DNA of 64,000 bases from Acidobacteriota bacterium. GTDB taxonomy: Bacteria; Acidobacteriota; UBA6911; RPQK01; JAJDTT01. Below, piece after piece: positions 1 through 64,000 of this stretch. How positions within the stretch are numbered: position 1 is the first letter of the stretch; the number at the start of each line of letters is the position of its first letter. Below the pieces are notes generated by a model, which searched no databases, had not been told where the DNA came from, and saw only the letters and a program-made list of their open reading frames with translations. A program made the translations under genes and the position numbers. The DNA is taken from NCBI GenBank assembly GCA_965217775.1, contig CBDCJH010000002.1, forward strand, positions 1,792,001-1,856,000, read 5' to 3'.

Positions 1-49
1 TATAGATTCTATTACTGATGCATTCCGCAGGAGCCGGTTTCAAAATCCC

Positions 50-1306
50 ATGACCGAACCTACCCTGGAAGAGACGGCTCAGAGGATCTTTGGAACCGAA
101 GATCCGTCCGCAGTCGCCCATTGGGTCGAGTACTGGAATCAGGGGCGCGAGCGCAACACCGAGCTGCTCACGGCCTTCGAGGAGGTGTTTCTCCTGGACC
201 TCGGCAAGCGGTGGGCCCTGGACGCCGGCTGCGGCGTCGGCAGCATGGGAGAGGTCCTCGGAGAGCGTTGCGGTCACTACGTCGGCGTGGATCTGAATCA
301 CCACGTCCTCCGGTTCTCGGCCCCGGCGGCCCGGAGATCGTACGTTCAAACCAGCGGTCTGTCGCTCCCCTTCGTGGAGCGCTCATTCGATTGCATCTTC
401 GCGTTCGACGTCCTGGAGCATCTCCCGGGGGGATTCCCGGACCAGGTTCGTTTCCTGACCGAGTTGCGGCGCGTCCTCAGACCCATGGGGACCATTCTCT
501 TCACGACTCCCAACTTCTGGTATCCCTACGACGCCCATTCCCGCAGCTACTTCGCGCATTATCTTCCGGTGCGGCTGGCCGACTGGATCCATCGGCGCCG
601 CCATCCTGCTTTCCTGAAGGAGCACGGTTCGACCGCCGACATTCCCCTGCTCACGCCTCGCCGTCTCCGGAAGTGTGTCGGCGCCAGCGGCCTCGCCCTC
701 TTGCACGAGCTGCCCTGCTGCCTGGATCGGGATCAACTGTCCCAGCTCTCACCGCTGAAATCCATCCCCGCCTATCTGGGCTTGGGATGGTACCCCCATG
801 CCGAGTTCTGGGGCATCCTCTGCCGTCCCGACGCCCGCTCCGGACTGCGTCTGAAGCTCAAGACCCGGCTGGTTCAGTTGGACGGGGACTCTTCCCAGGT
901 GGTGTGGCAGGACTTCGAATCGAGGATCGACTTCGCGCGGAAATCCTTTTCCCATCAGTTGGACCGGGGCTGGTACGCCCACGAGCCAGGCCCCCCGGGT
1001 TATCGGTGGATCGCGAGGGAAGCCGTCTGCTATCTCCAGCTCGGCGGACCCGTCTCGCGCCTCCGCATTCGAGGCTTCAGTCCTCAGGGGAATCGCATCC
1101 GATTCTGGGTCGACGAGATTTGCGTGGGCGAACATCCGATGCGCCCGAAAAGCAGATTCGATCTCACTTTTTTCCTTCCTTTCACACCACCTGAGGACAG
1201 AATGGTAAGGGTTCTTCTCAACTGCGACCGGACCTATCGTCTGGAACAATCAGACGATAGGAGGGACCTGGGAGCCGTCGTCTCGTCCCTGGAACTGTTG
1301 CCATGA
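50..1306 (+). CDS. Class I SAM-dependent methyltransferase with C-terminal beta-rich domain
   Basis: ALDAGCGVG motif I, VGVD, FDVLEHL and LRRVLRPMG motifs. Confidence 0.85.
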   Translation: MTEPTLEETAQRIFGTEDPSAVAHWVEYWNQGRERNTELLTAFEEVFLLDLGKRWALDAGCGVGSMGEVLGERCGHYVGVDLNHHVLRFSAPAARRSYVQTSGLSLPFVERSFDCIFAFDVLEHLPGGFPDQVRFLTELRRVLRPMGTILFTTPNFWYPYDAHSRSYFAHYLPVRLADWIHRRRHPAFLKEHGSTADIPLLTPRRLRKCVGASGLALLHELPCCLDRDQLSQLSPLKSIPAYLGLGWYPHAEFWGILCRPDARSGLRLKLKTRLVQLDGDSSQVVWQDFESRIDFARKSFSHQLDRGWYAHEPGPPGYRWIAREAVCYLQLGGPVSRLRIRGFSPQGNRIRFWVDEICVGEHPMRPKSRFDLTFFLPFTPPEDRMVRVLLNCDRTYRLEQSDDRRDLGAVVSSLELLP

Positions 1307-3609
1307 TCGTCAAGTTCCTCTTGTGGCTGGGCCTGTTGCCCATGCAGTTGGGGTTGGGCCTGCTGCTGATCCTCACGGATCTGGCGCGCCATCTGGGGCT
1401 GAGATCGGTCAGGCGCCCGGGACAGACGGACCCATCGCCGGGCTCCGGAGACTGCTCCATCGTCGTGCTCAACCACAACGGAAAGGCATTGCTGCAGGAG
1501 AGTCTTCCCGCTCTGGAACGAGCCGTGGCCTACACGGAGAAACCTCATGAGGTGATCCTGGTGGACAACGGAAGTTCGGATGGCAGCGTCTCCTGGGTCA
1601 GGAATCATCTGCCCCGAATCCGCATCCTGGAGCTGGACTCCAATTTGGGGTTCGGTGAAGGCAACAACCAAGGGGTTTCCCTGGCACAGCACGAAATCGT
1701 GGTTCTCCTGAACAACGACATGGTGGTCGAAGAGGATTTCCTTCAGCCTCTGCTGGAACCGTTTTCCGACGAGCAGGTGTTCGCCGTTTCCAGCCAGATC
1801 CACTTCCCGCCGGAAAAACGGCGGGAAGAAACGGGAAACACCCAGGCCCGGATGCTCCGGGGTTTCCTCCATCTGTCCCATGAGCCGCTGAAAAAATCCC
1901 ACCGGACCCGGAAAACCCTTCCGGTCTTCTGGGCGGGCGGGGGCTCCTCGGCGTTCCGCCGCTCCCGGTTTCTGGAACTGGGCGGATTCTCCCGAATCTT
2001 CTCTCCCGCCTATCTGGAAGACACGGACCTGAGCTATCGGGCCTGGCGGCGGGGCTGGACCGTTCTCTTGGCGGCCGAGAGCCGGGTCCTCCACCGCCAC
2101 CGGAGCACCAGTTCCCGGCTCTACTCACCCGCGTTTCTGACGCGACTCCTGGGTGAGCGGAAACTGTGGTACCTGTGGAAGAACTTCCAGCTCCGGACCC
2201 TCCTGCCCCATATCCTGCTCTATCCCTGGCATCTGGGAAAAGAGTTGAGCCCGGGAGAGTATCTCCGGGCTTTAAGACGGCTTCCGGACATCCTGAGGCT
2301 CCGTTGGCGCGAACCGCCCCGGCGGCAATCGGACCGCGCCCTCATGGACGCTTGCCGAAGACCCTTGACCTACGTGCATCGGAGGGTCGAACGCTCCGCC
2401 CGGTCCGACTCGCCTCCGGACTTTCTCAAGGTACTGGTGGTCAGCGCCTATCTCCCGGTTCTGGGACGCCACGGAGGAGCCGGCCGCGTCTTCCAGTTCC
2501 TCAGCCGCGTCTCGGCACGGCACCGGATTCATCTGATCTCGTTCGTGGAGAGTGATGACGAGTCCGAGGGCGTCGATCGCCTGCGCCCCTATTGCACGAG
2601 GTTGGAGTTGGTTCCCCGGAGAGATTTCGAGCCGGTCTCCCCCTATCCCTATGAACCCTTCGAGGAATTCAACTGCCCCGATTTCCGCCGCCGATTCGAA
2701 ATGGTTCTGGAAGAGGAGGAATTCGACCTGGTTCACTACGAGTGGCCCCAGATGGCCCAGTACGACGATCTGGTTCCGGTCCGCGTGCCCAGGATCCTCA
2801 CGGAGATGGAAGTCAACTATGCCGCCCACTACAGCCGCGTTCGCCTGGCCGCCAATTTCTTTTCCAGAGTCAAGAGACATTACGATACGCTGCAGACCCT
2901 TTTCCGGGAGGTGGGGCTGTGCCGCCGCATGGACCAAGTGGTTTGCGTCACTTCCGTCGACCGCACCTACCTGGAAGGATTCTTGCCGGGAGCGAGACTG
3001 AAGATCTTGCCCACGGGCGTCGATACCTCCTACTTCATTCCCGGGAATGGCATAGTCGAGCCCAACAGCGTTCTCTACGTCGGCGCCTTTCGACATGAAC
3101 CGAACGTGGACGCCATGCTGTTTTTCGTCAGCCAGGTTCTGCCACTGCTGCTGGAGGAAATTCGGGAGACACACCTCTATATCGTAGGGTCCTCTCCCAC
3201 ACCGGAGATCCTGGCCATGGACGACCACCCGGCCATCACCGTCACCGGATTCGTGCCCGACCTGAGGGAATATTATGCCCGCGCCCAGGTCGTGGCGGTT
3301 CCCGTTCGTACCGGGGTCGGGATACGAGGCAAGGTCCTCGAAGCCTGGGCCTGCGGCAAGCCGGTCGTGGGGACTCCACTCGCCTTCCAGGGAATTCGCG
3401 CCGTCCACGGGCGGAACGCCCTCGTTGCCGAGAACCCCAAGGAGTTCGCCCTTTGGATCTCGGCTCTGATGAGGAACCCGGCATTCACGGCTCATTTGGC
3501 GGAATCAGGCCGCCGCACCGTGACCGAACACTACGATTGGGAACCAATGGCTGAACGTCTGGCAGACCTCTACGAGGAAACTGCGCGATTCAAGAGGAGT
3601 GGGAACTGA
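1303..3609 (+). CDS. GT2-GT4 bifunctional glycosyltransferase
   Basis: N-half VILVDNGSSDGS, NLGF, LLNND, EDTDL; C-half GIRGKVLEAWACGKPVV; ATGA overlap with the upstream gene. Confidence 0.9.
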   Translation: MIVKFLLWLGLLPMQLGLGLLLILTDLARHLGLRSVRRPGQTDPSPGSGDCSIVVLNHNGKALLQESLPALERAVAYTEKPHEVILVDNGSSDGSVSWVRNHLPRIRILELDSNLGFGEGNNQGVSLAQHEIVVLLNNDMVVEEDFLQPLLEPFSDEQVFAVSSQIHFPPEKRREETGNTQARMLRGFLHLSHEPLKKSHRTRKTLPVFWAGGGSSAFRRSRFLELGGFSRIFSPAYLEDTDLSYRAWRRGWTVLLAAESRVLHRHRSTSSRLYSPAFLTRLLGERKLWYLWKNFQLRTLLPHILLYPWHLGKELSPGEYLRALRRLPDILRLRWREPPRRQSDRALMDACRRPLTYVHRRVERSARSDSPPDFLKVLVVSAYLPVLGRHGGAGRVFQFLSRVSARHRIHLISFVESDDESEGVDRLRPYCTRLELVPRRDFEPVSPYPYEPFEEFNCPDFRRRFEMVLEEEEFDLVHYEWPQMAQYDDLVPVRVPRILTEMEVNYAAHYSRVRLAANFFSRVKRHYDTLQTLFREVGLCRRMDQVVCVTSVDRTYLEGFLPGARLKILPTGVDTSYFIPGNGIVEPNSVLYVGAFRHEPNVDAMLFFVSQVLPLLLEEIRETHLYIVGSSPTPEILAMDDHPAITVTGFVPDLREYYARAQVVAVPVRTGVGIRGKVLEAWACGKPVVGTPLAFQGIRAVHGRNALVAENPKEFALWISALMRNPAFTAHLAESGRRTVTEHYDWEPMAERLADLYEETARFKRSGN

Positions 3610-3656
3610 GAGGGACGATACCGGAAGCAGGCGGAGACCGGGTTCGCCACTGCCTC

Positions 3657-4049
3657 CTAATTGAAGGGGTCAGGAGAGGAATGGAAGTGAGTGAGTTTCC
3701 ATTCTCCGTTCGCCCGCTGATAAATCTCGGTCCAACGGCCCGTCTCCCGCTGCAGCCGTCCCTTGGCCTGATAGGCCATCAGATACTGGGAAGTGATCCA
3801 TCCGACGTCACCGCTGAACTCGATCTGGATGTTGTCCGTAAGTATCGTTATGTCGTGGACCCGACTGAAGTATTGATGGAGCGTATTCTCGAAGGTCTTG
3901 AAATCGGAGAAGCGGGGAGGCGGCACCTTCTCGAATACCACCGCCTGTTCCGCATAGACGCCCCTCAACGTCAGCATGTCCTTCTGCTGCCAGCCGCTGA
4001 CATGCTGCCGATGCATATTCAATAAAAGTTCTCTTGGGTTATTGCGCAT
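3657..4049 (-). CDS. NTF2/SnoaL-like (DUF4440) protein
   Basis: C-terminal GRWTEIYQRANGEWKLTHFHSS pattern. Confidence 0.75.
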   Translation of the reverse strand: MRNNPRELLLNMHRQHVSGWQQKDMLTLRGVYAEQAVVFEKVPPPRFSDFKTFENTLHQYFSRVHDITILTDNIQIEFSGDVGWITSQYLMAYQAKGRLQRETGRWTEIYQRANGEWKLTHFHSSPDPFN

Positions 4050-4136
4050 AATTTGCTGGGGATAATACCATAATTTCTGACTTATGCCTAGTTTCCGGGC
4101 GCCGGCGCGCCCGCGGACCTTGTTTTTTGGGCAATC

Positions 4137-5243
4137 TCACCGGATAGAAGTCAGATCGGCCTCCAGCGCTTCCAGCACTCTTGCGGTCATGGCCCGTGTC
4201 CCGATGGCTCCCTCGCCGGCCGCCACCAGATCGGCCGTCCGGTGGCCCTGCAGCAGGCATGTCTCCACCGCCGCATCGATCCGGCGGGCGATGTCCTCCC
4301 GTCCCAGGGAATAACGAAACATCAGCGCCACACTGGAGATGGCGGCGAGGGGGTTCGCCTGCCCCCGTCCGGCGATGTCCGGCGCCGTTCCATGGACCGG
4401 TTCGTAGAGCCCCTTCCGGACACCCTCGGCCGGAGCTCCCAGACTGGCGGACGGCAACAGACCGATGGACCCGGCCAGCACGGCCGCCTCATCACTGAGG
4501 ATGTCCCCGAACAAGTTGGTGGACAGGAGCACGTCGAAATGCCGGGGCCGCGAGATCAACTGCATGGAGCAGTTGTCCACCAGCATGTGCTCCAATTCCA
4601 CGCCGGGGTATTCCGGTGCGACCTCCTCCACCACCGTACGCCAGAGCAGTGAGCTCTCCATGACGTTGGATTTGTCCACGCTGGTGACCAGGCGACTCCG
4701 TTCTCCGGCCAATTGGAAGGCGACCCGGGCGATCCGTTCGATCTCGTAGTCGTGGTAGATCTCCATGTTGTAGGCGCACCTGACGCCGGAACGCCGCTCG
4801 GCGCCCCGAGGTTCGCCGAAATAGATCCCGCCCGTGAGCTCTCGAACGATCATTATGTCGACGTTTTCGATGATGGATTTCTTGAATGGCGAAGTATCCA
4901 ACAGAGACGGATGGGTCTTTACGGGGCGAAGATTGGTGAACAGCCCCAACTCCTTGCGCAGTCGAAGCAGGGCCTGTTCGGGGCGCATCGGGGCGGGATT
5001 GGAGTCGAACCGGGAATCCCCCGCGGCCCCGACCAGTACGGCGTCCGCTTCTCTGCAGGCAGCGAGAACGAAATCAGGCAGGGGGTCGCCGTAGCGCTCC
5101 AAGGCGGTGCCTCCGGCCGGGAAGGTCCGAACCTCCAGTTCGAGTCCGTGGTGCCGTGCGCACCACTTCAGCACCTCGACGGCCGCAGCGATCACCTCCG
5201 GACCGATACCGTCCCCCGGCAGCACAGCGATCACGTGGGTCAT
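4137..5243 (-). CDS. leuB: 3-isopropylmalate dehydrogenase
   Basis: LPGDGIGPEV, RELTGGIYFG, NLFGDILSDEAA, YEPVHGTAPDIAG. Confidence 0.95.
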   Translation of the reverse strand: MTHVIAVLPGDGIGPEVIAAAVEVLKWCARHHGLELEVRTFPAGGTALERYGDPLPDFVLAACREADAVLVGAAGDSRFDSNPAPMRPEQALLRLRKELGLFTNLRPVKTHPSLLDTSPFKKSIIENVDIMIVRELTGGIYFGEPRGAERRSGVRCAYNMEIYHDYEIERIARVAFQLAGERSRLVTSVDKSNVMESSLLWRTVVEEVAPEYPGVELEHMLVDNCSMQLISRPRHFDVLLSTNLFGDILSDEAAVLAGSIGLLPSASLGAPAEGVRKGLYEPVHGTAPDIAGRGQANPLAAISSVALMFRYSLGREDIARRIDAAVETCLLQGHRTADLVAAGEGAIGTRAMTARVLEALEADLTSIR

Positions 5244-5290
5244 GGTTCATCCTCTCCCGCCGGCTCCTCCGGAACGAAGGGAGACTACCA

Positions 5291-5536
5291 TAGCCCGCAT
5301 TTCTCACCAGGTCGCTACGCGTATGATGAAAAATAATCTGTTTTTGAGCATTTACGCGGAATTTTCCAAGATTTCTCCGGGACAGACTGCGCTGGGCGCG
5401 CGCTCGCTGGTCTTTTCGCCCTCAGCGCGTACATGCTCCCTCAAACGTAGTCACCACTATGCTCTCGGTCGCGAGCACGCGCTGAGAGCGAAAATCCTGC
5501 GCGATCGTCACGCCCCCTGATGAGAAATGCGGGATA
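5291..5536. mobile_element. MITE family A, full-length copy 1
   Basis: Terminal inverted repeat CCCGCATTTCTCA...TGAGAAATGCGGG flanked by TA; near-identical copy at 49411-49656. Confidence 0.9.
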
Positions 5537-5667
5537 GCCCCCTCCACCAGCGTCCCGGCAGGCCGACTCCCTTCCGGCGGGTGCTATACTGTGGCGTCTC
5601 CGGCCGGATTTCGCGCTTCGGCCGGCATCGTTTCGGCAAGAAAGTCGGAGTTGGACAGACCAGAATC

Positions 5668-6342
5668 ATGGCGGCCAAGTCGACACCGGTGATCAGCCGA
5701 GCAATGGAAGATTACCTCAAGGCCATCTACCAGTTGGCCGCCGGAGACTCGCCGGTCACGACCTCCAGGGTCGCCGCCGCCATGTCTTGCCGGCCGGCCA
5801 GCGTGACCAACATGGTCCAGCGGCTTTCCGACCTCAAGCTGGTGGAATACCAGCGCTACAAGGGAGTCCGTCCGACCCCGGCCGGAATCCGGATCGCACT
5901 CGAGATCATCCGGCATCACCGGCTGCTGGAGCTGTACCTGTCCGAGGTTCTGGGTTACACCTGGGACAAGGTGCACGAGGAAGCGGAAGTCCTGGAGCAC
6001 GTCATCTCCGAGGAGTTCGAGGAAAAGATCGATCAGGCTCTGGGATACCCCAGTAAGGACCCCCACGGCGATCCCATTCCCACCAAGAAAGGCGAGATCG
6101 ACCCGGAACGGCTGGCGAGACTCTGGGATATGGTCGCCGGACAGGAAACCCGGGTGCGGAGGGTCAGCGACAGAGACCCCAATGTCCTGCGCCATCTGGC
6201 CTCCATCGGCATCTTCCCCGACGTCAAGCTGGATCTGGTGAGGCGGGACCCCTTCAACGGACCCGTCTATGTCCGGGTCAATGGAGTCGAGCACGGACTC
6301 AGCGAGGAGCTGGCGCGCCAGATCTTCGTCAGCCTGCCATGA
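5668..6342 (+). CDS. mntR: DtxR/MntR metal-dependent repressor with FeoA domain
   Basis: EDYLKAIY, RHHRLLELYL, EAEVLEHVIS, DPHGDPIP; start set at ATG 5668. Confidence 0.9.
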   Translation: MAAKSTPVISRAMEDYLKAIYQLAAGDSPVTTSRVAAAMSCRPASVTNMVQRLSDLKLVEYQRYKGVRPTPAGIRIALEIIRHHRLLELYLSEVLGYTWDKVHEEAEVLEHVISEEFEEKIDQALGYPSKDPHGDPIPTKKGEIDPERLARLWDMVAGQETRVRRVSDRDPNVLRHLASIGIFPDVKLDLVRRDPFNGPVYVRVNGVEHGLSEELARQIFVSLP

Positions 6343-7898
6343 GGGTGCCGCTCACTCCCTTGCGGTTTCTGTACCGGGCCAGGGACCAATTCGGGGCCAA
6401 GGTCGGCATCGTCGACGGCGGGCGAAGCTGGACCTACCGAGATTTTTCCCGGCGCTGTCATCGATTCGCCGCCATCCTCTCGCCCTGGCGGCTTCCCGCC
6501 GGCTCCCGGGTGGCTCTACTCTCCTACAACCAGCACCCGCTGCTGGAGGCCTATTACGGAGTCCCCCTGGCCGGCTGTATCCTCCTTCCTCTGAATACCC
6601 GGCTCCGGGCCGGCGACTTCCGCCACATCCTGAACCACGCGGAAGCTCGGGTCCTCATATTCCATCCGGACTTTCTCCCCATCGTCGAGGAGATTCGTCA
6701 AGATCTCCACAGCGTCCGGCGCTTCCTGGTTCTGGAGCCCGGTCCCTCCCGCGACTGGATCGAACCGGTCTCCTACGCGGACCTGATGGAGACCGGCGAG
6801 AGCGCGCCGGACCGGGATATCGCCGAGGTCGACGAGGAGGACGTCGCCGAGTTGTTCTATACCTCCGGCACCACGGCTCTTCCCAAGGGCGTCATGCTCA
6901 CCCATCGCAACCTCTACCTTCACGCCCTGGAGGTGTCCCTGGCGCTGGGGATCCGGGAAGAGGACACCCAACTGCACACCATCCCCCTGTTCCACGTCAA
7001 CGGTTGGGGAACGCCCCAGTTCCTGACCTGTCTGGGAGGGCGCCACGTCCTCATGAAACGCTTCCATCCCGGAGACGCGTTTCGGCTGATCCAGGAACAC
7101 GGCGTCACCTTCTTTTTTCTGGTTCCGACCATGGCCAATGCGCTCCTGAACCATTCCGAACGGAATCGATTCGACACCTCCTCGGTCCGGTTGATCAATC
7201 TGGGCGGTGCCGCCGCCAATCCCGGACTCGTGGAGCAATTGGAGAAAGCCTTCGATTGCCGGTGTGTCGCCGGCTACGGTCTCACGGAATGTTCGCCCGT
7301 GGTGACGCTTTCGTTTCCAAAGAGCCATCTTGCGGCCCGGGGCGAGCGCCGCCTGGCCCTCCAGTCCATGACCGGCTATCCCATCCCCGGCGTGGAGCTG
7401 GCGTTGCTGGACCAGCAGGGTCGTTCCCTTCCCTGGAACGGCAGCGATCTGGGGGAGATCGCAATCCGGGGAGATGGTGTCATGAAGGGCTATTGGGGAC
7501 AGACGGAGAAGGAGGCGACGGCCGGGAACTGGTTGCGGACCGGCGATCTGGCCACCATCGACCCGGACGGCTACGTTCAGATCGTCGATCGCAAGAAGGA
7601 CATCATCGTCAGCGGCGGCGAGAATATCTCCAGTCTGGAGGTGGAGAGGACGCTTCTTACCCATCCCGGCGTCCTGGAGTGCGCCGTGATTCCGGTTCCC
7701 GACGCACACTGGGGAGAGATCCCCAAGGCGGTGGTCGTGCCCAGAACTCCGGGCCGCGTCACCGGGAAGGAACTCGTCTCCTACTGCCGGCGCCGCCTCG
7801 CCTCATTCAAGGTGCCCCGGATCGTCGAACTCGTGTCCGACCTGCCCAAGGGCGGAACCGGCAAGATTCTGAAGCGGGAGCTCAGGAAGCGGGGCTGA
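6339..7898 (+). CDS. Acyl-CoA synthetase (AMP-forming)
   Basis: FYTSGTTALPKGV, GYGLTE, RTGD, DRKKDIIVSGGENISSLEVE. Confidence 0.92.
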   Translation: MRVPLTPLRFLYRARDQFGAKVGIVDGGRSWTYRDFSRRCHRFAAILSPWRLPAGSRVALLSYNQHPLLEAYYGVPLAGCILLPLNTRLRAGDFRHILNHAEARVLIFHPDFLPIVEEIRQDLHSVRRFLVLEPGPSRDWIEPVSYADLMETGESAPDRDIAEVDEEDVAELFYTSGTTALPKGVMLTHRNLYLHALEVSLALGIREEDTQLHTIPLFHVNGWGTPQFLTCLGGRHVLMKRFHPGDAFRLIQEHGVTFFFLVPTMANALLNHSERNRFDTSSVRLINLGGAAANPGLVEQLEKAFDCRCVAGYGLTECSPVVTLSFPKSHLAARGERRLALQSMTGYPIPGVELALLDQQGRSLPWNGSDLGEIAIRGDGVMKGYWGQTEKEATAGNWLRTGDLATIDPDGYVQIVDRKKDIIVSGGENISSLEVERTLLTHPGVLECAVIPVPDAHWGEIPKAVVVPRTPGRVTGKELVSYCRRRLASFKVPRIVELVSDLPKGGTGKILKRELRKRG

Positions 7899-7942
7899 AA
7901 CCGCCTGTCCCAAACTGCGAGACGTTCGGTCGGACGCACCTC

Positions 7943-8866
7943 TCAGCCCGAATGGGCCAGATTCTCCAGATACTTCTCGGCGTCGATGGCCGCCCGGCAA
8001 CCCGCCCCGGCGGCGGTGACGGCCTGCCGGTAGACATGGTCGTGAATGTCCCCGGCGGCAAAGACTCCCTCGACGCTGGTCCGGGAGCCGCCGTCGACGG
8101 AGATGTAGCCGCCGTGGGTCTTCACCTTGTCTCGAAAGGCCTGGGAGTTGGGCGTGTGACCGATGGCGACGAACACTCCTTCCATGGGGATCTGACTTTC
8201 CTCGCCGGTCTTCACGTTTCGGACCCGGATCGACTCCACCCGTTTCTTTCCCGGGTCCAGGATATCGGTCACGACCGTGTCCCAGAGGAATTTGATCTTG
8301 GGATGGTTCAGGGCGCGGGCCGCCATGATCTTGGACGCTCTCAGCTCGTCCCGCCGGTGGATGATGGTGACGCTGTCGGCAAATTTGGTGAGGAAGAGAG
8401 ATTCCTCCATGGCGCTGTCGCCCCCGCCGACCACGGCGACGCGCTGACCCCTGAAGAAGAAGCCGTCACAGGTCGCGCAGGTGGATACGCCGTAGCCGAT
8501 GAGCCGTTTTTCCGACTCCAGTCCCAGGAGCCGGGCCGACGCGCCCGAGGCGACGATCAAGGAGAGGGTCCGATAGGTGGCCTCTTCGGTTCGAACCGTG
8601 AAGGGATGGTTCAAATCCGTCTCGACCACCGTCTCCATCCGGTATTCGGCCCCGAAGCGCTGGGCCTGCTCCTTCATTCTCCGGACCAGGTCCGGACCAT
8701 CGATCCCATCGGGAAAGCCAGGGTAGTTCTCGACCAGAGTGGTCAGCGAGAGCTGCCCTCCCGGTTCGTGCCCTTCCAGCACCAGCGGAGACAAGTTGGC
8801 TCTGGCAGCATAGATGGCGGCCGTCGAACCGGCGCAGCCCGAACCCAGAATGATCACCTTGTACAC
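7943..8866 (-). CDS. trxB: Thioredoxin-disulfide reductase
   Basis: GSGCAG, CATCDG, VVGGGDSAMEES, YRQAVTAAG. Confidence 0.95.
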   Translation of the reverse strand: MYKVIILGSGCAGSTAAIYAARANLSPLVLEGHEPGGQLSLTTLVENYPGFPDGIDGPDLVRRMKEQAQRFGAEYRMETVVETDLNHPFTVRTEEATYRTLSLIVASGASARLLGLESEKRLIGYGVSTCATCDGFFFRGQRVAVVGGGDSAMEESLFLTKFADSVTIIHRRDELRASKIMAARALNHPKIKFLWDTVVTDILDPGKKRVESIRVRNVKTGEESQIPMEGVFVAIGHTPNSQAFRDKVKTHGGYISVDGGSRTSVEGVFAAGDIHDHVYRQAVTAAGAGCRAAIDAEKYLENLAHSG

Positions 8867-9078
8867 GGAATCGCCCCTCCCTCGCTCATCCGGCGAATTT
8901 GCTCATGTTCAGTTCCATACTCCCGCAGCCGTTTCCCGAATCGGGACACCCGCCTCGGAGCGGGGTACGATAAAGTAACGGATGGCGCCACGGCTTGGCA
9001 ACGGAGGGCCGGCGGCCGGCGGTTGTTCCGGCTGGCCCGACCGAGTTGGGCCAGGGACATTCAGGTAAGGCTGAAGCG

Positions 9079-10164
9079 ATGCTCGATCAGGATTGGATGG
9101 CTCCCCTGGACACGCTGATACAGAGCTTGACCGAACTGTCGGTCGAGCGAATCTCGTGGGCGCTGCTGATCGCGTTGATCGGACTCCTGTCGGGCCGTCT
9201 CGTCGACAAGGTGATCACCAAGCTACTCTACCGGTTGGCTCGGCGCACCGAGACCGAACTGGACGATCTCATCATCGAGCATCTCCACCGCCCCGTCATG
9301 CGGAGCACGGTTCTCCTCGGTTTCTACATTGCCCTTAAAGTGTCCGGCCTGCACGACCAGGTGGTGAATCTCCTGGCTCACTTGATCCAGACTATTGCCG
9401 TCCTGATCTGGCTGTTTGCGGCGATGCCCCTCGCCGGACTCGTCTTCCGATGGATGAGCCAACATCAAACCCGGTTTCGGGCGATCCAACCGGCGAGCCT
9501 TCCCCTGTTTTCCATCGGAAGCCAGGTCGCCCTCGTCAGCGCTGCGGTTTATGTGGGCATGCTGGCCTGGGAGATCGACATCGCGGCCTGGGTGGCTTCG
9601 GCTGGCATCCTGGGCCTCGCCGTCGGTTTTGCCGCGCGCGACACCCTGGCCAACCTCTTCGCGGGCGTTTCCATTCTTGCCGACGCCCCCTACAAGATCG
9701 GCGACTACATCGTGCTCATCGACGGGAACAAACGGGGCATGGTGACGCAGATCGGACTTCGCAGCACCCGCATCCTGACGCGTGACGACATCGAGATCAC
9801 GATTCCCAACGCCGCCATCGCCAATTCGACTCTCGTCAACGAGAGCGGTGGGCCCTCGATTCGCCAGCGAGTTCGCCTGCGGGTCTCCGTGGCCTATGGA
9901 TCGGACGTGGACCAGGTGCGCGACCTGCTCCTGGCCGTGGCTCAGGACGAACCCATGGTCCGCCCCGAACCCACGCCCAGCGTGCGGTTCCGCCAATTCG
10001 GCGACTCGGGATTGAACTTCGAGCTACTCTGCTGGATTGCGGAAGCGGAATTGAGGGGCAGGGCCGTCGACGCCCTCCACACCCGAGCCTACAAAGCCCT
10101 GGGCGACGCCGGCATCGAGATTCCGTTTCCCCAACGGGACGTTCATATCAGGCCGCCGGCGTGA
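9079..10164 (+). CDS. mscS: Small-conductance mechanosensitive channel
   Basis: TM helices, GLAVGFAARDTLANLFAG, IGLRST, IEIPFPQRDV. Confidence 0.9.
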   Translation: MLDQDWMAPLDTLIQSLTELSVERISWALLIALIGLLSGRLVDKVITKLLYRLARRTETELDDLIIEHLHRPVMRSTVLLGFYIALKVSGLHDQVVNLLAHLIQTIAVLIWLFAAMPLAGLVFRWMSQHQTRFRAIQPASLPLFSIGSQVALVSAAVYVGMLAWEIDIAAWVASAGILGLAVGFAARDTLANLFAGVSILADAPYKIGDYIVLIDGNKRGMVTQIGLRSTRILTRDDIEITIPNAAIANSTLVNESGGPSIRQRVRLRVSVAYGSDVDQVRDLLLAVAQDEPMVRPEPTPSVRFRQFGDSGLNFELLCWIAEAELRGRAVDALHTRAYKALGDAGIEIPFPQRDVHIRPPA

Positions 10165-10210
10165 AAGCCTCCGGGACCTCGGCATCGCCGTCAGCGGCCT
10201 GCTCTGGTTC

Positions 10211-10245
10211 GGACCGAAGCGGGCGCCCACAAGGGGCGCCCCGAC
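10211..10245. repeat. REP-like palindrome GGGCGCCCACAAGGGGCGCCCC
   Basis: Hairpin between convergent genes; near-identical at 54466-54500, variant at about 17267-17290. Confidence 0.7.
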
Positions 10246-10261
10246 TGTCGAGTCCTGCGGG

Positions 10262-11305
10262 TCAGATCGAATCGATCTCGGACAGCTTGACCGGCCGGCC
10301 TTCCCGGGCCGACAGATCCGCCGCGAACACCACCTTGTGACTCTCCCACGCCTCCTGGACCCCCGTCAGTGGCATGGCCCGGCCCTCCCCCACGCTGTCC
10401 GCGAAGGCTTGGAACTGGGGCTCGTAAGGATGGTGGCTCACATCTCCGGAATCGATCAGCTGAGTCTCCAGCGTACTCCAAGCCTCCTTGCTCAACCCCT
10501 TTAATTTGGCGCTGTAGATCCGGTTGTCCAGAAGGCTTCCTTCACTCCCCACCAGGTGGATATGGAAGTAGTAGGGCTGGAGACAATCCACTACCGAGGC
10601 GACCTTGCCCAAGCGGCCGTCCTCGAATCTGAGTAGGGTGACACTGGTGGTGTCATACTCGTAGGGAGCGAAAATGGAGTTGGAGGAACGAGTCCCGTGG
10701 GACACGACCTCCTCGACCCGGCCTCCCATGAACATCAGCAGCCCGTCCAAGGCGTGGCAGCCGGCCGTGAGCAGGCTGCTACCCGCGTAACTCTTCTTGA
10801 CGTTCCACTCGAATTGGCCGTACCAGGGTCCGATCCCGTGGTAATAGTCCACTTCCCCGTAGTGGACCCGGCCCAGGAGACCTTCCGAAAGACAGGACTG
10901 AATCATGGTGAAATGCTCGCTGAAACGGCATTCGAAGCAGACGCAGACCCCGACACCGGCGTCTTCGATGGCCCGCTTCATGGCTGCAAGATCCGCGACC
11001 GTCAGGCAGAGGGGTTTCTCGATGATGAGGTGTTTGCCGGCCTCGGCCGCCGCGATGGACTGCTCGGCGTGCAGATGGTGCGGGGTGCAGATGTCCACGA
11101 TGTCGATGTCAGGGTCGGCCAGCATTTCCTCGTAGCTGCCGTAGACCTTCAGCGGGACCCCGTACGTGGCCTCCAGTTCCGACTCATCCAGCCGGCGTCT
11201 GGAAGAGACGCCGCTGACACGGGCGCCCGAGACGGTCTTGAAGGTTTCGATGTGGGCTCCCGCGACCCATCCCAGTCCCACGATTCCGACGTTCAATTCG
11301 CTCAT
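10262..11305 (-). CDS. Gfo/Idh/MocA oxidoreductase
   Basis: [23 protein letters not shown]; GGAG upstream of ATG 11305. Confidence 0.9.
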
Positions 11306-11500
11306 TTTCACTCCCTCCTGGTCTGATGGGATCGAATCCCCTCCGGTGACGCCTGCTCCTTTGAAGTCCCGCGCCTCAGGGTGCAAGAGATTGGACGATA
11401 TCTGCTATATTTGGACCTTAAACCGGAAAATACAACCGGATAGCGTTGCAAAAGACTCCCCGATAGCGGAACTGTGGAGACGCGGAAGCCTACCCTTCAG

Positions 11501-12256
11501 ATGACGACACCGGGAATCGTCAACCGGAACCCGCCACGCTCCGCCAGCCGGTCAGCCGGGATCGGACTCCTCCCGATCTTGGGAATCCTCGCCGGGTTGA
11601 CCGCCCTGACACTCGCCGGCCTCTACGTCAAAGACCGCTTCGAGACACTGGAGGAGCGGATCTCCGTGAATCGGGAGTACCTCCACGCCGAGCGGGAGGA
11701 ATTGAAACGCCTCAGCTCACGGTTGCTGGGCCTCAGCGGCGACTCCCAGCGATTGGAGGGGGAGTTGGAAAAGGAGGACCAGAAGCTTCGGAACACCGTC
11801 AGGTCCAGTTTTCAGCAGGCTCGGAAGAGAATCGAGGAAAGCCGCGGGGATATCGAGAAGCTGAGTGCCGCCTTGGAGGCTCTGGCCGACACGGTGGAAC
11901 AACTGAATCAAAGCTATCAGGACGCCGTGGCGCAGTCCCAGACTCGGCACACGGAAACCGAGAAGAATACGGAGTCCAACCGAGCAGCGGTCAGGACCGT
12001 CAGGACCAATGTGGAGCGGATCCAGGGCCGGTTGGGAACCCACCTCGAACGGCTGAACCGGCTGGGCAAGACGCTGGAGGGTCTGACCGCTCAGTTGCAG
12101 TCCGTGGAGGAGTCCAACAAGAGCACTCTGGTGTCGTTGGATTCCAATCTTCAGGCCCTGTCGGAACGGGTCAGTCTGGCCCTCAATGACTTCCGGGCCC
12201 GCCTGGACGACCTTTCCGCCAAATTGGACCGGTTGGGCGGCCAGGAGGTCTTTTAG
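11501..12256 (+). CDS. Membrane-anchored coiled-coil protein
   Basis: One TM helix followed by heptad-rich sequence; start uncertain. Confidence 0.7.
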   Translation: MTTPGIVNRNPPRSASRSAGIGLLPILGILAGLTALTLAGLYVKDRFETLEERISVNREYLHAEREELKRLSSRLLGLSGDSQRLEGELEKEDQKLRNTVRSSFQQARKRIEESRGDIEKLSAALEALADTVEQLNQSYQDAVAQSQTRHTETEKNTESNRAAVRTVRTNVERIQGRLGTHLERLNRLGKTLEGLTAQLQSVEESNKSTLVSLDSNLQALSERVSLALNDFRARLDDLSAKLDRLGGQEVF

Positions 12257-12283
12257 CAGTTCGCCCGCCGATTTCGCCGCCCC

Positions 12284-13426
12284 TTAATCAATCGTCACCC
12301 ACTCCAGGTTCTGGGCGGAACGGAGAACCGCTTCCTGGGTTTTCTGGGTGGCCAGCGCCTCCCGGAAGCTGGGGTGGGTCCCCTCGCCCGATTCCAACCC
12401 CTTCAAGAAATCGGCCAGGGCGTTGATGAAGGTGTGCTCGTAGCCGATCACGCAGCCCGGAACCCACCAGTTCTTCATGTAGGGGTGCTCGAAAGCGGTC
12501 ACCAGGATGGTGCGCCAACCCTGGAGGTGGGACGGGTCGTCATGATTGAAGTACTGGAGCTGGTGCATGTTCTCCAGGTCGAAGTAGAGCGATCCCTTCT
12601 CCCCGTTGATCTCGAACGAGTTCTTGTTCTTGCGCCCGCGAGCGTAACGGGTGGCTTCGAAGGTTCCGTTGGACCCGTTGGAAAAGCGGGCCATGAAGGT
12701 GCAGACGTCGTCGATCTCCACGGCCTTCCGCTCCGTCGGGCTTCCCTGCACCGGGCGCTCCTTGACGAAGATCTCCGTCATCCCCGACACCGATGCGACA
12801 GGGCCGTTGAGCCAGATCGCGGTGTCGATGCTGTGGCTCGCCAGATCACCCGAGACGCCGGCCCCGGCCACCTCCTTCTCGAGCCGCCAAAGCGTGGGAC
12901 CACCCAGCGGGACGTCCGCCGAAATGGTCCAGTCCTGCAGGTAGGTGGACCGGTAGTGGAAAATCCGTCCCAGGCGGCCCTCATCGATCATCTGGCGGGC
13001 CAACGCGATGGCCGGAACCCTGCGATAGTTGAACCAGACCATGTTGGCGACCCCCGCCGCCTCCACGGCCTCCACCATCTCCACGGCCTCATCCACATCG
13101 ATGGCCAGCGGTTTCTCGCACAGCACCATCTTTCCCCGGCTCGCGGCGGCCAGAGCGATCTCATGATGGGTGTTGTTGGGACTGCAGATGTCGATGACGT
13201 CGATGTCGTCCCGCTCCACCAGCCGCCGCCAGTCCGTCTCCGTCGATTCCCAGCCCCAATTGCGGGCGAACGGCTCCAACTTGTCCGAGTTCCGGGCCGC
13301 CACCGCCTTGAGAACCGGGGTCTGGTCCAGATCGAAGAACTGGCTGACCTTCCGGTAAGCGTTGGAGTGGGCTCGACCCATGAAGCCGTAGCCGATCATT
13401 CCTACGTTCAGAGTCTTTTTTGCCAT
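12284..13426 (-). CDS. Gfo/Idh/MocA oxidoreductase
   Basis: IGYGFMGRAHSNAY, CEKPLA, FNYRRVPA. Confidence 0.92.
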   Translation of the reverse strand: MAKKTLNVGMIGYGFMGRAHSNAYRKVSQFFDLDQTPVLKAVAARNSDKLEPFARNWGWESTETDWRRLVERDDIDVIDICSPNNTHHEIALAAASRGKMVLCEKPLAIDVDEAVEMVEAVEAAGVANMVWFNYRRVPAIALARQMIDEGRLGRIFHYRSTYLQDWTISADVPLGGPTLWRLEKEVAGAGVSGDLASHSIDTAIWLNGPVASVSGMTEIFVKERPVQGSPTERKAVEIDDVCTFMARFSNGSNGTFEATRYARGRKNKNSFEINGEKGSLYFDLENMHQLQYFNHDDPSHLQGWRTILVTAFEHPYMKNWWVPGCVIGYEHTFINALADFLKGLESGEGTHPSFREALATQKTQEAVLRSAQNLEWVTID

Positions 13427-13613
13427 GAAATGTCTCCGGATCTGCCGAGGCCGGCTCGCTCATCCCACCGACTTGACGAGCCGATGTCCTCAATCTCTCA
13501 TGTAGAAAGAGTACGCCCGCACCGATCCGGGCCGCAAGCCCGTGGCAGGTGGCGACACGGCCACGACGGGTGGGATAATCGGGACCGTCACCAGCATGGG
13601 AGGTATCGCAAAC

Positions 13614-14453
13614 ATGCGTGTGGGAATGAATCTGCTCCTTTGGACCACCGAAGTCGGACCGTCCCATCGAAAACTGCTGACGCAGATTCGCGACTGGGGG
13701 TTCGACGGCGTCGAGATCCCCATTTTTTCGCCCCATCCACAGCGCGCACGGGAACTCGGCCTGCTCTTGGACGATCTGGGATTGGAGCGCACCGCCGTCA
13801 CCGTCGTCCCGCCGGACGCCAATCCCATTCACCCGGATCCGTCCGTCCGGACCAAGGCCCTGGAGTACTTGAAGTCGGTGGTGGAGGCCTGTCACCTCGC
13901 CGGCATTCATCTGCTCGCGGGCCCGATGCACTCCCCCGTCGGTCTCCTGGCGGGCCGGAGCCGCACTCCGGAGGAATGGGGATGGGCTCTGGAGATCCTG
14001 CAACAAACGGCGGATCTGGCCCGGTCCGCCCGCATCACGCTGGCGCTGGAATTCCTGAACCGGTTCGAATCCTATTTCCTGAACTGCGCCAAGGACACCG
14101 TCGAGTTCACGGCTCAGGCCGATCGGCCCAACCTGGGAATTCTCTACGACACCTACCACGCTCATCTGGAGGAAAAAAACGTCCGCGCGGCGATTCGCAC
14201 CTGTGCGGGCGCCCTTCGCCACGTCCACATCAGCGAAAACGACCGGGCGACCCCCGGCGAGGGCCAGGTCCGCTGGCAGGAGACCTTCGACACCCTCAAG
14301 GACGTCGAGTATGCGGACTGGCTGGTCATCGAGGCCTTCGGTCAGGCGATGCCGGAACTGGCCGCCGCCACCTGCATCTGGCGCCGCATGTTCCCGTCAG
14401 AGGAGCACCTGGCGCGCCACGGACTGGAATGGATCCGCTCCAATTGGGACTGA
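13614..14453 (+). CDS. Sugar phosphate isomerase/epimerase (psicose/tagatose 3-epimerase-like TIM barrel)
   Basis: LEFLNRFE, YDTYHAH, HVHISENDR, VIEAF. Confidence 0.88.
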   Translation: MRVGMNLLLWTTEVGPSHRKLLTQIRDWGFDGVEIPIFSPHPQRARELGLLLDDLGLERTAVTVVPPDANPIHPDPSVRTKALEYLKSVVEACHLAGIHLLAGPMHSPVGLLAGRSRTPEEWGWALEILQQTADLARSARITLALEFLNRFESYFLNCAKDTVEFTAQADRPNLGILYDTYHAHLEEKNVRAAIRTCAGALRHVHISENDRATPGEGQVRWQETFDTLKDVEYADWLVIEAFGQAMPELAAATCIWRRMFPSEEHLARHGLEWIRSNWD

Positions 14454-14510
14454 TTTCCGTCTTGGGAGGGGCGACCATGGGGGACTTCCAATCTTCCGGA
14501 ACCGGAGCGG

Positions 14511-14615
14511 AAAAAGGGGACAGTCTCGTTTCCAGCAGCAGCGTTCGCCGGTTGCCCAACGCCCCCCGAAGGGGACAGTCGAAGTGAAAAAGGGGACAGT
14601 CTTTTTTCCGGGACG
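14511..14615 (-). repeat. Three copies of the RAYT-associated motif (AAGGGGACAGTC on +)
   Basis: Copies at 14511-14525, 14568-14580, 14587-14601. Confidence 0.85.
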
Positions 14616-14648
14616 CTTCCGCTTGACCCATTCAGGAGGACAGAGACC

Positions 14649-15809
14649 ATGAAAATCACCGACGTCAAGGCTTACGTGGTCAAGCCCAGGTATCCGGACA
14701 AAGCCGGAACCTTCGAGGGGGACTGGACCTTCGTCCGCATCGACACCAACGAAGGCATCCATGGCTGGGGCGAGGCCAGCAACTCTCCTGGCGGCGGCTG
14801 CTTCCTGAGCGCCCGGACCATCGAGCTGCTGCGCCAAAGCCTCGTGGGGCAGGACCCTTTTGAGAGCGAGAGGTTGTGGCAGCAGAACTACCGGCGCTTC
14901 ACCTACCTGGGGGCGCAGGGCCTGCCGACCGTGGCCCTGAGCGGTGTGGACATCGCCCTGTGGGATATCAAGGGGAAGGCCCTGGGCCGCCCGGTCTACG
15001 ACCTGCTGGGCGGCAAGCTGCGCGACAGCATCCGGCTCTACGCCAACGGCTGGTTCTTCGGCTGCCACACCCCCGGGCAGTATGGCGCGGCCGCCAAAGC
15101 CACCGTCGAGGCCGGCCATCAAGCCCTCAAGCTGGATCCCTTCCTGGAGATGCTGCCCTTCCACACCGGCTATCTCTCCGGCCAGATTTCAGCCGAAGGG
15201 GAGGACCTGGGCTGCGCCATCGTGCAGGCGGTTCGGGAAGCCGTGGGAGACAAAGTGGAAATACTGATCGACGCCCACGGCCACTACAACGTGCCGACGG
15301 CCATCCGCCTGGCCAACCGCCTCTACGAGGAGTCGCAGATCGCCTGGTTCGAGGAGCCGGTGCCTCCCGAAAGCATCGATGCCCTGCGGGCAGTCCGAGA
15401 GCAGGTCGCGCCTTCCATTTGCGTGGGCGAACGCCTCTTCACCCGTTTCGACTTCCTGCCCATCCTGCAGCAGGGGCTGGCCGACTATCTGATGCCCGAC
15501 GTGCTCTGGACGGGAGGCATCACCGAGCTGCGCAAGATCTCCAGCCTGGCCGAAGCCTACTACGTCCCCATGAGCCCCCACAACGCCATGGGGCCGCTGC
15601 AGATCGTGGCCGGCTCCCACGTGATGATGAACACGCCCAACTTCTACCGGCTGGAACACAGCACCTCCTTCATCGAAGCCTACAACCGCCTGACGACCGA
15701 GCCCATGAACTTCCACGGCGGGGAGTTCAGCCTGAGCGGAAAACCCGGCCTGGGCGTGGATTTCGACATGGACGCCCTCCACTCCCATCTGCACCCGGAT
15801 TCGGCTTAA
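14649..15809 (+). CDS. Mandelate racemase/enolase superfamily, galactonate dehydratase-like
   Basis: SGVDIALWDIKGKALGRPVYDLLGG, YANGW, KLDP, DAHG, WFEEP, GER, PHN; AGGAGG RBS. Confidence 0.9.
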   Translation: MKITDVKAYVVKPRYPDKAGTFEGDWTFVRIDTNEGIHGWGEASNSPGGGCFLSARTIELLRQSLVGQDPFESERLWQQNYRRFTYLGAQGLPTVALSGVDIALWDIKGKALGRPVYDLLGGKLRDSIRLYANGWFFGCHTPGQYGAAAKATVEAGHQALKLDPFLEMLPFHTGYLSGQISAEGEDLGCAIVQAVREAVGDKVEILIDAHGHYNVPTAIRLANRLYEESQIAWFEEPVPPESIDALRAVREQVAPSICVGERLFTRFDFLPILQQGLADYLMPDVLWTGGITELRKISSLAEAYYVPMSPHNAMGPLQIVAGSHVMMNTPNFYRLEHSTSFIEAYNRLTTEPMNFHGGEFSLSGKPGLGVDFDMDALHSHLHPDSA

Positions 15810-15835
15810 CCCGCATTTCTCAGCGGGGGGCGTGA
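15807..15835. mobile_element. MITE family A, isolated inverted right end (truncated)
   Basis: TAACCCGCATTTCTCAGCGGGGGGCGTGA matches the reverse complement of the MITE right end. Confidence 0.7.
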
Positions 15836-15840
15836 TGATG

Positions 15841-15891
15841 ACGGGGGAAAAAAGGGACGGGAAAAAGGGGACAGTCTATTTTTCCGGGACG
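15841..15891 (-). repeat. RAYT left-flank motif with stutter
   Basis: GAAAAAGGGGACAGTCTATTTTTCCGGGACG, a direct repeat of 14586-14615, preceded by partial copy GGAAAAAAGGGAC. Confidence 0.85.
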
Positions 15892-16111
15892 GAAGACACA
15901 GGGCAGACCACAAAGGTGTCGGCTCCTTCGCCTGCAAAGACAACTGAGGTGGTCACTTGGTCAAGTTTCCTCGGATGCTTCCGGAAACGCGAGATTTGCT
16001 GATTTTCTTGAGTTTCCTTCGCCTTTCTTAGTTCTGAATCGTTGTGGTCATCAGAGGTGCGAACCTATCCGCGCCGCGCCGAGTCCGAGTCGTTAACCGA
16101 GGACCGTGGCC

Positions 16112-17047
16112 ATGGCCCGAACCGCACGACACAAAAGCACAGAAGCCGCCTTCTATCACCTCACCAATCGAGTCGCCGGCAATTCCGATTGGTTCCCCTT
16201 TAAAAACCACCAAGCCGGTCGCAAACTCCTGGACATGATGTCGTTCTACGTCAATGTCTACCGGTGTCGTTTGGCCGCTTTCCAGATCATGGGCAATCAC
16301 TTCCACTTCGTCATCCATTTTGAGAAACCCCGCCCCCTGTCCCGCGACGAGTTGATGGACAGCGCCCACAAGCTTTATGGACAACAGGCAGAGAAGAAAA
16401 CCGCCGATTGGACCGTCGCCCAGTGGGAGGCTTTCAACCAGCGTCTCTTTGACGTGTCGAAACTGATGGCGAACGTGGACGGGTTCTATGCCCGGTGGTT
16501 CAACCGCAATTTCGGACGACGAGGCCATCTTTGGGGTGATCGTTTCAAGAACCCGGAACTCTTGGGAAGCGAAGCCGTCCAGGACGCCATCCTCTACGTG
16601 GAACTCAATGCCGTCCGGGCCGGACTGGTCAAAAGGCCCGAGCAATGGCAGTGGGGCTCGGCCCGCTGGAGACTCACCGGCGAGGATCAAGATCTGATTC
16701 CACTGGAGGAACTGTTCCCCTCGGATCCCGGAGCGGACGTGTACAGAAGTTACCGGGCTCGCTTGTACTATCGAGGAGCCGTCCCCACCCGGGAGAACCA
16801 GGCTGCGATCCCCCGGTGGATCCTCCTTCAGGAGCAGCGACGTGGATTTACCCGTGCCGGAGCCTTTCTCCGGCGTTTGCGATTTCTGACGGACGGGTTG
16901 GCCGTCGGTCCGGCAGAGAAGGTGGCGCAGTTGCTGGAGACGTATCGAAAGCAAGGTCGATATCGGCGTCGCCGACACCCCATCCCCCAACTGGGCGGAG
17001 TGCTGTTTTCCCTGCGGGAGCAGCGCTCCCACGCCTTCGTCTCGTAG
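16112..17047 (+). CDS. REP-associated tyrosine transposase (HUH/Y1 family)
   Basis: FYHLTNR, HUH motif MGNHFHF, GHLWGDRF, YVELNAVRAGLV..PEQWQWGS. Confidence 0.88.
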   Translation: MARTARHKSTEAAFYHLTNRVAGNSDWFPFKNHQAGRKLLDMMSFYVNVYRCRLAAFQIMGNHFHFVIHFEKPRPLSRDELMDSAHKLYGQQAEKKTADWTVAQWEAFNQRLFDVSKLMANVDGFYARWFNRNFGRRGHLWGDRFKNPELLGSEAVQDAILYVELNAVRAGLVKRPEQWQWGSARWRLTGEDQDLIPLEELFPSDPGADVYRSYRARLYYRGAVPTRENQAAIPRWILLQEQRRGFTRAGAFLRRLRFLTDGLAVGPAEKVAQLLETYRKQGRYRRRRHPIPQLGGVLFSLREQRSHAFVS

Positions 17048-17220
17048 ACTCGCCTGATCGCCGACCGTCGATTCTGCCACTCCGGCACCGAACGACCCAG
17101 ATCACGGGAACCACCCAATAGACTGAATTGTCCTCTTAGTGTGTGGAAAGTCCTCCGGACTTCCATCCATTTGCCATGGGTTCACTGCTCTGCTTCCGCA
17201 GTCTCTCGCAGTCTCTTCTC

Positions 17221-17290
17221 AAGACTGTCCCTTTCTGTCTCGACGGCTACCAGACGGCTACCAGACGGCTACCACAAGGGTCGCCCCGAC
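17221..17290 (+). repeat. RAYT right-flank motif plus (GACGGCTACCA)x3 and REP half
   Basis: AAGACTGTCCCTTTCT at 17221; 11-mer at 17242, 17253, 17264; then CAAGGGTCGCCCCGAC. Confidence 0.85.
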
Positions 17291-17302
17291 GAACGGTGTC
17301 CC

Positions 17303-18061
17303 CTAGTCGTCCCGGAAACGATCGGCCGTGTCCTGCGGTTCGTATCCCAGGTCCCTCCGGGCGTTGTCCAGTGACCGGTAGTTCCACTTGTTGTCGGAGA
17401 CCACGTAGTAGATCCCGAACTTCAGATCCTCAGGCGCATCGATGCAGCGGCGGATCATCTGGGCGATGTCCGCGTGACTGCACCAGACCGAGAAATCCCG
17501 AACCTCGTTGGGCCGGTCGTTGTAGTGGACGCGGCCGATGCGGAGAGAGATCATGGACAGGCCCCATCGGTCGGAGAAGAACCGGGCCAACGTTTCGCCG
17601 AACGCCTTGCTGCAACCGTAGAGGCCGTTGGGCCGAATCAGCGACGTGTCCACCAAGTCCCAACCGGTCACCTCCTCGTACCGTCCCTCGACCAGGGCAG
17701 CGTAGGGCGGATGCCGTTCCCACTCGCTGACGGCGGCTCCGCTGCTGGCGAAAACAACCCTCTCGACACCCGCCGTCCGGGCCGCCTCGAACACGTTGTA
17801 GGTGCCGACGATGTTGTGCGGGAGCACGTCCTCCCAGGTGGGGTCCCCCTGGGCCATGGCGGCCAGGTGGACGACGGTCTCCACTCCCTCGAAGGCCGGC
17901 CGGATGGCCTCCAGATCGGCAATGTCCGCCTGCAGGCACGGGAGGCCCTCCACCGGACGCCGGTTCAAGGCGCTCAGCTCGTACGCATCTCCCAGTTCCC
18001 GCCGGCAAACCTGCCCGATGAGTCCGCTCATGCCCGTGATCAACACTCTTTTTTTGGCCAT
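17303..18061 (-). CDS. NAD-dependent epimerase/dehydrogenase (uronate dehydrogenase-like)
   Basis: ITGMSGLIG, VVHLAA, YGCSK, SLRIG. Confidence 0.88.
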   Translation of the reverse strand: MAKKRVLITGMSGLIGQVCRRELGDAYELSALNRRPVEGLPCLQADIADLEAIRPAFEGVETVVHLAAMAQGDPTWEDVLPHNIVGTYNVFEAARTAGVERVVFASSGAAVSEWERHPPYAALVEGRYEEVTGWDLVDTSLIRPNGLYGCSKAFGETLARFFSDRWGLSMISLRIGRVHYNDRPNEVRDFSVWCSHADIAQMIRRCIDAPEDLKFGIYYVVSDNKWNYRSLDNARRDLGYEPQDTADRFRDD

Positions 18062-18199
18062 GCGGCGATTCTACCGCAGGGCCTCCCAACTCCGCCTGCC
18101 GGGTTTTACCGCCGGTTTTCATTCCCACTTCCAGCCCCTATGATGGGCTCTCGTCTCAACACCCAATTGAATCGGCATCCGGCGAAAGGGAGCGGCAAC

Positions 18200-18934
18200 A
18201 TGTTTCGAAACAAAATCCTCGAGAGAATCAAGAGAGGCGAGAAGGCTCTGGGCCTGTTCATGTCGGACCCTTCCGAAGAACTGGTGGAAATGGCCGGGCG
18301 CATGGGGCTGGATTTCGTCGGCTTCGACGGCCAGCACTCGCCCCTCACTCCGGAACGGGTCGGCACCCTGTGCACCATCGCGGACGGGTTCGACGTCACT
18401 CCCACCATGCGCGTCCCCGATGGGAATGAAAGCACGCTACTGTCCTATTTGGACCGTGGGATCCGCGGCATCACGGTTCCCAACATCCAGACCCGTGAAG
18501 AAGCCGAAAAACTGGTCAAATACACCTATTTCGCACCGCTGGGCCTGCGCAGCTCCACCAGCTACCGCATGGTCATGAACCAGGACGGAAAGGACCGCAA
18601 CACCCTCTTCCAGGAAGTCAACGCCAACCTGATGATCGTCCCCCAACTGGAGAGCGTGACTTCAATCCGGAATTTGGACGAGATCCTTCAGGTGGAGGGG
18701 ATCGACTACCTCGGAGGCGGCCCCGAAGACATGGCCCAGTCCATGGGGATTCCGGGCCGGCATGACGATCCCAGGGTGACCCGGATCTACAAGGAGATGG
18801 AACAGAAGGTCCATGCCGCCGGAAAGCTCATGGCGGGAGACTACATCGAGTCGGTGAACGTCTTCTGGAACGTCAAGGGCGCATTGGAGCAACTGCTTGA
18901 AAGCCACGGCCGCCGCTCTCGCATGACCTGGTAG
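18200..18934 (+). CDS. HpcH/HpaI aldolase family
   Basis: DFVGFDGQH, MRVP, FAPLGLRS, QLES, GPEDMAQSMG. Confidence 0.85.
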   Translation: MFRNKILERIKRGEKALGLFMSDPSEELVEMAGRMGLDFVGFDGQHSPLTPERVGTLCTIADGFDVTPTMRVPDGNESTLLSYLDRGIRGITVPNIQTREEAEKLVKYTYFAPLGLRSSTSYRMVMNQDGKDRNTLFQEVNANLMIVPQLESVTSIRNLDEILQVEGIDYLGGGPEDMAQSMGIPGRHDDPRVTRIYKEMEQKVHAAGKLMAGDYIESVNVFWNVKGALEQLLESHGRRSRMTW

Positions 18935-18950
18935 TGAAGACCCCCACCCC

Positions 18951-19904
18951 GTGAAGTACGTCGTCAATCTGCCCATCGCCGGCCCTCTGGCGACTCCCCG
19001 CAGTCTCTCGGCTCTCGCTCGAACCGCCGAGGCCCAGGGAGTCGACATCATCTCCTCCAGTGAGCGCCTGGTCCTGCCCTGCTCCGTCGAGACCCGCTAT
19101 CCGTACGGCGCCACGGGCAAGTTTCCCGGCGGAAGCGGCAGCCAGAAGAGCCTGGAGATGCTGATGACCCTGGCCTTCCTCTGCGGCCAGACCTCCCGGG
19201 TCCGCATCCTGACCTCGGTCCTGGTCCTGCCCTACCGGGATCCGATCCTGGCGGCCAAGATGCTGGCCACCCTGGACGTCCTCTCCGAAGGCCGGCTCAT
19301 CGTGGGCTGCGGCGTCGGCTGGATGCGGGAGGAGTTCGAAGCCCTGGGCCTGCCGGTCCGATTCGAGGACCGGGGCCGCGCCTCGGACGAGTACCTGAGG
19401 GGCATGCAGGAACTCTGGTGTAGCGAGAACCCTGAGTTCAAAGGCAACCACGTCCGTTTCTCCGGGATCGAATTCCATCCCCAGCCGGTACAGCGGCCTC
19501 ATCCGCCTTTCTGGTTCGGCGGCGAGAGCCCCGCGGCCCTCCGGCGCGTCGCCCGCTTCGGAGACGGATGGATGCCCATCGCCGGAAACCCGCGCCATCC
19601 GCTGGACGACGACCGGCAACTCGCCCGGGCGATTGAAAGACTGCGCCGAATGGTGGAGGCCGAAGGCCGGGACCCGGACAAGATTCACGTCCGGTTCGGC
19701 GGAGGGTGGAACGAGTCCCCGCGCCCGGGCCCGGCAGGAGAGAGACTGCCCATGAGCGGCACGGTCCAGCAGGTGGCCGGAGACATCCGCCGCTATCAGG
19801 ATCTGGGAGTCGACCACCTGGGAGTGGGTCTGTTGACGGAGGACCTGTCCGAGAGCCTGGAACGGATCGAGCGCTTCATGACCAGTGTCGTGCCGGTGGT
19901 CTAG
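18951..19904 (+). CDS. LLM-class (probably F420-dependent) oxidoreductase
   Basis: TSVLVLPYRDPILAAKMLATLDVLSEGRL, GVGWMREEF, PVQRPHPP, GDGWMP. Confidence 0.9.
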   Translation: MKYVVNLPIAGPLATPRSLSALARTAEAQGVDIISSSERLVLPCSVETRYPYGATGKFPGGSGSQKSLEMLMTLAFLCGQTSRVRILTSVLVLPYRDPILAAKMLATLDVLSEGRLIVGCGVGWMREEFEALGLPVRFEDRGRASDEYLRGMQELWCSENPEFKGNHVRFSGIEFHPQPVQRPHPPFWFGGESPAALRRVARFGDGWMPIAGNPRHPLDDDRQLARAIERLRRMVEAEGRDPDKIHVRFGGGWNESPRPGPAGERLPMSGTVQQVAGDIRRYQDLGVDHLGVGLLTEDLSESLERIERFMTSVVPVV

Positions 19905-19917
19905 GAACTTGCGCGAT

Positions 19918-21150
19918 TCACACTCTCAGGAAGATCCTCCGCCGATACATCCACCAGCAGACCAGCCAGAACGTGAGCCCCACCATCACCGACTCGAGGG
20001 CGGGCTCATTGGCGGCTCCCCAGAGCTGGGAGATGTTCTGCCCCAGGTGTGTCCGCAAGGTTGCTGCGGTCCAGTCGGGTAGAAGCATGCTCATCGAGTA
20101 GATCGCTATGGAGTTGGTTCCCACCACCACCAGAGGGAAGGTCCAGCGACGGATCCTGGCGATGTCAATCAGGACGTAGAGTCCTCCCAGGATCAGGCAG
20201 CACCAGCCCGTCGAAAAGATTGCCCAGGAGGGTGTCCAGATCCGCTTGACAAGTGGACAGACACCCGTCCAATCGAGGATCAGCCCTACGGTCAGACCGA
20301 GAATCCCCGCTGCCAGAAGTGTTCTGAGCTTGGTTCTGGCCGAGCGGTGCGAGCGCAGGAACCCGCCCACCATCAGGCCGAAAAGCATGGTGGCCAGGGA
20401 GGGAATAAAATTGATGGTCTGATACCCTCCTCCGTTGTGGACGAACGGCTCCTGGCGTGGCAACTGGTTCAGCAACCAGCCGTCAACGGCATGACCGACG
20501 TTGGCGTTCTTATGCCAGGCTGGAGACACTTCCGCCAGATGTCGCTGAGCCCACTCCGGTTGAACACCCACCTCAGGCGAGCCGCTCGGAAGCTCGACAC
20601 CGGCTCCGGGATACAGGACGTACAACATCCAGGTCAGGATCAGGACGAACACTGCCCCAAGGGCCTGACTTCGAATTCTTCGACGCCAGAACAAAAAGAG
20701 GAAGGTGTAGCCCAGCCCGATCTGCGTCAGGACATTCATCAGTGACCAATTGGTGCCGGAGAGCGAATCGGAAATCAGGAAGATGCCCAGAAGGATGAGG
20801 ACGGCGGATCTCCCGAGGGCGTGGCGCAGCATCTTGCCGTACGAGTGCCCCAGTCCCGATCGTTTGGCATAGGAGTAGGCCATCGACACTCCCACCATGA
20901 ACATGAAGGAGGGTTGGATCAGATCCCAGTAGCCACATCCGGTCCAGGGGACGTGGGAAAACTGGTAATGAACCGTCTGCCAGAAGGAAGAGTCCGGGTT
21001 GGTTGCCAGATGATTCTCGGCCGTCTCCCTGAGACCGAAACCCTTGAAGGCGAGGGAGACCATGATCAGTCCACGATAGGCGTCAAGAGACAGCAACCTC
21101 TGTTGCTGCCGGTTGCTTTTCGCGACCTCGGATTCACCGTGGGATCCCAC
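19918..21150 (-). CDS. HGSNAT-like multi-TM acyltransferase
   Basis: RLLSLDAYRGL, WDLIQPSFMFMVGVSM, PLVKRIWTPSW, VVGTNSIAIY. Confidence 0.85.
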   Translation of the reverse strand: MGSHGESEVAKSNRQQQRLLSLDAYRGLIMVSLAFKGFGLRETAENHLATNPDSSFWQTVHYQFSHVPWTGCGYWDLIQPSFMFMVGVSMAYSYAKRSGLGHSYGKMLRHALGRSAVLILLGIFLISDSLSGTNWSLMNVLTQIGLGYTFLFLFWRRRIRSQALGAVFVLILTWMLYVLYPGAGVELPSGSPEVGVQPEWAQRHLAEVSPAWHKNANVGHAVDGWLLNQLPRQEPFVHNGGGYQTINFIPSLATMLFGLMVGGFLRSHRSARTKLRTLLAAGILGLTVGLILDWTGVCPLVKRIWTPSWAIFSTGWCCLILGGLYVLIDIARIRRWTFPLVVVGTNSIAIYSMSMLLPDWTAATLRTHLGQNISQLWGAANEPALESVMVGLTFWLVCWWMYRRRIFLRV

Positions 21151-21641
21151 GAACGCCCCTCCGTCGAGTCGACATCAACAATCTACGATGATCAGCATGC
21201 TGGCACCGTCCGCATGGTGATTCAACTGACCATGGATGGCCTTTCTGCTGCTCAGTATCCCGGTGTGGCGAGCTTTTCTGTGCCGTTAGGCCCAATTCCT
21301 CGTCACCGACACGAAAATCGATTTGTTTAAAAGCATTTCAGTGGTTTTCTCAGCCATATGAATTCAAGCGCTGCCCTGCCGGCTCGAATGCGGTGATGAA
21401 AGCCGAAATCCGGCGATGTCCAGGGGTATTCGACCTTTCACGGGCACTCGTGAGCGATGGTTCTCCCCCAAGAGCCGGCTCCAGGGCAGAGTCCGTCCCG
21501 CAGACTTCCAACTTGGCGTCTTCCCAACGGCGGGTTCGCGGTAACAGCGAAGCGGATGGGTTTGCACTCGGGCCAGAACCGTCCGCAACCATGCCGCGTA
21601 CGGGTAGCTCTCGGAAAACGACAACCAGACCTTGCTCGCAC

Positions 21642-21710
21642 GCACACACAGAGAGGAGGTGCGCACACACAGAGAGGAGGTGACCAGAGAGGAGGTGACT
21701 GTCCCTTTCT
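21642..21710 (+). repeat. RAYT-type motif with upstream stutter (CAGAGAGGAGGTG)x3
   Basis: Three progressively extended copies ending in GGTGACTGTCCCTTT. Confidence 0.85.
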
Positions 21711-21914
21711 CATTCTGGTTTTTTGCGGGGAACACCACAGGAAAGAGTCCCCCTCGGCATCGGTCGGAATCCCCTGTCGCCTCTCTCGTGGCCGTTGTCC
21801 GCCGGTTCTGGTCCCCCGGGGCGACCGTTGGTATTCTCCAATGCACGCCTGACGGGTGGGGAAGTGCCCAGGACACGCCGTACCCATCCGGTCTAGGCTG
21901 GATCAGGAGTCCGT

Positions 21915-24290
21915 ATGATCAGTCCTCTACTTAGCTCATTCTCGAGTTCGTTTTTTGCTGGGTGGCTGTTTTTCGTTCTGTCACCGACGCAAACTGGCGG
22001 CCCCCCGTCAGAGAACGTCCGCCGACAGGCGGACGACTCGATTGTCCGACAGGAGCAGGAAGAGAAGGTTCTATACTTCCCGGATTATGTGGATGGCGGG
22101 GGCTGGTCGGTGCAACTAGTGCTCAGCAACGTCGACCCGAACGCCGCCGCCGAGATCCGGGTGGAAGTCTACGACCCGGACGGACAAAACCTTCGGGATC
22201 TATTCGATTCCGATTTGACGTTGGAGATTCCGGCGCTGGGCACTCGAGTCTTGAGAAGCGCCGGTTCAGGAGCCATTCGGCGGGGTTGGATCCGGATCGA
22301 GACCGATGCCGGCACCGTCAGTGGATTGTTGACCTACCGGCACGCCCAATCAGGGATCGAAGTCGTCGTCGAGCCCGCCCAATTGGGGAAGGAGTTCGCT
22401 CTGTTCGTGGAGGAATCAGAGACCGTCGGGGCGGGACTGGCCCTCTTCAAACCGGATGCGGAATCCAGGATCGAGGTGAGACTGCGCGACGAGGAGGGGA
22501 ACGATCCGTTGAACGGATTGTTCGTCCCCTGGGGGGATTTCCACCAGGCGGCGCGCACGCTCCCGGAATGGTTCGCCGTTGAAGGAATTGATATGGGATT
22601 TCTGGAGGACTTCCACGGCTTCCTGTTCCTACGAAGTGAGGACGGCACCCCCTTCGCTCCGCTCGGGCTGCGGTTCGGGAAGCGGACCTCTTCACTCTCG
22701 GCGGTGCCGGCGATTCGGGTCCCGGACGGAGGCGGGAACGACGGTGGCCATCCACCCCCGCCGACATCGATCGATCAGGGTCAGAGCACGACGTTGACGT
22801 GGCCGTCGACGAGTGCGGCGAGTGCGGAGATCACCCCGGACATCGGCGTGGTGCCCACTTCGGGTTCGCGGAAGGTGTCGCCGGACGTCACCCCGCCCTG
22901 CCACATCAACGTAACAGGGGCCGACGGACAGACCGCCATGGCGTCGGTCACGGTGACCGCCCTGACGGAATGTGATCGGGTCGGCGTCCCGGTCGAGCCG
23001 GTATCCGGAGAGCCGGCGGCCGCGATCCGCATTGTGGCAGGCGAGGGGCAACGCGCGTTCACCGAGCGCACCCTCGACAAGCCCCTTGTAGTTCGCGTTC
23101 TCGACACGTCAGATCTGCCTGTTTCCGGGGTGGCCGTGAACTTCGTACCAACGCCGGAAAGCGGTCGGGTGGATCCCTCGACCGCAGCCACGGATTCGAA
23201 CGGCGAGGTCGCGGTGGAGTGGACCATGGGCTCCGCGGCCGGTATCCAGACGCTCATAGTCGCCGCAGGCCTGGCTATTACGGGTGTCAACGTCTACGCG
23301 ATCGACCTCGAGTCCGAACTCGACAACGTTTTTGCCGCGCCGACCGCCGCGGAGATCGAGGCCGTTCGTGCAGACTGGGCCGCGCGTGACATCTCTGCGG
23401 TTGACGTGTTCGTTGAATTCACGGAGACGTATCCCCTGGGCGAAACCCCGGCGACCCTGCGCGTGGTGTCGCATCAGGTCGGGGAGGTGCGCCACTACGG
23501 GGCGATCCTTGCGCCCGACTCTGCGGCACCCGGGACGCTGCCCGTCCTGATGTACCTGCACGGCGGCGACAGCGGTGTCGACGTGGGCGACATCGATATC
23601 GTCGGGTATTCCTTGGGCGAGCTGCGAGACAGCTTCGTCTACGTAATCCCGTCTTTTCGCAGCGAACGGCTTGAATATGGCGATAGCGTGTGGGTCTCGA
23701 CCGGATCTGGCGGTCACTGGGACTACGATGTGGACGACGCCCTGGCGCTCTTGAACGTGGCTCTGGAGCTGACTCCGCAGGCGAAGTCCGAAGGTGTGAG
23801 CATCGTCGGCGGAAGTCGTGGAGCGGGCGTCGCCATGCTGGCCGGCATCCGCGACGAGCGCATCGAGAACATCGTCGCCTTCTTCGGTCCCACCGACTTC
23901 TTCGACGACTGGGTGCGGCAAATCGTGCGCGAGGCGGTCCTGGGGCGTCCGCGCCAGCTCACGGGCGTGGCCCACATGGACTCCACTTTCGTTCAGCCCT
24001 ACATGAGAGGCGAGATCGAACTGGCTGAGTTGCGCCTGGAGTTGGTGCGCCGCTCCTCCGTCCTGTTCGCCGAAGACCTGCCGGGCGTCCAGCTGCACCA
24101 TGGCGATTCCGACGAGACCGTCGCCGTCAGCCAAGCGTACTCGATGATCCGTACCATGGAGGCCTTGGGACGCGAGCCTCCCGAGTTCGAGGCCTTCATC
24201 TACGAGGGTGGAGGACACGAGGTGTTCGGTCTAAGGGGTGCCATTCCGCGGGCGGTGCGGTTCCTGTGGCGTGCCCTGGGAAGGGAATAA
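21915..24290 (+). CDS. Secreted mosaic protein: N-terminal beta domain, Ig-like domains, alpha/beta hydrolase (S9-like)
   Basis: Signal-like N-terminus; Big-like PLVVRV..ATDSNGEV; YLHGG, GGSRG nucleophile elbow, HHGDSDETV, GGGH. Confidence 0.75.
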   Translation: MISPLLSSFSSSFFAGWLFFVLSPTQTGGPPSENVRRQADDSIVRQEQEEKVLYFPDYVDGGGWSVQLVLSNVDPNAAAEIRVEVYDPDGQNLRDLFDSDLTLEIPALGTRVLRSAGSGAIRRGWIRIETDAGTVSGLLTYRHAQSGIEVVVEPAQLGKEFALFVEESETVGAGLALFKPDAESRIEVRLRDEEGNDPLNGLFVPWGDFHQAARTLPEWFAVEGIDMGFLEDFHGFLFLRSEDGTPFAPLGLRFGKRTSSLSAVPAIRVPDGGGNDGGHPPPPTSIDQGQSTTLTWPSTSAASAEITPDIGVVPTSGSRKVSPDVTPPCHINVTGADGQTAMASVTVTALTECDRVGVPVEPVSGEPAAAIRIVAGEGQRAFTERTLDKPLVVRVLDTSDLPVSGVAVNFVPTPESGRVDPSTAATDSNGEVAVEWTMGSAAGIQTLIVAAGLAITGVNVYAIDLESELDNVFAAPTAAEIEAVRADWAARDISAVDVFVEFTETYPLGETPATLRVVSHQVGEVRHYGAILAPDSAAPGTLPVLMYLHGGDSGVDVGDIDIVGYSLGELRDSFVYVIPSFRSERLEYGDSVWVSTGSGGHWDYDVDDALALLNVALELTPQAKSEGVSIVGGSRGAGVAMLAGIRDERIENIVAFFGPTDFFDDWVRQIVREAVLGRPRQLTGVAHMDSTFVQPYMRGEIELAELRLELVRRSSVLFAEDLPGVQLHHGDSDETVAVSQAYSMIRTMEALGREPPEFEAFIYEGGGHEVFGLRGAIPRAVRFLWRALGRE

Positions 24291-24356
24291 AGTAGCTTAT
24301 GGGGCTGACCTTTTGCCGGAGTTGGAGGAATCTTTCGGAGAGGGAGGTGACGTCAC

Positions 24357-24683
24357 GTGAAAACACGCCGCAAGTTCCCCGCCGGTACAGTCCTCGTCAC
24401 GGCGATCCTGGGGGCAGTTTCTCTCAGCCCATCCAGAATGGCGCACGCGGGACCCGAGGAGTACGAGCGCGTCTATTGGGACAAGGGAGACGCGAGGAAG
24501 GTCATCGCCCGCGCGACAGCAATCGACATGGGGAACACCAGTGAGATGCTCCTTCGCATCACTGCAGCCGCATTCAATACCGAACCGAACAGAGACGAGA
24601 CCACTTCTGGCGTCTGGCTCACAGACGACGTCTGCTGGTCACTGGCTATTCTTGTGCAAGAGGAATTAACGACGGACCGATGA
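24357..24683 (+). pseudogene. Secreted hypothetical protein, probably frameshifted
   Basis: GGAGG RBS and signal peptide; protein-like reading (DEEKEKFYESF) continues in another frame after the stop. Confidence 0.4.
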
Positions 24684-25812
24684 GGAGAAGGAGAAATTTT
24701 ACGAGTCCTTCGTGGAAACGGGTGCATGCCGTGAAGCCCGACACCCCGCCCGAGCACCGGGATTGGTATCCGCAGGGGACAGACTCACCGACAACCGAAA
24801 CGGAACAAATGAAGCGACCTTATGATGCCTAAAAAGAATCTTCGAGGTGACCGCTGGGATACGGATTCGATGATTTGGAACGCCATTCGTATACGGGTCG
24901 TTGCCCGAGCTGTTGTGGTCTCATCGGGATTCCCATACCTACTGGACGCACCTCCACGAAAAGCGTTGGGGCGTGTTTCGAACCAGTGAACTCAGTCAGG
25001 CCTTAACGGTGATACTCAACGCCTACAGTAAGCGGTGGGGCGATTCCGCCTATAGCGCGGACACTTATGGGTGAGTCGCCTGCCGAGAGACAAGCCTGCG
25101 CTGCCCCGTCGCTGAAGAGGATTCTGCGTCGCCTCCTCTGTGGTGGAGCCTTTTCCTCCGCTGGATCGCAGTAACGTACTTTATCGACATTAATTCGAGG
25201 CCCCCGCCGCAGACCAATCCGGGCCGCCCACCCTCCACGCGGGGACTCCGCAAATCCGGCCGGCCCCGTAGAGGGCCTCTGCCGCGTCGGCTCCAGGCGC
25301 GCCCGCGCCCGGCCGGGCCGGATTTGGCCGGAACGGGGGATTTTCGGAAGATCCGGAGAAGAAAACGCGCTCAGAGGGCCTGTGCCGGCCTGGCGAGCCC
25401 GGACCAACGGTTAGGTGATAGGCCCTGGAGCTACACCCAGGCTCCGCCAGCGTCTCGCGGCGGAGGGGGAATTTTGCAGAACGGGCGCGCGGGTATTTTG
25501 TGGTCCGAGAGATCTGGACCTCGAGCGGTCTGAGAAACGCGATCCTGCTTCCGGAACTCGGCCGGGGATTCGTTTGTTTCCAGGGGGTTGCGGAAGCGTA
25601 CATCGTTCGCTCGAATGAATAATCCCCGCTCTCTGACTTGATACACAGGCCTCCGGCGGTCCGCGGCGGCCGGGGGGAGCTCCACCGGGTCAATTTGGAC
25701 GTCTCCGAGACCCTGCAGGGCCGACTTGAGGCGTGGAGTCCGCCCGATTTTGGCGAAAATCGGCCTACAGGACCTCGCTGACGACAGAACCTGACTCCGC
25801 CGGCGTTGGATC

Positions 25813-26151
25813 ATGTCTGAAACGATGCGAAAACGCCGGAAGCTCAACACCAGAGCCGGCCGGCTGGCGGCCCGCGAGCGAGTCCGTCAACTGGTGAGTG
25901 AGCACGATGACCAGATGGTGCTCCTGGTCTGGGGTGGCCGAGTGCTCGGCTGGTCGCTCCGCCGGATCGCAGCGGCCCTGGAGGGGTCAGTAGCTCCCCC
26001 CGGCCGCCGGGCGGGGTACGCGGCCGGGAAGTGGACGGCAGCCGCTGTCCAGCGGATTTGCCGCCGCCACGGCATTCCCACGGACCGGCCCGCCGAGCCG
26101 CCCCGTGCGTTCCTCGCGGACGTGAGGGGTTCTGAAGCGCGGGATTACTGA
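25813..26151 (+). CDS. Small protein resembling the serine-recombinase 'recombinase' DNA-binding domain
   Basis: GWSLRRIAAAL...GKWTAAAVQRI pattern. Confidence 0.55.
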   Translation: MSETMRKRRKLNTRAGRLAARERVRQLVSEHDDQMVLLVWGGRVLGWSLRRIAAALEGSVAPPGRRAGYAAGKWTAAAVQRICRRHGIPTDRPAEPPRAFLADVRGSEARDY

Positions 26152-26251
26152 ATCAGCGGAATGTTTGACTCCAAGGTGAAACTCCGGCCCGAGATCAGCA
26201 TCTAAGGGGAGGTCGATCACCCACGCATCCGGACCCGCGAGGAGGACCACC

Positions 26252-26590
26252 ATGGCGAGACCCACCGATGAGATCATGAACGGGCAAAGAGTGGTCCACG
26301 TCGAGAACGAGGACGAATTCTTCTACTACTCCGATCGGGGTCCGATAACACTTTCCCGCGAGCTGGCGGAATCCCTGGGCTTCAGGGAATACCCCGGCTC
26401 CGCGGAAGAACTGCACGCCGAGGAGTGGGAAGAGACATTGAACGGCGAGCGGGAGTGGGAGGAGTTGCAGAAAGAATGGGCCGAAGAGGAGCGGCGGGCC
26501 GAACACCCGACGGACCCCTCCAGCCCCTTCTATGAAAGAGATGACCGCCCCCTGGCTGTGGTGATCCCGTTCCCAACCAGGGTCCAATAA
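26252..26590 (+). CDS. Acidic hypothetical protein
   Basis: GAGGAGG RBS before ATG; Glu-rich. Confidence 0.6.
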   Translation: MARPTDEIMNGQRVVHVENEDEFFYYSDRGPITLSRELAESLGFREYPGSAEELHAEEWEETLNGEREWEELQKEWAEEERRAEHPTDPSSPFYERDDRPLAVVIPFPTRVQ

Positions 26591-26606
26591 AATCAACTTA
26601 TTCTGA

Positions 26607-26663
26607 GAAAAGGTGACTGTCCCCTTCTCGGTCCTCGTCCCCTTCTCGGTCCTCGATCCCCTC
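26607..26663 (+). repeat. RAYT-type motif with 18-bp tandem duplication
   Basis: GAAAAGGTGACT then GTCCCCTTCTCGGTCCTC at 26619 and 26637. Confidence 0.85.
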
Positions 26664-26747
26664 ATTTTTCCCAACCCGGTGAGCCCCTTCCGACGAGAAA
26701 TTCACATCTTCTGATGTGGAGCCGCTAATGAGGAGCGGAGTCACTCC

Positions 26748-27287
26748 ATGGCAGTAGGAGGCACCATGATGATTATTCTGACGATGAAATCGAGCCGGAC
26801 TCAGATCCTCGCCTTGTTCCTGGTGGGACTGACCTTCCAGCCGGCGCACGCGGAGGTGATCCCGGGACGCTGGGAGAAGGTCTCCGCCTTGGAAATGGCA
26901 TCAACCGTCACGGTGGAACTGAAAAACGGGGATCGAATTAAGGGCCAGTTCCGAGGCTTGGTGCCATCAGCTCTGGAACTCCGGAGCCCCGCTGGCCGGG
27001 CAGTGATTCCAAAATCGGACATCCAGATGATTGCCACTCTGGCGAAGGATGGTCTGGGCAACGGAGCCGGGATTGGAGCCGCGGTCGGGGCCGGCCTTGG
27101 ACTCGGGGCCTTCGTCCTCGCTGCTCGTACTCGAGGTGGTTTGGATTCGGCACCGGGGACTTTGTTGACCATTGGCGGAATCGGAGCAGGCATAGGGGCC
27201 GCAATAGGCGCGGCTGCCGATGCCGCCACGAAGGGCGAGACCATCGTACTCTACAAAGCCCCTGGAAGTTCTCAGCGTTCCAAATGA
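26748..27287 (+). CDS. Glycine-zipper membrane/secreted hypothetical protein
   Basis: Signal peptide ending AHA, GAGIGAAVGAG and GAGIGAAIGAA; start uncertain. Confidence 0.65.
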   Translation: MAVGGTMMIILTMKSSRTQILALFLVGLTFQPAHAEVIPGRWEKVSALEMASTVTVELKNGDRIKGQFRGLVPSALELRSPAGRAVIPKSDIQMIATLAKDGLGNGAGIGAAVGAGLGLGAFVLAARTRGGLDSAPGTLLTIGGIGAGIGAAIGAAADAATKGETIVLYKAPGSSQRSK

Positions 27288-27432
27288 AGGGGTTCGGAGT
27301 GGTGGCTACCCGATCCGCCGGCAGCCGAGACGCAAACAGCGAACCTTTCAAAATGATGGGGAATTGGCGGTTCTCTTCGGGAACGTCTATGTCCATTAAC
27401 GAAGTTAACGGAAGCACAGGGGTTCGACCCAT

Positions 27433-27558
27433 CAGATGTCGGGGACATCCGCCGCTACCAGGATCTCGAAGTCGACCACCTGGGAGCGGGTCTGTTGACG
27501 GATGACCTGTCCGAGAGTCTGGACCGGATCGAGTGCTTCATGACCACCGTGGCGCCGG
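27433..27558 (+). repeat. Diverged copy 2 of the LLM gene 3' end (att-like)
   Basis: GACATCCGCCGCTAYCAGGATCT...TTCATGACCA aligns with 19770-19904. Confidence 0.85.
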
Positions 27559-27559
27559 G

Positions 27560-27997
27560 GGGGCTCCATTTTTAGAACCGGCATTCGTAGTGAAGGACCC
27601 GGCGTCACTGCCGCGTTCCACTGGGGAGTACGAGATCATCGGGCGAACCGGTGACGGGGACGTGTTGTTCTCGCTTCCATTCCAGATGCCGGAGGTGGCC
27701 GACGGAGATGGGAGATCCTCCTTCGCTTTCGTTCTGCCTGTGCAGCCAGAATGGGCCGATCAGTTGGCCAGCATCACCCTGTCCGGACCCGGTGGCTCGG
27801 TCACGCTGGATCAGGACACCAACCGCCCGGTCACTATCCTGCGAAATCCGCGGACCGGGCAGATTCGTGCCATCCTGCGCGGCGCGGCGGCCGCCCCCGA
27901 AAGCGTGGACGCCACAGTGTCGGCGCTGTCATTGGACCCGGGATTGGAGAGGTTGACCAGCCGCGGAATCCCGGACCCGGAAGGCTGGACACAATAA
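27560..27997 (+). pseudogene. C-terminal fragment of a larger secreted protein
   Basis: Begins abruptly after the LLM copy with no RBS or start; protein-like PFLEPAFVV...SITLSGPGG. Confidence 0.5.
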
Positions 27998-28077
27998 TAG
28001 AGGCGGATCGTTCACCCGGAGAACGAACTCCGTAAATTGACGTCCGTTAACTGCAATTAAAAAGGAAGCAGCGCAGC

Positions 28078-28129
28078 GAAAAGGTGACTGTCCCCTTCGC
28101 ATTCGCATTCGCATTCGCATTCGCATTCG
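28078..28129 (+). repeat. RAYT-type motif followed by (TTCGCA)x5
   Basis: GAAAAGGTGACTGTCCCC then the hexamer array 28096-28125. Confidence 0.88.
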
Positions 28130-28187
28130 GGGTCCCATGGAGAAGGTACTGGCGCTCTGCAAGAAGTACGGCGTGGCCTTCGGAACC

Positions 28188-28661
28188 CTACTTTGTGATC
28201 CCGCCAGATTGCCCCCAGCCGGTCGCTTGGCGCTCCCCCCCTTTGTGGTACTCCACTGATACATTGAACGCAGAACCAAAGACATGGGCGCTCACGTATA
28301 GAACTGGCCCGTCTGTCTTGGCTCGGTCATAAGGATCCGAGTAGAGGCCGACTGGCCGCAAGTGCGTTACCGCCGCCAGCCAGAGGCGATGCTCGGTTAA
28401 ACCAATTTTCCTCGCATCGTTGCTCAAGCGTTTCACCACTACTGCCATGGGACGGCAGGCGTTGTACAGCCTCCTCCGGTCCTGGTCGTTAATATGCTGG
28501 CCTTGATGGGGCCGAGCTGAAATACCGCGAAAACAGCGAGTGCAACGAACCAGGTTGGGAGTCTGACGGGCCGGCGATTGCGGGGACTCATGCGGTGGAA
28601 CCCTACTACACCCTCTCCCGTGGTCGGCATCATTCCATTCGTGACGGTTTACGGATATCAT
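28188..28661 (-). pseudogene. Hypothetical protein, probably truncated
   Basis: Protein-like ORF that ends at a mosaic junction. Confidence 0.35.
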
Positions 28662-28684
28662 AAAGCTAGGTACTCTGGCGGTTC

Positions 28685-28963
28685 ATGATCCGAAGTTTCA
28701 GCGACCGAAACACCCGGCGCTTCTTCGAGGGCCGTCGGGTGGGAGCGTTCCAGGGATTCGCAGATCAGGCCGTGCGCCGTCTCACCCTGTTGGACAACGC
28801 GGAGTCCCTTCGAGACTTGGCCGGGTTGCCCAGCAACCGTCTGGAAGCGCTTCGGGGCAACCGGGCCGGCCAGTTCAGCATCCGGATCAATGCGCAGTGG
28901 CGAATCTGTTTTCGTTGGGGAGAGGATGGACCCTACGAAGTCGAGATCGTGGACTATCACTGA
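28685..28963 (+). CDS. higB: HigB toxin (RelE/ParE family)
   Basis: MIRSF, PSNRLEALRGNRAGQFSIRINAQWRICF, VEIVDYH. Confidence 0.93.
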   Translation: MIRSFSDRNTRRFFEGRRVGAFQGFADQAVRRLTLLDNAESLRDLAGLPSNRLEALRGNRAGQFSIRINAQWRICFRWGEDGPYEVEIVDYH

Positions 28964-28973
28964 GGAGGTCGAG

Positions 28974-29315
28974 GTGACGAGCTTTAAAAATGGGATGCGA
29001 CCGGTGCATCCGGGAGAGATCTTGCGGGACGAGTTGGATGCGCTTGGCTTGTCGGCCAATGCGCTGTCGAAGGCACTGGGCGTGCCCGTGAATCGAATCA
29101 CGGCGATCCTGAATGGGCAGCGGGGTGTGACGGCCAACACGGCATTGCGCCTGGCGCGCTACTTCGGGACGACCCCGCAGGTTTGGCTGAATCTGCAGAA
29201 GACGTGGGAGCTGCGGCGGGAAGAGATCAGCGTTGGGAGCTTGATTGCCGAACGCGTCCAGCCCCGGCAAACGATGACGCCGATTGAAGTGACCAGTGTC
29301 GACACCCGATCCTGA
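28974..29315 (+). CDS. higA: HigA antitoxin (HTH-XRE)
   Basis: MRPVHPGEIL, TALRLARYFGTTPQVWLNLQ; GTG start after GAGG. Confidence 0.93.
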   Translation: MTSFKNGMRPVHPGEILRDELDALGLSANALSKALGVPVNRITAILNGQRGVTANTALRLARYFGTTPQVWLNLQKTWELRREEISVGSLIAERVQPRQTMTPIEVTSVDTRS

Positions 29316-29435
29316 GTAAATGTCCGGTCAACTGTTCACCCAGTATTTTCTCACCGACGTCATAAAGACCACCTTTGAATGGAGAGCGTCACTCGCCCAA
29401 CCGGAGGACTTCCTCCAGTTCCGAGACAGAAGACG

Positions 29436-30095
29436 ATGATAACCACCAATGTCATCCAGCGGACCTTCTTCGTCAAGATCGGTAATATGACAGGCACTGC
29501 GTTCACCATTGACCGCAACGGTAGGCAATACCTCGTGACGGCCCGCCATATTGCTGGTGGCGCAGTGCAAAGCATGGAGGTCTTCCACAATGGCCGGTGG
29601 ACGTCGCTTAGTGTAAACGCCGTAGGCATTGGACGGAACGACGTCGACGTAGCTGTCTTCGCGCCCAATGTCATATTGTCGCCGCCACATCTTCTAGAGG
29701 CGACCTCTGCTGGATTGACCTACGGACAGCCAGTTTCCTTCCTCGGGTTCCCTTTCGATTGGCAAGGAGGCTTGGCCCACATGAACAACGGTTTCCCGTT
29801 TCCGTTCGTGAAGGCTGGAATCGTAAGTGCACCGCCCAGCCACCGGATTTGGACCGACACCCACGGCAACCGAGGGTTCAGCGGCGCCCCGGTGGTATTC
29901 AAATCGCTATCTGGCGCCGGCAACTCGCCATGGAAGGTCGCGGGCATCGTTGTTAAATCAAAGCCCGATCCTCAGACAGGCGGGAACGCTGGATTCGTCA
30001 TTGCTGAACCAATCAAGGCTGCGACAGCCTTGATGGACGAAAGGCCTATCGGAGCTACAATGTTCGGCGGAACTGCCTCCGGCAAGACATCCTGA
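29436..30095 (+). CDS. Trypsin-like serine protease
   Basis: Triad motifs LVTARH, DVAV, GNRGFSGAPV. Confidence 0.8.
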   Translation: MITTNVIQRTFFVKIGNMTGTAFTIDRNGRQYLVTARHIAGGAVQSMEVFHNGRWTSLSVNAVGIGRNDVDVAVFAPNVILSPPHLLEATSAGLTYGQPVSFLGFPFDWQGGLAHMNNGFPFPFVKAGIVSAPPSHRIWTDTHGNRGFSGAPVVFKSLSGAGNSPWKVAGIVVKSKPDPQTGGNAGFVIAEPIKAATALMDERPIGATMFGGTASGKTS

Positions 30096-30126
30096 TTAGA
30101 CCTTGCCGGGCGACGATTCACACAGA

Positions 30127-30157
30127 GAAAAGGTGACTGTCCCCTTCTCACCTTTTC
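30127..30157 (+). repeat. RAYT-type motif with fold-back
   Basis: GAAAAGGTGA-CTGTCCCCTTC-TCACCTTTTC hairpin. Confidence 0.85.
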
Positions 30158-30158
30158 G

Positions 30159-30725
30159 AGAGGGAAGGTCCAGCGACGGATCCTGGCCACGTCAATCAGG
30201 ACGTAGAGTCCTCCCAGGATCAGGCAGCACCAGCCCGTCGAAAAGATTGCCCAGGAGGGTGTCCAGATCCGCTTGACAAGTGGACAGACACCCGTCCAAT
30301 CGAGGATCAGTCCTACGGTCAGACCAAGAATTCCCGCTGCCAGAAGTGTTCTGAGCTTGGTTTGGGCCGAGCGGTGCGAGCGCAGGAACCCGCCCACCAT
30401 CAGGCCGAAAAGCATGGTGGCCAGGGAGGGAATGAAGTTGATGGTCTGATACCCTCCTCCGTTGTGGACGAACGGCTCCTGGCGTGGCAACTGGTTCAGC
30501 AGCCAGCCGTCAACGGCATGACCGACGTTGGCGTTCTTATGCCAGGCTGGAGACACTTCCGCCAGATGTCGCTGAGCCCACTCCGGTTGAACACCCACCT
30601 CAGGCTAGCCGCTCGTAAGCTCGACACCGGTTCCGGGATACAGGACGTACAACATCCACGTCAGGATCAGGACGAACACTGCCCCAAGGGCCTGACTTCG
30701 AATTCTTCGACGCCAGAACAAAAAG
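30159..30725 (-). pseudogene. Internal fragment duplicating the HGSNAT-like gene
   Basis: Near-identical to about 20132-20698; TCG to TAG in-frame stop at about 30605; lacks both ends. Confidence 0.9.
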
Positions 30726-30804
30726 CGCAGAGCAAAGGTGACTGTCCCCTTTTCGCGACCCGCCCGTCACGCAGAGCAAAGGTGACTGTCCCCTTTTCGC
30801 GACC
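30726..30804 (+). repeat. 35-bp direct repeat containing the RAYT-type motif
   Basis: CGCAGAGCAAAGGTGACTGTCCCCTTTTCGCGACC at 30726 and 30770. Confidence 0.9.
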
Positions 30805-30981
30805 GGTGGGTCATGCGCTGTGCGAACGGAGACATCTACGACGTTTCTTATGTGAAGGGGGAGGAGCGCAACCGAACGATCCGGAAACTGCAACAGTGAC
30901 ACCTTCCGGGGGATGTAACGAGGCAGTTTCTACTGAAGCGGATCTATCTTGCAATTGATCGTCGAACCGCTGGGAGGATGA

Positions 30982-31452
30982 ATGATCGACGAGCGGAAAC
31001 TAGCGGAACTCCTAATGCGTCCCTACAGACAGCGCATCATGAACAACGTCCACAGGTCGGAATACGTGGAGTGTCTGGTGGCTCTTGCGCTGGAGGACAC
31101 GTGGGAACGCCAAGAGCATTGGTCAGAGTACGATTTTAAACACAAGCGTTCCGGCAAGCGGCTCGAACTCAAACAGTCCGCCGTACGGCAAGCCTGGGAA
31201 CAAGCGGAGCCTTCGCAATCGCGATTCGAATTCAAGCCGCCCGGCACGACGGACATCTACCTCTTCGCTTGGCATGGGCACTGGCGAAACGCCGCCCACA
31301 GCGACATCATGCAGTGGCAGTTTTTCGTTGTCCCGGAACGGGACCTGCCAGAACAAAAGAGCATCGGCGTGAACCCGCTAACGGAGATCGTGGCGCCATG
31401 CACGTTTGAAGAACTGCGGGACGGAGCAGCAAGGGTAGAAGAATCACTCTGA
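30982..31452 (+). CDS. Hypothetical protein, possible PD-(D/E)XK nuclease fold
   Basis: GGAGG RBS; E...YD...LELKQS spacing. Confidence 0.6.
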   Translation: MIDERKLAELLMRPYRQRIMNNVHRSEYVECLVALALEDTWERQEHWSEYDFKHKRSGKRLELKQSAVRQAWEQAEPSQSRFEFKPPGTTDIYLFAWHGHWRNAAHSDIMQWQFFVVPERDLPEQKSIGVNPLTEIVAPCTFEELRDGAARVEESL

Positions 31453-31663
31453 CCTGCCAGCACGAGCGGACCGAGAAAGCTGAATGCCGAGCCCTTTACC
31501 GACGAACGCCTCGGCGAGGAGCTGCGAGTGGTGGCCACTGCCGGATGCCCTGAGTCGCGGTGCCCGTTGCCGTGACCGCCACCCCTTCTCTGAACAATGC
31601 CCGACAACCTGTCCGCGAGCGTCCCTTAACTGAAATTAACGGACGCACGGCGGCTCGGCCCAT

Positions 31664-31801
31664 CAGGTGTCCGGGGACATCCGCCGCTATCAGGATCTGG
31701 GAGTCGACTACCTGGGAGTGGTCCTTTTGACGGAAGATCTGTCCGAAAGTCTGGACCGGATCGAGCGCTTCATGACGACCGTGGCGCCGCTGGTCCAGTG
31801 A
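31664..31801 (+). repeat. Copy 3 of the LLM gene 3' end (likely displaced original end)
   Basis: Open frame QVSGDIRRYQDLGVDYLG...VAPLVQ-stop abutting the convergent aminotransferase. Confidence 0.85.
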
Positions 31802-31802
31802 A

Positions 31803-33023
31803 TCAGACCGACGCGACCGTTTCCCTCCGGCAGATTCCCGCCAAGAGCCCCATCCCCTCCCGAATGACCTGGGGAGGATCGTAGCCGAAACAGAGCCTGG
31901 CGCAGTTGTGACCCGAATTTCCCTCGGGCGACAGGCGAATGCCGGGAAAGATGATAATGCCCTCGTGAAGTGCCTGGTCGGCAACCGCCTGCATGTCGAC
32001 TCCAGGAGCCAAAGTCAGCCAGATGAACAGGCCGCCCTGGGGACGGCTCCAGGAAGCCCCGAAGTCCGACGGCTCTCCGAACCCCTCCTCCAATCCCTCC
32101 AGCATGGCGTCACGCTTGCAGCGGAGGATTCGGTTGGCGGACCGGATGTGCTCTTCCAGGTGGCTCACGGCATAGCGATGAATGGCCAACGCTCCCAACT
32201 GGCTCACTCCGCCGCCACTCTTGATAGCCGAGATCCGGTCCAGGAGCGGTGAGGGTCCGGCCAGATAACCGAGGCGGACGCCTGGCCCAATGATTTTGGA
32301 GAAGGAACCGACGTACACGACCACTCCCTCGGTATCGAGGGAGGCGATGGCCGGCACCGGCTCGCCCTCGTAACGAAGGTCCACGTAGCAATCGTCTTCC
32401 AGGATGGCGATCCCGTGCCGTTGGGCCGTTTCCAACAGGTGCCGCCGCCGCTTCACACTCATGACCCATCCCAGGGGATTCTGGAAAGTCGGAATCGTAT
32501 AGATGAGCTTAACCCTCTTCCCCTCGCCTGCCGCATTTCGGATCGCCTGTTCCAAGGCATCGGGCAGGAATCCTTCCCGGTCGCAGGCCACCCCCCGAAT
32601 ATCCGCGCCGAATCGTCTCAGAATTCCCAGAGTCCCTGGATAGGTGAACTCTTCGGTCAGAACCACCTCGCCCGGGTTCATCAGAGCCTCGATGATCATG
32701 TGATTGGGCTGGCTGGAGCCATCCCCGAGAATGACGTCCTCCGGCGAGACCGAATGACTTCGGTCCCGCGCCAATTTCGCCGCGATGTACTCCCGCAAGG
32801 GCGGATACCCCGAGGGATGGGGGTATTTGGCCAGTCCCCGCCCTTCCTCTTTCAGACCCACCCGAAGGGCCTCGGCCAACTCCGCCAACGGCAGCGAGTC
32901 GGGATCGGGATAGGCCACGCCGAAGTCGTAGGTGGCGCCAGGATGGGCCTGCCGCAGCCCCGGTTGTCGAGGTATGGAGCGGGAATAAACATCGTCTTGG
33001 GCGAACAAGCTTCGTTTCGACAT
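31803..33023 (-). CDS. PLP-dependent class I aminotransferase (2-aminoadipate transaminase-like)
   Basis: IYTIPTFQNPLG, EDDCY, GSFSKIIGPGVRLG. Confidence 0.9.
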   Translation of the reverse strand: MSKRSLFAQDDVYSRSIPRQPGLRQAHPGATYDFGVAYPDPDSLPLAELAEALRVGLKEEGRGLAKYPHPSGYPPLREYIAAKLARDRSHSVSPEDVILGDGSSQPNHMIIEALMNPGEVVLTEEFTYPGTLGILRRFGADIRGVACDREGFLPDALEQAIRNAAGEGKRVKLIYTIPTFQNPLGWVMSVKRRRHLLETAQRHGIAILEDDCYVDLRYEGEPVPAIASLDTEGVVVYVGSFSKIIGPGVRLGYLAGPSPLLDRISAIKSGGGVSQLGALAIHRYAVSHLEEHIRSANRILRCKRDAMLEGLEEGFGEPSDFGASWSRPQGGLFIWLTLAPGVDMQAVADQALHEGIIIFPGIRLSPEGNSGHNCARLCFGYDPPQVIREGMGLLAGICRRETVASV

Positions 33024-33213
33024 GGTTGGATCCTCCCGGCGACCGAGCCGGGGCCGCTTGCGGCGTCCGCTCGCCTCTGCCATTCTGCCAGACCATCGAC
33101 GATTGCCGATGAAATGTCCAGCCCGAATTTCTCACTGGGTCGCTGAGAATATGACGAAGAAGTTAGATTCTTCAGGCGTTTGCACATATTTCGTTGAAGT
33201 ACCCCGGTAAGAA

Positions 33214-35235
33214 ATGCGGGCTGGTAGAAGGTTGACACGGCTTCCTTCCCTCCTGGCCTTGGGAGCCCTCTGCTGCCAACCGGATCTTGCGTCCGAAGTC
33301 CCTGGTTCCTCGCCATACCTGATCTACGAAGAGACCCCGCAAGGGGCCGAGATCGTCCTCGATCCCGAGCGCCGGCCCCGCCGATTCCAGGAGGCCCCGA
33401 TGCTGGCCCGTCTGGTGGCCCAGGGGAAGCTCCCACCGGTGGAAGATCGGCTTCCGGAGAATCCGCTGGTGCTCCATCCCATCGAGTCCATCGGCCGGTA
33501 CGGAGGGACCTTGAAATCCGGCATGATCGCCAAAGGTCTCAACGAAGAGATGAACCGGATGATGGGTATGGAGAAATTTCTCTTCTACGACGCGACCGGG
33601 ACCCGGATCGTTCCCAGCGTGGCCGAGGACTGGCACCAGAGCGAGGATGGGCGCCGCCTCCGAATTCACCTGCGGCGAGGCATGTGCTGGTCCGACGGCC
33701 TCCCCTTCACCGCGGAGGACGTGCGCTTCTATTGGGAAGATATCCAATCCCACCCGGACGTATTTCCCTATCCCGATCCGGACCTGACGGTTAACGGCAA
33801 GACAATGCAGTTCCAGGTCCTGGACCCGCACACGGTGCTCTTCCGGTTCGACGATCCCCATCACCGGCTCGTGGAGATCGTGGCCTCCGCCTTCAGCCGG
33901 TTCGGAGGAAGCGTCTTCGGCGAGTTCCTCTGGGGACCGTACGCACCCGCGCACTATCTCAAGCAGTTCCACCCGAGCTACGTGTCCCCGGAGGATCTCG
34001 ATCGTAAAGTGCGGGAATCCCAGCAGGAAGACTGGGTCGGACTGATGAAGCTCCGGAACAACTATGCCCTGAATACCGAGCTGCCCGTCCTGATGCCCTG
34101 GATGACGGTCCAGGCGCGGGACACCTCGGCGTGGATCCTGGAGCGGAACCCCTATTTCTGGGAGGTGGACACCGAGGGCAACCAGCTTCCCTACATCGAC
34201 CGCTGGGTCCTGACGAAGGCCACGGACCGCGAAGTCGTCAACCTGCGGGCCATCGCCGGCGAATACGACGTCCAGTACCGGTATCTGGACCTTCAGAACC
34301 TGCCCGTCTTTCTGGAGCATGCCGAAGAGGAGAACTACAACGTCTATCTCAACCCCTCCCCGTCAGGGATGCTCTTCGGCTGCTACTTCAATCTGGGATG
34401 GGAGGGGGATCCCGAGATCTCCAGCTTGATTCGGGACGCGAACTTCCGCCGTGCCCTCTCCCTGGGGCTCCGCCGCTCCCAGTTCAGTGACGCCTTTTAC
34501 TTTTCCTTGGCCACCCCCGGCGCCCCCGGACCCAGCCCGGCGCATCCCGAGCACCCGGGTGAGCGCTACCGGACTCTCTGGTCCACCTACGATCCGGACC
34601 GGGCCAATGCCATGCTGGACGACTTGGCACTCCATAAGCGGGACGGCAAAGGATACCGGATGCGAAGCGACGGGCGCGGCCGGTTGCGAATCCAGATTCC
34701 CGCGCCTTCCGATCGCATGGAGATCCTCAAATTCCAAATGCTGGAACAACAACTCGAAGAGCTGGGAATCGCCGTGGACGTTCCCATCCTGGGACGAACC
34801 CTCTGGTGGGAGGAGATGCGGGCCAACCGGGCGCAAATCACCTGCTGGACTCACCCGACCCAATCCGTCTGGGGCAGCCAGCCCCTGTATGTCCTTCCCG
34901 TCAGCCGGATGTCTCCCATCGGTCCCCTCTTCGGCCTCTGGTTTTCCAGCAACGGAAGACTGGGAAGGAAACCCACCGACCCGCAGATTCTCCGGGCCCA
35001 GGAACTCTATCGGCACGGCCGAACCCAGGACATCCGGGAAAGGACCCGGATCGGAAGGGAGATCTGGGCAATCGCCATCCGTGAACAGTGGATGATGAGC
35101 ACCGTGGGGCGGGCGCCCACTTCGGTACGCATCTCCGACCGGCGGCTGGGCAACGTCCCAGCCGGGCTCTGTACCCAAGACGATTGCCGCTTTCCTTCCA
35201 CGGGTCGCCTGGAGACCCTGTATTGGAAGGAGTAA
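33214..35235 (+). CDS. ABC transporter substrate-binding protein (family 5)
   Basis: LPPVEDRLPENP, WSDGLPFTAEDV, ERNPYFWEVDTEGNQLPYID. Confidence 0.9.
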   Translation: MRAGRRLTRLPSLLALGALCCQPDLASEVPGSSPYLIYEETPQGAEIVLDPERRPRRFQEAPMLARLVAQGKLPPVEDRLPENPLVLHPIESIGRYGGTLKSGMIAKGLNEEMNRMMGMEKFLFYDATGTRIVPSVAEDWHQSEDGRRLRIHLRRGMCWSDGLPFTAEDVRFYWEDIQSHPDVFPYPDPDLTVNGKTMQFQVLDPHTVLFRFDDPHHRLVEIVASAFSRFGGSVFGEFLWGPYAPAHYLKQFHPSYVSPEDLDRKVRESQQEDWVGLMKLRNNYALNTELPVLMPWMTVQARDTSAWILERNPYFWEVDTEGNQLPYIDRWVLTKATDREVVNLRAIAGEYDVQYRYLDLQNLPVFLEHAEEENYNVYLNPSPSGMLFGCYFNLGWEGDPEISSLIRDANFRRALSLGLRRSQFSDAFYFSLATPGAPGPSPAHPEHPGERYRTLWSTYDPDRANAMLDDLALHKRDGKGYRMRSDGRGRLRIQIPAPSDRMEILKFQMLEQQLEELGIAVDVPILGRTLWWEEMRANRAQITCWTHPTQSVWGSQPLYVLPVSRMSPIGPLFGLWFSSNGRLGRKPTDPQILRAQELYRHGRTQDIRERTRIGREIWAIAIREQWMMSTVGRAPTSVRISDRRLGNVPAGLCTQDDCRFPSTGRLETLYWKE

Positions 35236-35329
35236 TATTGCGCCTGGGAGCGGCCAACGCCTCCCCCACGGATCCTCTGCAAACCAGCGTCCGGCGCTTG
35301 GATCGCGGGCCCACACGAGAAGACCGATC

Positions 35330-36322
35330 ATGGCTGCCTATCTGCGCCGCCGCCTGCTCCAGGCGACCCTGACGATCTGGGCCGTCAGCATTCTTTCGTT
35401 CGTTCTCATCGAGTTGCCGCCAGGGGATTTCGTCACCTCCTACGTGGACCGGCGCGCCTCCCAGGGAATCCCCCTGCCGCCTGAGGAAATCCAGGTCCTG
35501 AGAGTCCGCTACGGCCTGGACCAACCCGCGGCCCAGCGCTACCTGATCTGGATGGGACGGTTGCTCCGGGGCGACCTGGGCGTCTCCTGGATTCGCGGCC
35601 AGCCGGTTTCGGAGATCATCTCCGATCGTCTCTGGCTGACCATGGCCGTGTCCCTGGCCGCCATCCTCCTCACCTGGGCGGTGGCTCTGCCGGTGGGTGT
35701 CTACTCGGCCATTCGCCAATATTCCGCGGGAGACTACCTGTTCACCCTGCTCTGCTTCGCCGGTGTCGGCGTCCCCAACTTCCTGCTCGGCCTCCTGGTC
35801 ATGTACCTGGGATTCGTCTGGTTCGATGCGGATGTCGGCGGCCTGCTCTCGTCCCAGTACGTGGACGCCCCCTGGAACGCCGCCAAGCTCTGGGACCTGG
35901 CCAAGCATCTGCCGCTGCCGGCCCTGGTGCTGGGACTGGGGGGAACGGCCTACATGATTCGGATCCTTCGGGCCAATCTGCTGGATGAACTCTCCAAGCC
36001 CTACGTTCTCACCGCCCGGGCCAAGGGGCTCTCGGAGGTCCGGCTCCTCCTCAAATACCCCCTGCGCGTCGCCCTGAACCCGTTCGTCAGCACCGCCGGC
36101 TATCTGCTTCCCTATCTCGTCTCGGGCAGCGTGATCGTCTCCATGGTCATGAGCCTTCCCACCGTGGCGCCGGTGTTGTTGTCGGCCCTCATGGACCAGG
36201 ATCTGTATCTGGCCGGGACCCTGGTGCTCCTGCTGGGCGTGCTCACCGTGGTGGGAACGCTGATTTCGGATCTGCTCCTGCTCTGGATCGACCCCAGGAT
36301 CCGGTTCCGGGGACAGTCATGA
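35330..36322 (+). CDS. Opp/Dpp permease B-like
   Basis: LPPGDF, YVLTARAKGL, IDPRIR. Confidence 0.92.
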   Translation: MAAYLRRRLLQATLTIWAVSILSFVLIELPPGDFVTSYVDRRASQGIPLPPEEIQVLRVRYGLDQPAAQRYLIWMGRLLRGDLGVSWIRGQPVSEIISDRLWLTMAVSLAAILLTWAVALPVGVYSAIRQYSAGDYLFTLLCFAGVGVPNFLLGLLVMYLGFVWFDADVGGLLSSQYVDAPWNAAKLWDLAKHLPLPALVLGLGGTAYMIRILRANLLDELSKPYVLTARAKGLSEVRLLLKYPLRVALNPFVSTAGYLLPYLVSGSVIVSMVMSLPTVAPVLLSALMDQDLYLAGTLVLLLGVLTVVGTLISDLLLLWIDPRIRFRGQS

Positions 36323-37431
36323 ATCCGAAGCCGGAGGAGATTGGGGTCCGGCTCGAAACGGCGTCCTCCTGGCAACTGACCTGGAGACGATTCCGCCGGC
36401 ACAAGCTGGCGTTCGTCTCCCTGATCCTCCTGGGATTCCTTTACCTGGTGGTCCTGCTGGCCGATTTCCTGGCCACTGCCGACCCCAACCGAATCGATGC
36501 CAGCCGGGCCTACCTGCCTCCCCAACCCATCCACCTGCGGGACGACAGCGGATTCAACCCCCATGGGCACCCGGTGTCCGGGAAGTGGGACCACCGCATT
36601 TTTCGCCGGGTCCACCGCACCGATCCGGATCGGCGGCTCCCGGTCCGCCTGCTGGTCAGAGGCTACGAATACGACTTTCTGGGTCTGGTTCCGACCGATC
36701 TGCACCTCATCGGCGTCGAGGGTGAAACCCAGGCCCTCTCGCTGCTGGGGACGGACGGACTGGGACGCGATCTGTTCTCCCGCCTGGTCCACGGCACCCG
36801 GACCTCTCTGACCATCGGTCTGGTGGGAGTCATCCTGAGCCTGGTTCTGGGGGTCGTGCTGGGCGGAATCTCCGGGTTCTACGGAGGCGCGGTCGACACC
36901 GTGATCCAGCGAATCATCGAGATCCTGCTCTCCATTCCCACCATTCCCCTGTGGCTGGGCCTGGCCGCCGCCATGCCCCGCGATTGGGGAGTGCTCCGCG
37001 TCTATTTCATTCTCACCGTCATCCTGTCCCTCATCGGATGGACCCGCCTGGGCCGGGAGGTCCGCGGCCGTTTCCTGGTGCTCCGGCAGGAAGACTACGT
37101 CCTGGCCGCCGAACTGATGGGCGCCAGCCGGGCCTCCATCATCCGGCTCCACCTGGTGCCCGCCATCAGCAGTCACGTCATCGCCACCGCGACCCTGGCG
37201 CTCCCGGCGATGATCATCGCCGAGACCTCCCTCAGCTTTCTGGGACTGGGCCTGCGTCCGCCGGCCATCAGTTGGGGAATCCTGCTGCAGGGAGCCCAGC
37301 AGGTGCAGGTCCTGGCGCTGAGGCCCTGGTTGCTGGCTCCCGCGGCTCCGGTCATCGTGGCCATCCTGGCCTTCAATTTCGTGGGAGACGGCCTGCGTGA
37401 CGCCGCGGACCCCTATGCCAGGAGAACCTGA
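36319..37431 (+). CDS. Opp/Dpp permease C-like
   Basis: LLGTDGLGRDLFSR, SFLGLG, GDGLRDAADP. Confidence 0.92.
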   Translation: MNPKPEEIGVRLETASSWQLTWRRFRRHKLAFVSLILLGFLYLVVLLADFLATADPNRIDASRAYLPPQPIHLRDDSGFNPHGHPVSGKWDHRIFRRVHRTDPDRRLPVRLLVRGYEYDFLGLVPTDLHLIGVEGETQALSLLGTDGLGRDLFSRLVHGTRTSLTIGLVGVILSLVLGVVLGGISGFYGGAVDTVIQRIIEILLSIPTIPLWLGLAAAMPRDWGVLRVYFILTVILSLIGWTRLGREVRGRFLVLRQEDYVLAAELMGASRASIIRLHLVPAISSHVIATATLALPAMIIAETSLSFLGLGLRPPAISWGILLQGAQQVQVLALRPWLLAPAAPVIVAILAFNFVGDGLRDAADPYARRT

Positions 37432-37436
37432 CGCTC

Positions 37437-38558
37437 ATGGCTGAGAACCGGATCCTCTCGGTCAGGGACCTGAAGACCCATTTCTTTACTCGGGAAGGAG
37501 TCATACGGGCGGTGGACGGCGTCGGCTTCGACCTCGCCCCCGGACAGGTGCTGGGCATCGTCGGGGAAAGCGGCTGCGGCAAGAGCGTCACCGCCCTGTC
37601 CATCCTGGGCATCGTGGATCACCCGGGACGCATCGTCGACGGTCGAATCCTGCTCCGCCCGGCGCAGGGGGGGCCTCCCGTGGATCTGGCTCGGCTGAAC
37701 CCCAAGGGACGCCGGATCCGATCGATCCGAGGCGGAGAGATCGCCCTCATCTTCCAGGAGCCCATGACCTCGCTGAGTCCGGTGCACACCATCGGCCAGC
37801 AGGTCTCGGAGACCATTCGGCTGCATCGCCGCAGGGGCCGCCGACAGTCCCGGGAACAGGCGGTAGAGGTTCTGCGCTCCGTGGGGATCCCCGATCCCGA
37901 GCGGGGGGCGAAGCTCTATCCGTTCCAACTCAGCGGCGGTCTCCGCCAGCGCGCCCTCATCGCCCAGGCTCTGGCGGGCGAACCCCGGGTCCTCATCGCC
38001 GACGAACCGACGACGGCCCTGGACGTGACCACCCAGGCCCAGATTCTGGATCTGCTCCGGGATCTCCAGGAGCGGAGAGGGATGGCCATCATTCTCATCA
38101 CCCACGACCTGGGGGTCATCGCGGAGATGGCCGACCAGGTCCTGGTGATGTACCTGGGGAAAGGAGTGGAGAGAGCGCCCGTCGATCGCATCTTTCACTC
38201 GCCCGAACACCCCTACACCCGCGCCCTCCTGAACTCCATGCCCGGTCTGGGAGTCACCGCGAAGCAGGCGCTTCCAAGCATCGCCGGCTCCGTGCCGCCC
38301 GCCTTCCGGCGGCCCGCCGGGTGCTCGTTCCATCCCCGTTGCCAGGAGTTCCTGGAGGGGAGCTGCAATCGCACGGTACCGGAACCGGTCATGGTCCGCC
38401 CGGACCATGAGGTGCTCTGCCTGCGCCGGGAGCCGGAAGAACCCGGTCATCCATCTTCGCTGGAGGAACTGTCCGAAAACGGACAGTTTGTGTCGAAACC
38501 GGACACTTTGTCCCGAAATCGGACACCTCACCCCCGAATAAAGAAGGGTAGAGATTGA
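37437..38558 (+). CDS. Opp/Dpp ATPase D-like
   Basis: GESGCGKS, LSGG, IADEPTTALD, HPYT. Confidence 0.92.
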   Translation: MAENRILSVRDLKTHFFTREGVIRAVDGVGFDLAPGQVLGIVGESGCGKSVTALSILGIVDHPGRIVDGRILLRPAQGGPPVDLARLNPKGRRIRSIRGGEIALIFQEPMTSLSPVHTIGQQVSETIRLHRRRGRRQSREQAVEVLRSVGIPDPERGAKLYPFQLSGGLRQRALIAQALAGEPRVLIADEPTTALDVTTQAQILDLLRDLQERRGMAIILITHDLGVIAEMADQVLVMYLGKGVERAPVDRIFHSPEHPYTRALLNSMPGLGVTAKQALPSIAGSVPPAFRRPAGCSFHPRCQEFLEGSCNRTVPEPVMVRPDHEVLCLRREPEEPGHPSSLEELSENGQFVSKPDTLSRNRTPHPRIKKGRD

Positions 38559-39577
38559 GACCTGAGATTTTTCTGGACGTCAGGAACCTGACCAAGCACT
38601 TCCCGGTCCGCTCCGGTCCCTTCCAGCGGCCGAGCGGCAAGGTCCAAGCCGTCACCGACGTCAGTTTCCAGTTGAGCGAGGGGGAGTCCCTGTCGTTGGT
38701 GGGAGAGAGCGGCTGTGGCAAAACCACGTTGGCCCGGACCCTCCTCCGGGGCTACGAAGCGACGGCCGGATCGGCCCGGTTCCGCACCGAGGAGGGCGAG
38801 GTCGTCGACCTGCTGACCCTGCCCCGCCGGCGGCTCAAGCCCTTGCGCCGGCAACTCCAGATGGTCTTCCAGGATCCCTATTCCTCCCTGAATCCCAGGA
38901 TGACGGTCCAGCGGATCATCGATGAGCCCTTGCGGATTCACGGCGAGGCACTGGGAATCACCACTCGGGAGAACCGTCGGGAACGCGTCCGCGAGCTGCT
39001 GGTGCAGGTGGGACTCCGGCCCGAAGCGGCCCGGCGCTATCCCCACGCCTTCAGCGGCGGGGAGCGACAGCGCATCGGCATCGCCCGTACTCTGGCCACA
39101 CAGCCCCGGCTGGTGGTGGCTGACGAGCCGGTCTCCGCCCTCGACGTCTCCGTGCAGGCCCAGATTCTCAACCTGATGCTGGAACTGCAGGAGCGGTTCC
39201 GAATCGCCACCCTGCTCCTCACCCACAACCTGATGGTCGTCCGTCACGTCAGCGACCGGATCGCCGTCATGTACCTGGGGAGAATCATGGAGACGGCCCC
39301 CACCGAAACCCTCTTCGCGAGCCCCGCACACCCCTACACGGCGGCTCTTCTCGACGCCATACCCCGGCCCGACCCCCGGGTCCGGAACCGCTCCAGGATC
39401 CGGCTGAGCGGCGAGGTTCCCAGTCCCCTGAATCCACCCTCCGGGTGCCCGTTCCACCCCCGTTGCGCCCACGCTCAGGATCGATGCCGCAATGAGATGC
39501 CGGCCCTGGAGAAAGTCGCGTCCGGGCACCATGTCCGCTGCCACCTTTGGCAAGAGCTGGACCTGAAAGGAATCTAG
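38555..39577 (+). CDS. Opp/Dpp ATPase F-like
   Basis: [25 protein letters not shown]. Confidence 0.92.
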
Positions 39578-39583
39578 CGGCGG

Positions 39584-39686
39584 AGCGGCGGTTTCCAACC
39601 GCCGAAAAGGAGCGTCGGTTTCCAACCGCCGAACTCCGCTGGAGCAATGCTTAGAGAGGGAACGGGCGACTGGAAATCGCCCTCCG
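39584..39686. repeat. REP-like palindrome cluster
   Basis: CGGTTTCCAACCGCC twice and GGGCGACTGGAAATCGCCC. Confidence 0.75.
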
Positions 39687-39729
39687 AACCGCTCTTCAGT
39701 TTGGGATTTGAGATTTCAGCGAAGCGGTA

Positions 39730-39806
<77 letters not shown>

Positions 39807-39886
39807 ACCGGCTAGACAGCCGAAGTGTAGCAGAACCGCCCCGGAAATGAGAGCGAACCGGCCACGAAAGAAGGGGAATTCGGAGA

Positions 39887-39961
39887 CGTCCCCAACGGGA
39901 TTTGAACCCGTGTTGCCGCCTTGAAAGGGCGGTGTCCTAGGCCAGGCTAGACGATGGGGAC
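39887..39961 (-). tRNA. tRNA-Glu (TTC), CCA not encoded
   Basis: GTCCCCATCGTCTAG...CCGCC-CTTTCAA-GGCGG...GGTTCAAATCC...GGGGACG. Confidence 0.93.
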
Positions 39962-40402
39962 GTCAGATATGAAGCGCGCATTTTAGCAGCCGCTGCCGAG
40001 GCCTGTCCACCGGCCTGACCGATCGAACGTGTCGGAAAAACCGGACACATTGACGTCCCATTGACAGAGACCGAGGGAACGGTGAGGAGGTCGATGGGTA
40101 AAGGATTCGAGGTGGTTCTACAGTGCCCGTTGATGTCGGCTACCTTCAACTCCCCGTCGTAAAGATGGCGCCGGGAAAACCACTCTGGTTGTTTGGTTCG
40201 TGGTCTCTGATGCTCGATCCGGGCCCGCGGTTGCGGTCGCTGACCTTGATCACCAAGCCTCGGCCACAACTGTGCCGATTGCCGAAAGGCTGGTTTCCCG
40301 GTGGCCATCGAAGAAGATACATCCGGTCGGTCCTCTGGCCAGCCCAGTTGTGTGATAAAAATTTTCAGAGATACCCCTTTAGGCGAATTTGTGAGTGACG
40401 CC

Positions 40403-41857
40403 ATGCGTCATCGTTGGAAGCCGATAGAAGACTACGATCCATACGCAGATCTGGCTCCGGCCGAACTCGGTGCTTTGGCCCAAGTCCGGCGCGAACAGCG
40501 TGAGCGGTTGAGCAGTCAGGACTCATATCGCCAGTTCGAGGTGCGATTGAAGCGCGAATGGGCCATCGAGACCGGGTTGATCGAACGCCTCTACACGCTC
40601 GACCGCGGCATCACCCAATTGCTCATCGAACGTGGGATCCACGCGGCATTGATTCCGCACGAGCGCGGGGCGAATCCGGACGCCATTGTGGCGATGATCA
40701 AAGATCACGAGGCGGCAGTCGAAGGCGTTTTCGACTTCGTGAAGGGGACACGACCACTGTCCACGAGCTACATCAAGGAGCTGCACGCCCTGATGACTCA
40801 GCATCAGGAAACCGTGGAGGGCATCGACTCCCTCGGCAGACGGACATCGGTTCCGCTCATTCGCGGTGCATACAAGCGTCTGCCCAATAATCCGTTACGG
40901 TCGGACGGCACGATCCATGAGTACTGCCCACCGGAACAGGTCGATTCGGAGATGGACCGGTTAATCGCCCTGCATCGCGAGCATGACGATGTCGCGCCCG
41001 ATGTCGAGGCGGCTTGGCTGCACCACCGATTCTCGCAGATCCACCCATTCCAGGACGGCAACGGACGGATCGCCCGTGCACTGGCGACGCTGGTGTTCGT
41101 CAAGGCCGGCTGGTTCCCACTGGTGGTCCGGAACCGGGAACGGGCGCAATACATCGGCGCTCTGGAAATCGCCGATGACGGCGACCTGAAACCGCTGGTC
41201 GAGTACTTTTCCGGTCTGCAGAAGCGCGCGTTCGTTCATGCGTTGAACATTGCCGAGGAAATTCGACAGGAGCGCCGCGTCGCGGACACGATCAGGTCGG
41301 TGCGGCGACAACTTCAAAAACGGAGAGACTTTCTTGTTACCGAGTGGGAAGCCGCCAAGTCCATCGCCGCGGCGTTACGGAAGCAAGCTGAGCAACGGTT
41401 GGACGCAGTGGCACAGGAACTGAAGCGCGAAATGTTCGATGTCTTGGAACCTGGCGCTTACTTCACCAGCGGTGCGGAATACGGCGATGAACGCAGCCAT
41501 TACTACCGCTATCAGATCATCCGGACCGCGAAGGAACTTGACTATTTTGCGAACCCACGCAGCTACCGGTCCTGGGCTCGGATGGTGCTGCGCAACACTA
41601 ATCTGACTGAAATCTTGATCGCTTTCCACGGGATCGGCCAAGAATTCCAGGGTGTGCTTGCTTGTTCCGCGTCCTGGTTTCAGCGTGTGTATACGGAGGA
41701 CGGCGAGCGGGAAGTCGGCCCCGTCACGCCAGTGACGGACAGCGTGTTCCTGATCAACTACAAGGAACACCCCGATGAGGCTGCCGCTCGGTTCTCTTCC
41801 TGGCTGGAAGACGCTATCGTGCGCAGTTTGAAACTGTGGCAGGAGACAGCGCTGTGA
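40403..41857 (+). CDS. Fic-domain protein with C-terminal extension
   Basis: HPFQDGNGRIAR; start ATG 40403 or GTG 40391. Confidence 0.9.
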   Translation: MRHRWKPIEDYDPYADLAPAELGALAQVRREQRERLSSQDSYRQFEVRLKREWAIETGLIERLYTLDRGITQLLIERGIHAALIPHERGANPDAIVAMIKDHEAAVEGVFDFVKGTRPLSTSYIKELHALMTQHQETVEGIDSLGRRTSVPLIRGAYKRLPNNPLRSDGTIHEYCPPEQVDSEMDRLIALHREHDDVAPDVEAAWLHHRFSQIHPFQDGNGRIARALATLVFVKAGWFPLVVRNRERAQYIGALEIADDGDLKPLVEYFSGLQKRAFVHALNIAEEIRQERRVADTIRSVRRQLQKRRDFLVTEWEAAKSIAAALRKQAEQRLDAVAQELKREMFDVLEPGAYFTSGAEYGDERSHYYRYQIIRTAKELDYFANPRSYRSWARMVLRNTNLTEILIAFHGIGQEFQGVLACSASWFQRVYTEDGEREVGPVTPVTDSVFLINYKEHPDEAAARFSSWLEDAIVRSLKLWQETAL

Positions 41858-41982
41858 CGCTGACGAGCGATCGGCGATTGCCGCCATCTGCGGTAGGTGA
41901 AATCGCAGATGAAGCGTTGGTATGAAAGCGCAGATCTGAGCAGTCGACGCCGCAGGGCGCCTTCACCGATCCGGGCTGGCCG

Positions 41983-42168
41983 TCAGCCACTCCGCAGCTC
42001 ATCGACCAGTGGAACGCCGCATTGCCGGCATTGCCGCCGGCGCCGAGCGTTGAGAATGCCGCACTCCGGGCACCGCCGGTACATGACCCGGGCGAAGAGT
42101 TGGGTCAGGAGTGCGCACCCGCCCAAGATCGCCACTACCAGCAGAATGCTCAGGATCGTCGCCGCCAT
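41983..42168 (-). CDS. Small membrane zinc-ribbon protein
   Basis: TM helix then CPEC...CRQC. Confidence 0.65.
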   Translation of the reverse strand: MAATILSILLVVAILGGCALLTQLFARVMYRRCPECGILNARRRRQCRQCGVPLVDELRSG

Positions 42169-42173
42169 AAGGT

Positions 42174-43172
42174 CTACCGGAACGAAGAGTGCGTCTTTGA
42201 GACGGCGGAATCGGAACCCCGGGAGTTGGAAGAGCGAATCGAGGGAAAGGGGCTGGACCATCCCGCCCGGAGAAAGCAGTCCCGGGCCTGTTGCTGCAGC
42301 CACTCGGTCACGTTTCGGTGGGGGAGCAGACCCTTTCCGTCAGCCCGGTAGTCCAATCCCTGGAGAACCTCATCATAGGGCCCGAATCCGAAGACTCGGA
42401 ACGGGACCACCAGCACTCGTCCCTGCCGGCTCTGTTTCGAGACGAAACCCCGGATCCTCTCCTCGGCCACCCTGCGCTTGGCTTCCCAGTCTTCTCTCAA
42501 GGTTTCGACCCGAACCGCCCGAAACCGCCCCAGGACCCTCAGCCCCTGGGTCAGGCTCTCAATCCGGTCCTTCCAGTACCGGTCACGGGCGTCGGATTCG
42601 ACTCCGTGTCCGATGACGAGCACCGACTCGGCCGCCGGAGATTCGCTCAATGCCCGGACCCGGTCCAACAGCACACCCCCGGCCAGCCGTGAGTCCAGCA
42701 GACCCGCAACGCTCAGGACAACCTGGGAATCCAACTCGATAGGAGGGGGGATCTCCGCGCCTCTCAGCAACCGGACCGCATCGCGGGACATCGCCTGATG
42801 GTGATGTTCGGAATCGTGGTGCAGGAAGAACGGCGGAGGCTCGCCCCTCACACCCAGCAGGTATTCGGTCTGGGACAGAAAGGATCTGCCGTCCACGAAG
42901 AGCCGGACCACCGCTATCTTTCGGACACCCTGCTCCTCAAGCCGCAGAATGCCCTTTCGCAATGGCTCCCGTTGCGCCATTCCGTAGGCCACAACCACCG
43001 GACATATCTTCTCCAGTGGCGCCACGGCCTCCTTGACGGCCCGGTTCCATTGCTCGTCGCCCCCGTGAGCCATGATCAGCAGACCGACCTCGTGGGAGCC
43101 GCCTGTCGCCCCCTTGGACCAGACGGTCCCAACTCCCATCAACAAAACGCCGATCCACACCCGCCGCCTCAT
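42174..43172 (-). CDS. Exported CbiX/SirB-like chelatase-fold protein
   Basis: Signal peptide, IMAHGG, VVRLFV, His-rich insert, IGHG. Confidence 0.75.
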   Translation of the reverse strand: MRRRVWIGVLLMGVGTVWSKGATGGSHEVGLLIMAHGGDEQWNRAVKEAVAPLEKICPVVVAYGMAQREPLRKGILRLEEQGVRKIAVVRLFVDGRSFLSQTEYLLGVRGEPPPFFLHHDSEHHHQAMSRDAVRLLRGAEIPPPIELDSQVVLSVAGLLDSRLAGGVLLDRVRALSESPAAESVLVIGHGVESDARDRYWKDRIESLTQGLRVLGRFRAVRVETLREDWEAKRRVAEERIRGFVSKQSRQGRVLVVPFRVFGFGPYDEVLQGLDYRADGKGLLPHRNVTEWLQQQARDCFLRAGWSSPFPSIRSSNSRGSDSAVSKTHSSFR

Positions 43173-43504
43173 GGCCACACCCGCCGTCCACTTGAGCCGT
43201 CTGTGGCAGGCATTCGGGACAGAAACCGAATCCATCGAACCGTATCCTCTCCAGTCGTTTTATCGGGGCGTCATCATGGAACAGAACCCTTCCGAGTTCA
43301 AACTTTCCGGGAAAGCGGTGGGAGTCTCTCCGGCACCTCGTACCGGTCCCGGCGCCAGTCCTCCAACCCGCATTTTTCGGCACGCGACCAGCGTAGCCGA
43401 CGACGCCGATTCTATCTTCACCCGCCTGCCGCTTCTATAATAGAAGTCTCCTGCGAAGAACCTGCCGGGCGGGTCTCCCGGTGCAAAATGGGGTGAAGAG
43501 AACG

Positions 43505-43876
43505 GTGCCGATCATTCGTCTGAAGCTACTGATTCGGGACGACACAGAACGTATCCGCCAGGAGACGTTGCAGGCGTTGGCCGACGAGCTCGGTAGATAC
43601 TTCGGGTCGAGCCCGGCGGGGACGTGGGTTGAAGCCGACTACCTACCGGCCGAACAGTACGCGGAAAACCTGTGCGAGCTTGCCGAGGATGTGAAACCCA
43701 CCCTGGTTTACGTATTGAGACACCACCTGCCGCACGAAGAGGAACTCGCGCGGGAAGCCAAGGAGCTTGCCCGAATAATCGCCATGCGACTGCAGCGGCC
43801 CCGAAGCTACACACACGTCATCTACGAGCCGGCCGGCAAGGGACGCGTTGCCTTTGGCGGCACCCTGGTCAGGTGA
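43505..43876 (+). CDS. Tautomerase superfamily protein
   Basis: GTG start gives N-terminal Pro (PIIRL); two beta-alpha-beta units; ends GRVAFGG. Confidence 0.7.
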   Translation: MPIIRLKLLIRDDTERIRQETLQALADELGRYFGSSPAGTWVEADYLPAEQYAENLCELAEDVKPTLVYVLRHHLPHEEELAREAKELARIIAMRLQRPRSYTHVIYEPAGKGRVAFGGTLVR

Positions 43877-43963
43877 TCTCTGCACTCGCATACTTCATTG
43901 CTTGATATCAGGCTTCCTTGCTATAGTGACGGCCTCAACGGGTCCAGTACAAGGAGCACGGAA

Positions 43964-44329
43964 ATGACCTACATAGTGACCGAACGATGCGTTGACAACC
44001 GATACACCGACTGTGTCGCCGACTGTCCAGTCGACTGCTTCTACGAGATTGAAGATCCTCACATGCTGATCATCAATCCGGACGAGTGCATCGACTGCGA
44101 CGCCTGCGTCTCGTTGTGCCCGGTCAACGCCATCTACCCCGAGTCCGAGGTGCCGGAAGAGTACGACGAGTGGATCGACATGAATGACGAGGAACTCTGC
44201 ACCGACGACAATCGGGTCACCGACACCGACGGGCCGCTGGACTCGGCCATCACCATCGAAGAGGTGAAAGAAAGGGAGGAAGAGGATTTCGGCGAGGCAG
44301 TGGAGGATCCATCCAGCGCCGCACACTGA
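43964..44329 (+). CDS. fdxA: 7Fe-type ferredoxin with acidic tail
   Basis: C-x7-C...CPVDCF...INPDECIDCDACVSLCPVNAI; AAGGAG RBS. Confidence 0.88.
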   Translation: MTYIVTERCVDNRYTDCVADCPVDCFYEIEDPHMLIINPDECIDCDACVSLCPVNAIYPESEVPEEYDEWIDMNDEELCTDDNRVTDTDGPLDSAITIEEVKEREEEDFGEAVEDPSSAAH

Positions 44330-44633
44330 ATGCTTCCCCTCTCTGCTTGAGGGTCGATCCCGGCTTCCCGGATCCGGACCGCCTATTGTCTGAGGTTCCC
44401 CGGGTTCGGGAGGAGGACATTCGAGGAGAATTCGGAGCGGGACCACATCCGCTTGCATTTCCCGTCCCAGATCGAGTCTTTTCCAGGCGGCGCGCCGGCT
44501 TTCGCGGCCCCACATGGGGGTGGAATGCGGAAGCTGCCTCCAGTATCCGGCGTTGGACATCCTGGTTTCCCCTTGCAGATCCTCTGTCCCTTCCCTGCGT
44601 TCGGTCCAACTCTTTCCCGGAGGTGCAACCCTG

Positions 44634-44795
44634 ACAGCCCGTGGCAAAAGTCGTCACGGCATTCGACCGGGTCTGCATCGTGCGCGGACTGCGTTGCTCC
44701 TCGGTCACATACTCCCGGTATGCTCCCTCAGAGTGCCTTGTCCGGCGGACGCAGCCCCGGTCTCGGTGCTGCGTGAGACTTTCACCACGGACTGT
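44634..44795. mobile_element. MITE family B
   Basis: Imperfect terminal inverted repeat ACAGCCCGTGGCAAAAGTC / GACTTTCACCACGGACTGT, flanked by TG; non-coding. Confidence 0.7.
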
Positions 44796-44862
44796 TGAGG
44801 TCCGGTCGTAGTAGACTGGGCGAACAGCGCGCCCGAACCGGCTGACAGGAGACACCTAAGCG

Positions 44863-45675
44863 ATGAAACGGAACAAGCTGAGAGAGGCGCTGAAGGCCGG
44901 GAGACCCACCGTAGGGACCCACATCCAGAGTTCGTGGCCATCGGTGACGGAAATCATCGGGCACACGGGTGTCTTCGACTACATCGAATTCGTGGCGGAG
45001 TACGCCCCATTCGACCTCTTCTCCCTGGAAAACGTGTGCCGGGCAGCAGAGTTGGTGGGACTTTCCACCATGATCAAGCTGGACCAGGAGCCCAGGCGCT
45101 TCCTGGCTCAACGTTCCATCGGAGCCGGTTTCGACAGCGTCCTGTTCGCCGACTGCCGGAATCCGGACGACGTACGAGAGTGCGTTCGGGCGGTGAAGCC
45201 GGAAACTCCCGCCGCCGGCGGCTACCACGGGGTCGGGGTGCGGAGAAGCAGCTACGTGCATGGTTCCGGACAGCCGGATTACGCTCAGCAGTTGGACGAC
45301 GTGGTGATCGCGTTCATGATCGAGAAGAGTTCCGCGGTCGACGCCCTCGACGAGATCCTGGCCCTGGGAGGGGTGGACATGATCCAGTGGGGTCCCGCCG
45401 ATTACGCCCTGAGCATCGGCCGTCCCGGTGAATTTCATGCTCCCGACGTTCGCGAGACCGAGCGCCGGGTCATCGCCACCTGCCTCGCCGCGGGGGTCCC
45501 GCCCCGAGCGGAGATCGAGAGCGTGGACAGGGCCAAGTACTACCTGGATCTGGGGGTTCGCCACTTCTGCCTGGGCACCGACATCATGATTCTGTATCAG
45601 TTTCTGAGAGACCAGGGAGAGAAGCTGCAGGACGAGCTGGGAGAGACGCTCGGGGAACCGCTGGCGGGGAGTTGA
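44863..45675 (+). CDS. HpcH/HpaI aldolase family
   Basis: FDYIEFVAEY, MIEK, QWGPADYALSIG. Confidence 0.85.
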   Translation: MKRNKLREALKAGRPTVGTHIQSSWPSVTEIIGHTGVFDYIEFVAEYAPFDLFSLENVCRAAELVGLSTMIKLDQEPRRFLAQRSIGAGFDSVLFADCRNPDDVRECVRAVKPETPAAGGYHGVGVRRSSYVHGSGQPDYAQQLDDVVIAFMIEKSSAVDALDEILALGGVDMIQWGPADYALSIGRPGEFHAPDVRETERRVIATCLAAGVPPRAEIESVDRAKYYLDLGVRHFCLGTDIMILYQFLRDQGEKLQDELGETLGEPLAGS

Positions 45676-45753
45676 CCCTCCCTGCGACGGTGTCGGCCCC
45701 GGATTTGGGGACGAGGTGAAAGGCTGGCCGTTACAGACTCACGGGAGGAGACA

Positions 45754-46827
45754 ATGCATCGATCCACATCCGTAACTCCAAGTCGCCGGTTCTCATGGGC
45801 CCTGACCACCACTCTCCTCGCCGGCCTATGGGGATGCGCCCCGGCCCCCCCACCGGCCGAGGAACCGGCCCCGCAGTGGCCTGAATTGGCCGGCTACGAG
45901 GCCATGTCCATACCCGAGGGCAACGCCATGACGGTCGCCAAGATCGAATTGGGGAAACAGCTCTACTACGATCCCCGGCTCAGCGGAGACGGAGTTCGCT
46001 CCTGTTACGGCTGCCACCTGAACGAACACGGCCTGACCGACGGCAAGCCCCTCGCCATCGGGGCTTTCGACAAGACCCTGACCCGGTCCAGCCCGACGCT
46101 GTGGAACATCGGATACCATTCCGAGCTCTACTGGGACGGACGCACCAAAGGCCTGGAAGCCCAGGTGAAGGGTGCCTGGCGCGGTGGAAACATGGGCGCC
46201 TCGGGTAAGGACGGCGCTCCCAGCATGGACGACGTCTGTGCCAAGCTGGACGAGATCTCCGGTTACAAGGAGCAATTTCAGGCAATCTTCGGCGGCGAAG
46301 CCAATCCCGACCGCGTCGCCCAGGCGGTGGCGTCGTTCATGCGGACCATCGTCGCCGTGGGTTCTCCCTGGGTTCGTTTCCGGGAAGGCGACGAGTCGGC
46401 CCTGAGTGAAGCGGCCCGCCGCGGCTACACCATTTTCAGCGAGAAGGCCAAGTGCACCAACTGCCACGACGGCCTGCTGCTGACCGATCTCCAGTACCAC
46501 AACGTGGGCATCGGAATGGACGCCGAATCCCCGGACATCGGCCGGGCCAAGGTCTCCGGAGACGAAAAGGACACCGGCGCCTTCAAGACACCCACGCTTC
46601 TGGACATCGCGGAATCGGCGCCCTATTTCCACGATGGGAGCGCCGCGACCCTGGAAGATGCGGTTCAGGTGATGCTCGACGGGGGAAAGCCCAATCAGTG
46701 GCTTGACGAGGAAAACATTCGGGAAACCAAGGAAGCCGAGCTGACCGAAGAGGAAGTGGCCGACCTCCTGGCCTTCCTGCGCGAGCTCAACGTCGACTAC
46801 GACGTCAGCCCGCCGGAGCTGCCTTGA
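45754..46827 (+). CDS. Di-heme cytochrome c peroxidase/MauG family lipoprotein
   Basis: LWGC lipobox, CYGCH, CTNCH, FKTPTL, PYFHDG. Confidence 0.9.
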   Translation: MHRSTSVTPSRRFSWALTTTLLAGLWGCAPAPPPAEEPAPQWPELAGYEAMSIPEGNAMTVAKIELGKQLYYDPRLSGDGVRSCYGCHLNEHGLTDGKPLAIGAFDKTLTRSSPTLWNIGYHSELYWDGRTKGLEAQVKGAWRGGNMGASGKDGAPSMDDVCAKLDEISGYKEQFQAIFGGEANPDRVAQAVASFMRTIVAVGSPWVRFREGDESALSEAARRGYTIFSEKAKCTNCHDGLLLTDLQYHNVGIGMDAESPDIGRAKVSGDEKDTGAFKTPTLLDIAESAPYFHDGSAATLEDAVQVMLDGGKPNQWLDEENIRETKEAELTEEEVADLLAFLRELNVDYDVSPPELP

Positions 46828-47602
46828 CCGAACTGTCGAGCAGGCAATCGTCGTCTTCCGGAACGATGGGTGTGAAATCCCGGTGGGCGATCCATTCGGG
46901 CCGTTTGAACCTGCGGATGTGGTTGCTCACTTCACAGAGGCTCAGATAGACGATCGTCCGGTTCCAGGGGCTGATGTTGGACGGACTGGCGTGGACCAGA
47001 TTTCCGTGAAACATGATGACGGATCCGGGCGGTCCCAGCGGGACCTCGATTCCTCCCTCGTCGGCCAACCGGGTGATGGTCGCCCGATCCAGGGTCCAGA
47101 GCGGGTAGCTCGTACTCTCCAGATCGTGTCCCGCCTGCAGGACACCCAGCTTGTGACTTCCGGGAATGAACATGAGGGGGCCGTTGGCCGCCGTGACCGG
47201 GTCCAGAAAGACGGCGATGTTCATGGCCCGCGCCTCCGGCATGTGATCGTCCCGCCTCCAGGTTCCGTAGTCCTGATGCCATTGCCAGACCTCGCCGTCG
47301 AAGGCGGCCTTGGCGTTCACCTTGAATTGGTGCATGTACACCGGACCGCCCAGGATCTGCATGACCGGCTCGATGAGCCGCGGATGGGCGCCCAGCAGGC
47401 GAAACGGCTCGCTGTAGATGTGGGCGGCGAAGGCCGTCCGGGCGGCGCCGCTGCTCTCCCGCCAGACCTCCGGCCGGTCCAGCTTGTAGATCCGGCGCGC
47501 CTCCGCCCGCAACGGCGCAACCTCCTCCTTCTGGAATCGGCCGGGCAGAAAGAGGTACCCGTCCTGGCGGAACGTTTCCAACTGCGCGGCAGCGAGTTTC
47601 AT
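46805..47602 (-). CDS. PhyH-family 2OG-Fe(II) dioxygenase
   Basis: WHQD, NGPLMFIPGSH, LVHAS..N. Confidence 0.88.
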   Translation of the reverse strand: MKLAAAQLETFRQDGYLFLPGRFQKEEVAPLRAEARRIYKLDRPEVWRESSGAARTAFAAHIYSEPFRLLGAHPRLIEPVMQILGGPVYMHQFKVNAKAAFDGEVWQWHQDYGTWRRDDHMPEARAMNIAVFLDPVTAANGPLMFIPGSHKLGVLQAGHDLESTSYPLWTLDRATITRLADEGGIEVPLGPPGSVIMFHGNLVHASPSNISPWNRTIVYLSLCEVSNHIRRFKRPEWIAHRDFTPIVPEDDDCLLDSSVKAAPAG

Positions 47603-47733
47603 TTCGGTGAAATCTACCACAGATCCCGGGGAACCGGCACGGCGCGCGGAGGCCGGGCAGGTCGAGCGCCGTCAGGCGCCGTCGGCGTTCCGGACCGGAC
47701 CGGGAACAGCCCAGGCTGACTGCAGGAGGACTT

Positions 47734-49413
47734 ATCTCCAAACATCCCATCAGTGGAAATGTCCAAGGCATCCGAGCCTCGCAACGGCGGATGCTGGAGC
47801 GCACCTATCGCCGCCGCGTGCCGCCCCGGCAAGCCATAACTCCCGAACTGGCTCGACATTTGACGTCTGCATCACACGACCTGGGCCGCGAAGTCGGGGT
47901 CCTGATCGGCCGCGACGGCATCGTGCGAAACGTGATCGTCGGCAACGCCCGCGGACTCATGCTGCCGGACATCGGCCGTCTCCGGGGCGGGACCGGACGA
48001 TTTCGCGGACTGCGGCTACTGCACACGCGCCTCCGGGGTTCGGCCCTCACCCACGACGACCTGAACGACCTGGTCCTGCTTCGTCTCGATCTGGTGGCCG
48101 TCATCGAGGTGTTGGAAGGGGGTTGGCCGGGAAGGCTGGAAGCCGCCTATCTCGATCCCGCGTCCCTGGCCGGCAGTGGCAACGGCGACTCAGCGGCCGA
48201 ACCCTTCCTGCGAATCCGATCCCGTTCGGTCCATGACCTGGACCTGGATTTCCAGGCCACGATCCAGGCGCTGGAGCGGGAGTTCGCCCGCCTGGCCCGA
48301 AGGACCCGGGGACCGAAAGGCGCCGAGCGGGTCATGGTCGTCGGCCTCCGGCCCGAGGACGCCCATTATGCCGAGACTCTGGAACTGGTCCGTTCCGCCG
48401 GCGCCACCATTGCCGGACGGATGCGCCAACGCCGGCCCAGGATCCATCCGCGCACCGTCCTGGGCAAGGGCAAGCTGGAGGAGCTGGTCCTGGAGAGCAT
48501 GCGCTGCAACGCCACCGCGGCCGTCTTCGACATCGATCTGAAGCCGGCGCAGGCCCGGGCGTTCGAAGACCGGACCGGCCTCAAGGCGGTGGACCGGACC
48601 CAATTGATCCTGGACATCTTCGCCCAGCGAGCCCGCAGCGCCGACGGCAAGCTTCAAGTCGAACTGGCTCAACTGAAGTATTCGTTGCCCCGCTTGACCG
48701 AGAAGGACGAGGGGTTGTCCCGTCTCACCGGCGGCATCGGGGGACGAGGACCGGGCGAAACGGTCATGGAAATCGGCCGGCGCCGGATTCGAACGCGAAT
48801 CCGGCGGCTGGAGAAGCGGGTCGAACACCTCTCGCGTCAGCGCGAGCTCCGGCGCAGGCGGCGGCGCCGTCAGGGGCTTCCCGTGCTTTCCATCATCGGC
48901 TACACCAACGCCGGCAAGAGCACTCTTCTCAACGCCCTGACCAACAGTGTCGTCGAGGCCCGGGACAAGCTCTTCATGACCCTCGACCCCACCAGCCGGC
49001 GTCTTCGTTTCCCCCGCGAGGGAGAGGTGCTCATCACCGACACGGTCGGATTCATCGCCGAGCTGCCTCCGGACCTGATCTCCGCCTTCCGGGCGACACT
49101 GGAAGAGCTGTTGGAGGCCAACCTCCTGCTGCACGTCATCGATGCCGCGGACCCGGAGTTGGACGACAGGATCCGGGCGGTGGAGATGCTGCTGGTCGAC
49201 CTGGGTCTGAACCGGATCCCGCTGGTGAAGGTGCTCAACAAGATCGATCTGTTGCCCCCGGAACAGGTGAAGGCCCTCTGCGGCCGGCTCGGTGGACTGG
49301 CGGTGAGCGCAACTCGACGCGAGGGGCTGGCGAAATTGGTGAAGACCGCGGAGGACCGGTTGTCCCTGCCCAAAGCTCCACGGACGGATCCTATCTCGAC
49401 AATGCCGATTTAA
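47734..49413 (+). CDS. hflX: Long-form GTPase HflX (probable ATC start; first ATG 47791)
   Basis: DIFAQRARS, GGRGPGET, GYTNAGKSTLLN, DTVGF, NKID. Confidence 0.93.
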   Translation: MSKHPISGNVQGIRASQRRMLERTYRRRVPPRQAITPELARHLTSASHDLGREVGVLIGRDGIVRNVIVGNARGLMLPDIGRLRGGTGRFRGLRLLHTRLRGSALTHDDLNDLVLLRLDLVAVIEVLEGGWPGRLEAAYLDPASLAGSGNGDSAAEPFLRIRSRSVHDLDLDFQATIQALEREFARLARRTRGPKGAERVMVVGLRPEDAHYAETLELVRSAGATIAGRMRQRRPRIHPRTVLGKGKLEELVLESMRCNATAAVFDIDLKPAQARAFEDRTGLKAVDRTQLILDIFAQRARSADGKLQVELAQLKYSLPRLTEKDEGLSRLTGGIGGRGPGETVMEIGRRRIRTRIRRLEKRVEHLSRQRELRRRRRRRQGLPVLSIIGYTNAGKSTLLNALTNSVVEARDKLFMTLDPTSRRLRFPREGEVLITDTVGFIAELPPDLISAFRATLEELLEANLLLHVIDAADPELDDRIRAVEMLLVDLGLNRIPLVKVLNKIDLLPPEQVKALCGRLGGLAVSATRREGLAKLVKTAEDRLSLPKAPRTDPISTMPI

Positions 49414-49656
49414 CCCGCATTTCTCACCAGGTCGCTACGCGTATTATGAAAAAGGACCTGTTTTTGCGCATTTAAGCGAATTTTCCCAAGGTTTCTCCGG
49501 GACAGACTGCGCTGGGCGCGCGCTCGCTGGTCTTTTCGCCCTCAGCGCGCACATGCTCCCTCAAGCGTAGTCACCACTACGCTCTCAGTCGCGAGCACGC
49601 GCTGAGGGCGAAAATCCTGCGCGATCGTCACGCCCCCTGGTGAGAAATGCGGGTTA
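49411..49656. mobile_element. MITE family A, full-length copy 2
   Basis: TAACCCGCATTTCTCA...TGAGAAATGCGGGTTA; overlaps the hflX stop. Confidence 0.9.
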
Positions 49657-49682
49657 GCCGGCGGAGACCACAGGGAATCGAG

Positions 49683-50900
49683 TCACCGTAGCGGATTCTC
49701 GTACCAGACCACGTTCTGGCTGAGCCGGCCGGCCACGAGCAGGTCCAGGTCGCCGTCCCCATCCAGATCCACGGCGCGAATGTCGTAGGACTCCTGATCC
49801 CGATCCAGGACGTGGATCCGGAACCGGCCCGACCCGTCGTTTTCGTACCAGGCGGCCATCTTGGACCCGAAGGCGCAGGTCGCCGCATCCATGTCGCCGT
49901 CCCCATCCAGGTCGGCCACGGTCAGGGCGTGAGGTTCCCGGATCTCGGGATGGATCTCATGGACCTTCCAAAAGGGCGCTTCGAACCAGATCACACCCTG
50001 CGCATGCCCCCGAGAGGCCACGAAATCGACCCGGCCGTCTCCGTTGACGTCGGCCGGATGGATATTGGTGGCTCCGGGCTCGAGGCCTCCCAACCGGTGC
50101 CGTTTCCAGACCGCTTCCGGATCCTTCGGGGCTTCCCACCAGGCGAACCAGTTTCCCAGACCCGTCGTATCGGAAGGACCTCCCTTGGCGGCCGAGGCGA
50201 TGTCGGGTCGTCCGTCTCCGTTGACGTCTCCGAATCCCAGGTAGTGACTGAGTCCCGGCGCGTCCCGGTGGGCGAACACGAAACGATGCCAGGAAGCGGC
50301 CTGCTTCGGTTTTTCCGGAATCCGGTACCAGACCAGGGAATCGCGGAACGGCCCCATGGGCTGGGCGCTGGTGGCCAACAGGTCCAGGCGCCCGTCCCGA
50401 TCCACGTCACCGGTAAGGAGCCCATGAATGCCGTCGACCCGATCGTCGACCAGCCGCTCCTTCCAGGCATCGGTCTCGGGGTTCTCAGGCTGCTCCAACC
50501 AGGTGATCAGGCCCGGCTTGTAGCGGGCTCCGACCCAGTCCAGGTCACCGTCGCCGTCCACGTCCAAGGCCTCGCTGTGGATGAAGTTCCTCTCGTCCTC
50601 CGGCCCCAGAAGGATCTCCTTCCAATCGGGAGCCACCAGCAGGCGGGTCCGCCCGTCGCTGTTGGCGATGACGTCGGGTAGACCGTCTCCCGTGAAATCG
50701 CCGCCCACGGCGGTGTAGGCGTTGGCGCCGGAATAGACCTGATGCTTGCGCCATTTCCCTTCTCCGCCGGCGGCGCCCGAAACCGGATCCACGAACAGGG
50801 AAAGCGCCGCCATCGCGGCCACCGCGGGAAGGAAACGGGAGCAACAGAGTCTCGACGTCTCCATCAAAGAAGCCTGGTCTGGTTGAATCGACTGCATCAT
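49683..50900 (-). CDS. FG-GAP/VCBS repeat secreted protein
   Basis: Multiple DxDGDGxxD repeats, signal peptide; start uncertain. Confidence 0.88.
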   Translation of the reverse strand: MMQSIQPDQASLMETSRLCCSRFLPAVAAMAALSLFVDPVSGAAGGEGKWRKHQVYSGANAYTAVGGDFTGDGLPDVIANSDGRTRLLVAPDWKEILLGPEDERNFIHSEALDVDGDGDLDWVGARYKPGLITWLEQPENPETDAWKERLVDDRVDGIHGLLTGDVDRDGRLDLLATSAQPMGPFRDSLVWYRIPEKPKQAASWHRFVFAHRDAPGLSHYLGFGDVNGDGRPDIASAAKGGPSDTTGLGNWFAWWEAPKDPEAVWKRHRLGGLEPGATNIHPADVNGDGRVDFVASRGHAQGVIWFEAPFWKVHEIHPEIREPHALTVADLDGDGDMDAATCAFGSKMAAWYENDGSGRFRIHVLDRDQESYDIRAVDLDGDGDLDLLVAGRLSQNVVWYENPLR

Positions 50901-51063
50901 TCCTCCAGCGAGAATCGGAATTGCCGAACGCCTGGACCGGTAAGGATTCGCCTGCCGCGCGGGCTGAAGACCTCTCCGGGCAGACGTGAGTCTATTCGGA
51001 GTCCCGAGAGAGGATCAAGATCCTCACCCGAGTCGGCGAGACCAGACGGTATACTCTCTGGCC

Positions 51064-53256
51064 ATGCGCTGGGGCATGGCCTGGGCCCTGATCCTGCTCT
51101 CACTATGCCCGGCTCTGAGGGCCTTGGAGGGAAGACTTCTCTTCCCCGACGGAACGCCCGTGGCGGGGGCCCAGGTCATGATCCTGGATCAACCCGGCCA
51201 GAGCCGAACCGACCGGGAGGGGAGATTCCGCTGGTTTCCCGACCCTCCCGTGCCCTTCGAAGTTCGGGTCGAACTCCCGGGCGGTCACGACACGTTGCAC
51301 ATCGTGGTTCGGGAAGCGGTCCCGGAAGGGCCTCTCGAGATGGTGGTCCGGCCGCTTTTCCGAGAGGAAATGACGGTTACGGCCGGCAGCCCGACACGCA
51401 CCGGGACCACGCCGGCCAGCGCCCTGGACCTGGTGACTCATGAGGAGCTGGCTCAGAGCCGGCCCTCCCGGCTGATCGATGCGATCGAGGGAATCCCGGG
51501 CGTGGGCCGGATCTCGGCGGGTCACGCCGGCGTCCCCTCCATTCGGGGCTTGGCGCGGGGCCGGACGTTGATTCTTCTGGACGGCGCCAGGGTCATCTCG
51601 GAAAGGAGAGTCGGACCCAGCGCGTCGTACCTGGATCCCTTCTTCCTGGACCGGGTCGAAGTCGTTCGGGGGCCCGGCTCCGTCGCCTACGGATCCGACG
51701 CCTTCGGCGGCGTCATTCACGCCCTGACCCGGAGACCGAACCCGGAATCTGATTATGGAGCTCGATTCATGGGAAGCCTCGGTTACGGTATGCCCGAGCA
51801 GAACGCCGGTCTGGAGCTGAGCCGAAGTCTGGAATCGGGATCCGTCTTCTTTCTGGGAAGTCTCAGGAACTACGGCGACTACCGGAGTTCCGGAGTCACG
51901 GTGGACAATTCGTCCGCCCGCAACCGCTCGCTCCTGGCGGGCACCCAACTCCAAGTGGCAGGAGGAGAACTCTCCCTGGGATGGCAGACGGACCGGGGCC
52001 ACGATCTGGGCCGTCCCACCTTGCGGTCGCCCCAGATGCGAACCTTCTACCCGGAAGAGAGTTCCGACCGCATGAACGTCGCCTTCGAGTCGAAGCCCAT
52101 CGGCGGCTTCGAACAGATCCGGATCGAAGGGTCGACGGGCCGCTATGCCCTGATCACCGACCGGGAACGCCTCCCTTCACCGAACCGGGACCGCCAATTG
52201 CAGAGGTCCCGAATATCAGCCCGTCACTTCGACCTCCGCATGCAAGGCGTCGCCCCCCTGGAGTGGACCCGGCTGGAGTTGGGGTTCGACGTCAATGGCC
52301 GCTTCGGACTCCACTCCGAGAATACGACCCGCAGCTTCGATGCCGGGAATCAGCCCACCGGCACCCATGCCGGCGCCTCCATCGAGAACGCGAGCCGCAT
52401 CAACTTGGCTCCCTTCCTTTCCGCGGAGGTGACGGTCAACTCCTTTCTGTCCCTCTGGGCAGGCGGCCGCTGGGATCAGGTGTCCAGTTCCAGCCGCGGG
52501 TCTCTGGGAGACTTCAACAGGATCGGCCGGGCGCTCTCCGGCTATCTGGCGGTCGTCGCACGTCCCCTGCCCCCCCTCCAGCTCACGGCTCAGCTCTCCC
52601 GGGGCTTCCGGGAACCCACCCTTTCGGACCGCTATTTCCAGGGAGTCAGCGGCCGCGGCCTGGTTCACGGCAACCCCGACCTGGCGCCGGAAACCAGCCG
52701 GCAGTGGGACCTTTCGGCCCGCTGGTCCGGAAACGACTGGCGCTGGGACCTGTTCCTCTACCGCTACGAGATCCGCCAGTTGGTGGAGCGCTTCGAAGCC
52801 CAACCTCGCAGGTTCTTCTTTCGCAACCGCGGAGCGGCCCTCTTGAGTGGAGTGGAATTGGAGCTGCACCGCCATTTCGGAGAAGGGCTGTCCGTGGGCC
52901 TGGGAGGACACGCTGCCGGGGGCCGGACCCAAGTAGACGGGAACCCGCTGGACGACGTCCCCGCCCCCGCGCTCACGCTGATGGTCGGAAAAACTCTGGG
53001 TTCGCGGAGCCACCTCCGGCTCCATGGCCGGACCTTTGCCCGGGATTACAGAGCCGGCCCCACGGAGACCCCCACTCCGGGTTTCGGTACCTTGGATCTC
53101 TCCTGGAGCTGGCTGTTGGACTCACGGACCCAGCTCCGGTTCCTGGTCAGGAACCTCACCGACAAGGACTACCCGGCCAGCCCCGACCGCTGGTCCGTAC
53201 CGGCCCCGGGCCGCAGCCTGCTTCTGACCCTGATGTACAATCTCAATAATCGGTAA
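51064..53256 (+). CDS. TonB-dependent receptor
   Basis: Plug motifs SIRG, LLDG, VEVVRGPGSVAYGSDAFGGVI; GNPDLAPE; NLTDKDY. Confidence 0.92.
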   Translation: MRWGMAWALILLSLCPALRALEGRLLFPDGTPVAGAQVMILDQPGQSRTDREGRFRWFPDPPVPFEVRVELPGGHDTLHIVVREAVPEGPLEMVVRPLFREEMTVTAGSPTRTGTTPASALDLVTHEELAQSRPSRLIDAIEGIPGVGRISAGHAGVPSIRGLARGRTLILLDGARVISERRVGPSASYLDPFFLDRVEVVRGPGSVAYGSDAFGGVIHALTRRPNPESDYGARFMGSLGYGMPEQNAGLELSRSLESGSVFFLGSLRNYGDYRSSGVTVDNSSARNRSLLAGTQLQVAGGELSLGWQTDRGHDLGRPTLRSPQMRTFYPEESSDRMNVAFESKPIGGFEQIRIEGSTGRYALITDRERLPSPNRDRQLQRSRISARHFDLRMQGVAPLEWTRLELGFDVNGRFGLHSENTTRSFDAGNQPTGTHAGASIENASRINLAPFLSAEVTVNSFLSLWAGGRWDQVSSSSRGSLGDFNRIGRALSGYLAVVARPLPPLQLTAQLSRGFREPTLSDRYFQGVSGRGLVHGNPDLAPETSRQWDLSARWSGNDWRWDLFLYRYEIRQLVERFEAQPRRFFFRNRGAALLSGVELELHRHFGEGLSVGLGGHAAGGRTQVDGNPLDDVPAPALTLMVGKTLGSRSHLRLHGRTFARDYRAGPTETPTPGFGTLDLSWSWLLDSRTQLRFLVRNLTDKDYPASPDRWSVPAPGRSLLLTLMYNLNNR

Positions 53257-53401
53257 ACAAATATATAGAATTAAAGGAATGTTTTTGGATACACGTTCTT
53301 ATCCCGACTCCCTGCACCCGCGTCGGGGCGGCCTTTGTGGCCGGCCTTCCACCGGTTGTCGGGCTGGGCAAAGAGGATAATCGTAAAAGGGAGGAACCCC
53401 A

Positions 53402-54340
53402 ATGGCAGTCGACTCCATGCATCTTCGGGAAATGGCGCTCGAGGACCGGTCGGAAGTGGCCGAGCTCATCTACGCCTCCATCAACGCCTGGTACGGCCTT
53501 CGAGGCCTGGGCCAGCCCTTTCAAGGGTCGCCCAAGGTCACGGAGATCTTCCACGAGGTCTATTCGGCAACGGGTTCCAGCCGTTGCGTGGTGGCGGAAA
53601 ACGCCCGCACCGGGCGTCTCATGGGCTCCTGCTTCTACCATCCCCGAAAGACCCACGTGGGTCTCGGCATCATGACCGTGCATCCCAACTACTTCGGTTT
53701 CGGCGCCGGGAGCAAACTCCTGGAGTACATCTGCCGCTTCACCGACGGGAACGGGTACCAGGCCCTGCGCCTGACCCAGAGCGCCCTCAACCTGGACTCC
53801 TTCTCCCTCTACAACCGATACGGCTTCGTCCCTCGTCAGGCTTACCAGGACATGATCCTCCAGGTGCCCGAGTCCGGCCTGGATCACGAAGTGCCGGGAC
53901 TCGACCGGGTCCGGGACGCCACTCCGGACGACGTTCCGGCAATGGCGGCTCTGGAAATGGCGGTGAGCGGGGTGAGCCGGGAGGAGGACTATCGGCTCTG
54001 CATCAAGAACGAACTGGGTTTCTGGTCGGTCTCGGTCTACGAGGGGGCCGGCGGAAACATCGAAGGGTTCCTGGCTTCGTCGTCTCACCCGGCCTTCAAC
54101 ATGCTCGGGCCGGGCGTGATTCGAACGGAGCCGCAAGCGGCGGCCCTGATCCACACGGAACTGGACCGGCACCGTGGCCGGACGCCCGTCTTTCTGGTCC
54201 CTGTGGACCGGTACGGCCTCGTCCGACAGATGTACGACTGGGGCGCCCGCAATTGCGAACTCCACTTCTGCCAGATTCGAGGGCAATACCAGCCCTATCA
54301 AGGCATCAACATGCCGACGTTTCTCCTGGAAACCGCCTGA
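53402..54340 (+). CDS. GNAT-family acetyltransferase
   Basis: VHPNYFGFGAGSKLL, LYNRYGF; GGAGG RBS. Confidence 0.8.
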   Translation: MAVDSMHLREMALEDRSEVAELIYASINAWYGLRGLGQPFQGSPKVTEIFHEVYSATGSSRCVVAENARTGRLMGSCFYHPRKTHVGLGIMTVHPNYFGFGAGSKLLEYICRFTDGNGYQALRLTQSALNLDSFSLYNRYGFVPRQAYQDMILQVPESGLDHEVPGLDRVRDATPDDVPAMAALEMAVSGVSREEDYRLCIKNELGFWSVSVYEGAGGNIEGFLASSSHPAFNMLGPGVIRTEPQAAALIHTELDRHRGRTPVFLVPVDRYGLVRQMYDWGARNCELHFCQIRGQYQPYQGINMPTFLLETA

Positions 54341-54409
54341 GTCGAACCGGTCGCCCACGGCCACATCCACTTAATCTGCCTATCGCGCGCAGGCGTTAAT
54401 TTCTTCGCC

Positions 54410-54500
54410 GGAGCGGTGGCTTTCCAGCCGCCGACTCTTCGTCTGGTCACGTCTTGCTCCGCCTTGGACCGAAGAGGGCGCCCACAAGGGGCGCCCCTAC
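54410..54500. repeat. REP-like palindrome pair
   Basis: GGTGGCTTTCCAGCCGCC and GGGCGCCCACAAGGGGCGCCCCTAC. Confidence 0.7.
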
Positions 54501-54796
54501 TTGTTGCCGTCTTGGTTTCCGAGACGAATAACGGTCCCACTATTTGAACCGGAACAGATTTGCTTTGCCATTGCGAAAAGGACGACTGTCCAGCCGTTCG
54601 TGCACCGGATCCAAACTGGCGACAGGAAGCGCCGGCCCTGGGCCAGCAACGCGCACGATCGTCTCCTTCGTGAGGGAAGCCGTAAGGCGCAACTCGGGAG
54701 ACGGCAGTTGCAGGTCGAGGCGAACATGCGCTCACCGAACCCTCCAAGCAAGCGGGAACGCGCCATATCCACCGAGCACCCACTCCAGAACGGATT

Positions 54797-55252
54797 ATGA
54801 GTCCGAGCATGGGAACGTCCGACGCCGGCAGGCCAGACGGAAACCGATTTTTCGAAGAGCTGTCCGGAAACGCCTTCGGTGGCGTGACCTCTGCGGTCGT
54901 GGCGTTGCCCATGGCGCTGACCTTCGGCGTGGCGTCGGGGTTGGGACCCGTGGCCGGAATCTATGGCGCGGTCGCGGTCGGGTGCTTTGCCGCCGTGTTC
55001 GGCGGGACACCCTCGTAGATCTCCGGTCCGACGGGTCCGATGACGGTCGCCATGGCGACCGTCGTCACGCTGCATGCCGACAACCTTGCGAACGCGTTCA
55101 CCATCGTCATGGGTCTCAGAGGCGAGGTCGCCGCCGTGCTGCGCTCCCTCATGGTCCTCCGGGAAATCCCCGAGGAGCACTTCGCGGACAGCTTGGACGA
55201 AGTGATCAGCCTTTCCAAACGCAGCTTGGACGAGCGCAGGACCACGGCTTGA
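54797..55252 (+). pseudogene. SulP-family anion transporter remnant
   Basis: VVALPMALTFGVASG...FGGTPS*ISGPTGPM with in-frame TAG at 55016; truncated. Confidence 0.85.
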
Positions 55253-55448
55253 ACCCTCGATTGTCCGGAGAGAGCTTCAGCTCTCGACAGGCTCCATTTC
55301 CGCACACTGTTGCGCTAACCGTTCCCCGGTCCGGCCGCGGCGTGGTGCCTTTGCGGCGGACTGTGAATCGTCATCCCTGTTAAGCTTTCTGTCCGGAGTA
55401 CGCACTGCAGGAGAAGACCCTGCAACCGCCCTCGCCTCGGCATGACCC

Positions 55449-56150
55449 ATGGAAGGCAAACTGACCGTCGTCATTCCCGTCTACAACGAATGCGGCACGG
55501 TGGAGGATATCCTGAAACGGGTCGCCAAGGCGCCCCTGAGAAAAGAGGTCATCGTCGTGGACGACGGTTCCGATGACGGGTCCCGCGAGATCCTGGAACG
55601 CCTCTCGGGGATTGCCGGCCCCCCGGATGAACTCCGAATCTTCTTCCACGCACAGAATCGGGGCAAGGGAGCCGCGGTTCGGACCGGGATCGCTCGAGCC
55701 ACCGGAGATTGGATCCTGATCCAGGACGCCGACCTGGAATACGATCCCCGCGACTACCCGCTGCTGCTGGCCCCGCTCCTGGACGGCCGCGCCGACGTGG
55801 TCTACGGCAGCCGCTTCCTGGGTGGCGCCGGTCAGACTCGCTATTTCCAGCACTACCTGGCGAACCGTTTCCTGACGTTCGTGACCAACCTGTTGACGAA
55901 CCAGAACCTGTCGGACATGGAGACCGGCTACAAGGTCTTTCGCAGGCAGGTCCTGGACGGCATCCGGCTCCGGTCGAACCGCTTCGAGTTCGAACCCGAG
56001 ATCACGGCCAAGGTGGCGCGCAGAGGCTATCGAATCCACGAGACTCCCATCTCCTACAACAGCCGCTCCTACCAGGAGGGGAAGAAAATCACCTGGGTCG
56101 ACGGCCTCAAGGCGCTGTGGGCCTTGTTCCGCTATCGATTTTTCGACTAG
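55449..56150 (+). CDS. GT2 glycosyltransferase (DPM-synthase-like)
   Basis: VIPVYNE, VDDGS, NRGKG, QDADLEYDP, DMETGYK. Confidence 0.92.
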   Translation: MEGKLTVVIPVYNECGTVEDILKRVAKAPLRKEVIVVDDGSDDGSREILERLSGIAGPPDELRIFFHAQNRGKGAAVRTGIARATGDWILIQDADLEYDPRDYPLLLAPLLDGRADVVYGSRFLGGAGQTRYFQHYLANRFLTFVTNLLTNQNLSDMETGYKVFRRQVLDGIRLRSNRFEFEPEITAKVARRGYRIHETPISYNSRSYQEGKKITWVDGLKALWALFRYRFFD

Positions 56151-56283
56151 CCCGCATTTCTCACCAGGTCGCTACGCGTATGATGAAAAATAATCTGTTT
56201 TTGAGCATTTACGCGGAATTTTCCAAGATTTCTCCGGGACAGACTGCGCGCTCGTCACGCCCCCTTCTGAGAAATGCGGGTTA
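56148..56283. mobile_element. MITE family A, internally deleted copy 3
   Basis: Both terminal repeats present; centre lost between CTGCGC repeats; overlaps the GT2 stop. Confidence 0.88.
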
Positions 56284-56451
56284 CGAGGACTTCACCCATT
56301 TGGGGGAACTCCTGAACCAATACGAAGGACCGAAGTTCCGTCCTTCGGCCTGTGACTTTGGATCTGGGGGCGAAACCGGCTTCAGGCATCACCTCCTGCC
56401 CGGTAAGACTACGTCAGCGTAGATTCGAAAAGGCAGACGCTCGCCAGTCGG

Positions 56452-59061
56452 CTATTCGCGGCGGGTCCAGGTTTCGAAGTTCCAGAGCTCCGAATCCCAG
56501 GCGTTCATCCAGACCCCCTCGATGTCGTTGGAGTGGGCCGAAACGTTCCCGCGGTGAATCAGCGGGATGATGGAGTAGCTCCGGATCAGCAGGTCGTTGA
56601 GCTCGACGGTGAGCTCGTCGCGCCGATCCTTGCCGACCGTGCTCCGGAGTTCGGCATAAAGCCGATCATATTCGTCCGATTGGAAGCGCTGGACGTTCGA
56701 ACCACGGAACGAGTTGGACGCTCCGGCAATCTGGGACGTGACCCACGACCCCAGATAGCCTTCGGGGTCCGGGGCGCCCGCCCCGTCGGCAAACATTTGG
56801 ACATCGGCATAAAACCGGCCCAAGGTATCGGGGTTGTCCGGGTCGCCGCCGAAAAAAACCGACGGACTGATGTCCTTCAGCTCGGTCTCGACGCCGATTT
56901 CCGCCCACCAGCCCTTGATGTGCTCCTGGGTCGTCTGCCGCACCGAGTTCGTCGAGGTCTGATACGAGATCTTCAGCGGTACCCCTTCCCGCTCCCGCAC
57001 CCCGTCGCCGTCCGAATCCACGATTCCCGCGTCGTCCAGAATCCGGTTCGCGAGATCGATGTTCCGGACGAGGCATTCGTCGTTGCTGGTCGAGGTCTGG
57101 GCTGATGAGCCGAGCCAGACGTTGCAAGTCGCCCGGCCGGACTCGCCATAACCGACCCGGACCAAGGTGTCGCGGTCGATGGCGAGAGAGAGCGCCCGCC
57201 CCACGACCGGATCGGTCAGGAACGGGTGCGGGTTCGTACCGTCTGCGTACTCCGAACGAAGTTCCCCCAGACTGGGGTCCGGGTTCGTCTGGTTGACCGA
57301 AAGGCGCTCGACCAGCGTGGCGAACGCCGAGACGACGGTTCCGCCGCCTCCCTCGGCCAGGGAAGCGAGGACGTCCGGTTCGACTTGGAGATTCCAGGCA
57401 TAGTCGGCTTCGTTGAGCTCCAGGACGGACCTCGCCGCCGCGGCTGCGCTGCCGCCCCCCTGCAGCATCACCTCGCCGAAATGCGGAACACCGTAGTCGA
57501 CGCCGCGGTAGAGCGGATTGAACTCGTAGCGGACGGCTCCGGTGGTGCTGAAATCGGCCACGGCGTACGGACCCGTGCCGATGGGCCCCTCGTTGGCATC
57601 CGTACAACCGGTCGCCGCCGCGCCCAGGCAGTCAGCGAACTGCGAGGCCTGGAGGATCGGACTGAACAAGGACACGAATGGAGCATACGGGAACGACGTC
57701 GGTCCATCGAAAGTGATGGTGACGGTCCGGTCGTCGACGGCATCCACGGAGGACACGTTTGCAAAGGCCTTCGTCTGGATGCAGCCGGCGTCCGGCGCGG
57801 TGCAGTATTGCCATGTGAACACGACGTCGCCGGCGGTAAGGGGCGTGCCGTCGGACCACACGATATCCTCCCGAAGGGTCCACGTGATCCGGGTCCGGTC
57901 GGCGGAGATACCCTGGTTGGCGAGTGTCGGGATCCGCGTCGCCAGAACCGGGACCAATTCGCCGTTGGGGTTGTACTCGGCCAACGGCTCGATGACCAGC
58001 GATGCCGCCTCCCCATCCTTGTTGCCCGACGAAAGATACGGGTTGAGGATTGTCGGCGCCTGCCAATAGCGGAGCGTCGCAGTTCCACCCTGACCTGCGG
58101 CATCCGCGAAATAGCCGGCACCGATAAGAATCGGCAGCCCGTAGGAAACCACCCTCTTGACGAAAACCACCTTCCGCCGCTTCGTCTGAGTGGCGGGATT
58201 GAGGGATTTGTAGTAAAGGAAAGTCTCGCCGAAAGCTTGCGCCACACTCACATCGTCCCGGTCGCTGAGCGACGTCAACTCGGATCCGGCGAGGTCTATC
58301 TCCTCCTGGGAGGAATCCCCGCTGAACAGAGTGTTGCCCTGCCTGTCCAAACCGAAGACATAGACCGACTTGTGCGTCCATCGCGGGTCGCCCGACAGGG
58401 TGATGGCAGCGAAGAACCCGTTCGCTTCCAACTCCAGCGCGGCACAACGGACGAAATGCTGAAGTTTGTCTGCAGAAGGATCGGCGACCATATCCATGGC
58501 GTTGACGTCTTCCGGCCTGCAGGTGCCGGGGAGATCGGGCCGATAGACCCCGGCGCCGATCGCGGCCGGAGTCCCGTCCCAATCGATGGACCTGAAATAC
58601 GAAGCCTTCGGGTCTTTGCTGCCCGTCGCCGGGTTGATGGTGGAATAGTAGAGCCAGCCGTCGCCGTAACCTTTCACGATCCGATGCAATTCCACGGAGT
58701 AATCGTGTCCGAAGATGTCCATCAGCGGTCCCCATTCCGCCCCTTCCTGTGCCGGGTCAGGAGGGAAAACCAGGGATCGAGACATCGCCGGGTCGGGCGC
58801 TATATCGGTGACGACGACGTAGATTTCGGCGCTTCTCCAGCGGGCATCCTCATGGAACGCCCGCCGGGCTTCCTCGAAGCCCATTTCCTGGACGTACTCG
58901 TAGGCACATTGAACGAACGCTTGAACGTCCTCCATGGTGCGGATGGCGTCGGCCACGACGGACTTGTCCGAACAGGGCAGAGGTTCAGCATCAACATCAG
59001 TCAGGATGGCGAACTGGAGAATCAGGGGAAGGAATAATCGGGGGGGAGTCCCTTTGATCAT
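56452..59061 (-). CDS. Two Cache-like domains fused to a family 5 solute-binding protein
   Basis: Repeated FVxCA...RW...Y(V)...YY..NPAT units, then YWQAPTILNPY, WSDGTPLTAGDV, GPIGTGPY. Confidence 0.8.
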   Translation of the reverse strand: MIKGTPPRLFLPLILQFAILTDVDAEPLPCSDKSVVADAIRTMEDVQAFVQCAYEYVQEMGFEEARRAFHEDARWRSAEIYVVVTDIAPDPAMSRSLVFPPDPAQEGAEWGPLMDIFGHDYSVELHRIVKGYGDGWLYYSTINPATGSKDPKASYFRSIDWDGTPAAIGAGVYRPDLPGTCRPEDVNAMDMVADPSADKLQHFVRCAALELEANGFFAAITLSGDPRWTHKSVYVFGLDRQGNTLFSGDSSQEEIDLAGSELTSLSDRDDVSVAQAFGETFLYYKSLNPATQTKRRKVVFVKRVVSYGLPILIGAGYFADAAGQGGTATLRYWQAPTILNPYLSSGNKDGEAASLVIEPLAEYNPNGELVPVLATRIPTLANQGISADRTRITWTLREDIVWSDGTPLTAGDVVFTWQYCTAPDAGCIQTKAFANVSSVDAVDDRTVTITFDGPTSFPYAPFVSLFSPILQASQFADCLGAAATGCTDANEGPIGTGPYAVADFSTTGAVRYEFNPLYRGVDYGVPHFGEVMLQGGGSAAAAARSVLELNEADYAWNLQVEPDVLASLAEGGGGTVVSAFATLVERLSVNQTNPDPSLGELRSEYADGTNPHPFLTDPVVGRALSLAIDRDTLVRVGYGESGRATCNVWLGSSAQTSTSNDECLVRNIDLANRILDDAGIVDSDGDGVREREGVPLKISYQTSTNSVRQTTQEHIKGWWAEIGVETELKDISPSVFFGGDPDNPDTLGRFYADVQMFADGAGAPDPEGYLGSWVTSQIAGASNSFRGSNVQRFQSDEYDRLYAELRSTVGKDRRDELTVELNDLLIRSYSIIPLIHRGNVSAHSNDIEGVWMNAWDSELWNFETWTRRE

Positions 59062-59189
59062 TTGAATGACAGACTACCATGCGTCGATGTGTTATCAACA
59101 TTACCGTTTCCAGGTAAATCTCCCACTTCTACAGCTACGGTGGGATGGGTGCAGCGCCGGACGGAACGCTCGCGAAAGGAGCCTGAATC

Positions 59190-59990
59190 GTGAATCTGGA
59201 GAAGATCCTGATGCATCTGAAACTGGACGGTTTCTGCGTGGTGGAAGGGGTTATTCCCCCGGAGGACGTCCCGACCATTCGACGTGAGGTCGAGGCAGTC
59301 ATGGCGGCGGAGGGTTCGGCCGACACCTATGAGGGTGTGAGCAGCGCCTTCGACGTGCTGGATTCCATCCCCGCTTTCGTGCCTTATCTGGCGGATGAGA
59401 CGGTCATGGACGTGGCCCGCGAATGGTTCGGCGGGCACATGCGGATCTCCTATACCGGCAGCATGATCACCGAACCGGGAAACGATCGGGGCCGCTGGCA
59501 CGCGGACTGGCCCTACAACCAGGAGAAGGCCGCGCATGTCCCGGCTCCCTACCCCGATTACCCGTTCCAGCTCTCCTCCATCTGGATGATTTCCGAGTTC
59601 ACCGACGAAAACGGCGGCACCTGGATCGTCCCCGGCAGTCACCGGACGTCCGACAACCCCACCGGCGACATCGGGGTTCCCCGGTTCGAACCCTATCCCA
59701 CCGAGAGGCATGCCACCGGACCGGCCGGCAGCGTCTTCCTCTTCGACAGCCGGCTCTGGCACGCCACGGCCAGCAACGAGAGCAACGGACGCCGCATCAG
59801 CATGATCGTGCGTTACATTCCCTGGTGGCTGGACATCCGGGTCCTGATGCCGGGAACCCGGGCGCGCCGAACCATGGTGGACGAGCCGGGCTTGTTGGAG
59901 AACGAGATCCCGCCGGTACAGCCGGACGTGTACGAACGCCTGCCGGAATCGGTGAAGCCCCTTTATCGCCATTGGGTCAGGAGTTCCTGA
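59190..59990 (+). CDS. PhyH-family dioxygenase
   Basis: WHADW, NGGTWIVPGSH, LWHATASN. Confidence 0.88.
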   Translation: MNLEKILMHLKLDGFCVVEGVIPPEDVPTIRREVEAVMAAEGSADTYEGVSSAFDVLDSIPAFVPYLADETVMDVAREWFGGHMRISYTGSMITEPGNDRGRWHADWPYNQEKAAHVPAPYPDYPFQLSSIWMISEFTDENGGTWIVPGSHRTSDNPTGDIGVPRFEPYPTERHATGPAGSVFLFDSRLWHATASNESNGRRISMIVRYIPWWLDIRVLMPGTRARRTMVDEPGLLENEIPPVQPDVYERLPESVKPLYRHWVRSS

Positions 59991-60035
59991 AGCTTTCCTC
60001 GAATCTGTCTGACCTGAGGACGAGTCCAACCGGCC

Positions 60036-60839
60036 ATGAACATGCATCGAGCGGCGGATACGCCGAGCTCCTTTCGGGAACGGTGGAACGGCTGGCTCAA
60101 TTTTCCCCTGGCCGGCTCCCTGATTCCCTTCTCCTACCAATTCCCTCCCCTGGATCGCCTGGTGGACGCAGTCCGCCGGGATGAGGAGGTCTGGATCCTG
60201 AGCGGGAAACGGGGAGACCGAATGGACGAGACCGACATCTCGCGGCGCTTCCGGTCCCTCCCCATCGAGGAAGCCCTGGATTCTCCATTCCAGATGTCCC
60301 ATTTCGACCTTTCCCGGTTTCAGGGACCGGGCGAACTTCTGGAGGGATTGGAAGAGCAGGTGATGACTCCTTGGAAGCGGTTCCTGCGCTCGGCCGGCTT
60401 CACCTGGCGGCGCTGCTTCCCCATCCTCTTCATCTCGGGTCCCGGCTGCGCCACCAACTACCACATGGACCTCTCCCACGTCCTGGCCTGGCAGATCTAC
60501 GGGACCAAGCACTTCCATGGCCTGTCCGAGCCCAGCCGCTGGGCTCCCCTGGACGAGGTGGTCCGGGAAACCCGCCGGGAGGAACTGTCCAAGCCGTGCG
60601 GTCTCCAGCCGCGTGATGTCCTCACCTTCTTCATGAAACCGGGGGACTGCCTATGGAACCAGCTCCTGACGCCTCATTGGGTGGAAGCGAGTTCGGAGAC
60701 GGCCGTGAGCCTGAACCTTTCCCACGGAGGCCTGCGCTACCAGGGTCGCCTCGCGCCCCAGGAGCAGGCCCTGGAGGAGTGGTGGCAAACCCATCCCGAA
60801 GAGGTCTGGCTGGGGCCGCCGCATCTGCGTGAGGAGTAG
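60036..60839 (+). CDS. JmjC/cupin-like oxygenase
   Basis: TNYHMD, QIYGTK, PGD...TPHWV. Confidence 0.75.
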   Translation: MNMHRAADTPSSFRERWNGWLNFPLAGSLIPFSYQFPPLDRLVDAVRRDEEVWILSGKRGDRMDETDISRRFRSLPIEEALDSPFQMSHFDLSRFQGPGELLEGLEEQVMTPWKRFLRSAGFTWRRCFPILFISGPGCATNYHMDLSHVLAWQIYGTKHFHGLSEPSRWAPLDEVVRETRREELSKPCGLQPRDVLTFFMKPGDCLWNQLLTPHWVEASSETAVSLNLSHGGLRYQGRLAPQEQALEEWWQTHPEEVWLGPPHLREE

Positions 60840-60842
60840 GAA

Positions 60843-61087
60843 GGGCGATTTCCAGTCGCCCACCAGGAGGGGCGATTTCCAGTCGCCCTCCGGGAGGGGC
60901 GATTTCTAGTCGCCCTCCGGGAGGGGCGATTTCTAGTCGCCCACTGGAGGGGCGATTTCTAGTCGCCCAGTCGCGCTTGTTTCGCACTAACTTTGGAGGT
61001 CGGCTGCGCGGCGGTTGGAAAACGCCGTTTTCTCGGGGCGGCTAGAAACCGCCGCTCCTGTTCGGCGGCTGGAAACCGCCGCTCCTG
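60843..61087. repeat. Tandem REP palindrome array
   Basis: GGGCGATTTCYAGTCGCCC x5 (60843, 60870, 60897, 60924, 60950), then three GGCGG..AAACCGCC-type palindromes. Confidence 0.88.
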
Positions 61088-61111
61088 TCCGGAGGAGACG
61101 ATCCGTCTAGA

Positions 61112-62023
61112 ATGAGCCCCATGTTCAACGGATTCACCCGCAGCCGGATCGACGCCGACGGCACCTCCGTCCATCTCGTCCACGGCGGCCAAGGCCCTCC
61201 GCTCCTCCTCCTTCACGGATACCCCCAGACCCACGTCATGTGGCACAAGACGGCTCCGCTGCTGGCGCCGCACTTCACCGTGGTGGCACCCGACCTGCGC
61301 GGCTACGGAGACAGCGGCAAGCCGCCGGCCCCCCCTGGCGACCTGAGCGTCTACTGCAAACGGACCACGGCCAACGACCAGGTCCAGGTCATGGCCCGGC
61401 TCGGCTTCGAATCCTTCCACGTGGTGGGCCACGACCGCGGCGCCCGGGTCGGGCACCGGATGGCTCTGGACCATCCGGACCGGGTCAGAACCCTGACCTC
61501 CCTCGACGTGGTCCCCTCCCAGTCGGCCTTCGACAAGATGGACAAGGACCTGTCTTTTGCCTGGTTTCACTGGCATTTAATGCGGCAACCCGAACCTTTT
61601 CCTGAAACTCTTATCGGCAATAGCGCCAAGTTCTACCTGGACTTCCTGCTGGAGCGATGGTGCGGCATCGAAGGTTCCATCACCCAAGCGGCGTACGACG
61701 AATATCTGCGCTGCTTCTCCGACCCCGAGACGATTCGCGCCACCTGCCTGGACTACCGGGGAATCGCGCTGGATCTGGTCCACGACGAAGAGGACCGCGG
61801 GCGGCGGCTGACTTGTCCGGTGCTGGCGCTGTGGGGGAGCGACACCTCCAAGCGTCCCGGGTGGCAGACCGGGGCCAGCCTGGATATGCTCACGGTGTGG
61901 CGGGAGAGAGCCGTGGACGTGCGGGGCAGAGCCTTGGCTTGCGGGCACTTCCTACCCGAGGAGCTGCCCCGGCAGACGGCCGCCGAAATCATGAAGTTCC
62001 TGGGAGTCCGCCCGGCTTCCTGA
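61112..62023 (+). CDS. Haloacetate (fluoroacetate) dehalogenase-like alpha/beta hydrolase
   Basis: LHGYPQTHVMW, GHDRGARV, FHW, CLDYR, CGHFLPEE. Confidence 0.85.
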   Translation: MSPMFNGFTRSRIDADGTSVHLVHGGQGPPLLLLHGYPQTHVMWHKTAPLLAPHFTVVAPDLRGYGDSGKPPAPPGDLSVYCKRTTANDQVQVMARLGFESFHVVGHDRGARVGHRMALDHPDRVRTLTSLDVVPSQSAFDKMDKDLSFAWFHWHLMRQPEPFPETLIGNSAKFYLDFLLERWCGIEGSITQAAYDEYLRCFSDPETIRATCLDYRGIALDLVHDEEDRGRRLTCPVLALWGSDTSKRPGWQTGASLDMLTVWRERAVDVRGRALACGHFLPEELPRQTAAEIMKFLGVRPAS

Positions 62024-62061
62024 GCCATCGACCCGAGCCCTGGATTGAAGGAGAAGACCTG

Positions 62062-63360
62062 ATGACGAGACATCCCTGCCAACTGATAGCCCTGTCCGCC
62101 CTGGTATTCGGGATCAGCGCCTGCCAGCCGGCTCCCGAACCGGAGATGCAATCCGGCGCTCCCAAGGTCCGCCTGGAGGTGGGTGACCCCGTGACCGTTC
62201 CCACCGACCAACACCCGGACATTTCCATGGGCCCTCGGATCGTGACCCTCCCGGACGGAAGAGTCCTGGCGGGACGGGGAGAGGTTTCCTTGACCACCAG
62301 TGACTCGGGAGCCACATGGGACGTCGGCCCGGCCATCGCCAGACCACACCTGCTTCCTCTCCGGGACGGAAGCTTCTTCTTCCTGAAGGGCCGGGGCGTG
62401 CAAAGCGACGAGCCGGGTCTGTTCTCCCTGGAAATGGCGCACGTCCAGTCCCTGGATGAAAATGCGACCGAGGAACGGATCTCCTGGTCTCCCGCCACGG
62501 CGCGCGTGGACCGGTGGGCCCCGCTGACTGCCGACAACGAGACCGAAGTGGACTACTTGGGCGTCGGGGGTCCCTTTCTGGAGCTCGAGGACGGGACCCT
62601 GCTGGCTGCGTGCTACGGAAATTTCAAGGGCGACACGGTGCCCATGGAGGGATTTCTCGCCACCAGCGGCCAGAAGTGGTTCAAGTACCGAACCTATCTG
62701 CTGGCCTCCAGCGACGGTGGTGTCAACTGGGAGTACCTCTCCACCATCGCCTACGACGGGGACACCGGTCAGGAGAGCTTCTGCGAACCGGCCATCGTGA
62801 ACTTGGGCGGCGGCGAGCTCCTGGCGGTGATGCGGACCGGCCGTTTCGCACCCATGTACCAGGCCCGCTCCTTGGACGGAGGCAAGACTTGGCAGAAGCC
62901 GGAGTCGATGCACATCCTGGGATTGGCGCCCCAGATGGTCCTGCTGGAGAACGGCGTTCTGGTATGCAGCTTCGGCTGGAGACGGCTCAAGATCGGCTAC
63001 GGCCATGGACTTAACGACGAGGGCGGACCCTACCCGGCCGCGGCCCGAGACTACCAGGAACGATATCTCCAGGACGTGGGCATCGAAAACCCGTCCGAGG
63101 CCGCCGGCGACTACGTGATGATCAGCCTGGACAAGGGAAAGACCTGGTCCGAGCCCCGCAAGATCGCCGAACCCCTGACGTCGGGATACACCCTTCTTGC
63201 CGCCTCCGGGCCCGATACCGTCCTCGTGATCTCAGCGAGGCTCACCATCCCCGGTCAGTCGCCAGAACGTCACCTGGAAATCTGGGAGCGGGAATGGACC
63301 CAGTGGTCCGACAATTCCGTCGTGGTCCGGATAGCCCGAAAGATCCGGGTCGTCCTATAG
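62062..63360 (+). CDS. Sialidase-like BNR/Asp-box lipoprotein
   Basis: ISAC lipobox; SDSGATW, SSDGGVNW, SLDGGKTW, SLDKGKTW. Confidence 0.8.
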   Translation: MTRHPCQLIALSALVFGISACQPAPEPEMQSGAPKVRLEVGDPVTVPTDQHPDISMGPRIVTLPDGRVLAGRGEVSLTTSDSGATWDVGPAIARPHLLPLRDGSFFFLKGRGVQSDEPGLFSLEMAHVQSLDENATEERISWSPATARVDRWAPLTADNETEVDYLGVGGPFLELEDGTLLAACYGNFKGDTVPMEGFLATSGQKWFKYRTYLLASSDGGVNWEYLSTIAYDGDTGQESFCEPAIVNLGGGELLAVMRTGRFAPMYQARSLDGGKTWQKPESMHILGLAPQMVLLENGVLVCSFGWRRLKIGYGHGLNDEGGPYPAAARDYQERYLQDVGIENPSEAAGDYVMISLDKGKTWSEPRKIAEPLTSGYTLLAASGPDTVLVISARLTIPGQSPERHLEIWEREWTQWSDNSVVVRIARKIRVVL

Positions 63361-63428
63361 GAGGGGACTTTCCTGTCCCCCATTCTTTCTTTTTTCCCGA
63401 TTGCGGGGGTTGGAAAACCCCCACTCCC
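63358..63428. repeat. REP-like palindrome pair, possible terminator between convergent genes
   Basis: GGGGACTTTCCTGTCCCC and GGGGTTGGAAAACCCC. Confidence 0.6.
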
Positions 63429-63429
63429 A

Positions 63430-64000
63430 TCAGGCGTGAACCGCTTCCATTCCTTGGGTGGCCCTGATCTCCGCCTCCTCCCAGTCCGGAAGCCGCCGGG
63501 CATACTCATGCGCCTGCGAGACAAAATCCAACCCGGCCAAGCGCATCCACGCCTCGGTCAGCCGGCGAAAAACGGGCCCCGGACGCCCATCCCCCACCCT
63601 CTGCCCCTCGAAGCTGGCCGCGTGGACCAGCGAATAGGTGGTCGCCGTGCAGAAGATCTCGTCGGCCTGCAAAGCCTCGTACCGTCCCAGATTCGCCTCC
63701 CGCACGGGAACCCCCAACTCGTTCGCCAGATCGATGGTGGCGCCGCGGGAGACCCCCAGCAGTATGTTTCTTCCCTCCGGCGTCAGGAGGACGCCGTCGC
63801 GAACCAGGAAAATGTTCCATCCGGGCCCTTCGGCCAGGAAGCCGTCCGGGTCCATCAGGACGGGCCACTTGTTCTCGCCCATCCGTGCGCCCTGCAGCAC
63901 CGCCATCTGATAGTGCAGACGGCTGCGCGTCTTGGCCTTGGCATCCACGAGATGAGACGGCAACGCCTGTTGAGACGCGATCACCACATCTACTCCCCGA
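63430..64000 (-). CDS. Class IV (branched-chain type) aminotransferase, 5' end outside the window
   Basis: LAEGPGWNIF, ILLGVSR, ADEIF. Confidence 0.85.
   Translation of the reverse strand, partial: RGVDVVIASQQALPSHLVDAKAKTRSRLHYQMAVLQGARMGENKWPVLMDPDGFLAEGPGWNIFLVRDGVLLTPEGRNILLGVSRGATIDLANELGVPVREANLGRYEALQADEIFCTATTYSLVHAASFEGQRVGDGRPGPVFRRLTEAWMRLAGLDFVSQAHEYARRLPDWEEAEIRATQGMEAVHA

Follow-up and report, generated by a model that had tools for sequence, protein, structure and literature searches.

The closest described relatives of the system examined here are the REPtrons, in which RAYT (TnpA_REP) genes carry flanking REP or BIME sequences, E. coli YafM (PDB 4ER8) being one example in the reports concerned (PMC2817692, PMC3333891, PMC8266576, PMC5581495). 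Subclass 2.3 of the TnpA_Y1 proteins also bears comparison; the entries for it in Quentin et al. 2018 (PMC6006769) in Table 1 give the HuH motif NHYH, the Y motif YVDLNP, a median length of 325 aa and 55 inserted residues separating beta3 from alphaC; genomes contain on average 3.9 copies, which are 74.8% identical. Genes of this subclass are placed mainly in Chromatiales and Alteromonadales, and the sections of that paper dealing with them report no adjoining REP-like structure.

The window (the whole 64-kb stretch of DNA analysed) carries a RAYT-like Y1 gene between inverted copies of a short motif, in the first of two variable regions:

14453..17302, unstranded: variable region 1, all insert DNA separating the stop codons of a convergent pair of backbone genes (genus comparison)
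14514-14525, 14569-14580 and 14590-14601, - strand: motif triplet at the left border of variable region 1 (exact 12-mers and sequence context)
14649..15809, + strand: enolase-superfamily (MR_MLE) accessory gene between motif copies (Pfam MR_MLE_C, 197 bits)
15865..17234, unstranded: RAYT unit, consisting of motif(-) 15865-15876, non-coding leader, Y1 gene, trailer and motif(+) 17223-17234 (layout common to 11/11 paralogues)
16106..17047, + strand: HUH/Y1 transposase homologue, RAYT-like long form, 313 aa (Pfam, NCBIfam, AF2, Foldseek, conserved residues)

The 313-aa protein matches Pfam Y1_Tnp at 27.2 bits (cutoff 23), and its predicted AF2 structure (pLDDT 90.7) has the HUH/Y1 fold; the top Foldseek match of the model is E. 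coli TnpA_REP (4er8_A, E 1.5e-6), followed by the TnpA proteins of IS608, IS200 and ISDra2. The HUH histidines and the catalytic tyrosine are conserved among 43 homologues (H65 in 38, H67 in 37, Y164 in 40), and in the model, helices are inserted at 80-136 and a further helical domain follows at the C-terminus. The median dN/dS over 55 pairs of Y1 paralogues is 0.35. On the curated NCBIfam model REP_Tyr_transpos the protein reaches 50.2 bits, under the cutoff of 80, which counts against a RAYT assignment.

A search with GACTGTCCCCTT, allowing at most one mismatch, found 11 matches to GACTGTCCC(C/T)TT in the window, all of them within 14514-30795; shuffled sequence gave a mean of 0.49, and none of 100 shuffles reached 11. 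Four copies lie on the - strand to the left of the Y1 gene (14514, 14569, 14590, 15865) and seven on the + strand to its right (17223, 21697, 26615, 28086, 30135, 30740, 30784). The polarised cluster described in the initial annotation is thus real, and the positions given there name the right sites to within 1-14 nt. Because 11 copies fall in 16.3 kb, compared with 149 copies of GACTGTCCC[CT]TT in the 6.43 Mb genome, the window contains a strong local cluster. The copies do not form the single RAYT-centred array first proposed, but two hot spots (14514-17234 and 21697-30795) that are 4.4 kb apart. The 9-mer core has one further match in the window, 36310(-), which lacks the YTT tail and the family flanks and is most likely a chance match.

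A partly palindromic repeat of ~23 nt has the motif as its core. Its consensus, GAGAAGGtGACtGTCcCCTTCTC, is an imperfect palindrome, which can alternatively be parsed as two inverted arms of ~8 nt (GAGAAGG-T / GAGAAGG-G) with an invariant, asymmetric GACTGTC between them; the arms differ widely from copy to copy. The repeat has neither a GTAG nor a CGTC tag, and the hairpin is weak (mean -3.8 kcal/mol), with no covariation between arms, since arms taken from the same copy have no pairing advantage over swapped ones (p=0.56). The motif was therefore correctly distinguished at the outset from the GTAG hairpin. Known Y1 transposases read hairpins, and the poor hairpin of this repeat counts against Y1 catalysis.

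The association of the repeat with the Y1 gene extends well beyond the window. Inverted motifs flank all 11 Y1 paralogues of this genome, and conservation among these spans the unit from left motif to right motif. At 50 Y1 loci of relatives, arrays within 600 bp show the same orientation bias, 43(-)/2(+) upstream and 40(+)/4(-) downstream. The repeat is present at 28-149 copies per genome in 9/9 genomes of the genus and at 0-10 in 12 outgroup genomes; Y1 gene copies (at least 73% identity) number 1-12 per genome and are confined to the genus. Repeat and Y1 gene are thus co-distributed within one genus of soil Acidobacteriota. Because the repeat is genus-specific and inverted at all Y1 paralogues of this genome, and likewise flanks Y1 loci in relatives, the system is REPtron-like, albeit atypical in its missing GTAG, weak hairpin and multi-copy gene.

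Comparison with eight genomes of the same genus (G001-G008) confirms that the motif copies sit in two intergenic hot spots, where some sister species have no insert at all and others have different contents, and that copies lie where the sequence switches source, as had been proposed. At region 1, the backbone stop codons of G008 overlap (CTAG) with nothing between them, and G004 has only an unrelated palindromic insert of 134 bp, so that the Y1 unit is missing from the orthologous site in both. The remaining species carry motif copies and the Y1 gene in either orientation; in G002, G003 and G005 its direction with respect to the backbone is reversed, which exchange between same-strand copies does not account for. 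The MR_MLE gene occurs at region 1 only in G000, G007 and G005, on the opposite side of the Y1 gene in the last of these, and G001 retains a 186-bp remnant. Motif-delimited segments differ between metagenome-contig forms as well as between species: contigs from 3/4 runs show 15810 connected directly to 17308, so that the RAYT unit is missing, and those from 4/4 runs contain a joint 15884 -> 17075, a short derivative without the Y1 gene.

To the right of region 1 lie a conserved backbone and the second hot spot:

17303..21635, unstranded: conserved backbone between the hot spots, with epimerase-like, HpcH-like, luciferase-like and acyltransferase-like genes (collinear; Pfam)
20132..20698, + strand: source of a captured fragment, an internal part of the backbone acyltransferase-like gene (sequence comparison with 30159-30725)
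21287..21638, - strand: IS 3'-end fragment abutting motif 21697 (recurs after motif copies elsewhere)
21636..31610, unstranded: variable region 2, an accessory patchwork of ~10 kb with motif(+) at 21697, 26615, 28086, 30135, 30740 and 30784 (genus comparison)
21915..24290, + strand: peptidase S9/Big_1 gene, a module located at other places in relatives (Pfam; relatives' copies)
23763..24807, + strand: segment with a 97.7% copy at G000:C2:1877709-1878752 (copy begins 11 nt past a motif)
30159..30725, + strand: captured gene fragment between motifs 30135 and 30740 (97.5% copy of 20132-20698)

The backbone is collinear at 91-96% identity in G001-G008. The corresponding region 2 measures 184 bp with zero motifs in G001, while motif(+) copies without this cargo occur in G002 (3 in 776 bp), G005 (5 in 1254 bp), G006 (1 in 923 bp) and G007 (2 in 224 bp); G003 has 8 motif(+) copies and the peptidase gene. 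G003 is the relative in which that gene adjoins the present backbone; G006, G002 and G007, the last with two copies, have it at other places. A motif lies within ~70-140 bp of one end of the module at 4/5 of these places, and none does at G007 contig 18. The IS fragment also follows motif copies at L066 15579 and C1 25345-25703, and G006 has it as the terminal part of an element, present in multiple copies, that is at least 1.5 kb long. No motif is found at the ends of the source 20132-20698, only AGAGGGAAGGT / AGGAAGGTG, which resemble the 5' arm. A degenerate candidate near 24774 (GGGGACAGACTCACC), originally listed as the one exception to the polarity, is internal to a segment also present at G000:C2:~1878700 and in G006 and marks no junction. 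Contigs from 4/4 runs join 21632-21639 to 30121-30126. Deletion ends such as 21639/30126 sit in ~25 nt of direct homology; host recombination or replication slippage might exploit this homology too, which counts against Y1 catalysis. The + polarity of region 2 is common to species that differ at region 1 and is also compatible with a 2:1 replichore bias.

The content and order of segments between same-strand copies vary among species in the window and also beyond it. A second array (C2 2110349-2122562) holds 9 (+) copies here and 33 (+)/0 (-) in 7 relatives, with a different set and order of segments among them; its block ends lie from a few to ~50 nt from the repeat, mostly <20. Gene fragments lie directly beside the repeat, which is missing from the sources of these fragments. 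Ends of low-copy duplications fall within 40 bp of the repeat in 45/776 cases, 28.8x the uniform expectation. Junctions lie 0-29 nt from the core at no fixed position; a constant offset would be expected if the HUH reaction were site-specific, so these distances count against Y1 catalysis. Adjacent units share orientation in 51/74 cases, the Y1 gene lies inside 9/17 of the -/+ switches, and repeat orientation bears no relation to the direction of neighbouring genes. Most arrays have no Y1 gene (e.g. C2 2112557-2122562, 1523858-1527331 and C1 122734-128482). The initial proposal of cassette capture or shuffling is accordingly supported in part: the motif marks the limits of segments that related species have gained, lost, duplicated or placed in another order, whereas the variable offsets and the many arrays without a Y1 gene speak against it.

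These observations may be explained, with about an even chance of being right, by a REPtron-like unit of Y1 gene and inverted cognate repeats whose repeat serves as a recombination joint, with the Y1 enzyme acting in trans as the most likely catalyst. The window would carry one of eleven such units, each a long RAYT-type Y1 gene between inverted cognate repeats, and the repeat dispersed in the intergenic hot spots of the genus would be the joint at which DNA between two same-strand copies is lost, duplicated, moved or re-ordered and beside which unrelated DNA ends are joined, giving arrays of a single polarity with genes or parts of genes between their copies. The Y1 enzyme probably recognises this repeat and, rather than host recombination, may make the joints; acting on single-stranded DNA, it would cleave at the repeat to form a 5'-phosphotyrosine link, to be resolved by a 3'-OH that either a second cleaved repeat or some unrelated end would supply. 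Action in trans must be assumed because most arrays have no nearby Y1 gene. A comparable reaction is described for E. coli TnpA_REP, which in the experiments reported links cleaved REP DNA to an attacking oligonucleotide, the 3' base being the sole constraint (PMC8266576).

Alternatively, the repeat may be passive within recombination-prone spacers, the Y1 enzyme at most spreading it, and the rearrangements may be due to host processes, namely unequal, RecA-dependent exchange at direct repeats 23-40 bp long, slippage of replication or switching of templates at the repeat, and ordinary island turnover in spacers that tolerate insertions. This is a serious possibility, though a doubtful one. REPs have long been known at duplication join points in enterobacteria, and the homology at deletion ends, the variable offsets and the usual lack of a Y1 gene in arrays all fit host processes; region 1 is bounded by convergent genes, a setting in which insertions do no harm. 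Duplication ends are also enriched 5-8-fold at four other repeat families, but the enrichment here is about four times theirs. Efficient RecA exchange usually needs repeats of a length near or above 23 nt, many of the copied segments derive from DNA that has the repeat at neither end, a product that repeat-to-repeat exchange could not give, and although unequal exchange between direct repeats would also keep polarity, 33/33 copies of the second array in 7 relatives share one polarity despite complete turnover of content.

It is very unlikely that the units are an ordinary multi-copy IS of the IS200/IS605 type, with dispersed motifs as solo ends or decayed copies and neighbouring variation coincidental. 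The 11-12 copies per genome, a tree that groups copies by genome and not by locus, the unit's absence in G004 and G008 and the gene-less derivatives in contigs would suit such an element, but IS200/IS605 ends lie on one strand whereas those here are inverted, and active IS copies are near-identical whereas these share 86-95% DNA identity (smallest dS 0.0135). Moreover, at 7/11 loci both flanks show synteny with loci in other species that also bear a Y1 gene, and ~130 of ~150 motifs lie away from any Y1 remnant, in co-oriented arrays spaced by whole genes. The least probable of the explanations is that the repeat is the core site of a double-strand tyrosine or serine recombinase, in the manner of integrons or dif modules, with the Y1 gene a frequent passenger. 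Two short inverted arms around an asymmetric centre are the usual build of a core site and would give polarity, and the Y1 unit is inverted between inverted sites in G002, G003 and G005; a Phage_integrase fragment even lies inside the second array. That fragment, the sole PF00589 match in any array, is limited to profile positions 102-166 and itself stops 17 bp short of a repeat, and none of the 24 matches in the genome is intact and within 5 kb of an array. Arm variation is too wide for a sequence-specific dimer, the repeat and the multi-copy Y1 clade have the same narrow taxonomic range, and the repeats accompany all Y1 copies.

Rolling-circle HUH elements (IS91/ISCR, Helitrons) combine an HUH enzyme with the pick-up of neighbouring genes or fragments beside a short end signal, a likeness shared by the present system. 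Their enzymes have two tyrosines or a helicase and their ends are a distinct origin and terminator, whereas here a Y1 enzyme has one and the same motif on both sides, in inverted orientation, and most arrays have no enzyme gene. The integron-like layout suggested initially holds insofar as co-oriented short sites bound gene-size modules whose set and order vary between close relatives, as in sedentary chromosomal cassette arrays and integrase-less attC clusters. It does not extend to the machinery, since IntI, attI, attC-size sites and an intact tyrosine recombinase within 5 kb of the arrays are lacking, modules are often several genes or truncated fragments, junction offsets vary, and the linked enzyme is a single-strand HUH nuclease.

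Likeness to TnpA_Y1 subclass 2.3 (and 2.1), judged from published descriptions, lies in NH[Y/F]H (Y in 21 and F in 17 of 43), YV[E/D]LN[P/A], the length of 313 aa, the inserted helices, and 4-12 copies at 83-99% aa identity; the present clade differs in being acidobacterial and in having a clear cognate repeat. Differences from REPtrons are the missing GTAG/CGTC tag, weak hairpin and lack of arm covariation, the 11-12 gene copies per genome as against the 1.3-1.8 per replicon given for RAYT groups (PMC5581495), a protein about twice as long with its extra C-terminal domain, an NCBIfam RAYT score below cutoff, and one-way, gene-spaced arrays in place of alternating BIME-type doublets. The likeness to REPtrons comprises the HUH/Y1 fold with 4er8 as best structural match, a gene between inverted short repeats that are also dispersed ~150 times in intergenic DNA, and vertically persistent loci.

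Within the window, the 12-mer GACTGTCCCCTT, which forms the core of a partly palindromic repeat of about 23 nt, has 11 matches with at most one mismatch, all of them within 14514-30795; the mean expectation from dinucleotide-preserving shuffles is 0.49, and none of 100 shuffles reached 11. The initial annotation had described four copies reading one way to the left of a gene for a RAYT-like HUH/Y1 transposase (the Y1 gene, ORF 16106-17047) and the others reading the opposite way to its right, and this is what is found, with four (-) and seven (+) copies:

Repeat copies in the window
14514, 14569, 14590, 15865: (-) strand, copies left of ORF 16106-17047
17223, 21697, 26615, 28086, 30135, 30740, 30784: (+) strand, copies right of ORF 16106-17047

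The degenerate site near 24774, which had been listed as the one candidate breaking this polarity, turns out to be the interior of a duplicated segment and corresponds to no joint. A twelfth window match to the 9-mer core, at 36310, is without the remaining features of the repeat family.

The genome as a whole (6.43 Mb, 62% G+C, two contigs), in which the window occupies C2:1792001-1856000, contains 149 strongly clustered copies of GACTGTCCC[CT]TT, which by crude gene calls are found in every sort of intergenic context. The consensus from an alignment of all copies, GAGAAGGtGACtGTCcCCTTCTC, is an imperfect palindrome whose invariant core is flanked by a 5' arm rich in purines and a 3' arm rich in pyrimidines; GTAG and CGTC are both absent from it, and the motif is thus distinct from the GTAG hairpin of classical REPs, as the initial annotation had it. 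The mean DNA folding energy of the copies is -3.8 kcal/mol. In a covariation test, pairing of mirrored positions was no greater than in column shuffles, and when the arms of each copy were compared with arms swapped between copies, the copy's own arms were better in 71 and worse in 86 of 158 cases (p=0.56). Because both of these tests are null, no conserved stem is claimed for the repeat. A promoter or terminator element was considered and rejected, since the repeat is oriented without regard to the direction of its neighbouring genes: the counts are 18(+)/17(-) where both neighbours are forward tandem genes and 8(+)/10(-) where both are reverse, again by crude gene calls. Two other repeat families were observed in this genome. 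One, GGGGGACAAGACTGTCCCCCCTCC, has 12 copies on C2 (e.g. 179036, 825764, 1445675 and 2132807) and holds the repeat's 9-mer core within a different palindrome; the other, of about 200-226 copies genome-wide (e.g. C2:1057726, 1252821 and 3843185), supplies 12-mers such as CGGCATTCGACC and GTGGCAAAAGTC at the top of the k-mer table, and a few of its copies happen to contain the 9-mer core.

The product of the Y1 gene is a protein of 313 aa that matches Pfam Y1_Tnp at 27.2 bits (cutoff 23) and the NCBIfam RAYT equivalog model NF047646 at 50.2 bits, under its cutoff of 80. A sequence search of the PDB returned no matches at E up to 1, and a fold search was therefore used instead. With an AlphaFold (AF2) model built from 43 homologues (pLDDT 90.7), the top Foldseek match is E. 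coli TnpA_REP bound to its REP hairpin (4er8_A, E 1.5e-6), followed by the TnpA proteins of IS608, IS200 and ISDra2. The HUH histidines H65 and H67 are conserved in 38/43 and 37/43 homologues and the single catalytic tyrosine Y164 in 40/43, such that the protein has the Y1 transposase fold, HUH motif and one catalytic tyrosine of a RAYT. An inserted helical segment is present, as is an additional helical domain made up of about 120 residues at the C-terminus. The motifs among homologues read NH[Y/F]H and YV[E/D]LN[P/A], the 'W' motif being WG, not WE. The median dN/dS among the Y1 paralogues of this genome is 0.35.

These paralogues, as detected by tblastn, comprise 11 full-length genes (83-100% amino acid identity) and two fragments. 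All 11 have GGGACAGTC 120-290 nt upstream of the start, and in nine GACTGTCCC lies downstream, at +1098 to +1238 counted from the start of the gene and hence about 160-300 nt beyond the stop; the other two have a further (-) copy at that downstream spot, and one of these two has a (+) copy after it, at +1257. The inverted layout is the same whichever chromosomal direction the gene takes, and sequence conservation spans the entire distance from left repeat to right repeat, delimiting a Y1 unit of gene, leader and trailer (15865-17234 in the window). At 50 loci from other Acidobacteriota MAGs encoding 79-91% identical proteins, arrays within 600 bp of the Y1 gene number 43(-) and 2(+) on its upstream side, 40(+) and 4(-) on its downstream side. 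The orientation bias around RAYT homologues that had been proposed as a check is therefore present both in the paralogues and in the relatives. A survey of 21 genomes shows the distribution of gene and repeat; one of the outgroups, G014, is an unpublished genome that is used for this survey alone:

Distribution of repeat copies and Y1 homologues
This genus, 9 of 9 genomes: 28-149 repeat copies; 4-12 Y1 matches with at least 73% identity in each genome except the fragmented G008, which has 1
Sister genus, 4 genomes: 0-3 repeat copies; 1-3 Y1 homologues at 45-55% identity
Rest of the order, 8 genomes: 0-10 repeat copies; 0-2 Y1 homologues at 38-58% identity, with no match in 4 of 8

A reversed control pattern gave 0-4 copies per genome across the 21 genomes.

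At seven of the 11 Y1 loci both flanks are syntenic with Y1-bearing loci of one to six other species. Yet in a tree of 53 Y1 sequences (11 own and 42 related; L001, L010, L016, L032, L036, L037, L042 and L048 were left out as short, partial or indel-bearing) the copies cluster by genome and not by locus. This discrepancy between synteny and tree topology suggests that the copies undergo gene conversion, or that they are replaced time and again at landing sites that stay fixed. The Y1 units are 86-95% identical at the DNA level with a smallest pairwise dS of 0.0135, unlike a currently bursting insertion sequence. One paralogue (C2:1201935-1202870) carries an in-frame TAG and belongs to a cluster of three units in 9.5 kb (C2 1201623-1211401), two of which have an additional (-) repeat copy within the trailer. 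At C2:4741163-4742624 and 4256144-4257534, inverted repeat pairs with the spacing of a Y1 unit surround other ORFs, one of 237 aa, and only short remnants of the unit's non-coding leader and trailer are left; at both places other cargo seems to have taken the position of the Y1 gene.

After tight tandem copies were collapsed, the genome contains 129 repeat units in 55 islands, and 51 of 74 adjacent unit pairs share the same orientation. There are 17 -/+ switches, nine of which contain a Y1 gene and two more of which contain remnants of the non-coding leader of the Y1 unit, and only six +/- switches. In the relatives, arrays at 600-6000 bp from a Y1 gene number 0(+) and 8(-) on the upstream side, 10(+) and 4(-) on the downstream side, with orthologous loci being non-independent. 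In this genome, copies more than 600 bp away are 16(-)/8(+) upstream and 8(+)/2(-) downstream, with loci that overlap and with the far-right copies contributed by the window alone; long-range RAYT-centred polarity in this genome alone is weak. Cumulative GC skew places the origin at about 4.98 Mb and the terminus at about 1.68 Mb on C2, some 120-180 kb away from the window. The reading strand of the repeat is biased about 2:1 toward the lagging strand (by units 11/20 vs 43/21, p=0.004; counted by islands the replichore bias is not significant, p=0.12). Because the window lies in the replichore with a (+) majority, its right-hand polarity may derive in part from replichore bias rather than from the Y1 gene.

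Comparison of the window with eight genomes of the same genus (G001-G008, about 88-96% identity across backbone blocks) reveals a conserved backbone at 10003-14460, at 17303-21250/21635 and from 31620 onward, interrupted by two hot spots. The single RAYT-centred array of the initial annotation is thus firmly upheld for 14514-17234; beyond this, the cross-species comparison divides it into two neighbouring hot spots. Variable region 1 (14453-17302) separates the stop codons of two genes that converge on each other, and variable region 2 extends over 21636-31610:

Content of the two variable regions by genome
Region 1, G008: stop codons overlap (CTAG), no insert
Region 1, G004: an unrelated 134-bp palindromic insert as sole content
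Region 1, G003, G002, G006 and G001: repeat copies and Y1 unit
Region 2, G001: 184 bp, no repeat
Region 2, G004: 3.1 kb of other DNA, no repeat
Region 2, G002: three (+) repeat copies
Region 2, G005: five (+) repeat copies
Region 2, G006: one (+) repeat copy
Region 2, G007: two (+) repeat copies
Region 2, G003: eight (+) repeat copies and a peptidase gene
Region 2, this genome: about 10 kb, six (+) repeat copies

Relative to the backbone the Y1 unit is inverted in G002, G003 and G005. An enolase-superfamily gene (14649-15809) is found at region 1 only in this genome, G007 and G005, in the last of these on the opposite side of the Y1 unit, and as a 186-bp remnant in G001. Several smaller elements were observed in these hot spots. 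The 134-bp element of G004 (L056 5697-5830) has terminal inverted repeats cccgcatttctca... and a duplicated CTAG, and its terminal word also occurs just upstream of the Y1 unit (window about 15880-15900). Two small palindrome families, GGGGCACCC...GGGTGCCC (17 copies, some preceded by GTAG) and GGGCGACC...GGTCGCC (21 copies), occur in the repeat's hot spots at window 14465-14490 and 17270-17295 and at L058 5440-5520. In G006 about 100 bp of the 3' end of a convergent backbone gene are duplicated across region 1 (L058 5560-5690) and adjoin a repeat copy, and in G005 window 13575-14459 is duplicated with repeat arrays following each copy.

The repeats at 30135 and 30740 exactly bracket the segment 30159-30725, a 97.5% copy of 20132-20698; this source is an internal part of a backbone gene and has no repeat at its ends. 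Window 23763-24807 has a 97.7% copy at C2:1877709 that begins 11 nt past a repeat. An insertion-sequence fragment adjoins the repeat at 21697 and adjoins repeats at two further places; G006 (L078-L082) has 17 or more nearly identical copies of an insertion sequence that is at least 1.5 kb long and has this same fragment as its 3' end. The peptidase gene sits elsewhere in the genomes of G006, G007 and G002, and a repeat lies beside it at four of five places outside this genome, the exception being contig 18 of G007. In a self-comparison of the genome (low-copy duplications of at least 200 bp, at least 85% identity and depth of at most 3), 45 of 776 distinct duplication ends have a repeat no more than 40 bp away. 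This exceeds the expectation for a uniform spread by a factor of 28.8; the corresponding factor is 5-8 for four other repeat families. About 30 duplication pairs are without a Y1 unit, and the putative source is usually without a repeat. Distances from junction to core range over 0-29 nt, and among 18 pairs neither a fixed cleavage offset nor a common source-site word was found at the junctions. Two captured segments start with AGAGGGAAGG or AGAAGGG, similar to the 5' arm of the repeat.

A second array (C2 2110349-2122562) contains no Y1 gene and has nine (+) copies in this genome; seven relatives have 33(+)/0(-) there. Its segments vary among genomes in set and order:

Segment order in the second array
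G006, in coordinates of this genome: [6234-7711][2118-2358][8810-9609][7300-7877][3368-4722]
G004: backbone, S1/S5, S4

The distance between a block end and a repeat varies from a few nt up to about 50 nt, in most cases less than 20, and several blocks are 5'-truncated genes. Metagenome (Logan) contigs in four runs from three studies contain related forms of the window: joints of 21632-21639 to 30121-30126 (4/4 runs) represent a form without the 8.5-kb cargo, 15810 to 17308 (3/4 runs) a form without the Y1 unit, and 14453 to 15859 (2/4 runs) a form without the enolase-gene segment. As these contigs come from mixed communities, they demonstrate the existence of such forms and not their frequency. 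Joints with sides under 30 nt (e.g. 17304 to 14587 and 15884 to 21952), which may stem from repeats or other organisms, were excluded, and low depth across 24869-31378 was not counted as evidence. The comparison that had been proposed for gain or loss at the motif, made here between species, finds segments near repeats differing in set and order.

The explanation favored here, which we regard as having an even chance of being correct, attributes these joints to the Y1 enzyme, working in trans at the repeat with single-stranded DNA as its substrate. Cleavage would take place at the repeat, with Tyr164 retaining the 5' phosphate. Were this link resolved by the 3'-OH of a second repeat, likewise cleaved and located on the same strand, the outcome would be deletion, circle formation, re-insertion or re-ordering with orientation preserved; were an unrelated end to do so, arbitrary fragments would be captured. 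The joining of an unrelated end is plausible because E. coli TnpA_REP is reported to link cleaved REP DNA with an attacking oligonucleotide of which only the 3' base is constrained (PMC8266576). Several observations weigh against this model: the 0-29 nt scatter of junctions, the weak hairpin of the repeat, the arrays without a nearby Y1 gene, deletion end points within about 25 nt of direct homology, and the inversion of the Y1 unit between species. The main rival is that the repeat is a mere passive substrate of host recombination and replication errors, a reading that is somewhat doubtful but a serious contender. A dedicated double-strand recombinase acting at the repeat is unlikely: among the genome's 24 PF00589 matches, not one intact tyrosine recombinase gene is found less than 5 kb from any array. 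The sole PF00589 match inside an array is a fragment (profile positions 102-166; C2 2115579-2115773, L066 8579-8771) that ends 17 bp ahead of a repeat copy in the second array and is another truncated gene at a joint.

A broader and rather improbable extension of the Y1-in-trans explanation is an exchange of modules, in which any DNA between co-oriented repeats would leave its site as a single-stranded circle and enter again at a different copy, cleaved repeats would be ligated with free 3' ends, and the multi-copy RAYT-like enzyme would be the engine of a genus-wide cassette economy. If true, this would be a functional parallel to integrons with different chemistry, and the long 'REP-less' class of RAYT relatives would gain a cellular role. 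More generally, if the enzyme makes the joints, bacterial chromosomes would possess a second, integron-independent route to modular gene shuffling. How REPs spread and what RAYTs do for the cell are still unsettled in the field, and a non-exhaustive literature search found no description of RAYT-linked repeats as borders of shuffled gene modules. At dozens of natural junctions in the genus, foreign or duplicated DNA that can be identified adjoins a RAYT-linked repeat, and sister species supply empty and filled versions of one site; the strand-transfer hypothesis is thus directly testable. These results also suggest that the long multi-copy Y1 class, described without REPs in the published account (PMC6006769), may possess cognate repeats that were overlooked, perhaps because they form poor hairpins.

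Among known systems, an integron or dif-module reading was rejected because the arrays have no intact tyrosine recombinase nearby; an integron has an IntI-type tyrosine recombinase and attI beside its array, which this system does not. attC sites, which have conserved R and L boxes, are imperfect palindromes about 55-140 nt long, whereas the conserved part here is only about 23 nt and no longer shared structure was seen. An IS200/IS605 element does not agree with the inverted ends, the divergence between copies or the synteny: the TnpA of such elements is about 150 aa rather than 313 aa, both subterminal hairpins lie on one strand, whereas the ends here are inverted, and their copies are near-identical, in contrast to the 86-95% DNA identity of the Y1 units. 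The system shares with REPtrons the inverted cognate repeats flanking the gene and the high-copy extragenic dispersal of the repeat. It differs in that the repeat has neither a stable palindrome nor a GTAG/CGTC tag, the protein scores under the NF047646 cutoff, and 11 full-length gene copies are present, with 4-11 matches in the genus's seven better-assembled genomes, where a low copy number is expected, RAYT groups being reported at 1.3-1.8 copies per replicon (PMC5581495). Vertical residence is partly matched by the seven syntenic loci of 11, although the sequences nonetheless cluster by genome. TnpA_Y1 subclass 2.3 (Quentin et al. 2018) is multi-copy and, in the published account, without REP-like structures; its signature is NHYH / YVDLNP, about 325 aa, an insertion between beta3 and alphaC, and several diverged copies per genome (PMC6006769). 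While its 'W' motif is WE where the present protein has WG, the Y1 gene resembles this subclass, as matched by the published table only (PMC6006769), in length, motifs, inserted helical segment and copy number.
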